This document shows positions 1-64,000 of a stretch of DNA of 64,000 nucleotides, one piece after another; within the stretch, counting starts at the first letter, position 1; each line of letters starts with the position of its first letter. The translations under genes were made by a program, and so were the position numbers. This stretch comes from Botryllus schlosseri (Eukaryota). The notes beneath the pieces were generated by a model, which saw only the letters and a program-made list of their open reading frames with translations, was not told where the DNA came from and made no database searches. The DNA lies in NCBI GenBank assembly GCA_051294905.1, contig CM119372.1:14200001-14264000 (forward strand). The letters are read 5' to 3'.

Positions 1-148
1 TAGTCAATTTCTGCATATAAATGCTAAAAATGGGGATATTAGTTATGTCTAAACTCTAAAGCCACCCAAGGCTGCTTCTGAAAACGGGGAAAGAGAATTC
101 TTGCAGACTAGCGTCACACGCATGGATGAATACCAGTCAGATATAGGC

Positions 149-1273
149 TAGGGTTACCATATTTCTGTGACCCAAATTCCGGACACTCTTTAGCGCCCAC
201 TAGTGGATTTCAAAATGAGTCATGAGCACATTGTCTGTCAATATGACGTCACACTAGCAAAGATTTGCTTTTTGACCAGAGGTTGTCACGATCGGGTTCA
301 GGAGTATGTGGCTGTGTAACCGGGACCGAAACCACGTTTTTTCAGCCCCTTTCCGTCTAAACTAAATAAACAATGATTTTGGGCCCTACATAGGATAATT
401 GATGTAACTTCATGGGGGGGAGGGGTTGCTATATGCATCTCGTCGTTAAATTTTTTAAATTAATTGTTTCAATAATATTGGTTCTTCCATATTACTATAT
501 AGTTTGATCCTCTCTCCGCCCACATGATCAGAGTTAGCTGTAGAGCTGGTGGAGGATAATGACTTCGAAAATACAGTGAGCGTAATTGCACATCGTCAAA
601 TCATCTTCATGTCACACCGATAAAATTGTTTATCAGCCTTATGCCGGTTCGCACCACGGAGCTTTATAAACATCTCACATCCAGTGGTTTCCAACCTTTT
701 ATGGTCGCGACTCCATCTCAAATTTGAATATGTCCCGTGGCGCAGACGAGCTGATTACTAAAAGAAGTCAGCACATTAGCACATTTGCACAGACTAACTC
801 ACGGGCTATTTTGGAAGCTGATTACGTTTAATATCTTCGTGGACCCCAGAATAAAGGCAAATGACCACCACGTTTGGAACCAATATCTTTGAATAAAGCA
901 TTTGGACGGCCTTACCTATCTCTAGGATACCGTTCTTCTATAGTTGCGATTACAACCATGCAGGCTTATCTGAGTAAATGAAGGTTATTTTTATTTATAT
1001 TTTATTGTAGTCTTTGCTAGGGTGGTAGTCCCCATATTAAAACCAATAAATGTGATAGTAAATCGCGCGCAGCGCGAAGAAAAATATCTCTTATAACATA
1101 AATATTCCCAAAAATAATGTAGTTATGTTGATTTACCAAAGTTATTTGAGTCTACGTCAAGCCTTCAAAATTCCGGACATTTAGGCATATGTTAGAAATT
1201 CCGCCCGGACGCAAGTTTGAGAAGTGAAATTCCGAACATGTCCGGGAAACTCCGGACATATATGGCAACCCTA
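149..1273. mobile_element. Non-autonomous hAT-like DNA transposon (TAGGGTT(A/G)CCATA termini)
   Basis: Termini tagggttaccata / tatggcaacccta; subterminal ccggac repeats; exact 8-bp TSD atataggc at 141-148 and 1274-1281. Confidence 0.9.
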
Positions 1274-3151
1274 ATATAGGCCTATCAATGATGTATCTTG
1301 AGTTCTGCTTGTCATAGACATTTATAGATCACCCAGCTGTGAAGAGTAAATTTCGACACAGTTCTACTGACATCAAAGTAACGGCTCATAGTCAAGTATA
1401 AATCGCAATATTACCAATATTACTCAGCGTATTAAGTGCTGGAGATGTATGAAGACTGAAGAGCTATCACATAACAACACTTGACATAATGATATGCATT
1501 TTCAGTTTATTTCAATGTATAGCACTCGCCAATCTGCGTCTATCAATGCTAAACTACCCGATATAGATCCTGTAGAAGTCTATGTTCATTGTGCATGCTT
1601 TTGAATTAGCTGGATGGTGAAATCCATGTGTCTAGCTACCTTTAAATTTTCGGTATACGTATAGCCTACTCGAGTGATTTCATGCGGCTCCATACGTAAT
1701 CTGAAGTTTGAAATGCGGCTCCGACATTCAAAAAGGTTGGGAACCACTGATCAAGACGAACCTGGTCTCGTATAACTGTCGAAAGTCTCAAATTTTGTAT
1801 GAACCTTAACCTCAACAATTATCAACCAGACTAAAAAAACATCAGGAATACCATGCAACATCAAAAGACGTAACAACTGTAAAAAGCGTGTAAATAGAAG
1901 ATTCATACTTTTACTGTTGTCTACATCTGTTGGACATCTAAATGATAATTCTGTTAAACTTCGAAAACTATCAGATGCCTCCCACCGTAATTCAATTAAA
2001 AGATGTAACTTACGAATTATCTATATGTAACTGGAAGTTTACATGCTCAAATAAGGCAGACAGCTTGATTAGTGCGAGATGCGACGCACACGGTGAATAC
2101 CATGCGGTGACTTCGAACGACTTATGTCGTCAGACGTTTGCAATTGGGACGTAACAGTTGATTGAAATGTATGGCTCTTTGACAGTTAAAATGGGAACTA
2201 TAGGGTCAATATGGCTCTTCGGCCAAAAAAGGTTCGCGACCCCTGGGCGTGAGGCCATGCCTACACTACATCGTTACATTACAACTGAGAGCGCCCGTAA
2301 CATTGGTAACGAGATTACCGTGATGAGAGGCGGGTTCATCACAGGTCATCGAGCGAAATTCTGACACTGGACATTCAGTCATACACCTATCAATCATCCT
2401 TTTGAGTCGGCAATCGCATCGTAACGGATTATTCGCCAACGCAATTCTCAGACTCTTTCCGAATGTAGTGGAAAATCGACGATTCAAGTGCTTCAATCTC
2501 CGATCAACAAGTATGTTGTCAGAGAGGCCTGGGAGAGATAGAGACAAATACTGACATGTGGACCATCTTTCAGGACTGAGACATTCGACTCTGTTAGCTC
2601 TAAGATCAATTGTTTGCAATTTGGGAAGTCCTGCGAAGGTGCGCGCAGATATCCAGTCTATCTGGTTTCGGCTAAGGTTGATGCGCTCCAGATTTCGTCC
2701 CCGCGTCGCAAAACTGAAATCTGGCAGAAACCTGAGTAAAGATTTACCGATGTTAGTTCATTCGTCAACCACTCGATGAACATTTGTATCTTTGAAAATT
2801 GAGAAAAACGGCTGGTACGTCGCACTAAATGAAAAAGACCAGCGGTCAAGCCCAAAACCTACCAATCATATTTCAACTCGACCCAAATTTGTAAATACAG
2901 GGTTGATTCGTGAAAAGCCGTGTTATGAAATATTCGGAAGACAAAAATACGCTGTAGGCGTTCACCAAAGTAATTATTGCGCCACATCAGATCGGTCAAT
3001 GGCAGAATAAACCAAATTATTAGGTAATGATTCCAACTGCACGTTACACCTCAGTGCATGGTTTGCAAATTTTATTATAATCCGACCATGACCAGAGAAG
3101 ACAATTGTGGCGAAGCCTCGGGGAGCGCACATATTTAACGCATATACTGTT

Positions 3152-3850
3152 TACAATTGAATAGTATATTCATATTGAAATGAACCCGAATATTTTCGGC
3201 TGACACTCGTCAGGGGTAATCGTCAGCAACTAGTAGAGAATTCGAAAGAACAGCGTATATCAACAATCGTAACACAAAATATGACGTCACCAGCACGAAA
3301 TGTCATATACGAGAGCGTTCAATGTACTATTTTTAGATGATACACGAACTCTTTTTGTTGACACAGCCTTGGGTGGTGTAAAAGTCGACTCCAAGGCACA
3401 CAAATGACAGTGTGAGCGACCCTTTACGAGTATGCGCAATCTGTCGTCTCGATAATTTTTCGCACAGGCGGGATTATGCAACAAGTGTTTGCCAATTGCA
3501 GAATTTATGGCCTTTGATTGTTCCGCATCAATCATGAGCGGACGAGTTAAGGGTGAGCTTTTCACCGAGCGTGTTCTAATGAATCTAGGGACATGCTGAT
3601 TTATGCGTTCCTGCAAGCGCTTTGACGTTCTTCCCCCGTAGCCACAATCACAGTGACACTTAAATTCGTAAACTACATTGCTTTGCTGAAGTGCGGGTAG
3701 CACGTCTTTACGTGTTGCAGGGAGCAGTCGCGTTGTCGTGAAAATCACGTTGGTCTTCACTGTGTCGTAACACTTACTGACCGCTGAAATCAATTGCTTT
3801 TCAAAGCGGGTGGAAATAGGCCCTATCCGAAGTAGATGGATGTAAACATC
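3152..3850 (-). mobile_element. Penelope-like retroelement 3' fragment (GIY-YIG endonuclease plus pLTR)
   Basis: ORF 3287-3793 has NVVYEFKCHCDCGYGGRTSKRLQERINQH...SAIGKHL...LES, typical of the PLE GIY-YIG domain; hammerhead motif in its 3' UTR. Confidence 0.88.
3184..3217 (-). ncRNA. Minimal type-I hammerhead ribozyme of Penelope pLTR
   Basis: Minus strand reads ACCC CTGACGA GTGTCAGCC GAA AATATT C GGGT: stem I ACCC/GGGT, CUGANGA and GAAA cores, palindromic stem III AATATT, UC cleavage site. Confidence 0.8.
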
Positions 3851-4044
3851 TTTGGTTGTTCGTTCGGTAGGCTACAGTCTCTATAGTATCATGTTGCTCA
3901 TTAACCTGTGCGTCAACCTGTACTGGCCTGCCTAACCTGCATTTGTGATAGCTAGCCACCGGCTCATTGTAATTCGCATCTGGTACACCCCTCTACACCC
4001 CATCCGAGTGGTACACCCTTTGCAAATTCTGGTACACCCTAGGG

Positions 4045-5158
4045 CAGGGGTGGGCAAACTTTTTAGCTCGCGGGCCGCATTCAACATCTGAATCCATTTG
4101 CGGGCCGCACTATATAAAATTGGGATTATAAACGAAAACGCAAGATTGATATTTGATTATATAGTGAGGACATGGAGATAATAGATGTGCTTATTGAAAA
4201 CAAGACAAAAATTGCTTTGATGATATCGTACACGCGTCAGAAACATATAGTGGCGAGATTGCATATGCTGGCGGACCTCAATAACCAATTTGTCAAAACT
4301 ATAGAGATGAAAGTCGGTTGGCCCGATTCCTAGAGCAGGATTGAAATTTAAATCTGTGAGCAGCGATCTGTTCATAGATTTACTAATTCCACTTTTGGTT
4401 CAGTTCCAGGACACACATTGCTGACAGCATCCTAACCATATTAGCTTCGAACACGCTTCTACTATGTGTAGATAAAATATAATTACCCCCATTGTACGCA
4501 TACAGACAACGAATCTACCTAAGACATGCCCGAATGGAGTGGCCAATCTGAAATCCCACTGGTGATTCAAATTATGCCAGTATCCCACTAGTGATTCAAA
4601 TTATGTCAATCTCGTTGCAGCTATCCCGCTGTGATATTAAGTAGCCTATTTACCTTACATCAGTGGTTCTTAAACTTTTGAAGACACGCCCCCCCCCTTA
4701 TGATGGTGAAAGATTTCGCGCAACCTTATCGTCATATCACAAAACGCAACCAGGATGCTAGCAAGCCTAGCTGGTAGTTTGATGGCATCGAAGGTTATGA
4801 CTGTGGAATGTGGATGGATGAGAGATTTTCAACTATGTAATTCAGACTAAATACAGAGCAATAACTATGAATTGATGTAAATAGCGCGGAGCGCGAAAAT
4901 TTTTTGCGGTTGAGCTCAGCTTCGCGCCCCGAATCAGATGTTTTCACGCCGTCAAGGGAGGAGCCAAACCAGTTTGAGAACCACTGTCTTAGAATTATCA
5001 TGGTGAAATATACCAAGTTATTCAAGTCCCTGCATTAATTCGATTTTTAGTACACATTTTATTAATATTTTCAAAAAGTTTCGTTGGACTCTCGCGGGCC
5101 GCACAGAACAATGTTGCGGGCCGCATGCGGCCCGCGGGCCTTAGTTTGCCGACCCCTG
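4045..5158. mobile_element. hAT (Buster/Charlie-like) MITE with CAGGGG termini, containing a nested CAGTGGTTCT MITE at 4661-4986
   Basis: caggggtgggcaaact ... agtttgccgacccctg; gcgggccgca subterminal motifs; exact TSD ccctaggg at 4037-4044 and 5159-5166. Confidence 0.9.
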
Positions 5159-5195
5159 CCCTAGGGTGTACGACAACCCCGATTGAAGAGCACTG

Positions 5196-5470
5196 CATTA
5201 GAACACGCTCGGTGAAAAGCTCACCCTTAACTCGTCCGCTCAATATTGATGCGGAACAATCCAAGGCCATAAATTCTGCAATTGCCAAACACTTGTTGGA
5301 TAATCCCGCCTGTGCGAAAAATTATCGAGACGGCAGATTTCGCATACTCGGAAAGGGTCTCTCACACTTTCATTTGTGTGCCTTGGAGTCGACTTTTATC
5401 AAAATACACCACCCAAGGCTGTGTCAACAAAAAGAGTTCGTGTATCATCTAAAAATAGTACATTGAACGC
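5196..5470 (+). mobile_element. Inverted second copy of the Penelope GIY-YIG 3' region
   Basis: Near-identical reverse complement of ~3315-3581 (IRTRSVKSSPLTRPL...SAIAKHL...LESTFI...HPRLCQQKE). Confidence 0.85.
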
Positions 5471-5851
5471 AGTTGGTTAAGCGCCAGCGTCACGACACCA
5501 ACGGTAGTGGTTCGAATCCCGGTTCGGACCAACTTCTATGTGTCGGAGGTTTCTCTGGGCTCCTCATCGCCGACCTCACTGCATAGTGCATATGCAGTGT
5601 CGTACGAAAAGCCCAGATGTTGGTGAGCCGCGCCAGAAAAGTCGACCGCGCAGACGAAGATATACGGGCGCATGAAAATCGAGGGAGAACGATGGTGAAA
5701 GAGTGCGAGCGTGAAAAGTCGCCCGGAAGATGACGAAAAATCAAAGACAATGAAATGTTACACATGTTACTGTCGTGGCGCACATAGCCTGAAAAGGCGA
5801 TAAGCGCCACTGTGTTGTGCAAATAATAATAATAATAATAATAATAATAAT
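5468..5851 (+). mobile_element. tRNA-derived SINE with (AAT)n tail
   Basis: A-box-like gcagttggttaagcg, B-box ggttcgaatccc, 3' stem-loop gtggcgc...gcgccac, (aat)n tail at 5821-5851. Confidence 0.8.
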
Positions 5852-7295
5852 TTCGTTTTTTATGTGTTAGTAAAATATCAACAACAAGAAAAAAACAGGT
5901 GATTCAGACGGTTCGCGTCGCATGGGTTATAGGAACCACCAAATAACTGTAATAGCTATAGGCTATAGCATATTGTGTTCTTGTATTGTGAGTGATTGGT
6001 ACCAGAGATGAAAGGTAAATTTTAATCGCCACCCTATATTTTCAACATTGTAATGAGACCCGATATGCTGAGATTTAGCCTGACGCTGTTCCTCTCCTTT
6101 CAGGATTTTGTTTCCGCATTGAAAAATGTTCTTTGGAATGCCTTACGCTGATATGATATATCAAATGATCAACTCACCCGAGTTTATTTCCAGCAAGATT
6201 AATAGAGCGAAGATCATCCAGAAATGTGAGGACTCCACTTTCAACGGTATGTATCCGATTTTCCGAAAGATCCAGCAAGTGCAACCTTCCGAGGTTAATG
6301 GTGCTGGTGTACATATCTTTCCTTGCAAGTTGTGAAATTCGATTGCGCCCCAAATATAATTCACGCATTGAATTTGTATGTGCAAGTAAGGCGAATAAAT
6401 TGAGATTACTAATGCTGCTGATCTGATTCTCTTCTAGGTTCAAAACTTGTAATTTCGGTACAGCGTAGAAAAAGCATTTTGGCAACTTCCGAATAATATT
6501 GCCCCGGAGATTAATATTCCACAGCCTTTGGAAGAAATGAGATACATGGTTGCAAACTCCCGGACGCTTGTTAATATCGCTTCTATTGAGCCCTGTATTC
6601 GGACTATCGAAGAATACCGTTGAAATATTGTTATATCTCAAACTTAATCCGAGAAAATATGTGCACACGTCACAGAAGGCCAGATTGAACGATTGCAGCC
6701 TATTGCTATCCATGCGAATTGAGGTTGTCCATTCAGGTATTTCTGACACCATATTCGAAAATCCACCGCTACTACAGTCCATTGGATGATTTCCATTATG
6801 GTAGCTACATACGCAGCGACGAGGACACGATAACGTGGCATTAATATATAATACTATACATGTAACTACGGCCATCTTCCAAGTAAAATTTGCCATAGTA
6901 TTCAGTATTCAACTTTAGGATCTCGTAACATCACAAGAATGTAAGCCTTCCTTTTGCGTAGCTCATCAATGATCCGAGAGGATTAGTCATGCACTGCTTC
7001 AAGTTGATGCTGTCAAACGATTTTAACTTTATGTTACACACGAGTCTGCTTTGATTTATTATTGAACTCTGTTCGATGGATCTTTAGCTGGCGTTCGATG
7101 GCTATAGCGAATTCCGTAGTAACTTGTTGCGAAACCAACTACACATATATACATAACCCTGTCTGTAGAAGTAGCCCATAGATTACTAAGCTACACAGCT
7201 TAGTAATCCATAGTTTACGACCATTTGACGTGTGCGTACATTAGGCGAAGGCAAAAGGGTCAAACTAGGTGCACGACTAGTTACCGTATAAGCAA

Positions 7296-7510
7296 CAGGG
7301 CTGAAGAGTTAGTTGGCTGTGGAGTTGGGTTCGGAGTTCGGCTAATTTTTCGCTTAATGGAGCCAGAGTCGTAGTCTAAATTTTTTTACCACGCATTGGA
7401 GTCGGATTCGTGAAAACTATAGTGGCTGGAATAGGAGTCGTGGAAAAAATGCTGACTTGAGTCGGGGTCGGAGTTTGTAAAAATGACCCTGACTCCGACT
7501 CCGACTCCAC
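7296..7510. mobile_element. End of a CAGGGCTG/GGAGTCGG-repeat non-autonomous DNA transposon; a matching opposite end lies at ~13690-13815
   Basis: cagggctg terminus with ggagtcgg/ccgactcc repeats; ...ccacagcccctg at 13815; flanks match only 5/8, so pairing of the two ends is unproven. Confidence 0.55.
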
Positions 7511-7624
7511 CTTCGTTATTATGAAAACAATTGCTTTCAAAGGTACCTTTAAATTTCTAATAATAACTAAAATATAATTTTTATGTACCATGAATCACTG
7601 TTACTAGTAACCTAGGGTTACCAT

Positions 7625-10128
7625 CAGACATGGGGTGATTACATTATGATTATAATCGATTGCGATTACGATTACTTATGAATGACGCGATTACGATTAT
7701 GATTACGATTACAGCAATATCAGAAAGTAGTCGATTACGATTACGATTACATTGGAAAAGTAATCACGATTACTCACGATTACATTTATTTTGCATCTTA
7801 GAAGCTATATATTGGAAGACAATATATGGATTGCACTGAAGAGGCCTAATGAGATAACAAACTCCCTTTAAAAGAGATCCGGCATTTGCTTGTTGCGTCA
7901 TAATGTACCCATTGCCCATTTTTAAAGGGGTCAATTTATCGCGCCCAATGATTTGCATTCTTGCCAGAGCCACAATTACCGCACCCCAAATTTCCCAATA
8001 TGGTGGCCCAATACTCAAAAAGTATTTCGTAAACTAACATAAGTTATAGAGTATTTTTGAGACATCTAATTAACTTGAAAATCCTCTCTAGATCAGTGAT
8101 TCCCAACCGCGGCTCTGAGAACCCCATGCGGCTCCGAGCTAGCCTACTTGCGGCTCCCATTGACGGTGGAAAATTCAACAAAAATATCATAAAATCAATT
8201 TAGAACAAACAAAAAAATTGATTTTCAAAAATTACACTTGTTTGGCTTGGAATCTGGAGTTTATAATTAAGGGTTGAGAGCAATTCCTTTGCTGTCGAGT
8301 AGCGATTCTCTACTCAGCAACGATTTCGTTACTCAACTCACGTCAAAAAGTATGCTCACACTCAAATGCGTTTGGATCGTCACTCAAATTTAAGTCTGCT
8401 CATCATCAGACTTGATTAAGTGCAAGTGGTGTTGCAACACGTTTTACAAAGCTATCTGACCATCAAACCGATGGATTATTTGACTTGATTGTTAAGTTCA
8501 ACGGTCGCATTGACGGAATGAATGCTTTTTTCCCCATGATGAAAATATTTTCAAGTCCTATTGTAGTTAATGTGGCCACTGACTCTGTTAATTTACAGCT
8601 TGAGTTGCTAGACATGCAGTCAGATATAAAGACATGACCATTTGTTTGTGCGTCTCACGAAAGTTTTTCTTCTAGTCTGCTACGCTTGAGCCACTACAAT
8701 ATCGTTTGATTATATAACAAACCGGAGGTCACGAATTAACAACATACACTAAGGTTATTATAACAAGATACCGGAGGTTAGAATTATGAATTACGTGCCC
8801 CAGCTTTACAGGTAGGTAATTCTGTGGCGAGATAGCGCAGTAGTATAATCCACGGCTGCAACGCCATTGGGTTGCGGGTTCGAGTCCGACCGAGGTCGAC
8901 TTCAGAAATCCTTTCTAAGTGTTGGAGGTTTATCTAGGCTCCTCCTCGCCGCCTCTTCCGCGTAAGCGGTGTCTTACAATAAGCCTAGAAGTGGGCCGTG
9001 CTACTAGTCGGCAGATACGGAATCAAAAATGAAGAAAATCGGCGTGGTGTAACTGACCGTTGTAGTCGACAAACACCAAGATTACCTCAAAGAAACAAAC
9101 CCTACAGGTGAATCTGACCATCGGGGGCTGAGAGAGGATTAAAAATCAATAGTAATATAATGCAATTATTGATGAAATCAAGTCTTCAACTTGCGATTAC
9201 CACCCTATTGTGGACGAACTGCTGTTTTGGTCTTAATTCCAGCTACAGCCCATGTTAACATGATACATAGGCCCATGGCCATGGCCACGCCAATGTTGAG
9301 TAAAGATTGGCACCCGTTTCAAGTAGAGTCATATGAGAATAAGATGAAGCGAACATAAAATTCTGCCTTCAACTTAATACAGATATTGTACTGCAAGCTG
9401 CCGTTACGAGAAACGGCAAAAACGGCTCGGTTTTGATATATATATATCACCAGCTGTTGATTTTTACTGCTTCGTTGTGGAAATCGCAATGTTTTATTTG
9501 ACGAGTACAAAATTTCAAATCTTGATGTACGTACGTAGCCTACTTGATAGGCCTACTGCTGGCCAAGCAGCTACGGTTAAATTGCGTTTAACTGAGCATA
9601 AGCATAACCAAACATCAACCATAAGTTACTATTTTAAAGTAGGCAGAGCGGAGATAAATTATCCTGCTGCGAGGTAGTGGCGTGTGGAACGTGTTGATAA
9701 CCTGATATATAGCACGACGGGTGTTCTTACAATGACACTAATGTGCGACGTATGTACAATGTACATGTACAATTGTACATCGAATATCTATTTACTGCGG
9801 ATACTTCTTACGCAATGACGCGCAAAGCTAATAGGCTGCTTCTGACGTAATAATGAGCTGTGGCGTTTGAAAATCAGACGTGTGTGCTGTCTGGTATAAC
9901 ATCTTTTCCTTGTTCACGAATGTTCAGTTTATGTCACAGTCCTTCCAAAATAAACAGAACAGTAATCGTTCTTTCACAGAGAAATCGATTAAATATGAGA
10001 AGTAGTCGATTACGATTACGATTACTTCGGGATTTTTTCGAATGTAATCGATTGCGATTACGATTACTTGAAAATGCTGTAATCGTCGTAATCGATTACG
10101 ATTACTAATCGCGATTACCCCATGTCTG
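7625..10128. mobile_element. Non-autonomous hAT-like element with CAGACATGGGG termini and (GATTAC)n subterminal arrays
   Basis: cagacatggggt ... accccatgtctg; exact TSD gttaccat at 7617-7624 and 10129-10136; contains a further MITE end at ~8094 and a SINE. Confidence 0.9.
8826..9165 (+). mobile_element. tRNA-derived SINE sharing a central domain with the 5468 SINE
   Basis: ggcgagatagcgcagtagt A-box-like, gggttcgagtccg B-box; 8920-8989 aligns to 5541-5617; 3' end approximate. Confidence 0.75.
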
Positions 10129-10856
10129 GTTACCATACGTCCTCTTTTAAGAGGATTTGTCCTCTTTTTTGACTTTATTGAAAGTGTCCTCGGAGGACGC
10201 TCTAATGTCCTTTTTTTAGATATTGTCCTCTATTTTGAAAATGGTGGTTTAATATAGGTGAAAATTCGACTGAGATACAGTAAATCAGCATGGAAGTAAC
10301 GATCCGGCGGCTATTTCAGGAGCTGAGCCGTAAAGTTGACATTTTTTTAGTCAATCAGCTACCAAGTGCGATTTTCCTCCGGTGTTGCAAGTCGGAAAAT
10401 TTTGAAAAAGTGTCCTCTTTTCAGATTTCCAAAATATGGTAACCCTAGTAACGAAATTGATAAAATTGGACATTATTTGCAAATTGCAATTCAGTTGCAT
10501 AGAGGAAGAAAATCGCAATACGCAATCGCATATCATGATACTGTGACAGAGTAAATACATCGTCTGGTTTTGTAAAATTGATGTAAATATAACGAAACGC
10601 TGCTTCCCACTTGACAAAATTAAAACGAATTGTAGTGTAGCTCAACTGCTTGGGTCGAGCAAATAAAAAACTGCAAGTCCTAGTCCTTGAATACTTGACT
10701 AAGCATACATGTATAGACTATAGACATATGCTATTTGACTACTTCCTAAATTTCGTTTCTGACCAATATGAATATTAGTAGTGAGAGTGTGTGTGTGTTT
10801 GTTATCAGTATAGTGTGTAATGAAAATGAAAATTATGAAAATTAGTAAGTTGTTTC

Positions 10857-12141
10857 CAGAGGTGGTCAGTAACGAAGTACTTCTACTTTTTAGAAGTACT
10901 CAAGTAGTTTTCCTCTACTTCTGGTACTTACTCAAGTAGATCTGATTTTCTCTACTTCTACTTCGTAATATTTTGTGATCTACTTACTTACTTTTCGCTA
11001 TTTTCAGTTTGTCAAGTAGAAGTAGCTTAATCCCCCAATACGAAAGATAGCCTGGTGAATTTCGGGGTTGTTTTCACAGAGTACCAACATTTAATATTCA
11101 TAAAAGTTGAGTAAAGCCCAAAAATTTTGTTGCGCTTCGCGCACAGTAGTTGGAGTGGCAGTGGAGTGACAAATATGTTTTCACGAAATTATCAGTGAAT
11201 ATACTTTAGGTAACGGATCGCTTGGTTCCGATCACACCGTATTGTCGCCCGTATCAAGTATTTCATCACAGTAAATATGGTCCACCATAACGTTTGAAAC
11301 TACCGTTTCGCAATCGAGCAATTACCTATCATATCGTAATCTAGCAGCCTATGATGTGTCCTGTTAATCTAGAAAATACAGCTTTTTTCAACGTTACACC
11401 TGTTTTAGCAGATCACCTTCGAAGCTTTATGGATAAAAGACATGAAATATATTTTCCGCTTTTTAGGAGTGGTTTTTGTATTTCACTTTCAATTCCGAGT
11501 ATCATACTTTAAGTTTTAATTACTTTCTGTTCTTTTGTCTGCAGAACATACATGTTGAAGCATAAAAGCAAGTGAGGTAATGCCTCTATTTTGCGAAAAT
11601 AAAGCTACACTAAATATAAATTTTACGATCCACAATATTTTTTATTATAACGTATACTAATCGCGCAAAGTGTTGAAACCGTATCCGGTACGACTTCTCA
11701 GTATTGCTCTTCTCCTAAACGTGGTGCCCTATAATATGGGGTAGGGCGCCATGCCATGATATTCTCTAAAATGGGTTCTTCGAGTAAACAAAGGATTAGT
11801 ATCGCATTTTCATATCAATACTAATTTGCATCCCATGATGCGACAGAATGCTTATTCTATCGAAAATTGATATCTCTTGCGATGCATCAATACGAATCAA
11901 GCTCTCTGCACCTTCCGCATATCTCAATTTGCAGCTTTTGACAGTCCATGCGAACGAATTGACACTGTTTTCAAAACTACTTACTTACTTGAGTAGATTT
12001 AAAGTCAGTAAATTCTACTTCTACTTCAAGTAGTTTTAGGTGGCCCATGGAAGAAGTACTTCTACTCGTACTTGAGTAGATTTTTCGTCGCTACTTCTAC
12101 TTCTACTTGAGTAGCTTTCTTGACTACTTTGACCACCTCTG
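10857..12141. mobile_element. Non-autonomous hAT-like element with CAGAGGTGGTCA termini and AGTAG/CTACTT repeats
   Basis: 12-bp perfect TIR; exact TSD gttgtttc at 10849-10856 and 12142-12149. Confidence 0.9.
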
Positions 12142-12228
12142 GTTGTTTCTCTGTATTAGTTGCTGTCTCATACACAAGAGCTACACTTCGATTGTTTTAT
12201 CTACATTTCACATTTTAATTACATACAG

Positions 12229-13043
12229 CAGGGGTGGCCAACCTGTGGCCGTATAGAAGGAAATTTGTGCGGCGATGGGCACGTATTTCAATTAGTATGT
12301 GTTTGCGGCCGTCGACATGAAAATTGAATTTACGAATTGGCTACCAAATTTTTATGAGAGTTTGATTGACCTTGAAATTTTCTTCGCACTGCGTTCAATG
12401 TAACTTCATTTTTCGAGCACCGTCTGCAACCTGAGCACCGCAATATACAGATGTGGACAGCAGCGAAAAATTATGCGCCCCAGGGAATACCAACTTGGAA
12501 TTGTGTCAAATAATTATTTTCTATGGTGCGCTTGGGTGATTTCGATATCTTTCCACCAACAATGCTGATGGGAGGTCAAGAAATGACAGCATGCAACAAA
12601 GTGACCAAATACAATTGGTCCACCCGAAGATACATCATCAATCATTTATAACTTGCCCAGAATTTACGAAAAGACATCCTCCATCAAATCTACTGCAGGG
12701 GAATCTGATCACGTGGGCTATGAAAGGATAAATGTTTGACAGCAATATGCGAAACTACCAATATTAATGACGAAATTCAATCGTTAATCTGAAAATTTTT
12801 CGCGCATTGCGCGACCAAAACGAAACCAAGAATCCGTTCATAACATGACCACTCGTGATTTTGGTGTGTATAGTAAGCCGATATGAATAAATAGGTTAGT
12901 CTGAAGCTCACCGAATATGGACACGAACAGTTTAAAATGGGTATTTGGCGGCCACTTTATTCATTACGAACTATTCCCTGGAATGCGGCCGTAGGCTACA
13001 TGACTAATCGAAATGCGGTCGTGAATAGCAAAAAGCAATCCTG
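12229..13043. mobile_element. CAGGGG-type hAT MITE with degenerate right end
   Basis: caggggtggccaacc start, tgcggcc subterminal motifs, TSD acatacag/atatacag (1 mismatch). Confidence 0.7.
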
Positions 13044-13265
13044 ATATACAGGATTGGATATACGTCATGTTTGAATGATTCATGCATATTGCATATTAGG
13101 GTATTAGAGAGACCATGCTATGACAAAAAAACTCATAAAATGTGAAAAAGGGAAGAATATTTAGTAATGCATTCTTCCATGTTGCTTTCATATAGTGAAT
13201 AATTCAATGAAACAATTTTGCATGCCATCGTTAATCATATGTTTGCATCTGTTTAATGATTATCT

Positions 13266-13625
13266 CGCCGGCCATCCGACAGTCGACGCGCATGTCCACA
13301 TTCAAGTCGAAATACAAGCAATTACTATTAAATAAATACAGTCCATCCTCAAGATTACCGGACCACGACTGACCTATCGATCTCGCTTCCCGTGACATGC
13401 CGCCCTATTCTTGTCACTTTCTTTTTCTATACTGTCCTCTTTACTTTCATTCAGTGTGCATGCCTCCTCTTTACATCGCCTAGGCCAAGGTGGGTGTCTG
13501 ATTCCATAGACTAATCCAAGTCGCTTCGACTTCTTCCTATTTCTATTCATTGTAGCCTATCGCATTTTTTGTGGTGTATTGAACTGATAAAATTGCTAAT
13601 AAACCAATGATGACGATGATGATTA
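13266..13625 (+). mobile_element. 5'-truncated 3' end of the LINE family seen at 43860-46777
   Basis: Near-identical to 46430-46777, including the (GAT)n tail; older fragments at ~25560-26100, ~36375-36720 (+) and ~37010-37200 (-). Confidence 0.9.
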
Positions 13626-14405
13626 TATGACAGTCATTTAACTGTCACTGTGAAAAATAATTTTCGAAGTAAGTTGGTAATACTGTCAGAGTCGGAGCTC
13701 TCTTAAGAAATCAATCGGATTCGGAGCCGGATTCGGAGCCGGATTCTGAGTCGTTTAATGAAAATGCCCTCGAAGTTGGAGTCGGTGGTAAAATTTACCG
13801 AATCCACAGCCCCTGATAGGAACTATACTAAATTTAATACATATCACAAAAAATTAATCGAGTTAAAGATTTTCACTGCCACAGGTTTAAACGGTTACCG
13901 AAATGTAAACTTTTCATAGGGTCATTAATGAAGGACTTCTACTTTTTCGGAGTAGTCAAATAGGTTTTACCCACTTGTAGTACTTATTGAAGAAGAACGG
14001 TCATCATTTACAACTTGACTCTCGAAAGACCCGCTCCCGCGTGAATTCCGTTGTCGTTGACCTCCTTTTTAGCAACCCCGCCGACACTGCCGCCGAAATA
14101 CATGTTTCGCGTCTTTTATGGAATTTTTTGTTGTCGGTTTACGATCGCCTGGCTTACAAAGTTATCGAAGAGGACGAATTGCCAAGAAGGGGGACATTTG
14201 GGCGTCCTCGAGGGACAATTTTGTTTCTTGAAAAAGGAGGACGTGTCCATTACAGACTACTTCCACTTCTGCTTAGCAGCTGTTAATTTTTAGGCGAAAT
14301 TAAGCCTAAAATACTTTCTTTTTAGTTACTTGGAACTCGATACCTCTACTTGCCTTCAAAGAGAAATTTACGACGTTTATCATCTACTTTTAATTGAGTA
14401 CCAAG

Positions 14406-16367
14406 CAGTGTTGGGATCAAGTCACTACCTTCGAGTCACGAGTCATCTCGAGTCATTCCACATTTTGACTCGAGTCAAGTCAAGTCAATCGATTTTCAAA
14501 GGTGACTCGAGTCAAGTCGAGTCAAGTCAAGTCAAGTCACGAGTCAAGTCACGATTCGAGTCAAATTGAATTTTCGAAGTATATGTGATGATCCAAAGTC
14601 GTTACATTTAGCTAACTGTGTGAAGGATAGAATTGGCAATTTATCTGGAATCAAATGAAGATTATGAAGATTATAAAGTTAAATATTCATGCAAAAGGTG
14701 CTGTATCGCTCACGCACACGTAGAACTGATAATAAAATACGTGAGTAACTGTATAGCTATACATGCTACAGTCTGATTTTATCAACCAATATAAAGGATC
14801 GAATACGAAGCCTCGAGAAGTTGAAGAAATTGATGTCGTACAATAGCCACTACTAGGGATGGTGTGAACGTGAAGTTCACGTTCGCGTTCTGTGGGTGAA
14901 CCTCGTAAATTTAGAGGTTCGCGTCCACAACAGAACCTTGGTAGGTTCTGCACTGTGAACCTTTTTTATATATTACAATTTTCACTTCATTATAGCATCT
15001 TGTGGTTCATATTTATTGCATTTCAACTGCGGGTCACTCTATGCATGGCGCTGACTGCATTGAAAATCAACACTAAACGAGCATGCACCTTGCCAATCTC
15101 GAAAATTTTACTTGCTTCGTTGAAAAAGTTTGCTCGAAATATCCTGTTTTCCGTTTGTGAATATTCATTGACTCTCTGCTGTGAGTTTGACCCGTAATCA
15201 CACAATATCAGGAGCGAAATACGTAGTCAGCGAATGATGCTCATTCAACCAATCAATGAGATTGATATCGTTTTCTGATGCAAAAAATTTAGCACGCGTA
15301 CGGGGTCACGGGCCAATCATGACTTCATATCTTTAGTGCATCAATAAAACCAAATCCTTGCGATTGAAGTGTTGGCTACTGCTATATAACTTGGTAATGG
15401 GGTAATATCGGTAACAAGAATAGAAACCAGTTTTACACTCTGCTCAATATCAATGTAGCGATACTCAGACTCCGAATACATTGTCTGGTCTGTCCTAAAC
15501 GTTAATGCGTAAAGTTATATTCCCTGGTAAGTCCTCGTAGAAATTGTTGGCAAAGCGACGGAAGATATTGATTTTATAGGAGTATTATACCCTTTGATTG
15601 CCTCAGTTGATACATTTACCGACGTTTAAAACGTCAATATGTTCTTCGGCATTGTGGCATGAAGTGGCCTGAGTCGTCGCTATAGGTATCGTGTACATTG
15701 TACAATGTACATGTACATTGATATAGGCTATTAATTAGCAATATGACGTTACATGACGTCATGAGGTTCACGTTCGTGTTCACACAGAACCTTTCAAAAA
15801 GGTTCACGTTCACACGAACCTGAACCTTTCAGAGGTTCACACCATCCCTAGCCACTACCCACCTACACCTCCGTGAGAATATAAAGGCATAAACTATATT
15901 CGTTCGATTTAAATCATACAATAGTGTTGGTAAAGGTGAGCACTACGCAATGTAAGCACTAAGCTGCCTAAGAAACAAAGATACGGGCGATTAGATAAAT
16001 CTACTGCTACTACGACAACGTAGGTGTGGTGGTTTCGTAAGCGGTCAATTTATTTGTGATGTAACAATGGATGATCAGTGAGACTTACAATTATTGAAGA
16101 CTGGTTGCTCTCACAAGTGACACCGGCGTATCGCTAACAACCAAAGCATAATAATATAGGGTGATTTAATCGACATTGTTTACTTAATGACTTGAAATTG
16201 ACTCGTGAATTTTGCTCCGAGTCACGAGTCAATCCGCATTTCTGAGGCGTCGAGTCAAGTCAAGTCAAGTCATTTTTGGAAAGTGACTCGAGTCAAGTCA
16301 AGTCATACGAAAAAGGTGACTCGAGTCTGACTCGAGTCAAGTCATGACTCGAGTCATCCCAACACTG
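14406..16367 (+). mobile_element. Non-autonomous hAT-like element with CAGTGTTGGGAT termini and (GAGTC/AAGTC)n arrays, copy 1
   Basis: 12-bp TIR; exact TSD gtaccaag at 14398-14405 and 16368-16375; homologous to 27827-29025 and 37808-43762. Confidence 0.92.
14854..15850 (+). mobile_element. Non-autonomous hAT-like element with TAGGGATGGTGTGAAC termini, copy 1 (nested)
   Basis: 16-bp perfect TIR, gaacct/aggttc repeats, exact TSD gccactac. Confidence 0.92.
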
Positions 16368-16436
16368 GTACCAAGCATGACATCTGGCTATGTTTCCACC
16401 AAGTCATTTCATCATAACTAGTAGTAATTATATTAG

Positions 16437-16475
16437 CATAGCAATTTACAACGTACTACGTTGTAAATTGCTATG
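16437..16475. mobile_element. 39-bp palindromic micro-element with CATAG termini (P-like)
   Basis: catagcaatttacaacgta-c-tacgttgtaaattgctatg; 7-bp flanks atattag/atattat. Confidence 0.75.
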
Positions 16476-16879
16476 ATATTATGGTTACCATATTTTGGAA
16501 ATCTGAAAAGAGGACACTTTTTCAGAATTTTCAGACTTGCAAAACCGGAGGAAAATTCTCAAAAGACGATAATTTTTTCCCACTTTGCGGTCGGTTGACT
16601 AAAAAAAAGGTCAGCTTTCCCGCTTAGCGCCCAATATACCGTTTTTTCCTCCACGTTGTCAGGTGGTTGACTAAAAAAAAGTATTCAGTAGCGGCAGGTG
16701 CTATAGTGGCATTAATTTCATCATGACCACGAATTTGAAAATGTCTTTATGGGTGTCTGTTTGAAAAAAGATTCCAAGCTGTTCCCACCTTTTCATTTCA
16801 TTGCGTGATGTTTACTAGTTTACAACTGTTAAAGTACTATAAAAAATAATGAAGGAATAAAACTCCTACATCACACTAC

Positions 16880-16911
16880 CATAGCAATTTACAACGTTGT
16901 AAATTGCTATG
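16880..16911. mobile_element. 32-bp perfect-palindrome micro-element with CATAG termini (P-like)
   Basis: catagcaatttacaac|gttgtaaattgctatg; exact 7-bp TSD acactac at 16873-16879 and 16912-16918. Confidence 0.85.
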
Positions 16912-18435
16912 ACACTACAATCTCTTAATCACACTATTCCTGCAATCATAGCGCCATCTAGCACAGAGATGGCAGTGAACAGACCACAGATCTCGGACAC
17001 AGCTTAGTGGCGTCCCGCTCCTGTGACCTTGGACAAATTTGCAAAATTTGCTCAATGCAATGCCTTCTGCAAGCGTTGCCTAGGTTCGTTGCATAGACTA
17101 CGTTCATTGTTTGTTTTTAATGATGCTGTAGTTTCTAATCTGGGAGGATTCGCACTTATTCACTCTGACTGAAATTTCAATGTTTATTTAGCTCGTCGTT
17201 ACGTATCCCGTTGCTGCTTCTTGGCAATGTCGCATGTATAGTTACCGCAACTTGATGAATCATCGCTGCTCAGTGCTCACCTGTTATATTAGACAAAACG
17301 TACCGAGATTCCAGTAGGGCCATGACCGGTGTAACGACGTATGTTGGGAATTATTGTGGATGCATAGTGTTCTTACAGTTGTCTTGTCGCTATGATATAG
17401 CGCAACGTAACGTTCTTGTTATGTATGAAATAATATTTTAGAAAACTCACGATAACATGATAATATGGTATAAAAACACTGATAATCTTATTGAATTATT
17501 AATAGATTGGTGTTCTTAGAGAACATGTATTTTACTATATTGCATTGTACCAACCCATGCCCTATGCTCCTGATAAGTGTTCTGTTTGTGGCATTTATTT
17601 ATAGTCTGAGGTGGGTGTTCCATTAAGTTGGCTCAATTCTATCCTGTTTTTCATATCAAAATCCTTATGAAATCTGATTTTTTTACTGTCATTGAAAGAC
17701 CCGTTGGTCTGCTTATTGTATATTTTCCACAATTGTGTCTGAAATTGGAGCAACTGAATAATGTATGATTACCGGCTATGAGACCTAGGCCTAAATATTG
17801 ATAACACTACAAACAAAACCGTAATTGATTATTCTGTTCCAAAATATCGTAACTGCACACTGGTGCCTATATCAAGATTTTGTCTCTCAGATACTCCTTC
17901 CAATGCCATGCGGAATTGTTTTATTGCATACTTTCATTATCTATTTGTTACTTTATTATCCAGTATGCTATATGTTTGCTAAGCAAAATTTCTATCCCTG
18001 TTGTTTTTATGGTGCAACAAACTCGTGACCAGCGTAATCGTGGGTCACGGCCAGGGACCAGGTGTTGCATTCCTTACCCTGCATTTGCTATCAAGTGGTC
18101 GGCCATGTTTGAGTGTTGCCTAAAGGGAGGCCACTTGGTAGTTTCATGTGGGCAACATTTAGATACCAAAAAATGTTATCTTTCTTAACTTGACGTGGTT
18201 TTGCAAGAGTATACACAGCCCACCTACAGGATATATTTCTATAAATCACTTTTTATTAGACTATACGTGTTACTTTGCCCTCCTATTTGTGAATAACGTA
18301 TTTATTGACTGAATCCGGTACTAAATCATAAATGTAACCTGGGTTTAAAGTTCAAACCTGAAACACCAGACTGGAATGTAGTTGATGTGTCTTATCAACT
18401 TGCAGATTCCATCCAGGCTAATATATCTAGATAAA

Positions 18436-19689
18436 ATGGCTGGAGTTCCATCAGCTTTCAGCCAAGTGGACCTCGCTCCCCCAGTTGTTGTTTTTAAAGT
18501 TCGTGATGAGTATCTTGCTGACACTTCCGAGCAAAAAATCAATTTGAGCGTTGGAGCATATCGTGATGATCAAGGCGAACCATGGGTGTTACCTGTCGTG
18601 CGCTCAGTAGAAGCAGAGATGGCCACTGATCCTACATTGAATCACGAATACCTTCCTATTACGGGATTGCCTCAGTTTTGTAAAGTAGCAACAGAACTTA
18701 GCCTTGGATCAGATAGTGCTGCTATTACCGACAACCGAGCAGCCGGTGTGCAAGCTTTGAGCGGCACAGGAGCACTCAGGATTGCTGCTGAATTCCTCAA
18801 ACAGTTCTATCAAACGCATGACCCAGGTACAGTAGTCTGCTACCCTGATCCAACATGGGGTAATCATGACAAAATTTTCATGTATGCTGGGTTTGATGAT
18901 CGTCGAAAGTATCGGTATTGGGATGCCAAAAATCGCTGCCTTGATCTTGATGGTATGTTGGAAGATCTCGAGAAGTTACCTGAATATTCAATTGTCATAT
19001 TGCATGCGTGTGCCCATAACCCAACTGGTGTAGACCCCACAAAGGATCAGTGGTCTCGCATTGCAGATGCTTGTAAAAGTCGAAACCTATTTCCGATTTT
19101 CGATTCTGCATACCAAGGATTTGCCTCTGGAGACCCAGACGAAGATGCTTGGAGCATTAGAATGTTTGAAAAAGCTGGTTTCGAATTATTTGTATGCCAG
19201 TCGTTTGCAAAGAATTTTGGCCTTTACAATGAGAGAGTGGGTAACCTTGTCATGGTGCTTAAAGACTCTGATAGTCTCCTTCGTGCAAGGTCACAGATGG
19301 AATTGATCATCCGAGGGATGTACTCCAATCCACCATGTCATGGAGCAAGAGTGGTTGCAACAGCTCTTTCAAATCCGGCCTATTATTCACAGTGGAGAGA
19401 TAATGTCCGCACCATGTCTGATCGCATCAAGAGATTACGTCAAGCTACATACGAAAAGCTGAAGATACTAGGTACACCTGGCAAATGGGATCACATCGTG
19501 AAACAAATAGGAATGTTCAGCTATACTGGTCTGAATCCAGCTCAATGCGAGTTTCTTTCCAAGCAGAAGCATATCTATTTGCTGAAGTCTGGACGAATTA
19601 GCATGTGTGGACTGACCGATGCAAATCTGGACTATTTCGTGCAGTCTCTTCATGAAGCAGTTGTATCTGTATGTGAGAATAAATTATAG
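18436..19689 (+). CDS. GOT1: Cytosolic aspartate aminotransferase, single-exon CDS (417 aa)
   Basis: NLSVGAYR, LHACAHNPTG, FDSAYQGFASG, PLP-lysine motif QSFAKNFGLYNER, QIGMFSYTGL, SGRI; no mitochondrial presequence; first ATG in aaaATGg context. Confidence 0.95.
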   Translation: MAGVPSAFSQVDLAPPVVVFKVRDEYLADTSEQKINLSVGAYRDDQGEPWVLPVVRSVEAEMATDPTLNHEYLPITGLPQFCKVATELSLGSDSAAITDNRAAGVQALSGTGALRIAAEFLKQFYQTHDPGTVVCYPDPTWGNHDKIFMYAGFDDRRKYRYWDAKNRCLDLDGMLEDLEKLPEYSIVILHACAHNPTGVDPTKDQWSRIADACKSRNLFPIFDSAYQGFASGDPDEDAWSIRMFEKAGFELFVCQSFAKNFGLYNERVGNLVMVLKDSDSLLRARSQMELIIRGMYSNPPCHGARVVATALSNPAYYSQWRDNVRTMSDRIKRLRQATYEKLKILGTPGKWDHIVKQIGMFSYTGLNPAQCEFLSKQKHIYLLKSGRISMCGLTDANLDYFVQSLHEAVVSVCENKL

Positions 19690-20016
19690 GTGGGACTCTC
19701 GTGACCCCTGGAAATATCTTTGCAGCAATTGATTTGAGAATTTGGTTCTAATGATCTCTCCATTGTCTTAGTCGTTGTAATGAATGTTATTCACAACTGT
19801 CAACTATTATGCGTTTTTCAGAACTTGTTCCAGGCTGGTGTAAATTTACATACAGTAATTATTATAAATATTGTGAAATGTGAATGAATGTTGTATTTTT
19901 CTATTATTTATAGCAAGCAACAAAGGTAGCCTACTGGTATTTTGAATTTTCTGAAGAACAAGGACAGACATCCATTAAATGACATGACTCACAGTCCTGC
20001 ATTTGTGAGTGTTGTG

Positions 20017-20398
20017 TAGGTTACCGTATTTCGGGATTTTGAATAATTTACAGACATACAATTCCAGAGTAAAATCCGGAAAAATTGGTAAATTTATTGG
20101 CAGTTTGTAGTTGGTTAACTATAAAAGGTCATTTTTCCGACTCCACTTCGGAAATACACACTTTTGTCGAATTCTTCGTTAGCTGACTAAAAAAGACGGT
20201 CAACTTTCTGGCTCAACACGCAACATACCCGGCGGAAAGTTACTTGAGTGCTGAATTCCTATATCTCAGTGGAATTTTTTAACATACATTCAACCAAAAT
20301 TTTCAAAAAAGAGGACATTTGGGCGTCCTCCAAGGACTCTTTCAAAAATTACAAAAAAGAGGACAAATCCTCTTAAAAGAGGACGTATGATAACCCTA
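20017..20398. mobile_element. TAGGGTTACC-family hAT-like MITE
   Basis: taggttaccgta ... tatgataacccta, gaggac repeats, TSD gtgttgtg/ttgttgtg; other fragments at ~14170, ~16483, ~51706. Confidence 0.8.
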
Positions 20399-20949
20399 TT
20401 GTTGTGGGTTCTGGTGCGGCGAGATTGTGCAGTGTATCTCAACCCAGAATTACATGGGATCGTTTCGACCGACAAAGCGTCTTGAAGAATTACTTGGCAA
20501 TTGGGCATCCATCTCCTCGATCGGTAGGTTGTAGAACGTGGATTCTTCTCTACTCACGGTCAGGTAAGACCAAAACTTGCATGGTTGTACAACTGGTATC
20601 CACGGCGTTGCAAGGAAGCCGGTGGTGCTGACACATTATTAACCTTAGCATCTCCATGGACCCAGCAGGTGGAGATTAACTGCCGTCCGTCACGCAATTG
20701 CGCGTTTCGGAAAGACCGGTGCAGCAATGAACAACACAAAGCTCGCGCTATGTGCAAAGCGCGAAAGCCAGAGCTGATCAGTGGCGGTAGCAGTAACTTT
20801 ACGAAGTAATACGAGAGACGAGGTAGCTGAATATTGATTGCATGACGTCGCAGAAATTTAGCTTTGTTTGCGGTGCCGCGTACAAGTTAGTCAGTGTTTC
20901 AAATCGTTAAACTTTGCGGCGCGCAACATTGCCGAGTGACTGGTAGGAT

Positions 20950-23900
20950 ATGACTTCCGAAGATCAACTTCAAATCACTGCTTGCAATTCCAGCGAACTT
21001 CGTAATGGTGACATACGAGAGGTTTCATTCGGAGAACATGGAACGGCACTGGTGGTGAAATGTAATGATAAAATTTCCGCCATTGGCAGCAAGTGTACAC
21101 ATTACGGCGCCCCGTTAGCGAAAGGTCCTCTCATTGACGGTCGGCTGAGATGTCCGTGGCACGGAGCGTGTTTTAACATTCAAACCGGCGACATAGAAGA
21201 TTACCCGGGTTTAGATAGCTTGCAAGTCTTCACTGCGGAAGAGAAAGATGGTAGCGTCATTGTAAAAGCGCGGAAAGATTTGTTGAAAAATGGGCGCCGC
21301 AGGCAGAAGATGTCATCCTTTACTGATGGGAATGGTGGGCCTATGATATATGTGCCACACCAGAGGTACATATGCAGATATACTTATTTGTTACAGGACA
21401 TGGCGTATTGATTATCGGAGGTGGCGCCACAGCCATAACATGTGCGGAATCGCTACGCCAACGAGGCTATTGCAAAAAGATAATTATCCTCACCAAGGAT
21501 TCCCATCCACCATATGACAGGTAACGTTGCATTCCAAGTCATTCGCAATCAATGACTATGAGCTTGTACCGTCCGTTACCAGAACGAAACTCAGTAAAGT
21601 CATGAATGTGGCCGCTGCTTCCACTTATCTTCGAGAAGAGGCATTTTACAAGGAATATGGGATTACCGTCAAATGTAATTCGGAAGTCACCAAGCTAGAC
21701 ACATCGGCAAAAAGTGTCCGATTGCAAGACGGGAGCAGTGAATCTTATGACAAATTACTTATTGCTACAGGTTTGATTCTTATGCAACTTGTTCAAAATA
21801 TAATATCTGCTATGCAGAGCAAAGCACGCCGTAAGCTCATTTGCCGACTTAATTGTATATATACCGCAGAACCGTTTGTTGCCAAGAATACGTGACCAGT
21901 AGGCATGGCCGCGACAGGATTGATTAGTCTTCTTTCCGTTTCTACTATATGCACTTTCGACAGGCATATTCTAATTATTTCCATAATATAACCAATCGAT
22001 CGATTTACACACGTGGCATTTCAATTACCAGTAACTCACTATAGTGAATTATGTTTTATGAATTTGCTGCTGTTATAATGTGTGTCTTCATCCCGGTCCA
22101 TGCAGCACTATACAAGCTTCCTAAACACAAAAATGGGTATTGGGCTCCCCAAATGGCTGTCTACGTAACGTTGACCCCCATAGCGCGGTTGGACTTCATA
22201 GACCAGTGGTTCTCAAACTTTTTTAGACACGCCCCTTCATGATAGTGAAAAATTTCGCGCCCACTTTGTCGTCATATCACAAAATGCAATCAAAATGCTA
22301 CGATTCCAACAGCTAGTTTGATGGCATGGAAGGTTATGACAGTTGATGAGATAATTCTCAAATATGAAATTCGGACTGTAGACAAAGCAACAACCACGAA
22401 ATGGAGGTAAATCGCGCCATGCGCGAAAAAAATTTCATTTGACGTCAGCTCCGCGACACCCCTCCCCCCCAGTTGATAACCACTATCATAGACTATAGAG
22501 AATTGGGAATTTTTTCTCATTACTCGAAATCACCAAGAAAATGATCCCAATTCCGTGTATTGCAATCTGTGTACTTATCTCCGAGAAACGTCTTATATTG
22601 CTACCCATTAAAACTACGTCCTGGAAACAAGACTGCCACGCAGACAGGAGGGGAGCAAGTAGAGCGCTTGCTCTTGCTTTGAACATCGTGACGTCACTGT
22701 GCGTACGTCTGATTTCGCCTCACTGTTGAAAATTTTGTCCGCTTCCGTATTATATTGCAGGATTATAGCTAATATATAATTGCTACACTCAACTCAAAAC
22801 CAAACGAATCAAGTAGGCCTAGTCAATTTTACCGTCGATAATAGGACACCTATTATAACCGCATAGTATGTTATGTATCGGCAACTAAGCCATGCCGTCA
22901 TCGCTGTCCGCATCCACGTGAAATTTCTAAATCGCGTGCATTGTGAGGCGGGACACCACGAACCGTCACTGTGATGCGACAGTAACATAACATATTATAT
23001 GCGACACGTTGATTATTGTGGCAGTCACTTTTATATTTGTTTCTTCCACCGACAGGCTCGACCCCGAGAGTGCTTCCGATTCCAGGATGGGGATTGAAAA
23101 ATGTTTTCGTTCTTCGTAGCCATGACGACGCGTCAAAGATATTCCAAGGGGTAAGGGTACGGGCTCAATCGTGGTGGTGATACCATTCGCGTCATTTGAT
23201 TGATACCCGCGCGTTTAATCATTCTCGCGAGTATAACTATGCAACCCATCCGCCTACCTTATACATTCAATATGACAGGCCATCTACTCTGTAATCGAGA
23301 AGTCGTATATTTACTAGGAATGGTGTGAACGCGAGGTTCACGTTCGCGTTCTGTGTGTCAACCTCGGAAATTTAGAGGTTCGTGTTCACAACAGAACCTT
23401 GGTAGGTTCTGCACTGTGAACCTTTTGGTAAATTGTTATTTTCACTCCATTATAAGATCTTTGGCTCAAATTTATTGCATTTCAACTGCGGGCCACTCCA
23501 TGCATGGTGCTGGCAGCATAAAAAATCAACGCTTAACGAGCATGCACCATGCACCTTGACAACCTTAAAAGTTTTAGTTGCTTTGTTGCAAAAATTTTCT
23601 CGGAATAACCAGCTTTCCGTTTGTGAATATTTAGTGACTATCTGCTGTGAGCTTGAACCGCAATCACACAAGATCACGAGCGATATACGTAGTCAGCGAA
23701 TGATGCTTATTCATTCAACCAATCAATGATATTGATATCGTCTTCTGATGTAAAAAATCGAACGGGCGTACGGGGTCAATCTTGACTTCATATCTTTACT
23801 GTATCATTAAAACCAAATCCGTGCGATTAAGGTGCTTGCTACTGCTGCATAACTTGTTGTTCGTGTATCGGCAGCGAGCATTGAAACCAGTTGTACACTC

Positions 23901-26608
23901 TGCTCAATATCAATGTAGCAATACTCAGACTCCGAACACATTGTCCGGTCTGGCTAAGACCGTTAAGGCGTAAGCTTATATTCGTCCTCGTCGAAATTGT
24001 TGGCAAAGCGACGGAATGTATTGATTTTACGCAATTATTATATCCTTTGATTACCGCTGTTGATACATTTAGCGACGTTTAACACGCCGATATGTACTTC
24101 AGCATTGTGGCATTATGTGGACCGAGTCTTCGCTAGGTATCGTGTACATTAATATAGGCTATCACTTCATTGGAAGATAGGGTTGGAATTAGCAATATGA
24201 CGTCACGTGACGTCACGAGGTTCACGTTCGTGTTCACACAGAACCTTTCAAAAAGGTTCGCGTTCACACGAACCTGAACCTTTCAGAGGTTCACACCATC
24301 CCTAATATTTACCGTATCAGTGTATCTGAGCAAATATCGTGGATTTAAAACCGAAATAGTGACCAATGACCTTGATTGTCGTAGCGGAGTTAATACGTTT
24401 ACTATCCGTCGACAGGCGGCGGGAAAAAACGTTGTAGTCATTGGTGCATCCTTCATCGGAATGGAAGTTGCTTCCAGCCTGGCAGAGGCAGCAGAATCTG
24501 TCACGGTTTGCGAATATTTCAGCGCTCCATATCAAACCGTTCTTGGTTCTGAGGTGAGAACTTGGCCACGTAATTCAATCCCGACTAAACTCCAGCTATT
24601 CTCTATGCTGATTCAGGTTGGGGAAGTGTTTCAGACAATGCACGAAGAAAGGGGAATTGTATTCCATATGAATGCGTCTGTTACCGAGTTAAAGGGGAGT
24701 GAAGGTGCGGTGCAACATGTCGTCTTGAACAACGGTACTCTTCTCAAGGTATGACTGGACTGGACAATTAGACAGCGTTGCTACTCATAACCCGTGTAGC
24801 AAAATTGATATAATATATCCTTTTCGTTCTAAGTCAGACAAACGTGGATCAGCATAAATCTGTGCAGTTCAAGCAACTGTTCTGAGAACCGTTGATGTGT
24901 CTGCTTGCGTTCTATAGCTCCGTCATCTCATGAGCCGTGGCAACAGACCATTCTGGTTAGCGCCGTAAATTGATACATGTACAACCAGTGGGCCTCATAA
25001 AAATTCAAGTAGAAGGTTTGGCAATAATCGGAGTTTCTTTTATTCTACATATTCTCATTTAGACGCTTACTCCTCACGCGACTGTCTGTACCATACGCTT
25101 ACGCTATTGCCACTGTTTTCACAGGCAGACATTGTTATTGCTGGCGTAGGCGTTATTCCAGCCACGAAATTTCTCCAAAATTCAGGCGTTGAACTAGATG
25201 CACGCGGGTACGTGCACGTTAATAAATACTTGGAGACAAATGTCAAAGATGTGTATGCGGGCGGTGATATTGCTGTTTTTCCGTTAAAGTAAGTATCTCC
25301 CATCCAGTCAACCCGAATTTGATATCCACAGCCACTCTTTTCGTGTTCGATTTGTCACCTTTTTATGCTATTTTTTGCGTAGAATGCGGTCATGGGAGCC
25401 CGCTAACGTTCAACATTGGCAAATGGCACACTACCACGGAAGAGTCGTTGGCATGAACATGGCATCAGCGAAATCGACAGAGGCCTCTTCCGTTCCATTT
25501 TTCTGGAGCAGTCTCGGGCCCGGCAAGAATATACGTTATGCTGGTAAGTGAAATAGATAGTAGTCACTTGTCTTTTTATGTCATATCCAATTACTTATCA
25601 TTCAGTATGCATGCCTCTTATTTACATGTTCTTGGAGGCAAAATTTTGGTCAGGAAGTTTGCATAGTTGGCATCTGTCAAACTGCAACTGATATGATTTG
25701 GCAATTTTAAAATATAGCGATAAAAACAACGATGTGGAAAGTGACGTGATACCTAACAACAGAATGCGACAATATCTGAACTTGCCAAACTAGAAAGCAT
25801 CAGCTTTAATTTAGATTTTGGGTATAGTAGACCTATATGCTATTATCGATGATGTGATAAAAATTTTATTTTCAGATTTTGACTGGCCTCAAAGATTCCT
25901 AGAAGTTCTAGAAATCCCTGACTGGCCTTCATAGACAATTTAAAAACTAGTACGCGTACTCCCAAGGGGCCCACGGACCCCGTTTATGAACCCTAGGCCA
26001 AGGCGAATGACTGATAGAAAGACTGCAGAGAGTCGTTTCCACTTCTATCTTATCATTTTTTCGCATTCTTGTGGGGTTTTGAATTGATAAAAATCGATAT
26101 ATCTGAAAGAATGAATGAATGGAAGATCCGAAATCTCATATTCGATGGCGTCACCAGGAAGTTGCTTAGAAATGATCAGTGGTAAACGGTTCAGACTCGT
26201 TCGTGAAGAGATGATTTTCCCCCTGGCTACGCCACCGCATGCATCTTTCATTGTTTCAGATTTCCGGTCTACATCGGCATGCACTATGACTATGCATTTG
26301 CATAGATGCGGTATAGTATTCACAACACGAAGAACATTCAATCATTTATCATTGTGGACTTGAGATATTTGTACCGTATTGTTCATATTTAGGCTTGTGC
26401 ACGTACGATTTTGTTTTCAGGAAATGGACTCGGCCACGACAGCGTCGTTATTGCTGGCAGCTTGGCGGAAAGAAAATTTTGCGCGTACTATTGCAAAGGC
26501 GACGAAGTTGTAGCTGTAGCGACATATATGATGGATCCTAGGGCCTCGGAGTTGGCTGAAAATTGGCGAAATGGGATCAGATTGCTCAAAAGTAACATTC
26601 CAAAATGA
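20950..26608 (+). CDS. AIFM3: Apoptosis-inducing factor 3-like Rieske/FAD oxidoreductase, 9 exons: 20950-21334, 21397-21520, 21583-21770, 23056-23150, 24416-24553, 24617-24748, 25125-25288, 25383-25543, 26421-26608
   Basis: Rieske CTH...CPWH, IIGGG, PYDRTKLSK, IATGS, VIGASFIGME, YAGGD, HWQMA, VPFFW; all eight introns are GT-AG with compatible phases. Confidence 0.9.
22204..22485. mobile_element. CAGTGGTTCTCAA hAT MITE in AIFM3 intron 3
   Basis: Exact TSD tcatagac; homologous to 4661-4986. Confidence 0.85.
23315..24304 (+). mobile_element. TAGGGATGGTGTGAAC element, copy 2, in AIFM3 intron 4
   Basis: Colinear with 14854-15850; exact TSD atatttac. Confidence 0.92.
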
Positions 26609-27003
26609 AAACGGATGTCGGGAGGCCTGTTTCGATCGTAACCGCACTCGAATAACGATCATATCATTAATACCGTGATGTCATCAATTGCTTAACGGTG
26701 ACATCGCAATAGAATGTGTTATGCATTTCCTGAAAATAGTTCCGCTAGCTTTGCTTATGTGTGACAAGATAAATGTCTTTAGATGACGTTTAATTGAGTG
26801 TTATTCAAGATCACAATGTGTAAATATATATATATATATGCTGAATTGATGATACGCCTACCGGGAGCCGTGTCCGCGCCCATAGTAGTGTAAGTGAGGA
26901 TGGAATGCTGTAAGTTTGCGTAACTGACTGTGTTAGGCAAATATCTCATTCGGCGTGCGTTTTTCTGATAAACACTTTATTTAGATAGCTACATGGTGTC
27001 GGT

Positions 27004-27396
27004 TAGGGTTGCATTTAAAGTAAATGGTTGAACAGTGTTTTAAACAATGCCCTTTTAAAAATAATTCGTGTTTTTTTAAGTTGTAATATCACGCCATAAT
27101 TGTCATAATTGTGTACATACTTTCCAAAAAAACATGTTTTATGAGCCTACAGACAATTATAACCCAATATAGCCGACGTATACGATATGGGATGGTTAGA
27201 AACCTCAAAATAGTCGGATCAACAGCTAATAGAGTACGAATGAGGTATTTCGTCACAGGAGCTCTATTTACCCTATATTTTCAATTGCCAATATGAATCC
27301 ACTATGTGACGTCACAATAGAATATTCGTGACGTCATGGCTTAAGAATACAATAAAAAACATGTTTTAAATTGGTTTTGTTTTGTATGCAACCCTA
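27004..27396. mobile_element. TAGGGTTGCAT hAT-like MITE
   Basis: 11-bp TIR; exact TSD gtgtcggt at 26996-27003 and 27397-27404. Confidence 0.88.
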
Positions 27397-27826
27397 GTGT
27401 CGGTAGGTAAGCCTTCTAGGCAGTGTCAGATTCTCATCCAGATACGAGATTGCGGGTTTAATCTTTGTTGGATTTTTTAGATTATGGCGAGAGCCGGAGA
27501 TTTCCTCTCATCCGCAAGAAAAAACAATCATATTCCAAGGATGGGTCCGCTTATTTCGTGCACTTTCTGGGTTTAAATGACTTATCAGAGTCAAGCTCAA
27601 CTCTGGGATCTGGGCTGGGGCCGGGTTGGATTTAGGATTGCGTTTTAGGACAGCAAGGCAGCCCCATGGGACCACCATCTACAACAGTTGCCCATTGAAT
27701 CGCTGTAGCATTGGAAATTAATTATATCAATATATTCGTCAGATTATATTTTTATCCGACCAAGACACACACATGTCACACAATGCGATGTAGTGACGAA
27801 TATGCAGATAGTGAGATAGGTCTAAG

Positions 27827-29025
27827 CAGTGTTGGGATGACTCGAGTCATGACTTGACTCGAGTCAGACTCGAGTCAACTTTTTCGTATGACTTGACTTG
27901 ACTAGAGTCACTTTGACGCATGACTTGACTCGTAGCTTCAAAAATGTCATTTGACTGGTGACTCGGAGCAAAATTTATGAGTCAATTTCAAGTCATCCAG
28001 CAAACGGTGTCGATTAAATCACCCTATCTTATGTATGTTCGGATTGTTCGCGATACGCCGATGTCACTTGTGACTTGTGAGGACAACCGGTCATTCACTG
28101 ATTGTAAATTGACCGCAAACGAAACGATCATAGCTTACGCTGTCGTAGTAGTAGTTGTAGTAGTTTAATCTAATAGCCACATATCTTTGTTTCTTAGAAG
28201 GCTCAGTGTTTACATTTCGCAGTGCTCATCTTTACGAAAAAAAAACGGGGGCGCGGACTAGATGACCTCATGGGGCCGTATCGCAACTCCGTCGTCAAAG
28301 CATCTCGATGGTGCAGGCGAAAAAGAATATCATATCTCTCTCTCTCTCTCTTGTATAATTTAAATCGAACGAACTATGCGTTTATATTCTCGCGGATGTG
28401 TAGATGGGTAGTGTAGGCTACTATACCATATCAATGTGTTGCAACTTCTCGAGGCTTCGAATTCGATCCTCTATTTTGGTTGATAATAACAGACTGTAGC
28501 ATGTAGCTGCGGCAGTTACTCACGTATTTTATTAGCAGTTCTAAGTGTGCGTGAGCGATAGAGAGAGAGATATGGTATTCTTTTTCGCCTACACCATCGA
28601 GATGCTTTTTGACGACGGAGATGCGATAGGGCCTTTATAGTAAGGCCCCGTTTTTTTTTCTCCCCCATGCTATCCATGATTGCTGAGCGCCTAGCAGGAT
28701 AGCTGCGGATACCAGTTTTCGAGTCTTTGGTCTGACCCGGCTGGGGATCAAACCCACGACCTACCGATCGAGAAGCCGGACGCACAACCATTACACTATC
28801 TCGCCATTTTGCAGGTATATTTATCTTTATATTGGTTAAAGGGTCAATTAATCTGTCATTCACCCAGTTAGCAAAATGTAATGAATTTGCATCATCACTC
28901 ACATTTCGAAAATTCAATTTGACTTGAATCGTGACTGGACTAGTGACTTGACTTGACTCGAGTCAAAATGTGCAATGAATCGAGATGACCCGTGACTCGA
29001 AGGTAATGACTTGATCCCAACACTG
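27827..29025 (-). mobile_element. CAGTGTTGGGAT element, copy 2 (inverted), carrying two SINE insertions
   Basis: Same TIR and body as 14406-16367 in reverse; flanks ggtctaag / ggtc(gatc)taag. Confidence 0.85.
28561..28805 (-). mobile_element. tRNA-SINE with MetaSINE-like domain and (TC)n tail; a tail-only copy lies in opposite orientation at ~28237-28350 and a decayed head at ~20500-20605
   Basis: Minus strand: ggcgagatagtgtaatggt A-box, gggtttgatccc B-box, then accaaagactcgaaaactggtatccgcagctatcctgctaggcgctcagca (resembles the Meta domain from memory). Confidence 0.7.
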
Positions 29026-29038
29026 GGTCGATCTAAGC

Positions 29039-29110
29039 CAGGGGTGTCAAACGTACGGCCCGCGGGCCGCATCCGGCCCGCCAGACGGTTTCATCCGGCA
29101 CGAGAAGCAA
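29039..29110. mobile_element. Left end of a CAGGGG-type hAT MITE
   Basis: caggggtgtcaaacgtacggcccgcgggccgcatccggcccg; no matching right end found. Confidence 0.6.
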
Positions 29111-31029
29111 TTCTGAGTAGATTGAGAAAATGCCTGCAATAATTCAGCATATCTCTAACAATTATTGAGATTTCTAGTAAAAAATACATCCATTGAATAA
29201 TCCCTCAACACATCAAAGGTCGAGTATGTTCAAAGGCCTTATCATAACCATCCGACGGCCGTGTTAAAGTGTAATTCTGATCACCATTATGAACAAGTCG
29301 CTGACATTGAAACCGAATTCCAGAAAAGCCCAAAAGTGCACAGTGAGTTCAGATTTTTTATGGAAAAATTGACATAAAGTAGTTATTCACGTAAGCGAAA
29401 ACGACAATGCGAAGCCGTTGCATGCCGTGCACTGTGAGGTTACATAGGGAATGTAATAGTTACACAAAAATGTATTTCAAATATCTATGGTCGCACTGCT
29501 TTATCAGTTTTGACTTTTGACAAAGATTCCTGGCCTCTTGAGAAACCCAAATCGCGATTAAGTAATAATGAAGCAATTCCTATACGTCCGCCTTTATAGT
29601 GAAATCTCTTGCATTCCCCTCAACGCATACGCATGAATACCGCTAGAGTACGACTAAAACAAAGGAAGCATACATATGCCAGCTTATATCGTCGTTAGAG
29701 TCTTATTTTAGCCGTTTATAACTGTTTTCAACCGGTCAATCATCCTTTTTTTGCAATTCCATTGTATGCGAATTAAGGTGTTGCTAGAATAGAACTTCTG
29801 CGATCCGTATTATATTAAAATATACAATTGTATATACAGGCTTGATAACAATGTATACAAGTGAGAAACAAGTGCATGGATTTTGAGGCATCTGCCTAGT
29901 GCCGGATGTCACAGTTTTTCGATATTAATCTTCAGTCGGCCGTTCTTTTTAGACGCTCTTTCCATATTCCATTCGCTTTCATTTCGAGTGCGTTCTTCAG
30001 CGGTCTTTTTGACGCCGTAAAATAGCGACACGGGGGAGGAGCGCAAATGATTGTACTTGATAAGAAATTGAGCAGATGATTGCATATCATTGAATGACCG
30101 TATAGCATTGGCCTTAGCACCCCTTCGTTCCTTGATTTCGCCCCCTTTGTATCAGTGTAACAAAGTCACTGAACTATGACTTTGGGTCGTATAAAAATAT
30201 ACATTCAAATAAACCTTCATTTCTTGATTTTTCCTCCCCCTTCCCGCCTCACCGGTATAAAATTACTGGTAAAATTTAACAAGCTCACTGATTCTGATTT
30301 CTGAAGCAAGCATCAAATCTCTTATCGGAAATATTCACTGAGCTGTATAGTATAGTTTTAAACAACTCTGTGGTAATAACGCTTTTCTCCTGGAGACAGG
30401 TGTTAGGTTGGATTATAGAGGATGTAGTTGGATCACTCAGCAATATGGATCGGATGGAGTAGATTCAGTTCAGAGTTCTTCTTGATGATACTGGAGTTCG
30501 GTGAATACATGCCTGTATTGTACCGGTTGCCGTTTATATTGTTTTGTTACCTTGAATTTGAAATTCGACGGTGAATGAGCTATAGGCCTATGTAGGAATG
30601 TAGCATAGGACTGAACTTGATAACAAAATGTGAGTAATGATGAGTTGATTACTACCGGTAGCTCTGCCTCAGCTCTAGATTTATAGTTTGTACGTTTTCT
30701 GTTGAACGGTACGAAGCAGAACCGATGCGATGGATGCGTTTAGTGTTCAATTTCGGTAGTATGTTAAAACTTTGATGTAGCTTCCATTATGGTATTATTC
30801 AGCTACAATTGAATGTTTCACAAATGCATGCTATTGTGTTAGCCTAGCTCAATCACAAAATTATGCGAGTAATTTCGATATATATTGTGTTTCAGCTTAC
30901 TATCATGCACATAAATAATTGTATTCCACAATTGAACAGGATTGGATGTCTTCCTGGCTGTGATAATCATTGGTATTGATTTCCTATTTGAGCAACAACT
31001 ATATCACAGTATTGAAACAACAGAGAATC

Positions 31030-31905
31030 ATGTGTCTTCAGAGAGGCTGTACCTGCACTTTAAAGTATGCTGGCGGAATTCCCTTGGTTAGTCCATGCTT
31101 GAAGAACATTCTTTTCCTCGCAAACTTCCTGACATGGCTCGTTGGATTTACGATGATTGGGATTGGTGTTTATGCGAAAGTAGAGAAACAATATTCACAC
31201 GGTCTTTCAGAACTTGCAGTCGATCCTGCTACTCCTATTATAATATTTGGATGCTTGGTGTTCTTGGTGACATTCTTCGGCTGTGTTGGCGCTTTAAGAG
31301 AAAATATTTGCATGCTCAAATTTTTCTCCTTTGTGATGGTTTTTGCACTTGTCGTCGAAGTTGGCTGTGCCTTTGCGGCAGTAATTTTGTCTGACAGTTA
31401 TCGTGAAAGTCTGGGAAAGCTGATGTACAAAAGCATAGAGCACTACCGCAATGACGCAGATGTTAATGATCTTGTCGACTGGATGCAAGAAGAGTTCAAG
31501 TGTTGTGGTGTAATTGAACTGAAAGATTGGAGCTATAATGAATACTTCAATTGTGATATTAACAACCCCAGCTTGGAAAGATGTGGAGTTCCTTATTCTT
31601 GCTGCAAAGTAGATGAAGATGCCAATATCACTGATGTAATAAATACGTTATGCGGAATTGGTTTACAGAATTCCGAAGACTCTAATCTATACATATATGA
31701 TCAAGGATGTCTTGATTCTTTTCTATTATGGGTGCATGATCATTTGTTTTACATTTCCTTTTTCTTGGTCGTGCTGGGTTGCATTCCTCAAATACTAGGA
31801 GTCATGATATCAAGAATTCTTATCATACAAATCAATGACCAGTATCGGTTCATCCAACTTGGACTGCTGGTAGATAGCGGCGATATAGAATATTTAGGTT
31901 CATGA
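31030..31905 (+). CDS. TspanC8-subfamily tetraspanin (TSPAN33/5/17-like), single-exon CDS
   Basis: Four TM helices, FFGCVGALREN, CCG, ERCGVPYSCC, eight Cys in the large loop; first ATG at 31030. Confidence 0.9.
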   Translation: MCLQRGCTCTLKYAGGIPLVSPCLKNILFLANFLTWLVGFTMIGIGVYAKVEKQYSHGLSELAVDPATPIIIFGCLVFLVTFFGCVGALRENICMLKFFSFVMVFALVVEVGCAFAAVILSDSYRESLGKLMYKSIEHYRNDADVNDLVDWMQEEFKCCGVIELKDWSYNEYFNCDINNPSLERCGVPYSCCKVDEDANITDVINTLCGIGLQNSEDSNLYIYDQGCLDSFLLWVHDHLFYISFFLVVLGCIPQILGVMISRILIIQINDQYRFIQLGLLVDSGDIEYLGS

Positions 31906-32883
31906 AGACCATCTCAGCAACTATATTGGTCATCATTACAATATATCAGCTCCATAATCAGCACATTTCAAATTAGCTGCGATAGACTTGCCCTGCAGTT
32001 ATGAGTTACGTATTTATGACTAACTTGATGATTTTATACCGATAACTCTAATGCACGTTACTATGTAAAAATGTAGCTACTCATTTGGAAGTAGGCCTAC
32101 ACTGTACACAATTCTGTAAAACCCGTTTTTATAAACTTCGGTAACAATAGATACTTATATGTCGAGATTCCTTAAACTATATCCGCATCATTGAAGGCTT
32201 TATAATTCCTATTGGCGTCTCTTGCATATGGATACCAGCCTAATGAATATGGTCATGCTCAACTCTTTCCCGGCAGTGACATTCTTAATTGCTTATTGTC
32301 CGTTTCACACAGTGCTCATCTATTATGTTGATTGCATGCAGTTTGTGGATATTCAATAATCATTGCACTTTCATTTTCAGTACTAGTAAGTAGTACTTTG
32401 ATACAGTGCAGACAACTTTAATATTTTCGAATTCACCATGTAGACGTTTTCTAGTTCATGCACTTCTATTTCAACTAGCTCAATTTGCACAATATAGTCG
32501 GAAGAACTGATTTGTTGATAAATTGCGATACATTCTAGACAGCACAGTACAGTTAATTCTGCTTTGAGAGTCTATGAAAAGCGTCAAAACATCGAAACAA
32601 CTATCCATGCTGCATCGCTTACTGTAAGGAAGTGTCTGCAACAATACTACATTGCAATATCAAATTTATTATTTCTTGTTTGGACCGAGTAGAAATGAAT
32701 AATAGAAAAAACATTCCATATTGAATCTCCCACTGAGAGACTTAAGCATAGAAATAGGGCATTGAAAGACCACACGAGCACGACATTGCTTCAATATGTC
32801 CCTGCACTAATATAGCATTAAAGTCCTCCCTGGACATATGAAGTGGTCAAGGGCAAGATAAAGTTCGATGTGGTAGTGTTATG

Positions 32884-35862
32884 CTAGATGCTTGCTGGAT
32901 GGAAGTTGGGATCGAGGTAGTTATACTCTCCGGAATTGGACACAAATTTCATGTAATCGTCATCAAGGAAATTCTGAGACTCGTAGACTGGCTCCATCCT
33001 ATGGGAAGGCTTGTGGTTATTAGTCACAAACTGTCCGTGCAATTGAATACATGACTGGCACAGATCCACACAGGTTTCTTGGGGGCAGTCAATGCAGTGG
33101 TATCGTACACCTTGAATAGGATCACTTTCACACATATCACATGCGTATCCAGTGTGCTGTGCTAGGGCTTGTCTGCCCCAACTGCGGCGATCGTTGAGTT
33201 TTGACTTGCGAAGTCTTTTCAGTCGCAAAATCTCCACATATTCTGGACAGCTCCTCAATTCATCCGGAATGTCTTCCTCATCAGAAGCCAGCTCTTCACT
33301 TCCTTGATTTCGCATACATTCAGCAGACGTTGACGGAAGACTGCAGTCTTCTTCGTCAATGTCCATCCGAACAGGGCAGTGAAGCTGTGGGAAGAAAGTA
33401 GATGCTCTTAAATAGCTCTGCTGCGGGTGGCTCCGTGCCCGTTTGGATTGTGTCCCAGCGCTGCTAGAGTCTCTCAACAATCTTCCAGACCGAGGTCTAT
33501 TACCAGGAATTGGGAGGCCAGCTTTGGCAAGCTTTATGAAATATTTCTGAACTCTAGACTGCACTTGGAGGGGTGTGCGGTTACCAAGTGCAGCAGCGAT
33601 TTTTCGAAATCTAGTGAATTCTACGGGTTCGGATGGAAATTTCAGAAGGAGCTCCTCTAATTTGAGCTGCTCTTCTACAGTCCACGTGACACGGTTTGAT
33701 TGTGAAGATGAAAGTCGATTACCGTCTTTGCTGGCTGCGGAAGACTGAGTTGGAACACCACCTTCGAATGTCAATCTTACTTTCCTGGTAACAGGCTTCG
33801 CTGACATGGTGGAGGGGGCATCATTCCCAAAAACATTACTAAAGGTCCCATACTGTGAAACATATTTCTGCCAATTTATTTTGGGTATTGAAGCTACGGT
33901 TTGAGGTCGAAAATACTTTGACAATGGAGACCTTGTTTGAAGTTCGTCAACATACTCGACAGGTCTGCTTGTCGCACTCAATTTTTCTGATCTGAGAGTC
34001 TCAATGTCATGAACACACTGATGTCTCTGAGCCTCCAAAAGTGCGACGGCTTTGAGAAATCCTTGATAGTCCTTGTTATGCTTCAATGCAACATGATCGC
34101 TTTCAAAAAAATACACATCAGACTTGGGTACCGCTTCTTCTGCAAATAGGGAGGGAGGTTCAGATGGATCGCGAAATAACATTTGCACTTTGGGCTTCTC
34201 CGGCAATCTTGCTTCCTTCACACGCGATTTAAGATTTCCCTTCTTTCTTTTGGGGGTGAGAATTGCATGTCGATCACTGACATCTGGTTCACCTGCAGAT
34301 GAAGTGGAGACTTTTAGCTTGTCATCTGATTTACCTGCAGACGAAGTGGAGACTTCTGCATTGCAAGGATCCAATAACTTTGGTGATTGATGTTTCAATT
34401 CAGAAACATCCACGGCTTCCAAATTGCCCTGGTCAGGCACAGGGGTTAATGCAGGAGTACCATCTGAGGACACCGGCAGTAACTCTGCATCTACGTCAAG
34501 TCTATTAACCGGATGTTTCTTATCCAAGGTTTGTTCATCTGAGGGTACCATATCACGAGCTTCCAATACAGGAATCTTATGGGGTTTCGAGTTAACTTCA
34601 TTGTTTTTGGTACCATTAGAGAACATTTTTGTGGACTTTGTGCCCCCAGTCTTGGAATCCTCTCCATCATTGCACAAAGTCTCACCATTTTCTGAGTTTG
34701 CGATTACGTTTGGATGATGAATTTTTGAGGAGTCCAGCAGTCCAAGTTCAGACCCATTTTCTATTTTTTGGGGACTGTCAAGATGATTGATTTCATTGCC
34801 TGGGACAAAACCATGTCTGTTCTCGGAAGAGTTCTCCATGGATTTTAAATGGTCATGCTTTTCACTGGAGTTACCATTAATAGACTTTGATCGAGATTTT
34901 TTAATGAGTTCTAGACTCAATGTGTAGTAATTTGGATCACATTGTACACCAGAGCTACGCAGGTTCATTTTTCTTTTTCCCGCAAATGCAACAAAATCAT
35001 CATTTTCAGCATCTTGGTACTCCATCTCCAGTAGATCTTCAATGTTCAATTTTTCTTTTGAATCTACCTGATGTGCAGTTTCATCTTTGTCGCGCTCCTT
35101 GTCAATATTCTTTTGTCTCAAGGGTTCATCGGTATCACTAGCAACAAAATGTTGCTCGACTACATCAGATTCGCCATTGGTAACACGAGTGGGATCCACG
35201 ATATCAGCGGCTTGTGCTTCTGATGTTATTGGCGACAATTTTTCAGATCCTGGATCCTCGTCCTTTGTCGATGACAACCTTGTGACTGGTCGATCATTGC
35301 TGCAAATACCTTCAGTAATAGAATTTTTCCTATGGTTGTTTCTGCTTGTACTCCGTGTAAGATGTTTGGAATCTGGTGGTCGCGGCGCATCATGTAAACC
35401 GTTTTCGCGAGTGTCGTGCCCGTTTTCCTGACACAACGTGTTTTTTGTAGGCGGAGCAGTGCAATCATTTACTTCACCATGGTGTGCAACAGTGACGGGA
35501 GTGACTTTTCTCTTTGCTCTGGTGAGATGATCGGTTTTCAGAATATCTTGCATCGCAATTCGTCCTGCTTTGTCCAACTTTGATGGACAAGCTGAAGAAT
35601 TCACTCTCTTGGCAGCTCTAGTGAAATGTTTACTTGATTGCTTCCGATGCGGTGTAGCTGTCCCATTTTTATTGTCTATATCCGTCGCTAATTTAACAAT
35701 TTTTCGTCTCGGTGACGCCCGTGTGTAACTTTCAACTTCTAACGAATTTCTCTTCAGCTTCATGTTTCCACCTTCTTCTGCAGCATCTCTCAAAAGTCGT
35801 GTTGAGCGCCTCTCAATCGAAAGTGGTTCAGTTGTACTTGTTGATCTTGTCCGTCTCATCAT
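32884..35862 (-). CDS. ZZZ3: ZZ-type zinc finger protein 3 (ATAC complex subunit), single-exon CDS, 992 aa
   Basis: YFFESDHVALKHNKDY, SANT/Myb WTVEEQLKLEELL...QVQSRVQKYFIKLAKAGLPIPG, ZZ finger, C-terminal YNYLDPN. Confidence 0.93.
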   Translation of the reverse strand: MMRRTRSTSTTEPLSIERRSTRLLRDAAEEGGNMKLKRNSLEVESYTRASPRRKIVKLATDIDNKNGTATPHRKQSSKHFTRAAKRVNSSACPSKLDKAGRIAMQDILKTDHLTRAKRKVTPVTVAHHGEVNDCTAPPTKNTLCQENGHDTRENGLHDAPRPPDSKHLTRSTSRNNHRKNSITEGICSNDRPVTRLSSTKDEDPGSEKLSPITSEAQAADIVDPTRVTNGESDVVEQHFVASDTDEPLRQKNIDKERDKDETAHQVDSKEKLNIEDLLEMEYQDAENDDFVAFAGKRKMNLRSSGVQCDPNYYTLSLELIKKSRSKSINGNSSEKHDHLKSMENSSENRHGFVPGNEINHLDSPQKIENGSELGLLDSSKIHHPNVIANSENGETLCNDGEDSKTGGTKSTKMFSNGTKNNEVNSKPHKIPVLEARDMVPSDEQTLDKKHPVNRLDVDAELLPVSSDGTPALTPVPDQGNLEAVDVSELKHQSPKLLDPCNAEVSTSSAGKSDDKLKVSTSSAGEPDVSDRHAILTPKRKKGNLKSRVKEARLPEKPKVQMLFRDPSEPPSLFAEEAVPKSDVYFFESDHVALKHNKDYQGFLKAVALLEAQRHQCVHDIETLRSEKLSATSRPVEYVDELQTRSPLSKYFRPQTVASIPKINWQKYVSQYGTFSNVFGNDAPSTMSAKPVTRKVRLTFEGGVPTQSSAASKDGNRLSSSQSNRVTWTVEEQLKLEELLLKFPSEPVEFTRFRKIAAALGNRTPLQVQSRVQKYFIKLAKAGLPIPGNRPRSGRLLRDSSSAGTQSKRARSHPQQSYLRASTFFPQLHCPVRMDIDEEDCSLPSTSAECMRNQGSEELASDEEDIPDELRSCPEYVEILRLKRLRKSKLNDRRSWGRQALAQHTGYACDMCESDPIQGVRYHCIDCPQETCVDLCQSCIQLHGQFVTNNHKPSHRMEPVYESQNFLDDDYMKFVSNSGEYNYLDPNFHPASI

Positions 35863-38644
35863 GCACTAATGAATATTTGCGTCACAATAACACATCTGTC
35901 AATTTATATATACATTGTGTTAATCGAAAATACTTAGTCAATCAATCAAACAAACTCCAATTTGGCCTATTAATATAGTAAAAATGGAAGAATGTGTTGA
36001 AAGAGAAAGAGGCATGCACCAAAATCAATACGAGCTCGATCGCCAGTATTGATCCAGAACAAACTGCTTGTATTTAGACTTGGAAGTGGTTAAACTCGCG
36101 GATGCTCATGATATTCCGAAGAATGCTGTTTGACACTTTTATTCAATGTTTTAAATTACTATAATTCAAGCATATCTGATGGTAATTCAACGACGAGGAT
36201 TCAAGTGTATAGAGTACTTATACTCATTAGATTCCACATTGAAGTCGTCAAATGCAGCAGGACAGAGACTGCAAAAAGTCATTGAATGCAGCAGGACAAA
36301 GACCGCAATTGAACTACTGCAAGTTCAGCATGAATTACAATGAAAACACATCGGCCCATCAAGAATGTGAAACAGTATTTCGACGGCTTATCAGACAGTC
36401 ATCGAGCAGGTCTACTTTCAAGTCGAAATAAAAGCAGTTTCTACTGAATGTATACTAGTCAGCCCTCGAGATTACCAAACTATGATCTGACATATCAACT
36501 TTGCCTACCGCGATCAACACGACTCATCCATTTTTATCACTTGTCATTTTATGTCATCTTCTGTCACTTTTCATTCAGTGTGCATTTGTCTTGTTTACAT
36601 ACTCTAGGCCACGGTGGGTGTCTGATTAAATGACTACCCCAAATCGTTACAATACACTCCTATTTTCTCATTATATTGCAAACTTGTGCGGATAAAAATA
36701 TCAAAAACTGACTGACTCTGACTACAGCAATTTCTAGCTTCCTGGTATATTCTTCGCTAGTCCGTTACAAAGTAAGCACCCAAGTCATACCGAATGGTCT
36801 AGAACCGTAACATTCAAGATACGTGATGGCATTGGCCCATGATATAAGTGACCGTACCCGGACAGAATCCTTCAGACTGTGACGCCGCTCGTTCAAAATT
36901 TCCTCAGCGCAGCCGAGCCTGGTCGAAGCTTTTTGTGCTGCTTCGAGGTTGCCAACTAACTTACATGGTCGCACAGTAGTCATAATAATCACCTTGCCAG
37001 GTAGTCATTTATTCGGTTTATTAGCATTTATTTATCAGTTCAATACAACACAAAAATTGCGATACTATGAAAAGAGAGGAAGGTGTCGAAACGACTTGGA
37101 GTAGGCTTTGGAATCAGACACCCACCTTGGCCTAGGCGATGTAAAGAGGAGGCATGCGCATTGCACACTGAATGAAAAGTAAAAGAAGTCAATTAATATA
37201 ATAGTATAATAATAATATAAAAGTAGTCATTTAGTTCCGATAACTGTTTCCAGTCAACAGTATGCGGCGTGGTCGATTTTACATTACTTCTCTGGAACGA
37301 TGTTGGTCATTGATCAATGAGGATTGAAGTAGCGCGCGAATGGCGAAATCTTCAAGTTGATTACTTCGTGAAGCATTCTTTGTCGACTCGTGCGGACTGC
37401 GGAGCAACTTTTGGCCGGACGAATTGCTGTATCTCGCCACATTCATGCCTCGGCAAAAATATTTGCACGGCTAGCTACGGTACAGTTGTTTTCATCGCCG
37501 ACTCACCTGGCGTGATACGTTGAAATGAATAAATTGTTTGAGTTCGTAATATCCATCACAACGCTATGCTATGCCATCAGTGCATTCAGCTTTGGTGAAA
37601 AAAAATCCAGCCTTATTGTAGTATCATCCAATCAATTCCAAGTCATTTAACAGCATGCGAGTTGACGCTAATTTTACATTCTGCTGATTGCAGAATTTCT
37701 GGTAGACATAATTTACCATCATTGAACCAATATGCGTATAAATACAACCGGGTTACCATATTTTAGAATCGGGAAGCAGGACACTTTTACTAGAGTTTAG
37801 TAAAAAACAGTGTTGGGATCAAGTCACTACCTTCGAGTCACGAGTCATCTCGAGTCATTGCACATTTTGACTCGAGTCAAGTCAAGTCAATCGATTTGCA
37901 AAGGTGACTCGAGTCAAGTCAAGTCACTCGTTTTTTGGAGGTGACTCGAGTCAAGTCGAGTCAAGTCAAGTCAAGTCACGAGTCAAGTCAAGATTCAAGT
38001 CAAATCTAATTTTCGAAGTAAAAGGGATGATGCAAAGTTATTACATTTTGCAGACTGGGTGAAAGTATAGAGTATGACTGGAGTGACGACTCGATTGTTC
38101 TCCCATTGTTAGCCGGCAGAATGGTCACGGTCAGATGGATCCACCCAAAACAGGATCGCTCAGTGCTTGTTTCAATGGCGTTCAAGGCGATTCGTCATGT
38201 ATTTCTTGAAGTTGCGTCGGTATTAGTTAGACAGCTCAACATTTAGGTAGCGGTGGCGAGTCGTTATGACTAGTGAATAATACTGTGTAGCCTATGTTAC
38301 ATTTCTCACGAGATTGATGTGATATTGTGGCTTTGATCCTTTGTAGAGTTTGCTACGTATATGAATATAATGACAGAAGGAAAAGATTCTATATAGAATA
38401 TCTGGTTCGTGTGCATTGGCTATTGTGAGATGAATTCATGGAAAGAAAGACTGAAGAATACTACAGAGTGAACAAGTGGAAAGATCTTGAACTATACCGA
38501 TATGCAATTCACGATATCGTTGATTGAAAATATGTCCTATATGTACTGCAGAAACTCGAGTATGAATATAACAAATAATATTGCAACTGTCTTGTAGTCT
38601 TATATAATGCCTGTCCGATAACCGCAGAAACTGAGTATGACTAG

Positions 38645-39966
38645 CAGGACCGTAACTGCCGCACCCCAAACCCCCCAATTGGGCAGGGCGCGAGCTCGAA
38701 GGGGGCCCAAAATTATTTCGCGAATTAGCATAAATTATTGAGTATTTTTCAAAAATTTATGCAACTTTTTCAAAAAATTTTTGCGCTGCGTGTGATTTCA
38801 AGTTGCCAACTTTCTTAGCTATTTGGTAGCCTACTCTTCCACAAGACAAAATACGCAAGATTTATCGAAATGGACATATCGGCGAGACATTTAAAGTTTT
38901 AGAACATGTAACATGCGACTCTAAGAAGTGTGCCAGAACGATCGGCAGCAAGAAAACCTGGGCCAAAAAGAACTGTCCGCTTACGCTGACTGAAAACTTC
39001 GTTATATATGCAAAATGCATATAGGTTTAATTTTCCATAGGCGTCTAAATGACTGGCGCCGAATGTTCCTGTCTTGGCAATCTGAACCTCAGAAGACAAA
39101 TACCATAATCCGCAGGGACAAATTGTATGCCCATTGCCCATAAAGAAATACCAATTTGAAATCACGTGCGTCGTTAGTCTAGTACATTTGGGCGATTCTG
39201 TATTTTTTGATATAACAGACAGGAGATCACGAAATGACATCATGAAACGAAGTCATACCAACGGGGCCGCCCGCCCGAATATGTTTAATTATTATTTATG
39301 GGCCCTACAGTTTCCAAGCCACTTCATTCAGCTCTACCGGCAAATCTGACAACGTGAACAAGAAATTGATAGCAATATATATGCAATTCCCAATATTATT
39401 GACCGATTTTATCATGAATTATCGAATATTTTCGCGCTGGCTCACTAAACTGTGGCCCTTATTTCGTGACAAAAGCGAACAACGTGATGAGGGGGGGGGG
39501 GGCGGTTTATCACCCTATGGGAGCCCAACACCCAAGTTTTATTGGGGGGGGGGCTGGCCAAGTGCTGTTTCGTTCCTGCGAACGGGTACAAGCCCGAAGA
39601 TGTTCAATTATTATTGAGGGCTCCTACCATTTCAAACACACCTCACTCAGGTCTACCGTTAAATCTGATTACGTGAACAGAGAGAGGATAAAAATTGATA
39701 ACAATATATATTCAATTCCCGATCATATTGACCGGTTAATTCATGAATTTTGAAATTTTCCGCGCTTTGCGCGTGTGGACGACCAAAGCTGCCCCACTAA
39801 ACGGACGGTGAACACAGATGATGAGCAGCGGTACACAGCGTATAGCCAATGGGGGGTCTGGGGGGGGGGGGGGGGGCGAGGCCCCCAGAAGTTCGGTTTA
39901 TCACCCTATGAGGGGCCCATGACTAATGTTTTTTGGGGGGGCTGACGAAGTGCGGTTACGGCCCTG
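38645..39966. mobile_element. CAGGGCCGTAAC hAT-like element with G tracts and an internal duplication, nested in the P-like element
   Basis: caggaccgtaac ... gttacggccctg; exact TSD atgactag. Confidence 0.88.
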
Positions 39967-40254
39967 ATGACTAGAATAAGAGCCTTGTGTAATGTTAATG
40001 TTCTGCTTGAGCTCGACTCACAATAGCCAGAGCTTACTTCTTGAAAGTGTGCAAAATCGCACTTGAAGGGAACTCGTTGTCATTGCCAAGAACACAGTTA
40101 GACGTCTGCCGGTCGACATTAGTAGTAAGCCAATGCACCACGTCAAGGTTTCGACCAACGCATTGGTTTTCTTTTTTTAGGTAGGGAACCTCAATGTGGA
40201 TAGGCAGCATTTGCCACAGAGAGAAAAAACTACCATACTAAAAGAGCATATTGT

Positions 40255-41281
40255 TCATTTTTTTTTCAAGCCATCTCGCAAACTTTTGGAAAATTTGGAG
40301 GACTTTTTTTGCTTCTCATGCAATGCAAACTTTGCAAAATTGTGAGACAAGATGTTATTCAAGTGTCACATCGCCTTGTCCATGACATCCTCAACCTCAT
40401 TTAGGCCTGAGCCAGATTGACACAGTATGAATTAATTTGTTAAAGAAATGGATCACAGTGAATTGCGTCAAGTACCCTGAAAAAATTGATCTTTTTCAGG
40501 GGTTTTGCCATTTCTTTACTGTGGATAACATAAAAGCGGAGAACCATGCCATGAAACTGTTCGGACGGGCTCTTCAATCCACCGACTTTCTTCTGCATCA
40601 CTTTAATGAGGTTTCCCGATGGCGCTGCGGATGTTAGGCATGTGGCAATTGCTTCGTTAGCTTGCTTAGAAATGGCTCCCAAAAGCACTCCACCAATATA
40701 TTCAAGTATGTCTAAAAACATGTCAAAGTTTTTCCGTGGAAAGGCAAAGTATCAAAGGCTATTTACTTACCAGATTCCTTGCTGTTGACTCCTCCAATCT
40801 CTGTGATTGGATCCTGTTCTTTACTGCACACCAGAGAATCAAACATCTTCAAAAGTAATGCTGAAGCTGGCAATTGCGGCAAACCCAGCAACTTGTTAGC
40901 TTGGTGACGGATATTAGAATAATATTGATAAAATCCGTCAACACCAAGTTTGCAATATTCAGAATAGAGTTGTTTCACCAATGGAACAGCTTTGATCACG
41001 TCTAGTTACTCGAATGATGGGGCGCATTCAAAGTATTTTTTGGTATTTACACAAGCCCTCTTCAAAATAGCAATTACAGCATCCTGAGATATCTCCCAAG
41101 TACTGGTGGGAGCTTCATGATTTTTGTAATGTTTTTTCAGAGCTTTCACAGTCGGAAAGGATGCTTCGCATTCCTCACAAATCACACCTTTCCAGTTATC
41201 GAGTCCTTCGAAACATTCTTCAATTTCCATTTCAGTCAGTCCCTCCCAGTCATCCCAAAGTGATGCAGCTGAATCAGTCAT
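40255..41281 (-). pseudogene. Transposon-borne gene: C2H2 zinc finger plus P-transposase C-terminal-like domain, one 59-bp intron (40712-40770), several stops
   Basis: CEECEASFPTVKALKKHYKNH; spliced ESDILEYIGG...GGLKSPS...KSLRDGLKKK*; GTAAGT...TTTTTAG intron restores the frame. Confidence 0.7.
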
Positions 41282-41567
41282 GATACCGATCTCTATCCGT
41301 GACGAAATATGATCTAAATCTGGCAAAAAATATAACAGAGGCTACACGGTATTATTCACTAGTCATAACGACTCGCCACCGCTGCCTAAATGTTGAACTG
41401 TCTAACTAATTCCGACGCAACTTCAAGAAATACACGAAGAATCGCCTTAAACGCCATTGAAACAAGCACTGAGCGATCCTGTTTTGGGTGGATCCATCTG
41501 ACCGTGACCATTCTGCCGGCTAACAATGGGAGAACAATCGAGTCGTCACTCCAGTCATACTCTATAG

Positions 41568-43027
41568 CAGTGGTTCTCAACCTTTTTGGCTTCGCGGACC
41601 CCTTTTGACCGTCACGGACTCTCGCGGACCCCCTCAAGTTTTAGTTCAATTTTAGCTCTATTATGGTGCAACCTTCATATCTGTCTTGTGCAAATATGAA
41701 CTGTAGGCTTGTGATGAATAGCAAAATAATGATTTTTCATGCAAATAACATCATACTATTTATGTAGAAGTTGGTAAACTTTTATTATTTCAAAGCTACT
41801 TTTGCTGCTGTATTTCTTGAAGTATGTGGTCGTGTCTTGAAAATCCGCGTCTTCGTTTTGATATGAACGTGGAGTGCCGAAAACCATTTCCGCAAAGTTA
41901 GATGGGGGCTAATGTAATATTAACGCATAACGCTTCAACGTTACTTTTGGTGTGATCGCAACATTTATGGCACCAAAATGAAGAAACATATATTTTATGA
42001 ACATACCACGTCCAGCATCTAGCGCAGGGACGGGCAACAGACCGCGGGCCGGATTCGGCCCGCGACGGCATTTTGATCGGCCCGCAGAGAGTTTCTGTCG
42101 TCAAGGCAAAATCCTAATCTAAAAGTATAGACAAATTTTATGCGCCAAAGAATGGATCCAAGTTTTTCAACCTGAGAAAGACTGTCATGAAACTACTTGT
42201 TCTGTTCGGGTTTACATATATATTTACGAGCAAACATTTTCGATCATGAACAATTGAACATTAACAAGACAAGGCTGCATACCAATATAACTGGTGATAT
42301 GAATCTCAGGGTTGGAGCGTAATGCTTTGATAGCAACGAAACACTCCTTGTTCATCAAAAAACCAGCCTTGTCGATAGGGGATCCACAATAAAAATGCGC
42401 CAAATCTGATAGCCGAGCTTTAGGAGCAGGTATATCATTGTTCGATTTATGAAGGGTTTCAGCCAAAAATATTCGGGTTCATTTCAATATGAATATACTA
42501 TTCAATTGTATATTGAAGTTCTGTACCTCCAAGAAGCTGTTCAAATAGTGGTTATGTATATCACAGGATAAAATGGATGTTGTGGCGAGGTTTCAATCGC
42601 GGCATTGGGACAAATTAGGGAAATAATCCGGAAATTTTTATTTCAAACGACTGTTCACTAATTTAATGAGACTGACAACTTCAAATCGAGAAGGTTTCGC
42701 AGACATTACGAAGTCACCCTGATTGACGTTATTTTTATTTTTTCCACAAACCCCAACAACAAACAGCAATATGTTCGTATCAGCAGGTTAATGGAAAATT
42801 GGCAATGAAAATGAATTTCCACACTACGTTCATGTCAGACGATTATTACGATGATATGAGTCATGAGGTTTTAGCAGTTGTTGTGCGAAACTGCCTCATG
42901 CTTTCTCAAATAAAAAAAATTAAAAATAAGAATATCAACCATACTAAAAATTTAGAGGTCTCGCGGACCCCCTGAAATTGCTTCGCGGGCCCCTAGGGGT
43001 CCGCGGACCCCCGGTTGAGAACCGCTG
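41568..43027. mobile_element. CAGTGGTTCTCAACC hAT MITE containing a CAGGGACGGGCAAC end (~42025) and a rearranged Penelope-related fragment (~42295-42510)
   Basis: cgcggacccc subterminal motifs; exact TSD ctctatag; 42461-42510 matches the reverse complement of 3152-3203. Confidence 0.88.
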
Positions 43028-43859
43028 CTCTATAGTGAAAGACAGACGAAGTGGCCATTATCTTGAATCAAATAACGAATATAAAGTTAGATATACACGC
43101 AAAAAGGTGTGGAACTGCTAATAAATGCATGCTACAGTCTGTTATTATGACGATCAGCCAATATAGAGGATCGAATACGAAGCCTCGAGAAGTTGAACAA
43201 ATTTATGTGGTACATACACAATACACAATACAATACACTACCATCCCACCAAAACATTCATGAGAATATAAACGCATAAGCTATATTCGTCCGATTTAAA
43301 TCATACACGAGTGTTGGTAAAGGTGAGCACTGCGCAATGTAAGAAGTGAGCTGTACAAGAACAAAGATACGTTGCTATTAGATTTCTGCTGCTACTACGA
43401 CAACGTAAACTGTGATCGTTGCGTTTGCGTTCAATTTATTTGTGATGTAACAATGAAAGATCAGTTAAACGTACAAGAATTGAATGACTGGTTGCTCTCA
43501 CAAGTGACACTGGCGTATCGCGAACAAACCGAACGTAGGCCTACACAAGATAAGGTTGATTTTATCGACATCGTTTACTTAATGACTTGAAATTGACTCG
43601 TAAATTTTGCTCCGAGTCACGAGTCAAACCACATTTCTGAGGCGCCGAGTCAAGTCAAGTCAAGTCATTTTTGCAAAGTGACTCGAGTCAAGTCAAGTCA
43701 TAAGAAAAAGTTGACTCGAGTCTGACTCGAGTCAAGTCATGACTCGAGTCATCCCAACACTGGTAAAAAAGGTCATCACTTTTGTTGACTCCCTATTTAG
43801 ACACTTGTTACTTGAATTTTGTGGTGTTGACTAAGAAAAAAAGCCGTAACTTTCGATCG

Positions 43860-46777
43860 ATTCCCGAATTACCCGCTCGAACGTCCGTATTTGCTGTTTA
43901 GGGTCATTTACATTGAAGAAAAAATTCCTTACGAAATTTGCACGGACTACGATCTGAATGTCAAAGATTGCGAAGAGCGATGGCTGGAAGTTGATCACCC
44001 AATTGGAATTCACAAATCTTTTCTTGTGGCCGTATTATACCGTCATCCCACGAAAAACATGAACCAATTCGCAAAAGCGTTGGAGCGCTCACTGGACAAA
44101 GTCAACAGCGACAAAAAGATGTGTTTCATTGCGGGAGATATTAAAACACAAAGGCAACGCATACTCCAACGCCGTCAAATCCGCCGGTCTCTACCAAATG
44201 ATCACCGAGGTTACACGCATAACCGAAAAGTCAAGGACTTTGATCGACCACATATATACCAACTCGCGCGACATGGAAATCATTCCATTTGTCATTTCGG
44301 CAAAAATCAGTGACCACAACCATATTGGTTTTCTATCACAAGAACAACAAAGGACACCCCCCCCCCCCCCGAAACATATCACCTCTGCAGACGACGAGAA
44401 GCGCTCGATGATGCCGCATTCAATCAATTTAAAACATCAGCCATCCCCCACATCTCCGTAAACAACTTTGACGAAAAATTTGTTGAGTTTATGTCTGCTA
44501 TCAAATCACTGCTGGAACAATTTGCACCTCTACAGCGCCTTTCGAGAAGTCAAAGAAAATTGAAGCGAAATCCGTGGATAACCACAAAGCTGATTCAACT
44601 CATCCGTAAACGTAACCGGTGGCATAACCGAATAGACACCAAGAACTGCCCAGAACATGAACGAGAAAGATTTCGACGTTTCAGGAATCGCACCGTGCAT
44701 CTCATTTCCAAGGCAAAAGCAAAGTACAATGAGAGATTTTTCAACAGACACATAAAAGACACTCGAAAAACATGGTCAGTACTTAGAACTCTCTCCGACA
44801 TCGAAAACAAGGCCATAAGTCTGTTTCGGAAATTGTGAATTCGGATACCGGAAACAAACTTTCAGACTCGGCGGCCATCGCGAATCACTTCAATGAATAT
44901 TTTTGTAACGTATAGGCCCAAATATTGCTTCTTCTATTACAAAACCTGTGTCGGCCAGGTCAGAGGTGAGATCGATATCCCAGTCAATTGTGCTTGAACC
45001 TACGACCAAATACGAAGTAGAAGTAGCCATCCACAAACTGAAATCGCACAAGGCCGACGGCTATGACCAAATCCCATCATGGTTTTTAAAAATGATAAGC
45101 CTACATATCGGTCAATATATGGCCCATTTTTTCAACTTCATGATAGAAAATGGAGTCTACCCAAGCTATCTAAAAAAAGCCAGAGTAGTCCCTGTACACA
45201 AAGCTGGGGATAGAACTAATGTCACCAACTACCGTCCGATATCCGTTCTCCCATGCATCGGGATTGTATTCGAAAAGTTGCTCCTCTCCCGCCTGTCCTC
45301 ATTCCTCGCCAAAATGTCTGTCATTTCCCCTCAACAATTTGGCTTCCGAAACACACCAAACCGCTCATGCCCTCCTAACAGTGGCCGAACAGTACTATGA
45401 TATCTCAGAGAAGCGAAATGTGGGATGTAGCATTTTTCTCGACCTAAAAAAAGCGTTTGACTGCGTAGATCATAAAATTCTCATCTCGAAATTGGCGCGT
45501 TACGGACTTCGGGGCCCACAACTTGAGTTCATGAAAAGTTACCTCACTGGACGCCAACAAATGGTTGCGATCTCAGACACCTTGTCCTCTTCTCACCCGG
45601 TGACCTGTGGTGTGCCCCAGGGCTCAGTACTTGGACCGGTCCTTTTCACCTTATATGTCAACGACATTTTTGAAACCTCCTCATTGAACACCACACTGTT
45701 CGCTGATGATACTCACCTCCTCTCTTCCGCATCTTCGACGGCAGAGCTGGATGCCCTGACTGGTGACCAAATGCCCAAAGTCCATGAGTGGACGGCCCAG
45801 AACAACCTTTGCATAAACGCCTCGAAATCGCAATTGCTGACAGTAAATTCAAAAAATAACCTAACCGTTAATATCGCTGGTCAGCCCGTTTCCAACACAA
45901 ATATCTTGGAGTTTTACTGGACTCGAACATGTCCTGGAAGAGTCATATTCAGTCCCTAGAAACTAAATTATCACCGAAGTGCGGCCTGTTTTACAGCCTT
46001 GGGCGCTTCATGCCAGCATGGGTTCTTCTGATACTCTTTAAATCCTTAATCCAATCGAAGTTACATTATGGCATCCTCTGTTGGGGGGCTGCCAGTAAAA
46101 CTGCACTCAAGCCACTGCAGAAACTACAGCATAAAGTACTCCGAATCATAGCTAGGGCTCCAAAGGGGCCTGGCTGCCCATCCAATAAGTCGCTGCTGAA
46201 GAGATTTGGCGTCCTAAACATAGAAGATATGCGGAAACTAGAAATCGCCAAGTTTATGTATCAGTTTCACTGCGGTCGTTGCCCCGAATATTTCAATGAC
46301 TTCTTTACCTCTGAATCAAAAGCGCACAAGTACAACACACGCGCGTCCACGTCGTCCAAATATCATATGATCGACCGAAAAGATCATCGCTCCATCAAAT
46401 ATGCCGGACCTGATGTGTGGAACAGTATCCCGCCGGCCATCCGACAGTCGACGAGCATGTCCACATTCAAGTCGAAATACAAGCAATTACTACTAAATAA
46501 ATACAGTCCATCCTCAAGATTACCGGACCACAACTGACCTATCGATCTTGCTTCCCATGACATGCCGCCCTATTTCTTGTCGCATTTTTCTATACAATCT
46601 TCTTTACTTTCATTCAGTGTGCATGCCTACTCTTTACATCGCCTAGGCCAAGGTGGGTGTCAGATTCCATAGACTACTCCTTGTCGCTTCGACATCTTCC
46701 TGTCTTTTCATTGTATCGCATTTTTTGTGGTGTATTGAACTGATAAAATTGCTAATAAACCAATGATGATGATTATG
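43860..46777 (+). mobile_element. 5'-truncated, frameshifted non-LTR retrotransposon (CR1/L2 group, Crack/Daphne-like): APE plus RT
   Basis: YRHP, AGD, TR...SRTLIDHIY, SDH (APE); NYRPIS, FLDLKKAFD, GVPQGSVLGPVLF, FADDT (RT); WNSIP C-terminus; (GAT)n tail; 5' boundary approximate. Confidence 0.92.
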
Positions 46778-46922
46778 CATTATGCCCATTTTCAGTCGAA
46801 CCTTTCCATTATCGTACCTGTAGAAGCTGTAAAGGTCGAATCGCCAAAAAGGAGGACATTTAGGCGTCCTTGAAGGACATTTTCAAACACCTGAAAAAGG
46901 ATAACGTATGGTAACCCTAGGT

Positions 46923-47631
46923 CAGTGGTTCTTAATCGGGGGTCCGCGAAACTTCTAAATTTGTAAAATTATTGAAAACATAATTTGTAAGTTTTTTAAA
47001 CTAGAGAAATCATGTGACAGTTTTGCCTCAAAACTGGTGAAACTTCAGCAGGAGTCAATCAACAGAAGGCTGTCTGGGATAAAATATCCTACTGTGCCAA
47101 TTCATTTTAATTCCCAATAGCCTACTGATACAAACATATTGTAGCTGTTCCTATGTTACATGTTGGGGTTTGTGGAATAAATATAAAGTTGGAGTAGTAA
47201 GGTTCGAATTGTTTGCAAAACACTTTTGATTTAAAGTTGTTAGTCACAGCAAATTAGTGAACAGTCGTTTGAAATAGAAATTCCTGAAGTCTCTCCTAAT
47301 CTGTACAAATATAGGGATTGAAACCTCGCCGCGAAATCCGTTTTCTCTTGTGATGTTCATAACCATACTATTCCAGAATAATTTCAAGATGAGCTGGTAG
47401 ACGAAAATGACTAGGGTGGAAATGATATGTATCTCAATTTTAGTGCACTATATGTTGCAATCATAGATAAATGTGTCTTCGGAAGCTTTACGAGTTGATA
47501 ATACATTCGTCAACATTTTTGCAAAGACGGATTACAACTGCACGTTAATGACCTAAATTTGAAATAAAGCTTGTGGGGGTCTGTGACGGTACAAAAGGGG
47601 TCTGCGAAGACAAAAAGGTTGAGAACCACTG
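46923..47631. mobile_element. CAGTGGTTCT hAT MITE
   Basis: cagtggttctta ... tgagaaccactg; TSD ccctaggt/ctctaggt. Confidence 0.8.
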
Positions 47632-49291
47632 CTCTAGGTTATTATAGCGGGTTAGCCCATGTTCCCAAAGGATTTGGAATGGGGAGAAGGCCGTGACATA
47701 ACTTGACGACGCCAGAAAAATTGATCGAGATATTTTTTCCAAAATTTTACCATCATAGTCATGTCCAACACACAGCTGTTCACTGCCATGCATACAGGGT
47801 TGTAGTGAGTCGATTCATTACTTCAAAAAAGGACTCGATATAGATCATAGTTTGTATTGACTCAACCTGTCTAAGTCACTGAATCGCGATATTCTAATAA
47901 GACTTGGCTTAGTCATATAATTTGATGGATTCTTCCGTGTGGCTATAACATTGGATGATGATTCTTGGCATCATCACTAAATGAGTATGGAATGGAATTG
48001 GGTTGCAATTACATTGTGTGCATGGGGTTTTCGATGTCCCAGAATCGAACAAAGGAGGCGATGCATCATGGCATTTCAAAGTCTAAAACTTGATATTTTA
48101 AATTGAATTGTAAATAATCGGCATTCGCTGTTTATAACCTTCAGAGTAGGGAAGCCAAGCTTTTTGACCAAAGGGCCACATTCGGATTCTAAACCATTGC
48201 ACGGGCCCCTTGATAATTGACGACTTTTTGTTGTAAGCTAGATTAGGTAATAGTGAACGCAAGACTTATCTTACTATGCACCAAAATCGCTTATATTTAT
48301 ATCATGAAGAATCAGCATGCACTTTGCATTCATACTGCAGCCGCGTGAAGTGCAACATGCGACATCATTTTATTGCGGACGATTCTTATGTGAGCCCACT
48401 CGCGTAGTCGCATGTTTGACGACACTATAGATATCTTGGTGTGACCTGATTCGGAGATGGCTAGTGCCGAAATGCTGATCCCGCAGGCTGCACTGGGCTG
48501 CAACGGCGTCAAGTTTTTTTTCATAGTTGCGAGTTTCTAATACAGTTAGACTAAGTTCTTTATACTAGGCATATCTTTCAATTTTTCAGGACTGTTACTA
48601 AAAGAGTGAAATCTGGAGGCACATAGCCAGGTGACATATTCAGTGACGGCAATCTAGATGAAATAATATCGTGTAAATGACTCTTGGTGCTAAGCAACAA
48701 ACAGTCTTTTACGCGACCTTTTAAAATGCAGCACAAGTCGATAATATCAGAGAACTTTGTCTGGGGCTAAACCCTACTTGAATCAGTTGATCAAAAGTTC
48801 GTATATTGCATAATGCATATATTAATGGATTTGCAGTAAAGAACATATTGTTGTATTCAAAATTGTTTGAAACCTGTCAACTATCACATAGTGACATCTA
48901 TTCTTCTACAAACTGGGTGGAATATTTGGATAAGAGTCTCACTAAATATAAAAGGTAAAACCTTTCATATTTGGAGAGACATCAGTAACAAGTAGCCTAC
49001 ATCTAACCGTTTGAAACATTCTCGACATGCACAAGTTCCTGACAGCAGGGTACAGAAATTTTTGTTCTTACTATGACGGGCTTGCTTCCCATCGATAGCA
49101 AAATAAAACATGAGTAAATTTACGCGGAATAGTAAAAATACGGCATACGCTTCAAATTAAATAAAAGGCAGAGTGATATAAACATGGATGCATAAATGAA
49201 CCGCTCACCATTAACGGAATTATCATTTATGTTGCTATACTCAGAAAAAAAGTTGATAAAATTTTAATAGGTGTACCCTCAATGGCTTTGT

Positions 49292-50161
49292 TCATGATTT
49301 GAATACATGGACACACTTAACAATGAATTGACGACAAATGGGACATTCATTTAGTCGCTTTCCACATGCTGTACAGGTTGTCATGTGTCCACAATCAAGT
49401 AACACGCAATCAATAGGTTCGTCCCAGCATATCTTGCAGATATTGCCGTCATCAGAGTCCACTTGTGACTTCATCTTATCATTGTACAAGCTGCGAACTC
49501 TATCCTGCAGCTCATTTTTCTCGACACAGCCCTTGTAGTTGATGAAATTATCATATAGGATTTGTTTAAGTTCACGGGATGTAAGTAGGACGATTTGATC
49601 AGTTGATGTTATGTCAGCAATGATAATTTTATTCGCCAATCCTGTTGGAATAGGACGTTTCACTGAGGTCTCGTCGTTACTAGTAGATTGCAAGTCTGGT
49701 GGTTGTCCCGTGTCCCCACTGCTGAAACCAAATCCACTGTTATGAGAAGCTTCCTCTGTTTCAGGATTTGATGTTGAATTCTGTTGAGTACTTGGTTCAG
49801 AAGTGTTTTGATTCTGTGGTAGATCCCTTCTTTGATGGGTGCTTGCACTTGCTGAACTTATTACTGGATTCTCACTACTAGTGACATTGTTTGGTTGGCT
49901 TCTCAGGATCACCAACTGGACAAGTTCATTCTTCTCATTATACAAGTGAACTGGAGTCCCTCGCACTGTTAAATAAAGCTTGAGATCCTTGATTTTGACG
50001 TTCATCAAACAGTCGTACTTCCACTGACAATCCAGCACATTTGCACAGGCCAAACATCGCTTCCGTACGATACAAGTAGTGCAAAAGTAATTAGTGCAAT
50101 AGTCACACTTTTTCTTCCACTTCAATATCGAAAAGTTGGCATTACAGTAAAGACAAGGCAT
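49292..50161 (-). CDS. RNF34: RNF34/RFFL (CARP)-like E3 ubiquitin ligase, single-exon CDS
   Basis: N-terminal FYVE-like Cys cluster, two SAP-like motifs (VKIKDLKLYL, RELKQIL...GCVEKNEL), C-terminal RING CKICWDEPIDCVLLDCGH...CPICRQ...HVFKS; RNF34 and RFFL cannot be told apart. Confidence 0.85.
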   Translation of the reverse strand: MPCLYCNANFSILKWKKKCDYCTNYFCTTCIVRKRCLACANVLDCQWKYDCLMNVKIKDLKLYLTVRGTPVHLYNEKNELVQLVILRSQPNNVTSSENPVISSASASTHQRRDLPQNQNTSEPSTQQNSTSNPETEEASHNSGFGFSSGDTGQPPDLQSTSNDETSVKRPIPTGLANKIIIADITSTDQIVLLTSRELKQILYDNFINYKGCVEKNELQDRVRSLYNDKMKSQVDSDDGNICKICWDEPIDCVLLDCGHMTTCTACGKRLNECPICRQFIVKCVHVFKS

Positions 50162-52513
50162 TTTAGAAGTAGGTATGTTCCATTCACAGTGAGATCAATG
50201 TTTGAAGAGCGCAAGATCAGCGGCCCACTTGCGACATTGAAGTGTCATTATTTTTATTAGCCTAACATTCTCAACCTGAAATGAATGTTATACATCATCT
50301 GCAAACTGCAATACAAGTTTAGGAACAAAATTAAAATAGCGAAATCCAACAATGAATGATGGTACTCGGATGGACCGTTAGTCTAAACATAAACAGCTAA
50401 TTTATTGGGTTGAAAGCCCCGTCGAAAAGTACTCTTTACCGTCCTGATTTCTCAAATATACCGGAAGAGCCATAACACACAGGCTCCAATTCCTCACAAT
50501 TACATTGTATTATCACTACATTGGCCGTGAAAACGGCAAATAAGGTTGAAATATGTCATTGAATAGCAACAAATGATAGTTTAAAAGTCCATACTCTAGC
50601 ATTAGAACTCCTATAATTCTATCGGCAGTGAAGCAGATCATTTGCAACATAAGGACACCAACCCTATCAGATTAGCAAACGCCATATGGTACAGTACAGC
50701 ATAGTGGGACAGGGTCGAGTCTAATCAATCATCACCACACAGGATTGTGATTCATTCAATCATTGGGAGTTAGATTAGCAGACTGCCGAAGATAGAACGA
50801 TGCGAGCTTCTGAACGACTGATTCGTGATAACGCCGATTAGCGATCCCTCCTTAATGACCAATGGTAATAACTGCCTCTTCGTTCAACTGTTAATACGAG
50901 TCACGACTTTACAAAGTAATTTCGATATCTTTACGTGGTACCGCTATCTCGGGATGTTTTGAAGTGATGTAATAATTAAACAAATTTACCAAAGCCGCCC
51001 TATTGTCTTGTCTGTCCGTCTGTCACTTTCATTTATGCCATCTTACTAGAGTACCTTGGTTAGTAACTATATAATCTTACTGGACTGGATGCCATCAACA
51101 TATTATATCAACCACGAACAGTCTGGGCTAATTTACGAGATCTCGGGATATAGCACAATAAAACCGGTGTGATTATGTATAATTACGATACGATATATGC
51201 CACTTGATGATCGCAATGGGGATTTAGAATATAAGGAACGGCTTATCTCGATGACGACATTTGTGAGTAGATGTAGATTCGGTCAACCGAATAGAATGCC
51301 AAAACTCCCTCAATATTGAGCGCATGACACTCAATAACTATAGAGAATGCGACATGCAAAGTTACCTAATATTTATAATTACTCAACGTCTCTAAGAACT
51401 ATGTAATGCGAGGTGACAATATCTACGATGCATCGACAGATCCAGCATCCATGATCAAAGACAAATAGACATTGCATCGTCGGATCACAGTTCGACTATC
51501 GAATGTAAACATAAATGAACACATTCGGTAGTTCGACCATAGTTCAATTACCTGCGTCGTTGTTTGAAATACGGTTCGACCGACAAAAGATATTGAAGCA
51601 TGACACATCTATACAACCGATGATGATAGGCACATCTGACAGAGGCGACTAATGTGCATTCGTTTAAGAACTTACGCGGGACTGTTGCATTGTATATATA
51701 TCATTAGGTTACCATACGTCCTCCTTTTTCAGGTTTTTGAAAATGTCTTCCGAGGACGGATGTCCCTCTTTTTGGTAATTCGTCCTCCTTTACAGCTTTT
51801 ACAGCTAAAATAATGGAAATGTTGAAATCGCTAATACAGCACGCTTCTGATATATTATATAATATGGATAACTCATGCAAAGTGATTGGGAGTAAGGAGT
51901 AATCTACTGCCATAGGACTAATTTCCAAGACCAAAATTACAATATAAAAAATAAATCTCGTTTTATTATAAGTAGAGCAGTCAGACAAATCATTAGCAAA
52001 AACATCATTGCACAGCACAGTATGCAAACACTGTGAACGGTCCACTGCTCACACCTACAGTTTGGTCACAAATTCATTGAATAATATTTGTAACGTTCCT
52101 CCGTTTTCTGAGAGTTCTTCTGCGTCTGCAGTAGGAGTGTGCCCTGTAATTGCTGGAATCGTGCCGTTTAGTCGCATATATAGCATTTTGTAGGCGACTC
52201 TGGTTTGTGCTGGGGTCTCAATGACGCTTTTTTGCAATCTGCAGGCCATTCTAACGTGCTACAAGCCTGATTATAATGACATTCATATTTCCGTAACAGT
52301 CTGCTTAGCTGAAGCTGAAGCGATTGCTGTAGAGAATGGGGAATAGTTTCGTCACTCGCTATATACTGGTGGATATAAATTGGCGATGTCATCATGCAGG
52401 CCACTTTTGTAATTTTAGTATGTATAATTGTATATATTAATACATGAATGTTTGGTTAGCAATGTAACGTTGGCTTCTTAGATCTTAGGATGGGGCAAGG
52501 GTCATGTTAGGGG

Positions 52514-53404
52514 TAGGACTGGGCACAATGATTCGAGTAGTAGAAGACGATTTTTTCGAGTATTGAAAATATTCTCTCCTCGCAACTGAAAAGGTAATTT
52601 ACTAACGAGAATTATAGTTTCGATACTATTTTTCACTGAGGTAGCCTTGACACCCCTGATTGGAATCTCGGTAGGTTTTGCCTGATATATCAGGGGAGCA
52701 TTGAAGATTCCTCTGTGAGCACAGACGATTTTGCTGTGAGACTATCTCGACACAGGTGATTCTGCTGTGAGACAATCTCGTTCCCTGTGAGACACCGAGG
52801 ATTTTCCTGCGAGAAAATCACCATTGCCAATAAGAAATACATAGGCCACCCGCACAAAAGTGATTTACTCGCAGGAAAATCCTCCCTATCACTTTTTGTC
52901 GAGAGTGATCTTCAAGAAAAACTATAGAGAGAATAGCGTGGGTAAGACAAGCAGTGAGCAGTGAGCAAGAGCCTCCCTGTCAGGTGAGCACGGGGGGCCA
53001 ATTCATGAGGAACATTGTGAGCAGTGAGCAAGGCACCCGGCAAGCCGTCAGGTGAGCACCAGCCACCGATTCCAAACGGGTGACACCTTGATTGGCCGTG
53101 TCGCTGCATACGAGACAAAGGACAAAGCTAAGAACGTTACTGGAAATACCACATTTCCGAAGACATGATCATCCCACAACATTGTCAAAAAATGCAATGA
53201 ACTCGGTATGGTCGAAAAAATATTAAAGTATCTTTAATGCGACGGATAACAGGCATTATATTCTTTGTGGTAGCATAAAAGGTACATATTTGAACTTTGA
53301 CGTAGTACATTTTGTTGTGAAGTAATAATAACGAATACTCGAATCGAAGCGTAATACGTTATTCAGAATCGAATCACTCAGGTACTCGATTTTGGCCAGC
53401 CCTA
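52514..53404. mobile_element. TAGG(G/A)CTGG hAT-like non-autonomous element just upstream of EML
   Basis: taggactggg ... gccagcccta; exact TSD gttagggg. Confidence 0.82.
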
Positions 53405-53610
53405 GTTAGGGGTGTTACATGTTGTATCTACATTTTACTGCTATACTTTTAATGTTATATAGTAGAGGATGTTGGAGACTTTAATTTCAGTGATGTGATT
53501 GACCAGACCATAGTTAAAACTTTGTGATGAAGCCTGTAATGGATCGGATATTATATCAGCTCATTTCCAACTTGGTGTTTTCTATAAACTTCACAGCGTA
53601 ATAAGCTAGA

Positions 53611-56600
53611 ATGTCGGACAGAACTGCTCCTGACGTTCAACTCCAGTTAGACTGGGTATATGGATATCGTGGGCATCAATGTAGAAACAACTTGTATTAT
53701 ACGTCGACACGAGAGATCGTATATTTTGTTGCTGGAGTTGGAATTGTTGTCGACCTCAAACGACAACGTCAAAGATTCTTTCTTGGCCATGATGATGACA
53801 TCATATCGTTAACCATACATCCCGATGGTTTGCATGTTGCTACCGGTCAAGTGGGTAAGGCTCCATACATATGTATATGGGATCCTTGCACTATCAAGAC
53901 TGTATCCATTCTAAAAGATCAACACACTCACGGAGTATCCGCCTTATCCTTCAACAAGTCAGCTGACCGCTTGGTTTCCGTCGGTTTGGATCCTAACAAT
54001 TTGATTGTCGTGTGGGATTGGCGAAAGGGGCGAATGCTATCAACTGCCAAAGGGCATAGTGATAGAATATTTGATGTTGGTTGGAGCGCACAGGATGCCT
54101 TTGTCACATGTGGTGTGAAGCATGTGAAATTTTGGAGTTTATCCGGAAATTCGCTGACCAATAAACGCGGCATATTTGGGAAGACTGCTGAAATGCAGAC
54201 AGGTTTATGTGTCAGGTGCCACAACGGAGGCTTAACTTACACAGGCATGCTGTCGGGTGACGTTTATCTTTGGGAAGGAAATATTTTGCAACGGATTATC
54301 AGCATCTGTCATGTAGGCGGGGTCTTTACAATTCACTCGTCTGTTGATGGTTTCGCTACGGGAGGTAAAGACGGAAATGTTAAACTTTGGGACGTCGCTT
54401 TCAATCCCTTGACGTGTATAAATCTCAAAAAGAGCGCCGTCGGCTATAAAGGCATATCGATGAGAGCCGTATGTTGGCAAGGCACCCATGTTCTCGCTGG
54501 TACTCGTGACGGAGAGGTATTTGAGATCTTGGTCCGTGACCCAGCACACCCTAACGTCATCACAAACGGGCACGGTGAAGGTGAAATGTGGGGGCTTGCA
54601 GTTCACCCAAAGCAGCTCTTTGTCGCCACAGGGAGTGACGATAAAACTGTGAGAATTTGGAGTATTCGTGATCGCGCTCTTCTGGTCGCTTGCAGCTTAC
54701 CTGCGCCAGTCCGGTCTTGCACACTCTGGGGCGACCTTGTAGCTGTCGGATGCATCGATGGTCTCGTGAGGGTCTTGAAGAGCAAAGATACATCGACGGT
54801 AGTGGAAATACACGAAAGGAAAGAAGCGGTCCATGAAATTCGATTTTCCCCTAACGGCACTTATCTGGCTGTAGCGAGTAATGATAACTTTGTCGATATA
54901 TACAGCGTGCAGCAAAAATACCATAAAGTTGGTGTGTGTGGTAAATCATCAAGTTTCATCACGCACATCGACTGGTCAGCAGACGAACGTTATCTGCAAA
55001 CTAATGACGGCGCTGGCGAGCGTCTGGTTTACTCCATGCCGAGAGGTTCTCACGTCACCGAAGCTGATTTGATCAACGCCGTCAAATGGCATTCTTGGAC
55101 TGGTGTGCTAGGCGGCGAGGTCGATGGAATCTGGCCGAAGTACTCTCAGATCAACGACATCAACACCGCTTGCGCCGATAGGAAGCTAGGAGTGGTCGCG
55201 ACTGGAGATGACAGCGGCTTGGTGAAGTTGTTCAAGTTTCCCTGCGTCAAAAAGGGAGGAAAGTTTCGTAAGTACGTGGGACATTCGTCTCACGTGACGA
55301 ACGTCCGTTTTACTCCGGATTCTCAGTGGCTGATGTCGGCCGGTGGTGCCGATCACGCTTTGTTTCAATGGAAAGTGGTGAACCCGGCTCAATCGGGTGA
55401 TGTTCCAGATGGATTGCAACCGCAAGCTTCCGAGGCATACTTGGACTCCAACAGCGAAGACAGCGATTCGTCGCTATCCAGCGTCGCTGAACTAGATTCC
55501 GAGGTGGAGAGAGAAAAGGAAGCGACCTATGAGCGCTCGGTCGATAAGAGAGAAGTGAAAAGAGCAAAATCACGCCCGAGCGGGTCGAACAAACGTGACG
55601 CTGCGCCTGCAGAAACTAGTTTGGCATTAGACTTTGTTTTTGGGTACAGAAGTCACGATTGTAGGGACAATATATTCTACACCGAGAGTGGTGATGTTTT
55701 GTATCACGTAGCGGCGTTGGGTATTGTAATGTCTCGCGAAACCCGTGCGCAAAGCTTTTACACCGGTCACGACGACGATATATTGTGTCTAGCCCTGCAC
55801 CCTTGCAAGAATTACGCCGCTACCGGCCAAGTCGGCAAAAGTCCGCAAATACACGTTTGGGACGCCAGCACCATGAAGACGATATCGATAGTGCAAGGGT
55901 TTCATTCACGAGGTGTTTGCAGCGTCAACTTTTCCCACGACGGCAGAAAGCTAGCATCAGTCGGTCTGGATAACGATCATTCCCTGGCTGTATGGGATTG
56001 GAAAAAAGGAGAACTATTAGCGAGCGCCAGAGGACACCAAGACAAAGTGTTCTCCGTCAAGTTCGACCTTATCAATAGCGAAAAACTGGTCACAGTCGGA
56101 ATCAAGCATATTAAGTTTTGGCATCATGTCGGCGGCGGTCTGACGAATAAGCGAGGTGTGTTCGGAAACGCGGGCAAGCCCGACACTATTCTTTGTATCA
56201 CGCAGGGAAACCAAGCCGGTGTCGTGTTCACAGGCGGAGCAAACGGACAGGTTTATACATGGAACGGAAACACTTTGTCTAGAGCTCACAAGGCTCATGA
56301 TGGGCCTTGTTTCGCAATGCACGCTTTGGACAAGGGGTTCGTGACAGGCGGTAGAGACGGTGTCATCTCTCTTTGGAATGAGAGATTCGACAACTGTCTC
56401 AAGTCGTACTCTCTCACGAATCAGAGCCTCGCCACGACTGCGTACGGCAGTATGTTGGACGACAATCCGTCGATCCGAGCGGTCACTCTCGGTCACAAAA
56501 AAATTCTCGTAGGAACGAAGAACAGCGAAATCGTAGAGGTTGATAAGGATGGATCCATTACCGTGCTGACGCAGGGCCATTGCGAGGGGGAACTGTGGGG

Positions 56601-59496
56601 TTTGGCTTCACACCCCGTTAAAAGTGAATTTGCGACCGTGTCTAACGACGGCACGGTACGCACGTGGATTGTAGCTGGCGGTGATGGGCAAAGCTATCGA
56701 CATTCTTGCATCTTGGCGAGGCGTTTGCATGTCGGTGGAAAATGCTGCGCTTACTCTCCAGACGGGTCTGCGATAGCGGTTGGCTGTAACGATGGTAGTT
56801 TTGTCGTGGTGAATTCTACGACTCTGGAAGACATGGTGAAGTTTCATCCAAGGAAAGAACCGATATCCGACGTTCGGTTCTCTCCTGGCGCTGGTAAATA
56901 CCTGGCTGTCGCTTCTCACGACAATTTTGTCGATATCTACTCTGTGAATGGCAGCAAAAGAGTTGGCGTTTGTAAGGGCGCGTCAAGTTACATCACTCAC
57001 ATCGATTGGGACGAATCGGGAAAATTGCTTCGTGTCAACAGCGGCGCTAAAGAACTTCTGTTCTTTGAGGCGCCTAGAGGAACCCGTCAGACTATCAGCG
57101 AAGATGCTAACATCGCATGGGCCACCTGGACAGGCGTGCTGGGCAAGCATTGTGCTGGAATCTGGCCGCCCTACAGTGACGTGACCGACGTTAACGCGGC
57201 GTGTTTGTCGAAGGGGCAACAACTCGCTACTGGCGACGACTTGGGGCTCGTAAAGCTGTTTGCGTTCCCCGTTCTCAACAAACACGCCAAATTCAAAAAG
57301 TATACAGGCCATAGCGCTCACGTTACAAACGTCCGATGGAACTACGATGGGACTCTTTTGGCTTCTGTTGGTGGCGGCGACACGGCCTTGTTTATTTGGC
57401 GCAAGAACAGCATCAAGTTGCAGGCCGGTGGCGAGGATTATCTCGGCATACCGACCGACGATGTCCCGGTGTCTGCAGTCGGACTACGTTATCACGGCGA
57501 GAGCGAAGACTCCGACACCGATTCAGAAGAGGAAGGAGGCTATGACAGCGACGTCGCACACGAGAAGAATATGGATTACGTCGATAAAATTTACAAGGCA
57601 CGTGATATGAAGGGCGTGAAGCTGCATAAGGAGAGTAGTGGGAAATCGGAACCGCTCGTGAATCGCGCGTTGAAACAGAATCCCAAACTAAAAACGCGTG
57701 CCGGGCTTGCGTTGAACAAAGTCGGGTCTCTCGCATTGTCGCATATATTTGGATATCGTGGTTTTGATTGTAGGGATAACTTGCATCACGTCAACGAAGG
57801 GATAGTGTATCACGCTGCAGGTGCGTGTATCTATCACAACCTCAGCACATCGCAACAGTCGTTTTACTTGGAACACACTGACGATGTGACAGCGCTATCA
57901 GTCAATAGAAATCAAAAGTATGCAGGAATCGTCGCTTCTGGACAGTTAGGTGAGACTGCTGCCATCCGGGTTTGGGATTTGGAATCTAAAGAAACAAAAG
58001 CGGTATTAAAAGGCCCGCACCGGCGCGGCGTTTGCTCACTCGATTTTAGCGGTTCCGGGAAGGTTCTACTCTCTGTCGGGTTGGAAATGGAACACTACGT
58101 GGCGATTTGGAGATGGCAGGAAGGCCAGATAGCGTGCAAAGTGTCATGCTCGCCACGACGCGTGTTCCGCGCTATGTTTCGCCCCGATTCCGATTTCCAA
58201 TTTGTGTCGGTCGGCGTGAAGCACGTACGTTTTTGGAAGTCTTGCGGAGGTGCCGCTGTGGGGAAACGTGGTGTCTTGGGTGTGATCGGCGAAACAAAGA
58301 TGCAGACTATGTTGTCGATTGCTTTTGGCGCCGGAGACTATACCTTTACAGGCGGTATGAACGGCGATGTGTACGTGTGGAGAGGACGTCAGTTGAACCG
58401 GACCGTACCCCGTGTACAGGATGGCCCCGTCTTCAGCATGTTCACCACTCTTCAAGACGGCTTGATAGTGACGGCCGGCAAGGATAAGAATAAAGAGAAC
58501 GGTTCAATGGTGAAGCTTTGGGATCAGGAGATGCGACGTTGTCGCGAGTTTCTCATCCCATCGAGATGTGCCAAATCTGTGAGCAGAGCGAAAGGCAGGT
58601 TGTTTGTGGGCACCAAAGACAGTCAGGTGTTTGAGATCGACGAAAAGACAGGCGCGTACTCGGCCTTGGTGAGAGGACACGAAGAAGGGTTGCTTTGCGG
58701 AGTAGCGGCGCATCCAACTTCGCACGTGTGCTGCACGGTTTCTAAAGACAAGTCGGCGAGATTGTGGGATTTGAACGAAAGGATTTTGTTGCAGAAGATA
58801 CGCTTGTCCTCCGGAGGCACGGCGTGTGCTTTCAGTGGAGACGGTGCTTATATCGCAGTTGGCATGGAGAACGGTCAAGTCGAGATATATGACGCTAGAA
58901 ATTACGGAGTGGTCGCGACGAAACGCGACCGCGGAGGGCAGATTAACGATCTACGATTCAGTCCGGACTGTGCCATTTTAGCGGTGGCGTCTGCCGATCA
59001 GTGCATCGATTTGTACAAATTTGGAGACTGTTCGCTTCAAAAAGCCGGATACGTCAGAAACGTGACTGCTTTGCAACTGGATTTTGCGACTAGCGAATCT
59101 GTGATTCAGGTCACGACAGCAGAATATGAGAGGCGTGCGTTTCGTGTTCCGGGCGGAGAAGAAGTGACCGATCGATCGGTCGTCGATAAGCTGACCTGGG
59201 ACACGTGGACTTCGACGGTTGGGAATGAGGTGAACGGGATATGGCCCGCGAACGCGGAAAAAGCAGATATCAACACGGCCCACGTCTCTAACGCAGCGAA
59301 TGCTATCGTCACCGGCGATGATAGCGGATTCGTTAAGCTGTTCGACTTCCCGACTAGCGAAAAGTTTGCTCAAAGTGTAAAATTCACCGGACACTCTGCT
59401 CATGTGACCGGTGTCCGATTTCTCTGCGACGACAAGCAGCTGGTGTCCACGGGCGGGGAAGACTGCTGCATTTTCGTGTGGCAATGTCATCCTTAA
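53611..59496 (+). CDS. EML6: Echinoderm microtubule-associated protein-like 5/6 (three HELP-WD40/TAPE units), single-exon CDS, 1961 aa
   Basis: MSDRTAP...WVYGYRGHQCRNNLYY start, three GYR..CR.N HELP motifs, many WD repeats, acidic linkers; full expected length; probably co-orthologous to EML5 and EML6. Confidence 0.92.
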   Translation: MSDRTAPDVQLQLDWVYGYRGHQCRNNLYYTSTREIVYFVAGVGIVVDLKRQRQRFFLGHDDDIISLTIHPDGLHVATGQVGKAPYICIWDPCTIKTVSILKDQHTHGVSALSFNKSADRLVSVGLDPNNLIVVWDWRKGRMLSTAKGHSDRIFDVGWSAQDAFVTCGVKHVKFWSLSGNSLTNKRGIFGKTAEMQTGLCVRCHNGGLTYTGMLSGDVYLWEGNILQRIISICHVGGVFTIHSSVDGFATGGKDGNVKLWDVAFNPLTCINLKKSAVGYKGISMRAVCWQGTHVLAGTRDGEVFEILVRDPAHPNVITNGHGEGEMWGLAVHPKQLFVATGSDDKTVRIWSIRDRALLVACSLPAPVRSCTLWGDLVAVGCIDGLVRVLKSKDTSTVVEIHERKEAVHEIRFSPNGTYLAVASNDNFVDIYSVQQKYHKVGVCGKSSSFITHIDWSADERYLQTNDGAGERLVYSMPRGSHVTEADLINAVKWHSWTGVLGGEVDGIWPKYSQINDINTACADRKLGVVATGDDSGLVKLFKFPCVKKGGKFRKYVGHSSHVTNVRFTPDSQWLMSAGGADHALFQWKVVNPAQSGDVPDGLQPQASEAYLDSNSEDSDSSLSSVAELDSEVEREKEATYERSVDKREVKRAKSRPSGSNKRDAAPAETSLALDFVFGYRSHDCRDNIFYTESGDVLYHVAALGIVMSRETRAQSFYTGHDDDILCLALHPCKNYAATGQVGKSPQIHVWDASTMKTISIVQGFHSRGVCSVNFSHDGRKLASVGLDNDHSLAVWDWKKGELLASARGHQDKVFSVKFDLINSEKLVTVGIKHIKFWHHVGGGLTNKRGVFGNAGKPDTILCITQGNQAGVVFTGGANGQVYTWNGNTLSRAHKAHDGPCFAMHALDKGFVTGGRDGVISLWNERFDNCLKSYSLTNQSLATTAYGSMLDDNPSIRAVTLGHKKILVGTKNSEIVEVDKDGSITVLTQGHCEGELWGLASHPVKSEFATVSNDGTVRTWIVAGGDGQSYRHSCILARRLHVGGKCCAYSPDGSAIAVGCNDGSFVVVNSTTLEDMVKFHPRKEPISDVRFSPGAGKYLAVASHDNFVDIYSVNGSKRVGVCKGASSYITHIDWDESGKLLRVNSGAKELLFFEAPRGTRQTISEDANIAWATWTGVLGKHCAGIWPPYSDVTDVNAACLSKGQQLATGDDLGLVKLFAFPVLNKHAKFKKYTGHSAHVTNVRWNYDGTLLASVGGGDTALFIWRKNSIKLQAGGEDYLGIPTDDVPVSAVGLRYHGESEDSDTDSEEEGGYDSDVAHEKNMDYVDKIYKARDMKGVKLHKESSGKSEPLVNRALKQNPKLKTRAGLALNKVGSLALSHIFGYRGFDCRDNLHHVNEGIVYHAAGACIYHNLSTSQQSFYLEHTDDVTALSVNRNQKYAGIVASGQLGETAAIRVWDLESKETKAVLKGPHRRGVCSLDFSGSGKVLLSVGLEMEHYVAIWRWQEGQIACKVSCSPRRVFRAMFRPDSDFQFVSVGVKHVRFWKSCGGAAVGKRGVLGVIGETKMQTMLSIAFGAGDYTFTGGMNGDVYVWRGRQLNRTVPRVQDGPVFSMFTTLQDGLIVTAGKDKNKENGSMVKLWDQEMRRCREFLIPSRCAKSVSRAKGRLFVGTKDSQVFEIDEKTGAYSALVRGHEEGLLCGVAAHPTSHVCCTVSKDKSARLWDLNERILLQKIRLSSGGTACAFSGDGAYIAVGMENGQVEIYDARNYGVVATKRDRGGQINDLRFSPDCAILAVASADQCIDLYKFGDCSLQKAGYVRNVTALQLDFATSESVIQVTTAEYERRAFRVPGGEEVTDRSVVDKLTWDTWTSTVGNEVNGIWPANAEKADINTAHVSNAANAIVTGDDSGFVKLFDFPTSEKFAQSVKFTGHSAHVTGVRFLCDDKQLVSTGGEDCCIFVWQCHP

Positions 59497-60614
59497 TTTC
59501 TGCGTTTGAGGTGGCCGCGTGCGAATGTAATTACTCTGCTAAGATCTACCGGTATCTTCGAGGCTGTCAATTATCAAAATCATAATTATGCATCTTGTTT
59601 CGTGTTTTTGTATGAAAATTGTAAATCTCTGATCCCGTCCAGCATGGTGGTAACACTAAACGTGTTTTAAACTTTGGTAGCACAACATAGCGCTATTAGA
59701 ATTATGCATTGTATCAATTCAAGTTTCGTAGGTTGAATGTTTGTAACGTGTTAGAAAATACACATCTTTTTCTGTAGCTATATTAGTTCATTGATTCATT
59801 ATAGCTCATTGTGTTTTAGCCAAATTCCAAAATGTGATATTTTCTACTTCGTAATCGTTTTTTAATATTTTACCAAAGTATGTAGTGTATGTAGTCTGTT
59901 TCTTTGCGTTACCTCAAGTATTTAGAGAGATAGTGCTTGTGCGAGACACAGTAATATTCCTTATACGCATCTACCTAGTAGTTTACACTCCTGTGGGTCA
60001 TTATATTTTTGTAAGAAGTATCTGCATTATGCATTTCATATATACTTATACACATATCATATTTCTTGTTTTAGTTTATCATGCAGTCTCCTTGGAAGAT
60101 CAATAACTGTGTATGTTTGATATTCCCAAACACAGAAACACAACCAAGGCTCACTCTCATAATATGTTAAATCGGTAGATGATTTATTTGTTTACATTAC
60201 CAGACAACAACTTTCACGAATCGAATATGCTTGGATTGTGTAATAATTGAAAATGTATGTAAAACTTTATTAGCTGATAGTATCAAAAGTAAAATTTTAA
60301 TTATACATCAGATTGTGCATTTCATCGTGACTTCAGTTGACAGACAGTAGACATCATGCGACAGCACCCAGCATATCTTCATTCATTCCTAAACTTTGTG
60401 GAAGGTTTCTGTTGTGCAACTTAGCTCACTGTTATCATCATGCGGGTCATGTTGTCTCACAAAGCTCCCACCCACTGTAATCCTATGCAGAAGCTGGAGA
60501 CCATATGAATTTCGTCATTATTACACCTTGGCATTGAGGTATATTGTTGAAGAAGCATATCTCAAAAGCTAATATACGGAAATTATGAACTATACACACA
60601 GACTATAAAGAAAA

Positions 60615-60941
60615 TTAATTCAGGGGAATCGGCGAATGTTTAGAAGCTTGCTTCCTGGAAATGTAACAGTGTGAGGTCAACAGACCAATGAACAATGTTG
60701 CCAAAATTAAGCACATGCTAAATAGGATGTAGATGACACGGTCAGCTTCTTCGGGTGTCAAGTCCAAGCCGATACCGTTGCCGATTGAAACTGGATCTGC
60801 AGTGCACTCCTCTGTTAACTTGGTTATTCGCCTATTGCTGTCATCGATACTGCCGTTGCACACTGATTCTGCACAAGGTATTAATCTCAGAAAATGCTTC
60901 CATTGAACGGGATGGGGGTCACATTCATCATTGATAAGTAT
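60615..60941 (-). CDS. Terminal exon of a single-pass membrane protein; upstream exons not identified
   Basis: tttatag acceptor, then 109 open codons ILINDECDPHPVQWKHFLRLIPC...VIYILFSMCLILATLFIGLL...PLN*; AATAAA on the minus strand at ~60183 and ~60266. Confidence 0.55.
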   Translation of the reverse strand: MLINDECDPHPVQWKHFLRLIPCAESVCNGSIDDSNRRITKLTEECTADPVSIGNGIGLDLTPEEADRVIYILFSMCLILATLFIGLLTSHCYISRKQASKHSPIPLN

Positions 60942-61000
60942 CTATAAATTCTATTAGCAATACACAAGTCGCACAACATTGTTAGCAGTAAAAAATTAAT

Positions 61001-61493
61001 CAGGGTTGTAACCCAGTCACAAGGCTCCGAGTCACAAATCAATCTCACTTTCATAGTTTTGACTCAAGTCGAGTCATTTTAATTCACCACCGAGTCAAGT
61101 CTAAGTCAGCGAACAGAGGGTCGAGTCACGATATTATGACTCGAGTCCGTGTCCAAGTTCTTGCGTTGACTGCTCAGTTTCGAGTTAAAATCTTGTTAAA
61201 ACCACTATATAACTCTGTTTAGTGATATCGAATGGTTCACATTTAAAATATCCTAATTTTCCTCACTATTCACGTTTCGGGTTGCATTTCCAAGCACCAG
61301 TACCAATAGGCGAAATACCAACGGTGTGGTTACTTAACTAGGCCTATTCCTCGAAATAACAGTGAAATCTCGGTCTAGGCCGTTTGAGACTCAAGTCATA
61401 TGACATGGTCCGAGTCATGCACATTGCACAATAACTCGAGTCAATGAGTAATTTCCGTATTTTGAGAAAATGACTGGAGTCATTACAACCCTG
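61001..61493 (+). mobile_element. CAGGGTTGTAA MITE with gagtc repeats, copy 1
   Basis: 11-bp TIR; TSD aaattaat/aaattcat. Confidence 0.82.
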
Positions 61494-61502
61494 AAATTCA
61501 TA

Positions 61503-61960
61503 GAGAGAGAGAGAGAGAGTCTTTATTTTCATCGAACCAAAATACATAACAAACGGCAGTGATGGTGGTACAGAAAATATGCGTGCACAGTATTCGGTAT
61601 TAGATAGGAATGATCGATAAGACCGTGAAGGTCATCTAGTCTGATCACACCAGCATCAAACAGGTACACTTGACTCTGAACAGTCTGGCTGTAAAGAAAT
61701 GTTTAGTTAAAGGAAAATAGAAAAAAAAATTAAACAACGGTGGCAAATGATCAATGAAGCAATGTCTGGGCGAGGTAGGGCAACAGTGTTAGTGTAACGA
61801 CAAGAGGTGATCAAGTAGGGCTTTTTTGAATCTATTATAAGGCAATTCACGGATATGTGGTGGTAATGCATTCCAGATGATAGGTCCCGAGTAGTCGATA
61901 GATCTCTTAGTTAGGTTGCTATTGGGTGGGGGTAAGTAGATGTTTCCTTTAGACGAGGAT
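61503..61960 (-). mobile_element. 3' end of a second LINE family with (TC)n tail
   Basis: Minus strand encodes SIDYSGPIIWNALPPHIR; 3' UTR ends aataaagactctctctc. Confidence 0.7.
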
Positions 61961-62158
61961 CTCTATGGACTGTCGTTCGTAACTTACTAACTTCAACTCT
62001 AATTGTAATTCTTGCATATAATTGAGGTAGCTATGGCATGTCTATTTCTACTCCGGTATAATTCAACAGTAGGCTATTGCTTCTGCTTCTTCAGTATTAT
62101 CAGTGAATGCTGTTAACAATTTTATAACAAGATAGTCAGGCTGGTGTGCAATATAGTG

Positions 62159-62574
62159 CAGGGGTCGGTAACCTTACGTTGCCGCGTAGCAAAATATGTC
62201 AATGTCAAAATATACCAATTGGTGTGCCAAACATTTTTGTTCTGTCATTATTATTGTTTCAAGCAAGGAATCCCACCAACCGCTTATCTGAAGCTGCTAA
62301 TGGAATTGATTACGCAAGTGCTCCTTGAGGTTTTTGTCGTTAAGGGTATAAATATGGGTCGCTGCTGCACCAGAGCTATCGTTTTATACACGTAATATCT
62401 AATAATTAAAAATATTCAGTATAACCTAATAATTTGATTATATTTTCATTCGATCAAGCCACATACAATGTACCATGCAATGTAAGGAACAGGTAGAGGG
62501 ATGCCGAAACGACCAGTTCATGTCTCTTAATTTGGCATCCACCTCGGCCCAGTGCCAGGGGTTGCCTACCCCTG
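62159..62574. mobile_element. CAGGGG-type hAT MITE whose right terminus was hit by the 62576 element
   Basis: caggggtcggtaacc ... ggttgcctacccctg; TSD atatagtg (62151-62158) / acatagtg (63980-63987). Confidence 0.78.
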
Positions 62575-62575
62575 A

Positions 62576-63972
62576 CAGAGTTGTAACCAAATCACAAGGT
62601 TCTGAGTCACAAGCCAATCTCACTTTCATAGTTTTGACTTGAGTCAATTTGAGTCATTTCAATTCACCACCAAGTCAAGTACAAGTCAGTGAGTAGAGGG
62701 TCGAGTCCGAGTCATTGTGTTGACTGTTTTGTTTTGAGTTCAATCCGGTTGAACCCACTTTTTACATCTCTGCTTAAGACAGGGGTGGGCAACATGCGGG
62801 CCGGATCCGGCCCGCGAAGGGATTTTGTCCGGCCCGCGGACAGTTTTCCGTTTTACATGATAATGTGGCCCGCGGCCCTAGTCAGCCGAGATTTCCCACT
62901 ACTTGCTTACAACGTCAAATTTTAGTGACTGTATAGTGCATGTTATTATATACGTATATGCCCAACGTGCTAGAGTGGAGCTTACGCGTAAGTTCGTTGA
63001 AGCGAGAAGACTTGTATTATCGGCATTTGCGATGTACTCAACCCTAATGTCGTTTGTGGTATTCATGGTGTTTGTCGACTACAATGGTCAATTACACCAG
63101 GCTGATATTTCTTATTTTTCATTCTGTAACCGCCGACTTGTAGCACGACACACTTCTAGGCTTTTGTAAGACGAAAACACTGCTTATACCAGGGATCGCC
63201 AACTCAAAACGGGTCGCGGGCCACTTTTCAAATTTCGTAGAGGTCGCGGACCGAATGAATTCATTATCGAGATTTCTCAGGCCACACAGTTGAACAACGA
63301 TGCTATCTTGTCACCTACTCAACCCTAACGAATATATGTGTTGGTAAATTAGGGGTACCGGGGTTATCGAACTCCTTGAAATCTTAATTGAGGATTGCAC
63401 CGTGTGTTGATTGATCAGATAGAAGCAGACATGGCGGCGCCTGTATGACAATGCTATTCTCGAAGCCACATCGTCTTCGTCATTATCGGCGAGAAATGGC
63501 TTTGAAGTGACATTACTGTCGTTAAAATGTATTCAATAAATGCGATTTATTCCTTGTATATGTGGAATGTGGATAAATGGGCGAATATTGTATCGATTCA
63601 GCAATCCGGCCCGCCAAGTACTTAATTTTCCTATATCCGGCCCGCCGACTCGAGAAGTTGCCCGCCCCTGGCTTAAGAGATATAGAATGGCTTGCATTCA
63701 TAATATAGTAATTTTCCTCAGTCTTAACAGTTACTGGCCCTATTCTCCAAGTGCCAGGACTGATAGACGAAATACCAATAATGGGGTAACTTTACTATTC
63801 TTCGAAGTTACAATGAAACGTCTGTCCGGACCGTCCTAGTCTCGAGTCATATGACAATGACTCGAGTACAAGTTGAGTCAATACACAAATTGACTCGAGT
63901 CGAGTCATTTTACGCATTTCAAAATAAGACTTGAGTCACCAGAAAATCGCGAGTAGAGTCATTACAACCCCG
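62576..63972 (+). mobile_element. CAGGGTTGTAA-family element, copy 2, with a nested CAGGGG MITE at 62780-63670
   Basis: Exact TSD acccctga; the nested element has exact TSD gcttaaga. Confidence 0.88.
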
Positions 63973-64000
63973 ACCCCTGACATAGTGTGATCTCACAGAA

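Follow-up and report, generated by a model that had tools for sequence, protein, structure and literature searches.

Five conserved genes within a 64,000-nucleotide stretch of DNA (hereafter, the window) have intact coding sequences without a single intron; the feature is real, and it is a new and strong instance of a process already known in tunicates. We consider it rather likely that these genes are orphan retrogenes, i.e., that each arose by retroduplication and that its parent was subsequently lost. The closest named relatives of the window proteins are ascidian, and in a tree the window EML5/6 gene groups with that of Styela clava with full support; judging from these comparisons, the window genome is that of a stolidobranch ascidian, probably a styelid and possibly a botryllid. 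An exact look-up in the protein collection found none of the six window proteins (0/6). In vertebrates, GOT1, ZZZ3, and RNF34 are multi-exon genes. TspanC8 genes are also described as carrying introns (PMC2650405).

Five uninterrupted coding sequences

GOT1, which encodes cytosolic aspartate aminotransferase, occupies positions 18436 to 19689 of the plus strand (417 aa, counted from the second ATG; the open frame begins at 18385). A TspanC8-type tetraspanin gene (Tspan) is located at 31030 to 31905 (plus strand, 291 aa); the large loop of its product has eight cysteines, and Tspan15 is the best solved match. On the minus strand, ZZZ3 (32884 to 35862, 992 aa) encodes Myb and ZZ domains that match human ZZZ3, and RNF34/RFFL (49292 to 50161, 289 aa) encodes three RNF34/RFFL-type domains. 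Finally, EML5/6 (53611 to 59496, plus strand, 1961 aa) is 70% identical to a 1960-aa Styela protein. All five (5/5) are single-exon coding sequences, and the probability of such frames in random DNA with the window composition is 1e-8 to 1e-54.

The neighboring AIFM3 gene (20950 to 26609, plus strand, 524 aa) served as an intron-bearing control. It consists of nine exons (20950-21334, 21397-21520, 21583-21770, 23056-23150, 24416-24553, 24617-24748, 25125-25288, 25383-25543, and 26421-26609) separated by eight GT-AG introns of 62 to 1285 nt. AIFM3 follows GOT1 on the plus strand after 1.26 kb, and a repeat lies between the two at about 20020 to 20400. Typical scars of retroposition were also sought. 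Runs of at least eight As within 1.3 kb downstream were absent at four of the five genes, with one 8-A run 770 nt after RNF34; direct repeats flanking the five genes (10 to 12 nt) were not longer than those in cross-gene controls (8 to 14 nt), giving no target-site duplication. Such scars are expected to be gone from old copies, and their absence does not discriminate between the readings weighed below. A preliminary description, made from the sequence alone, had reported five full-length uninterrupted open reading frames (ORFs), eight introns in AIFM3, and neither a poly(A) scar nor a target-site duplication; our analysis agrees with it on all of these points.

Sequencing reads were examined over 20 kb of the window containing GOT1, AIFM3, Tspan, and ZZZ3. 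In run X5, which represents a second DNA sample, GOT1 lies in a single contig (18189 to 20020), Tspan and ZZZ3 lie together in another (30425 to 36446), and AIFM3 intron DNA is present in the contigs as well. Since X5 carries GOT1, Tspan, and ZZZ3 unbroken and at a flat depth of 86 to 97, these three genes are not assembly artifacts. RNA reads cover the same three of the five genes, which are thus expressed: the depth in X24 is ~40 to 50 for GOT1 and ~7 for Tspan, and that of ZZZ3 is low, with a pile-up at the 3' end in X22. For the stretch with EML5/6, no RNA samples were listed. Low RNA coverage also appears roughly 1 kb before GOT1 (17200 to 17540), with none in X24 between there and the gene; a sequence resembling a splice donor lies near 17339, and a 5'-UTR exon of GOT1 is possible. 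The tables of read joints and loose ends, which bear on UTR introns, trans-splice sites, and the GOT1-AIFM3 junction, were dominated by repeats.

We also observed that GOT1, Tspan, ZZZ3, and RNF34 are depleted of CpG (observed/expected, 0.58 to 0.71; GC3, 0.37 to 0.40) and that the ratio is 1.0 to 1.3 in EML5/6 and in 9 of 10 other unbroken genes. This contrast suggests a locally methylated domain that would stop before EML5/6.

Ancestral introns, a second AIFM3, and missing parents

The loss was dated in one of the five genes, EML5/6. A metagenome scan with an ascidian EML5/6 alignment yielded 58 loci, 5 of which (L096, L097, L098, L100, and L101) are of ascidian origin, with L098 placed beside Phallusia (support, 96). 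In this Phallusia-like ascidian, EML5/6 contains 31 distinct introns, which lie from residue 281 to residue 1920, a range that spans most of the protein but not all of it. We mapped 13 more loci that match fish or non-chordate proteins best; the other 40 are transcript-like, distant, or short and were left unmapped. Among the 31 introns, 21 occur at the same codon and in the same phase in non-tunicate loci. The window gene has none of the 31, and at 29 of these sites there is no indel within 4 residues. With one-by-one loss at 0.5 per intron, the disappearance of all 31 would have a probability of 5e-10. Since EML5/6 is intron-rich in the Phallusia-like ascidian, the introns were lost after the phlebobranch split, and the precise and total form of the loss points to a spliced RNA template. 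An intron-rich EML5/6 in a Phallusia-like ascidian, with all 31 introns lost in the window lineage, is new here. This comparison of intron positions with a related species, together with the census described below, upholds the earlier proposal of lineage-wide, gene-by-gene loss. A comparison of the six window proteins with the flanks of the metagenome EML loci gave no match; these flanks do not reach far, and gene order in ascidians is scrambled.

AIFM3 adds a second line of evidence. The genome holds another AIFM3, which is intronless (contig C11, 18931265 to 18932962; the genome search gave the wrong strand for it), is 57% identical to the window AIFM3 over 516 aa, and is colinear with it across all eight intron sites. 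In a tree, the two copies form a group with Styela (100/99), apart from Ciona and Phallusia. The AIFM3 duplication therefore postdates the split from Ciona and Phallusia, so at least some of the events are later than that split. As far as its sequence tells, an intronless copy beside a living spliced one is the intermediate expected from retroduplication, although the pair could also be a DNA duplicate that was converted afterwards. A third AIFM3-like locus, a Rieske exon, was noted at C2:24951992 (L123).

We then looked for intron-bearing parents across the genome (495.5 Mb in 219 contigs, with the window on C2), using protein searches that score the best candidates only. For GOT1, the only other match among the scored candidates is GOT2, itself one 427-codon frame. 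The EML5/6 search returned exon-sized EML pieces on C6 and unrelated WD40 genes, with no parent among the scored candidates, and at the DNA level EML5/6 is single copy in the genome. The conserved 438 residues of ZZZ3 have no other match among the scored candidates, and the other scored matches of RNF34 are RING domains only. The other scored matches of Tspan are tetraspanins at 24 to 48% identity; they include split family members (25 to 48%), any of which may be its closest paralog. Hence, the search for intron-containing paralogs that had been suggested earlier found no parent of any of the five genes among the best-scored candidates.

Intronless genes across the genome

The genome-wide frequency of intronless genes was estimated by a census based on Pfam families, with one row per gene and with "unbroken" meaning a domain in a single frame. 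Unbroken domains were found in 5/10 CCT/Cpn60, 4/8 MCM, and 5/16 proteasome genes, and in 23/45 DEAD-type genes from the best 58 of 102 candidates. The housekeeping total is thus 37/79 (~47%), a value that leans high given the DEAD sampling and the fact that a gene with an unbroken domain may still have introns (e.g., PWP2); the three fixed families alone (CCT/Cpn60, MCM, and proteasome) give 14/34. The remaining family members are split into many exon-sized pieces, making the distribution near-bimodal, and the fixed families are at the expected gene number (e.g., 8 CCT subunits and 8 MCM genes), with each gene either unbroken or split. Further unbroken genes that we met are GOT2, WDR70, and PRPF4, as well as WDR36 and CFAP251 as far as their loci reach. 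The frame lengths given by the search were exact in 15 long-frame cases read as DNA but wrong for several split matches (CCT4, 775 vs 445 read; three more loci lacked such a frame).

Other families show far fewer unbroken genes: ~8/42 kinesins, 1/~16 myosins (best 65 of 134 candidates, counted by eye), 3/~30 ion-channel loci (best 150 of 189 candidates, counted by eye), and 1/21 dynein heavy chains. The single unbroken dynein, DYNC2H1, is one 4301-codon ORF (C3:34514997-34527899; L120, L121) with a coding sequence of 12.9 kb, and the other 20 dynein heavy-chain loci are many-exon. Ribosomal proteins, whose gene names were assigned from the Pfam family and the translation, behave differently again. 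None of the seven cytosolic genes is intronless (RPL3, RPL4, RPSA, RPS3A, RPL7A, RPS12, and RPL30 are all split), vs all three mitochondrial ones (MRPL3, MRPL4, and MRPS2, each a single ORF; P=0.008) and vs the housekeeping total (P=0.018). Since 0/7 cytosolic ribosomal-protein genes are intronless, abundance does not predict intron loss. In Ciona, 71/76 ribosomal-protein genes are reported as non-trans-spliced and 3/79 as located in operons (PMC1488885).

Against this background, the window is ordinary. At a rate of 0.47, finding five of six genes intronless has P=0.08, and five of eight has P=0.30; we therefore rejected the idea of a special cluster, with which the preliminary description had begun. 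Its further argument, that five retrocopies within 41 kb are unlikely and so point to gene conversion, loses its force both for this reason and because the intronless AIFM3 paralog fits retroduplication. Its depiction of a transposon-rich, non-compact genome is accurate (495 Mb, repeat-rich, with a young LINE family). The proposed all-or-none pattern holds insofar as families are close to bimodal and fails for CCT4, with two introns in its 3' third, and for PWP2, with at least one intron after codon 560. Likewise, the zero-versus-many distribution of introns that had been anticipated is approached in CCT/Cpn60, MCM, and proteasome genes, and near-intronless genes depart from it; two proteasome genes and RPL4 consist of two pieces each.

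Two families were left out of the census: USP, in which most whole-domain matches belong to a uniform weak class of 770 to 820 bp that is repeat-like, and AAA, in which the best 20 of 136 candidates were scored. The dozens of weak, uniform 770- to 820-bp USP-like domains lie in long frames on many contigs and are probably borne by mobile elements. The ratio of unbroken to split genes is uneven by contig (C6, 8:1; C11, 0:7; C3, 1:6; permutation P=0.011), a weak observation, as it was spotted by eye first and later families put intronless genes on C11. In addition, CCT4 and the intronless CCT8, which belong to one complex, lie tail to tail ~1.4 kb apart (C9:21.386-21.394 Mb; L034, L035, L037). 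At C17:2639820-2696153, four kinesin genes whose motor domains are unbroken stand in tandem at spacings of ~16 to 23 kb; three of them have identical scores. For PIKfyve (C13:2940718; L038), the reported frame is 2156 codons, 1208 of which were read without a stop.

Several single-exon genes precede a same-strand neighbor closely. The intronless PSMA1 lies ~0.64 kb (stop to start) before the split PSMA2 on the same strand (C6:26574800-26579300; L125), and the single-exon PRPF4 lies ~0.24 kb before an RRM ORF. From their arrangement, these two and, more loosely, GOT1-AIFM3 can be described as operon-like pairs headed by a single-exon gene. A second proteasome pair, at C3:35.48 Mb, is head to head. 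Among 14 intronless loci with scanned flanks, one had a neighbor exon recognizable by Pfam within ~1.5 kb. No relict spliced-leader (SL) or shared upstream motif rose above shuffles in 22 upstream regions, and acceptor-like sites before the start codon (6/19) were not enriched (P=0.14; 74/300 shuffles were equally high for the same test).

Proposed retroposition, alternative explanations, and known systems

If the window genes are indeed retrogenes, LINE machinery would have reverse-transcribed their spliced mRNAs and inserted the copies at new sites. A possible source of reverse transcriptase, judged by its domains, is a young non-LTR (LINE) element with a frameshifted copy at 43831 to 46560 (plus strand) that carries an RT domain (Pfam RVT_1); its family has 3034 genome candidates, and among 40 that were scored, the best copies are 95 to 99% identical and progressively 5'-truncated. 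Each gene copy would then be expressed from a borrowed promoter, a step that may be easier in ascidians because SL trans-splicing would tolerate a copy inserted behind a promoter and ahead of the next gene while still freeing the mRNA of that gene, yielding an operon with a single-exon first gene. The intron-bearing parent would subsequently be lost, as its absence from our searches indicates, and poly(A) tails and target-site duplications would erode with age. Repetition along the stolidobranch lineage would replace roughly 40 to 50% of the sampled housekeeping genes, with genes under special control (cytosolic ribosomal proteins, ion channels, myosins, and most dynein heavy chains) mostly keeping their spliced originals.

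We favor such retro-replacement because the loss in EML5/6 is total and precise, no parents were found, families are near-bimodal, and the intronless AIFM3 is dispersed, and also because single-exon genes come first in tight pairs, ribosomal genes are spared, and a young LINE is present. Against it count the near-intronless genes, for which partial conversion is as easy an explanation as later intron gain, and DYNC2H1, whose 12.9 kb would require a reverse transcript of unusual length in both RNA models. The lack of insertion scars and of a common leader-like motif, the unenriched acceptor-like sites, and the single close neighbor among 14 scanned flanks count against it as well. Moreover, macrosynteny is described as generally conserved among Botryllus, Styela, and Ciona (10.1101/2024.05.29.594498), which argues against wholesale random relocation, since relocation should dilute it. 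In its boldest form, the proposal is that, after the phlebobranch split, the lineage retro-replaced close to half of its housekeeping genes from mRNAs of up to 13 kb, with trans-splicing enabling copies to settle between promoter and gene and so to form operons, and with genes that need their own 5' end or enhancers being spared; this extension is possible but doubtful.

Alternatively, cDNA of spliced mRNA may have recombined with its own locus, removing the introns in place in one long tract or a few. This would suit the precise loss in single-copy genes, the genes in which one or two introns persist, and the conserved macrosynteny just mentioned; it makes a new promoter unnecessary, and the same mechanism has been suggested for Oikopleura (PMC4122922). 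It nevertheless predicts many partly purged genes, whereas the families approach bimodality, and the heaviest loss among the mRNAs of highest abundance, whereas 7/7 cytosolic ribosomal-protein genes keep introns. For EML5/6 and DYNC2H1, it further requires tracts of 5.9 and 12.9 kb, respectively, without one intron left, and it leaves unexplained both the dispersed intronless AIFM3 copy and the surplus of single-exon genes at the head of Ciona operons (PMC2760879). On the whole, we regard removal in place as unlikely. It is quite improbable that the intronless state is mostly old, common to all ascidians, and merely inherited here: EML5/6, the one of the five genes compared, is intron-rich in a Phallusia-like ascidian, and AIFM3 was duplicated after the split from Ciona and Phallusia. 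Such an origin would accord with the single-exon genes of Ciona (15% outside operons and 38% inside; PMC2760879), with a full-length GOT1 (P0011), sister to that of Clavelina, on a 330,895-bp ENA contig, and with GOT1 of a close relative (P0242) on a 10,981-bp Logan contig; these long-contig records hint at unbroken genomic ORFs and an older loss in GOT1. Least probable of all, and very much so, is that the five are ordinary retrogenes with missed parents or mRNA-like sequence misassembled into the genome. The searches score best candidates only and the assembly may be incomplete, but the same searches do recover exon-sized pieces of other family members, and the fixed families reach their expected gene number; misassembly is largely refuted for GOT1, Tspan, and ZZZ3 by the second DNA sample, which holds them unbroken at single-copy depth.

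Retroduplication with parental gene loss has been proposed in Ciona by Kim et al. 2014 (Dev Genes Evol 224:255), as cited in PMC5408686 and PMC5803294. Judging from these citations, both cases involve tunicate genes without any intron whose intron-bearing copy is sometimes kept and sometimes gone; ours differs in the ascidian order, in the family-level census, and in cases of up to 4301 codons. As published work on tunicates already describes the basic phenomenon, the surprise is limited. The Ciona proposal reportedly rests on seven genes. In Ciona operons, 60% of the 5'-most genes are single-exon, a pattern left unexplained in the available text of Satou et al. 2008 (PMC2760879). Here, too, single-exon conserved genes often come first in a same-strand pair before a multi-exon gene (GOT1-AIFM3 and PSMA1-PSMA2), but Ciona genes are described as abutting directly, whereas our putative pairs have stop-to-start gaps of 0.24 to 1.26 kb. 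The Ciona percentages and 37/79 come from different methods and are not like-for-like, and they do not establish a larger scale here.

The draft genome of Botryllus schlosseri, similar in size and repeat-rich, also has a very large intronless fraction, with ~45% of predicted genes intron-less (Voskoboynik et al. 2013, PMC3699833); the available text mentions retroviral genes among these and is silent on conserved housekeeping genes and on where ancestral introns lay. For Styela clava, the number of intron-less genes is reported to be lower than in Ciona (PMC7540406). Single-exon copies replaced multi-exon parents among mammalian orphan retrogenes and in amphioxus SYCP1 (PMC5470649, PMC5803294), with 25 human cases described vs a large share of housekeeping genes here. 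Symbiodinium is likewise a trans-splicing organism, in which ~23% of genes are estimated to have passed through mRNA (PMC5585692), but dinoflagellate retrogenes are described as keeping a relict spliced leader that acts as a promoter, unlike the 22 upstream regions that we inspected. Runaway retroposition is a recognized hypothesis for intron loss (PMC3342872). In the styelid and botryllid literature, with subscription papers and supplements lying outside our search, we found no paper that presents a census of housekeeping genes, describes EML5/6 or DYNC2H1 as such cases, or notes the exceptional behavior of ribosomal-protein genes.

Most animals lose introns slowly and bit by bit, and a retrogene rarely takes the place of its parent. 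In the present case, genes change state as a whole, even a dynein of 4301 codons, in a non-compact genome. If the boldest form of the proposal is true, no larger retro-replacement of core genes would be known in an animal, and retro-replacement via trans-splicing would explain why single-exon genes so often come first in tunicate operons. How trans-splicing, the origin of operons, and retroposition are connected can be tested directly, and because ascidian chromosome assemblies still reveal the chordate linkage groups, in-place intron loss can be tested against move-and-replace on many genes.

Two further features of the window were noted. The last coding piece of a membrane-anchored protein (60615 to 60941, minus strand; no Pfam match) converges on EML5/6. 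A gene for a secreted LRR protein (2266 to 6896, minus strand) has two coding pieces ~3.4 kb apart; the gap holds two related, oppositely oriented ORF fragments (3287 to 3871 and 4993 to 5466) that have no Pfam match and presumably resemble a Penelope-type endonuclease.
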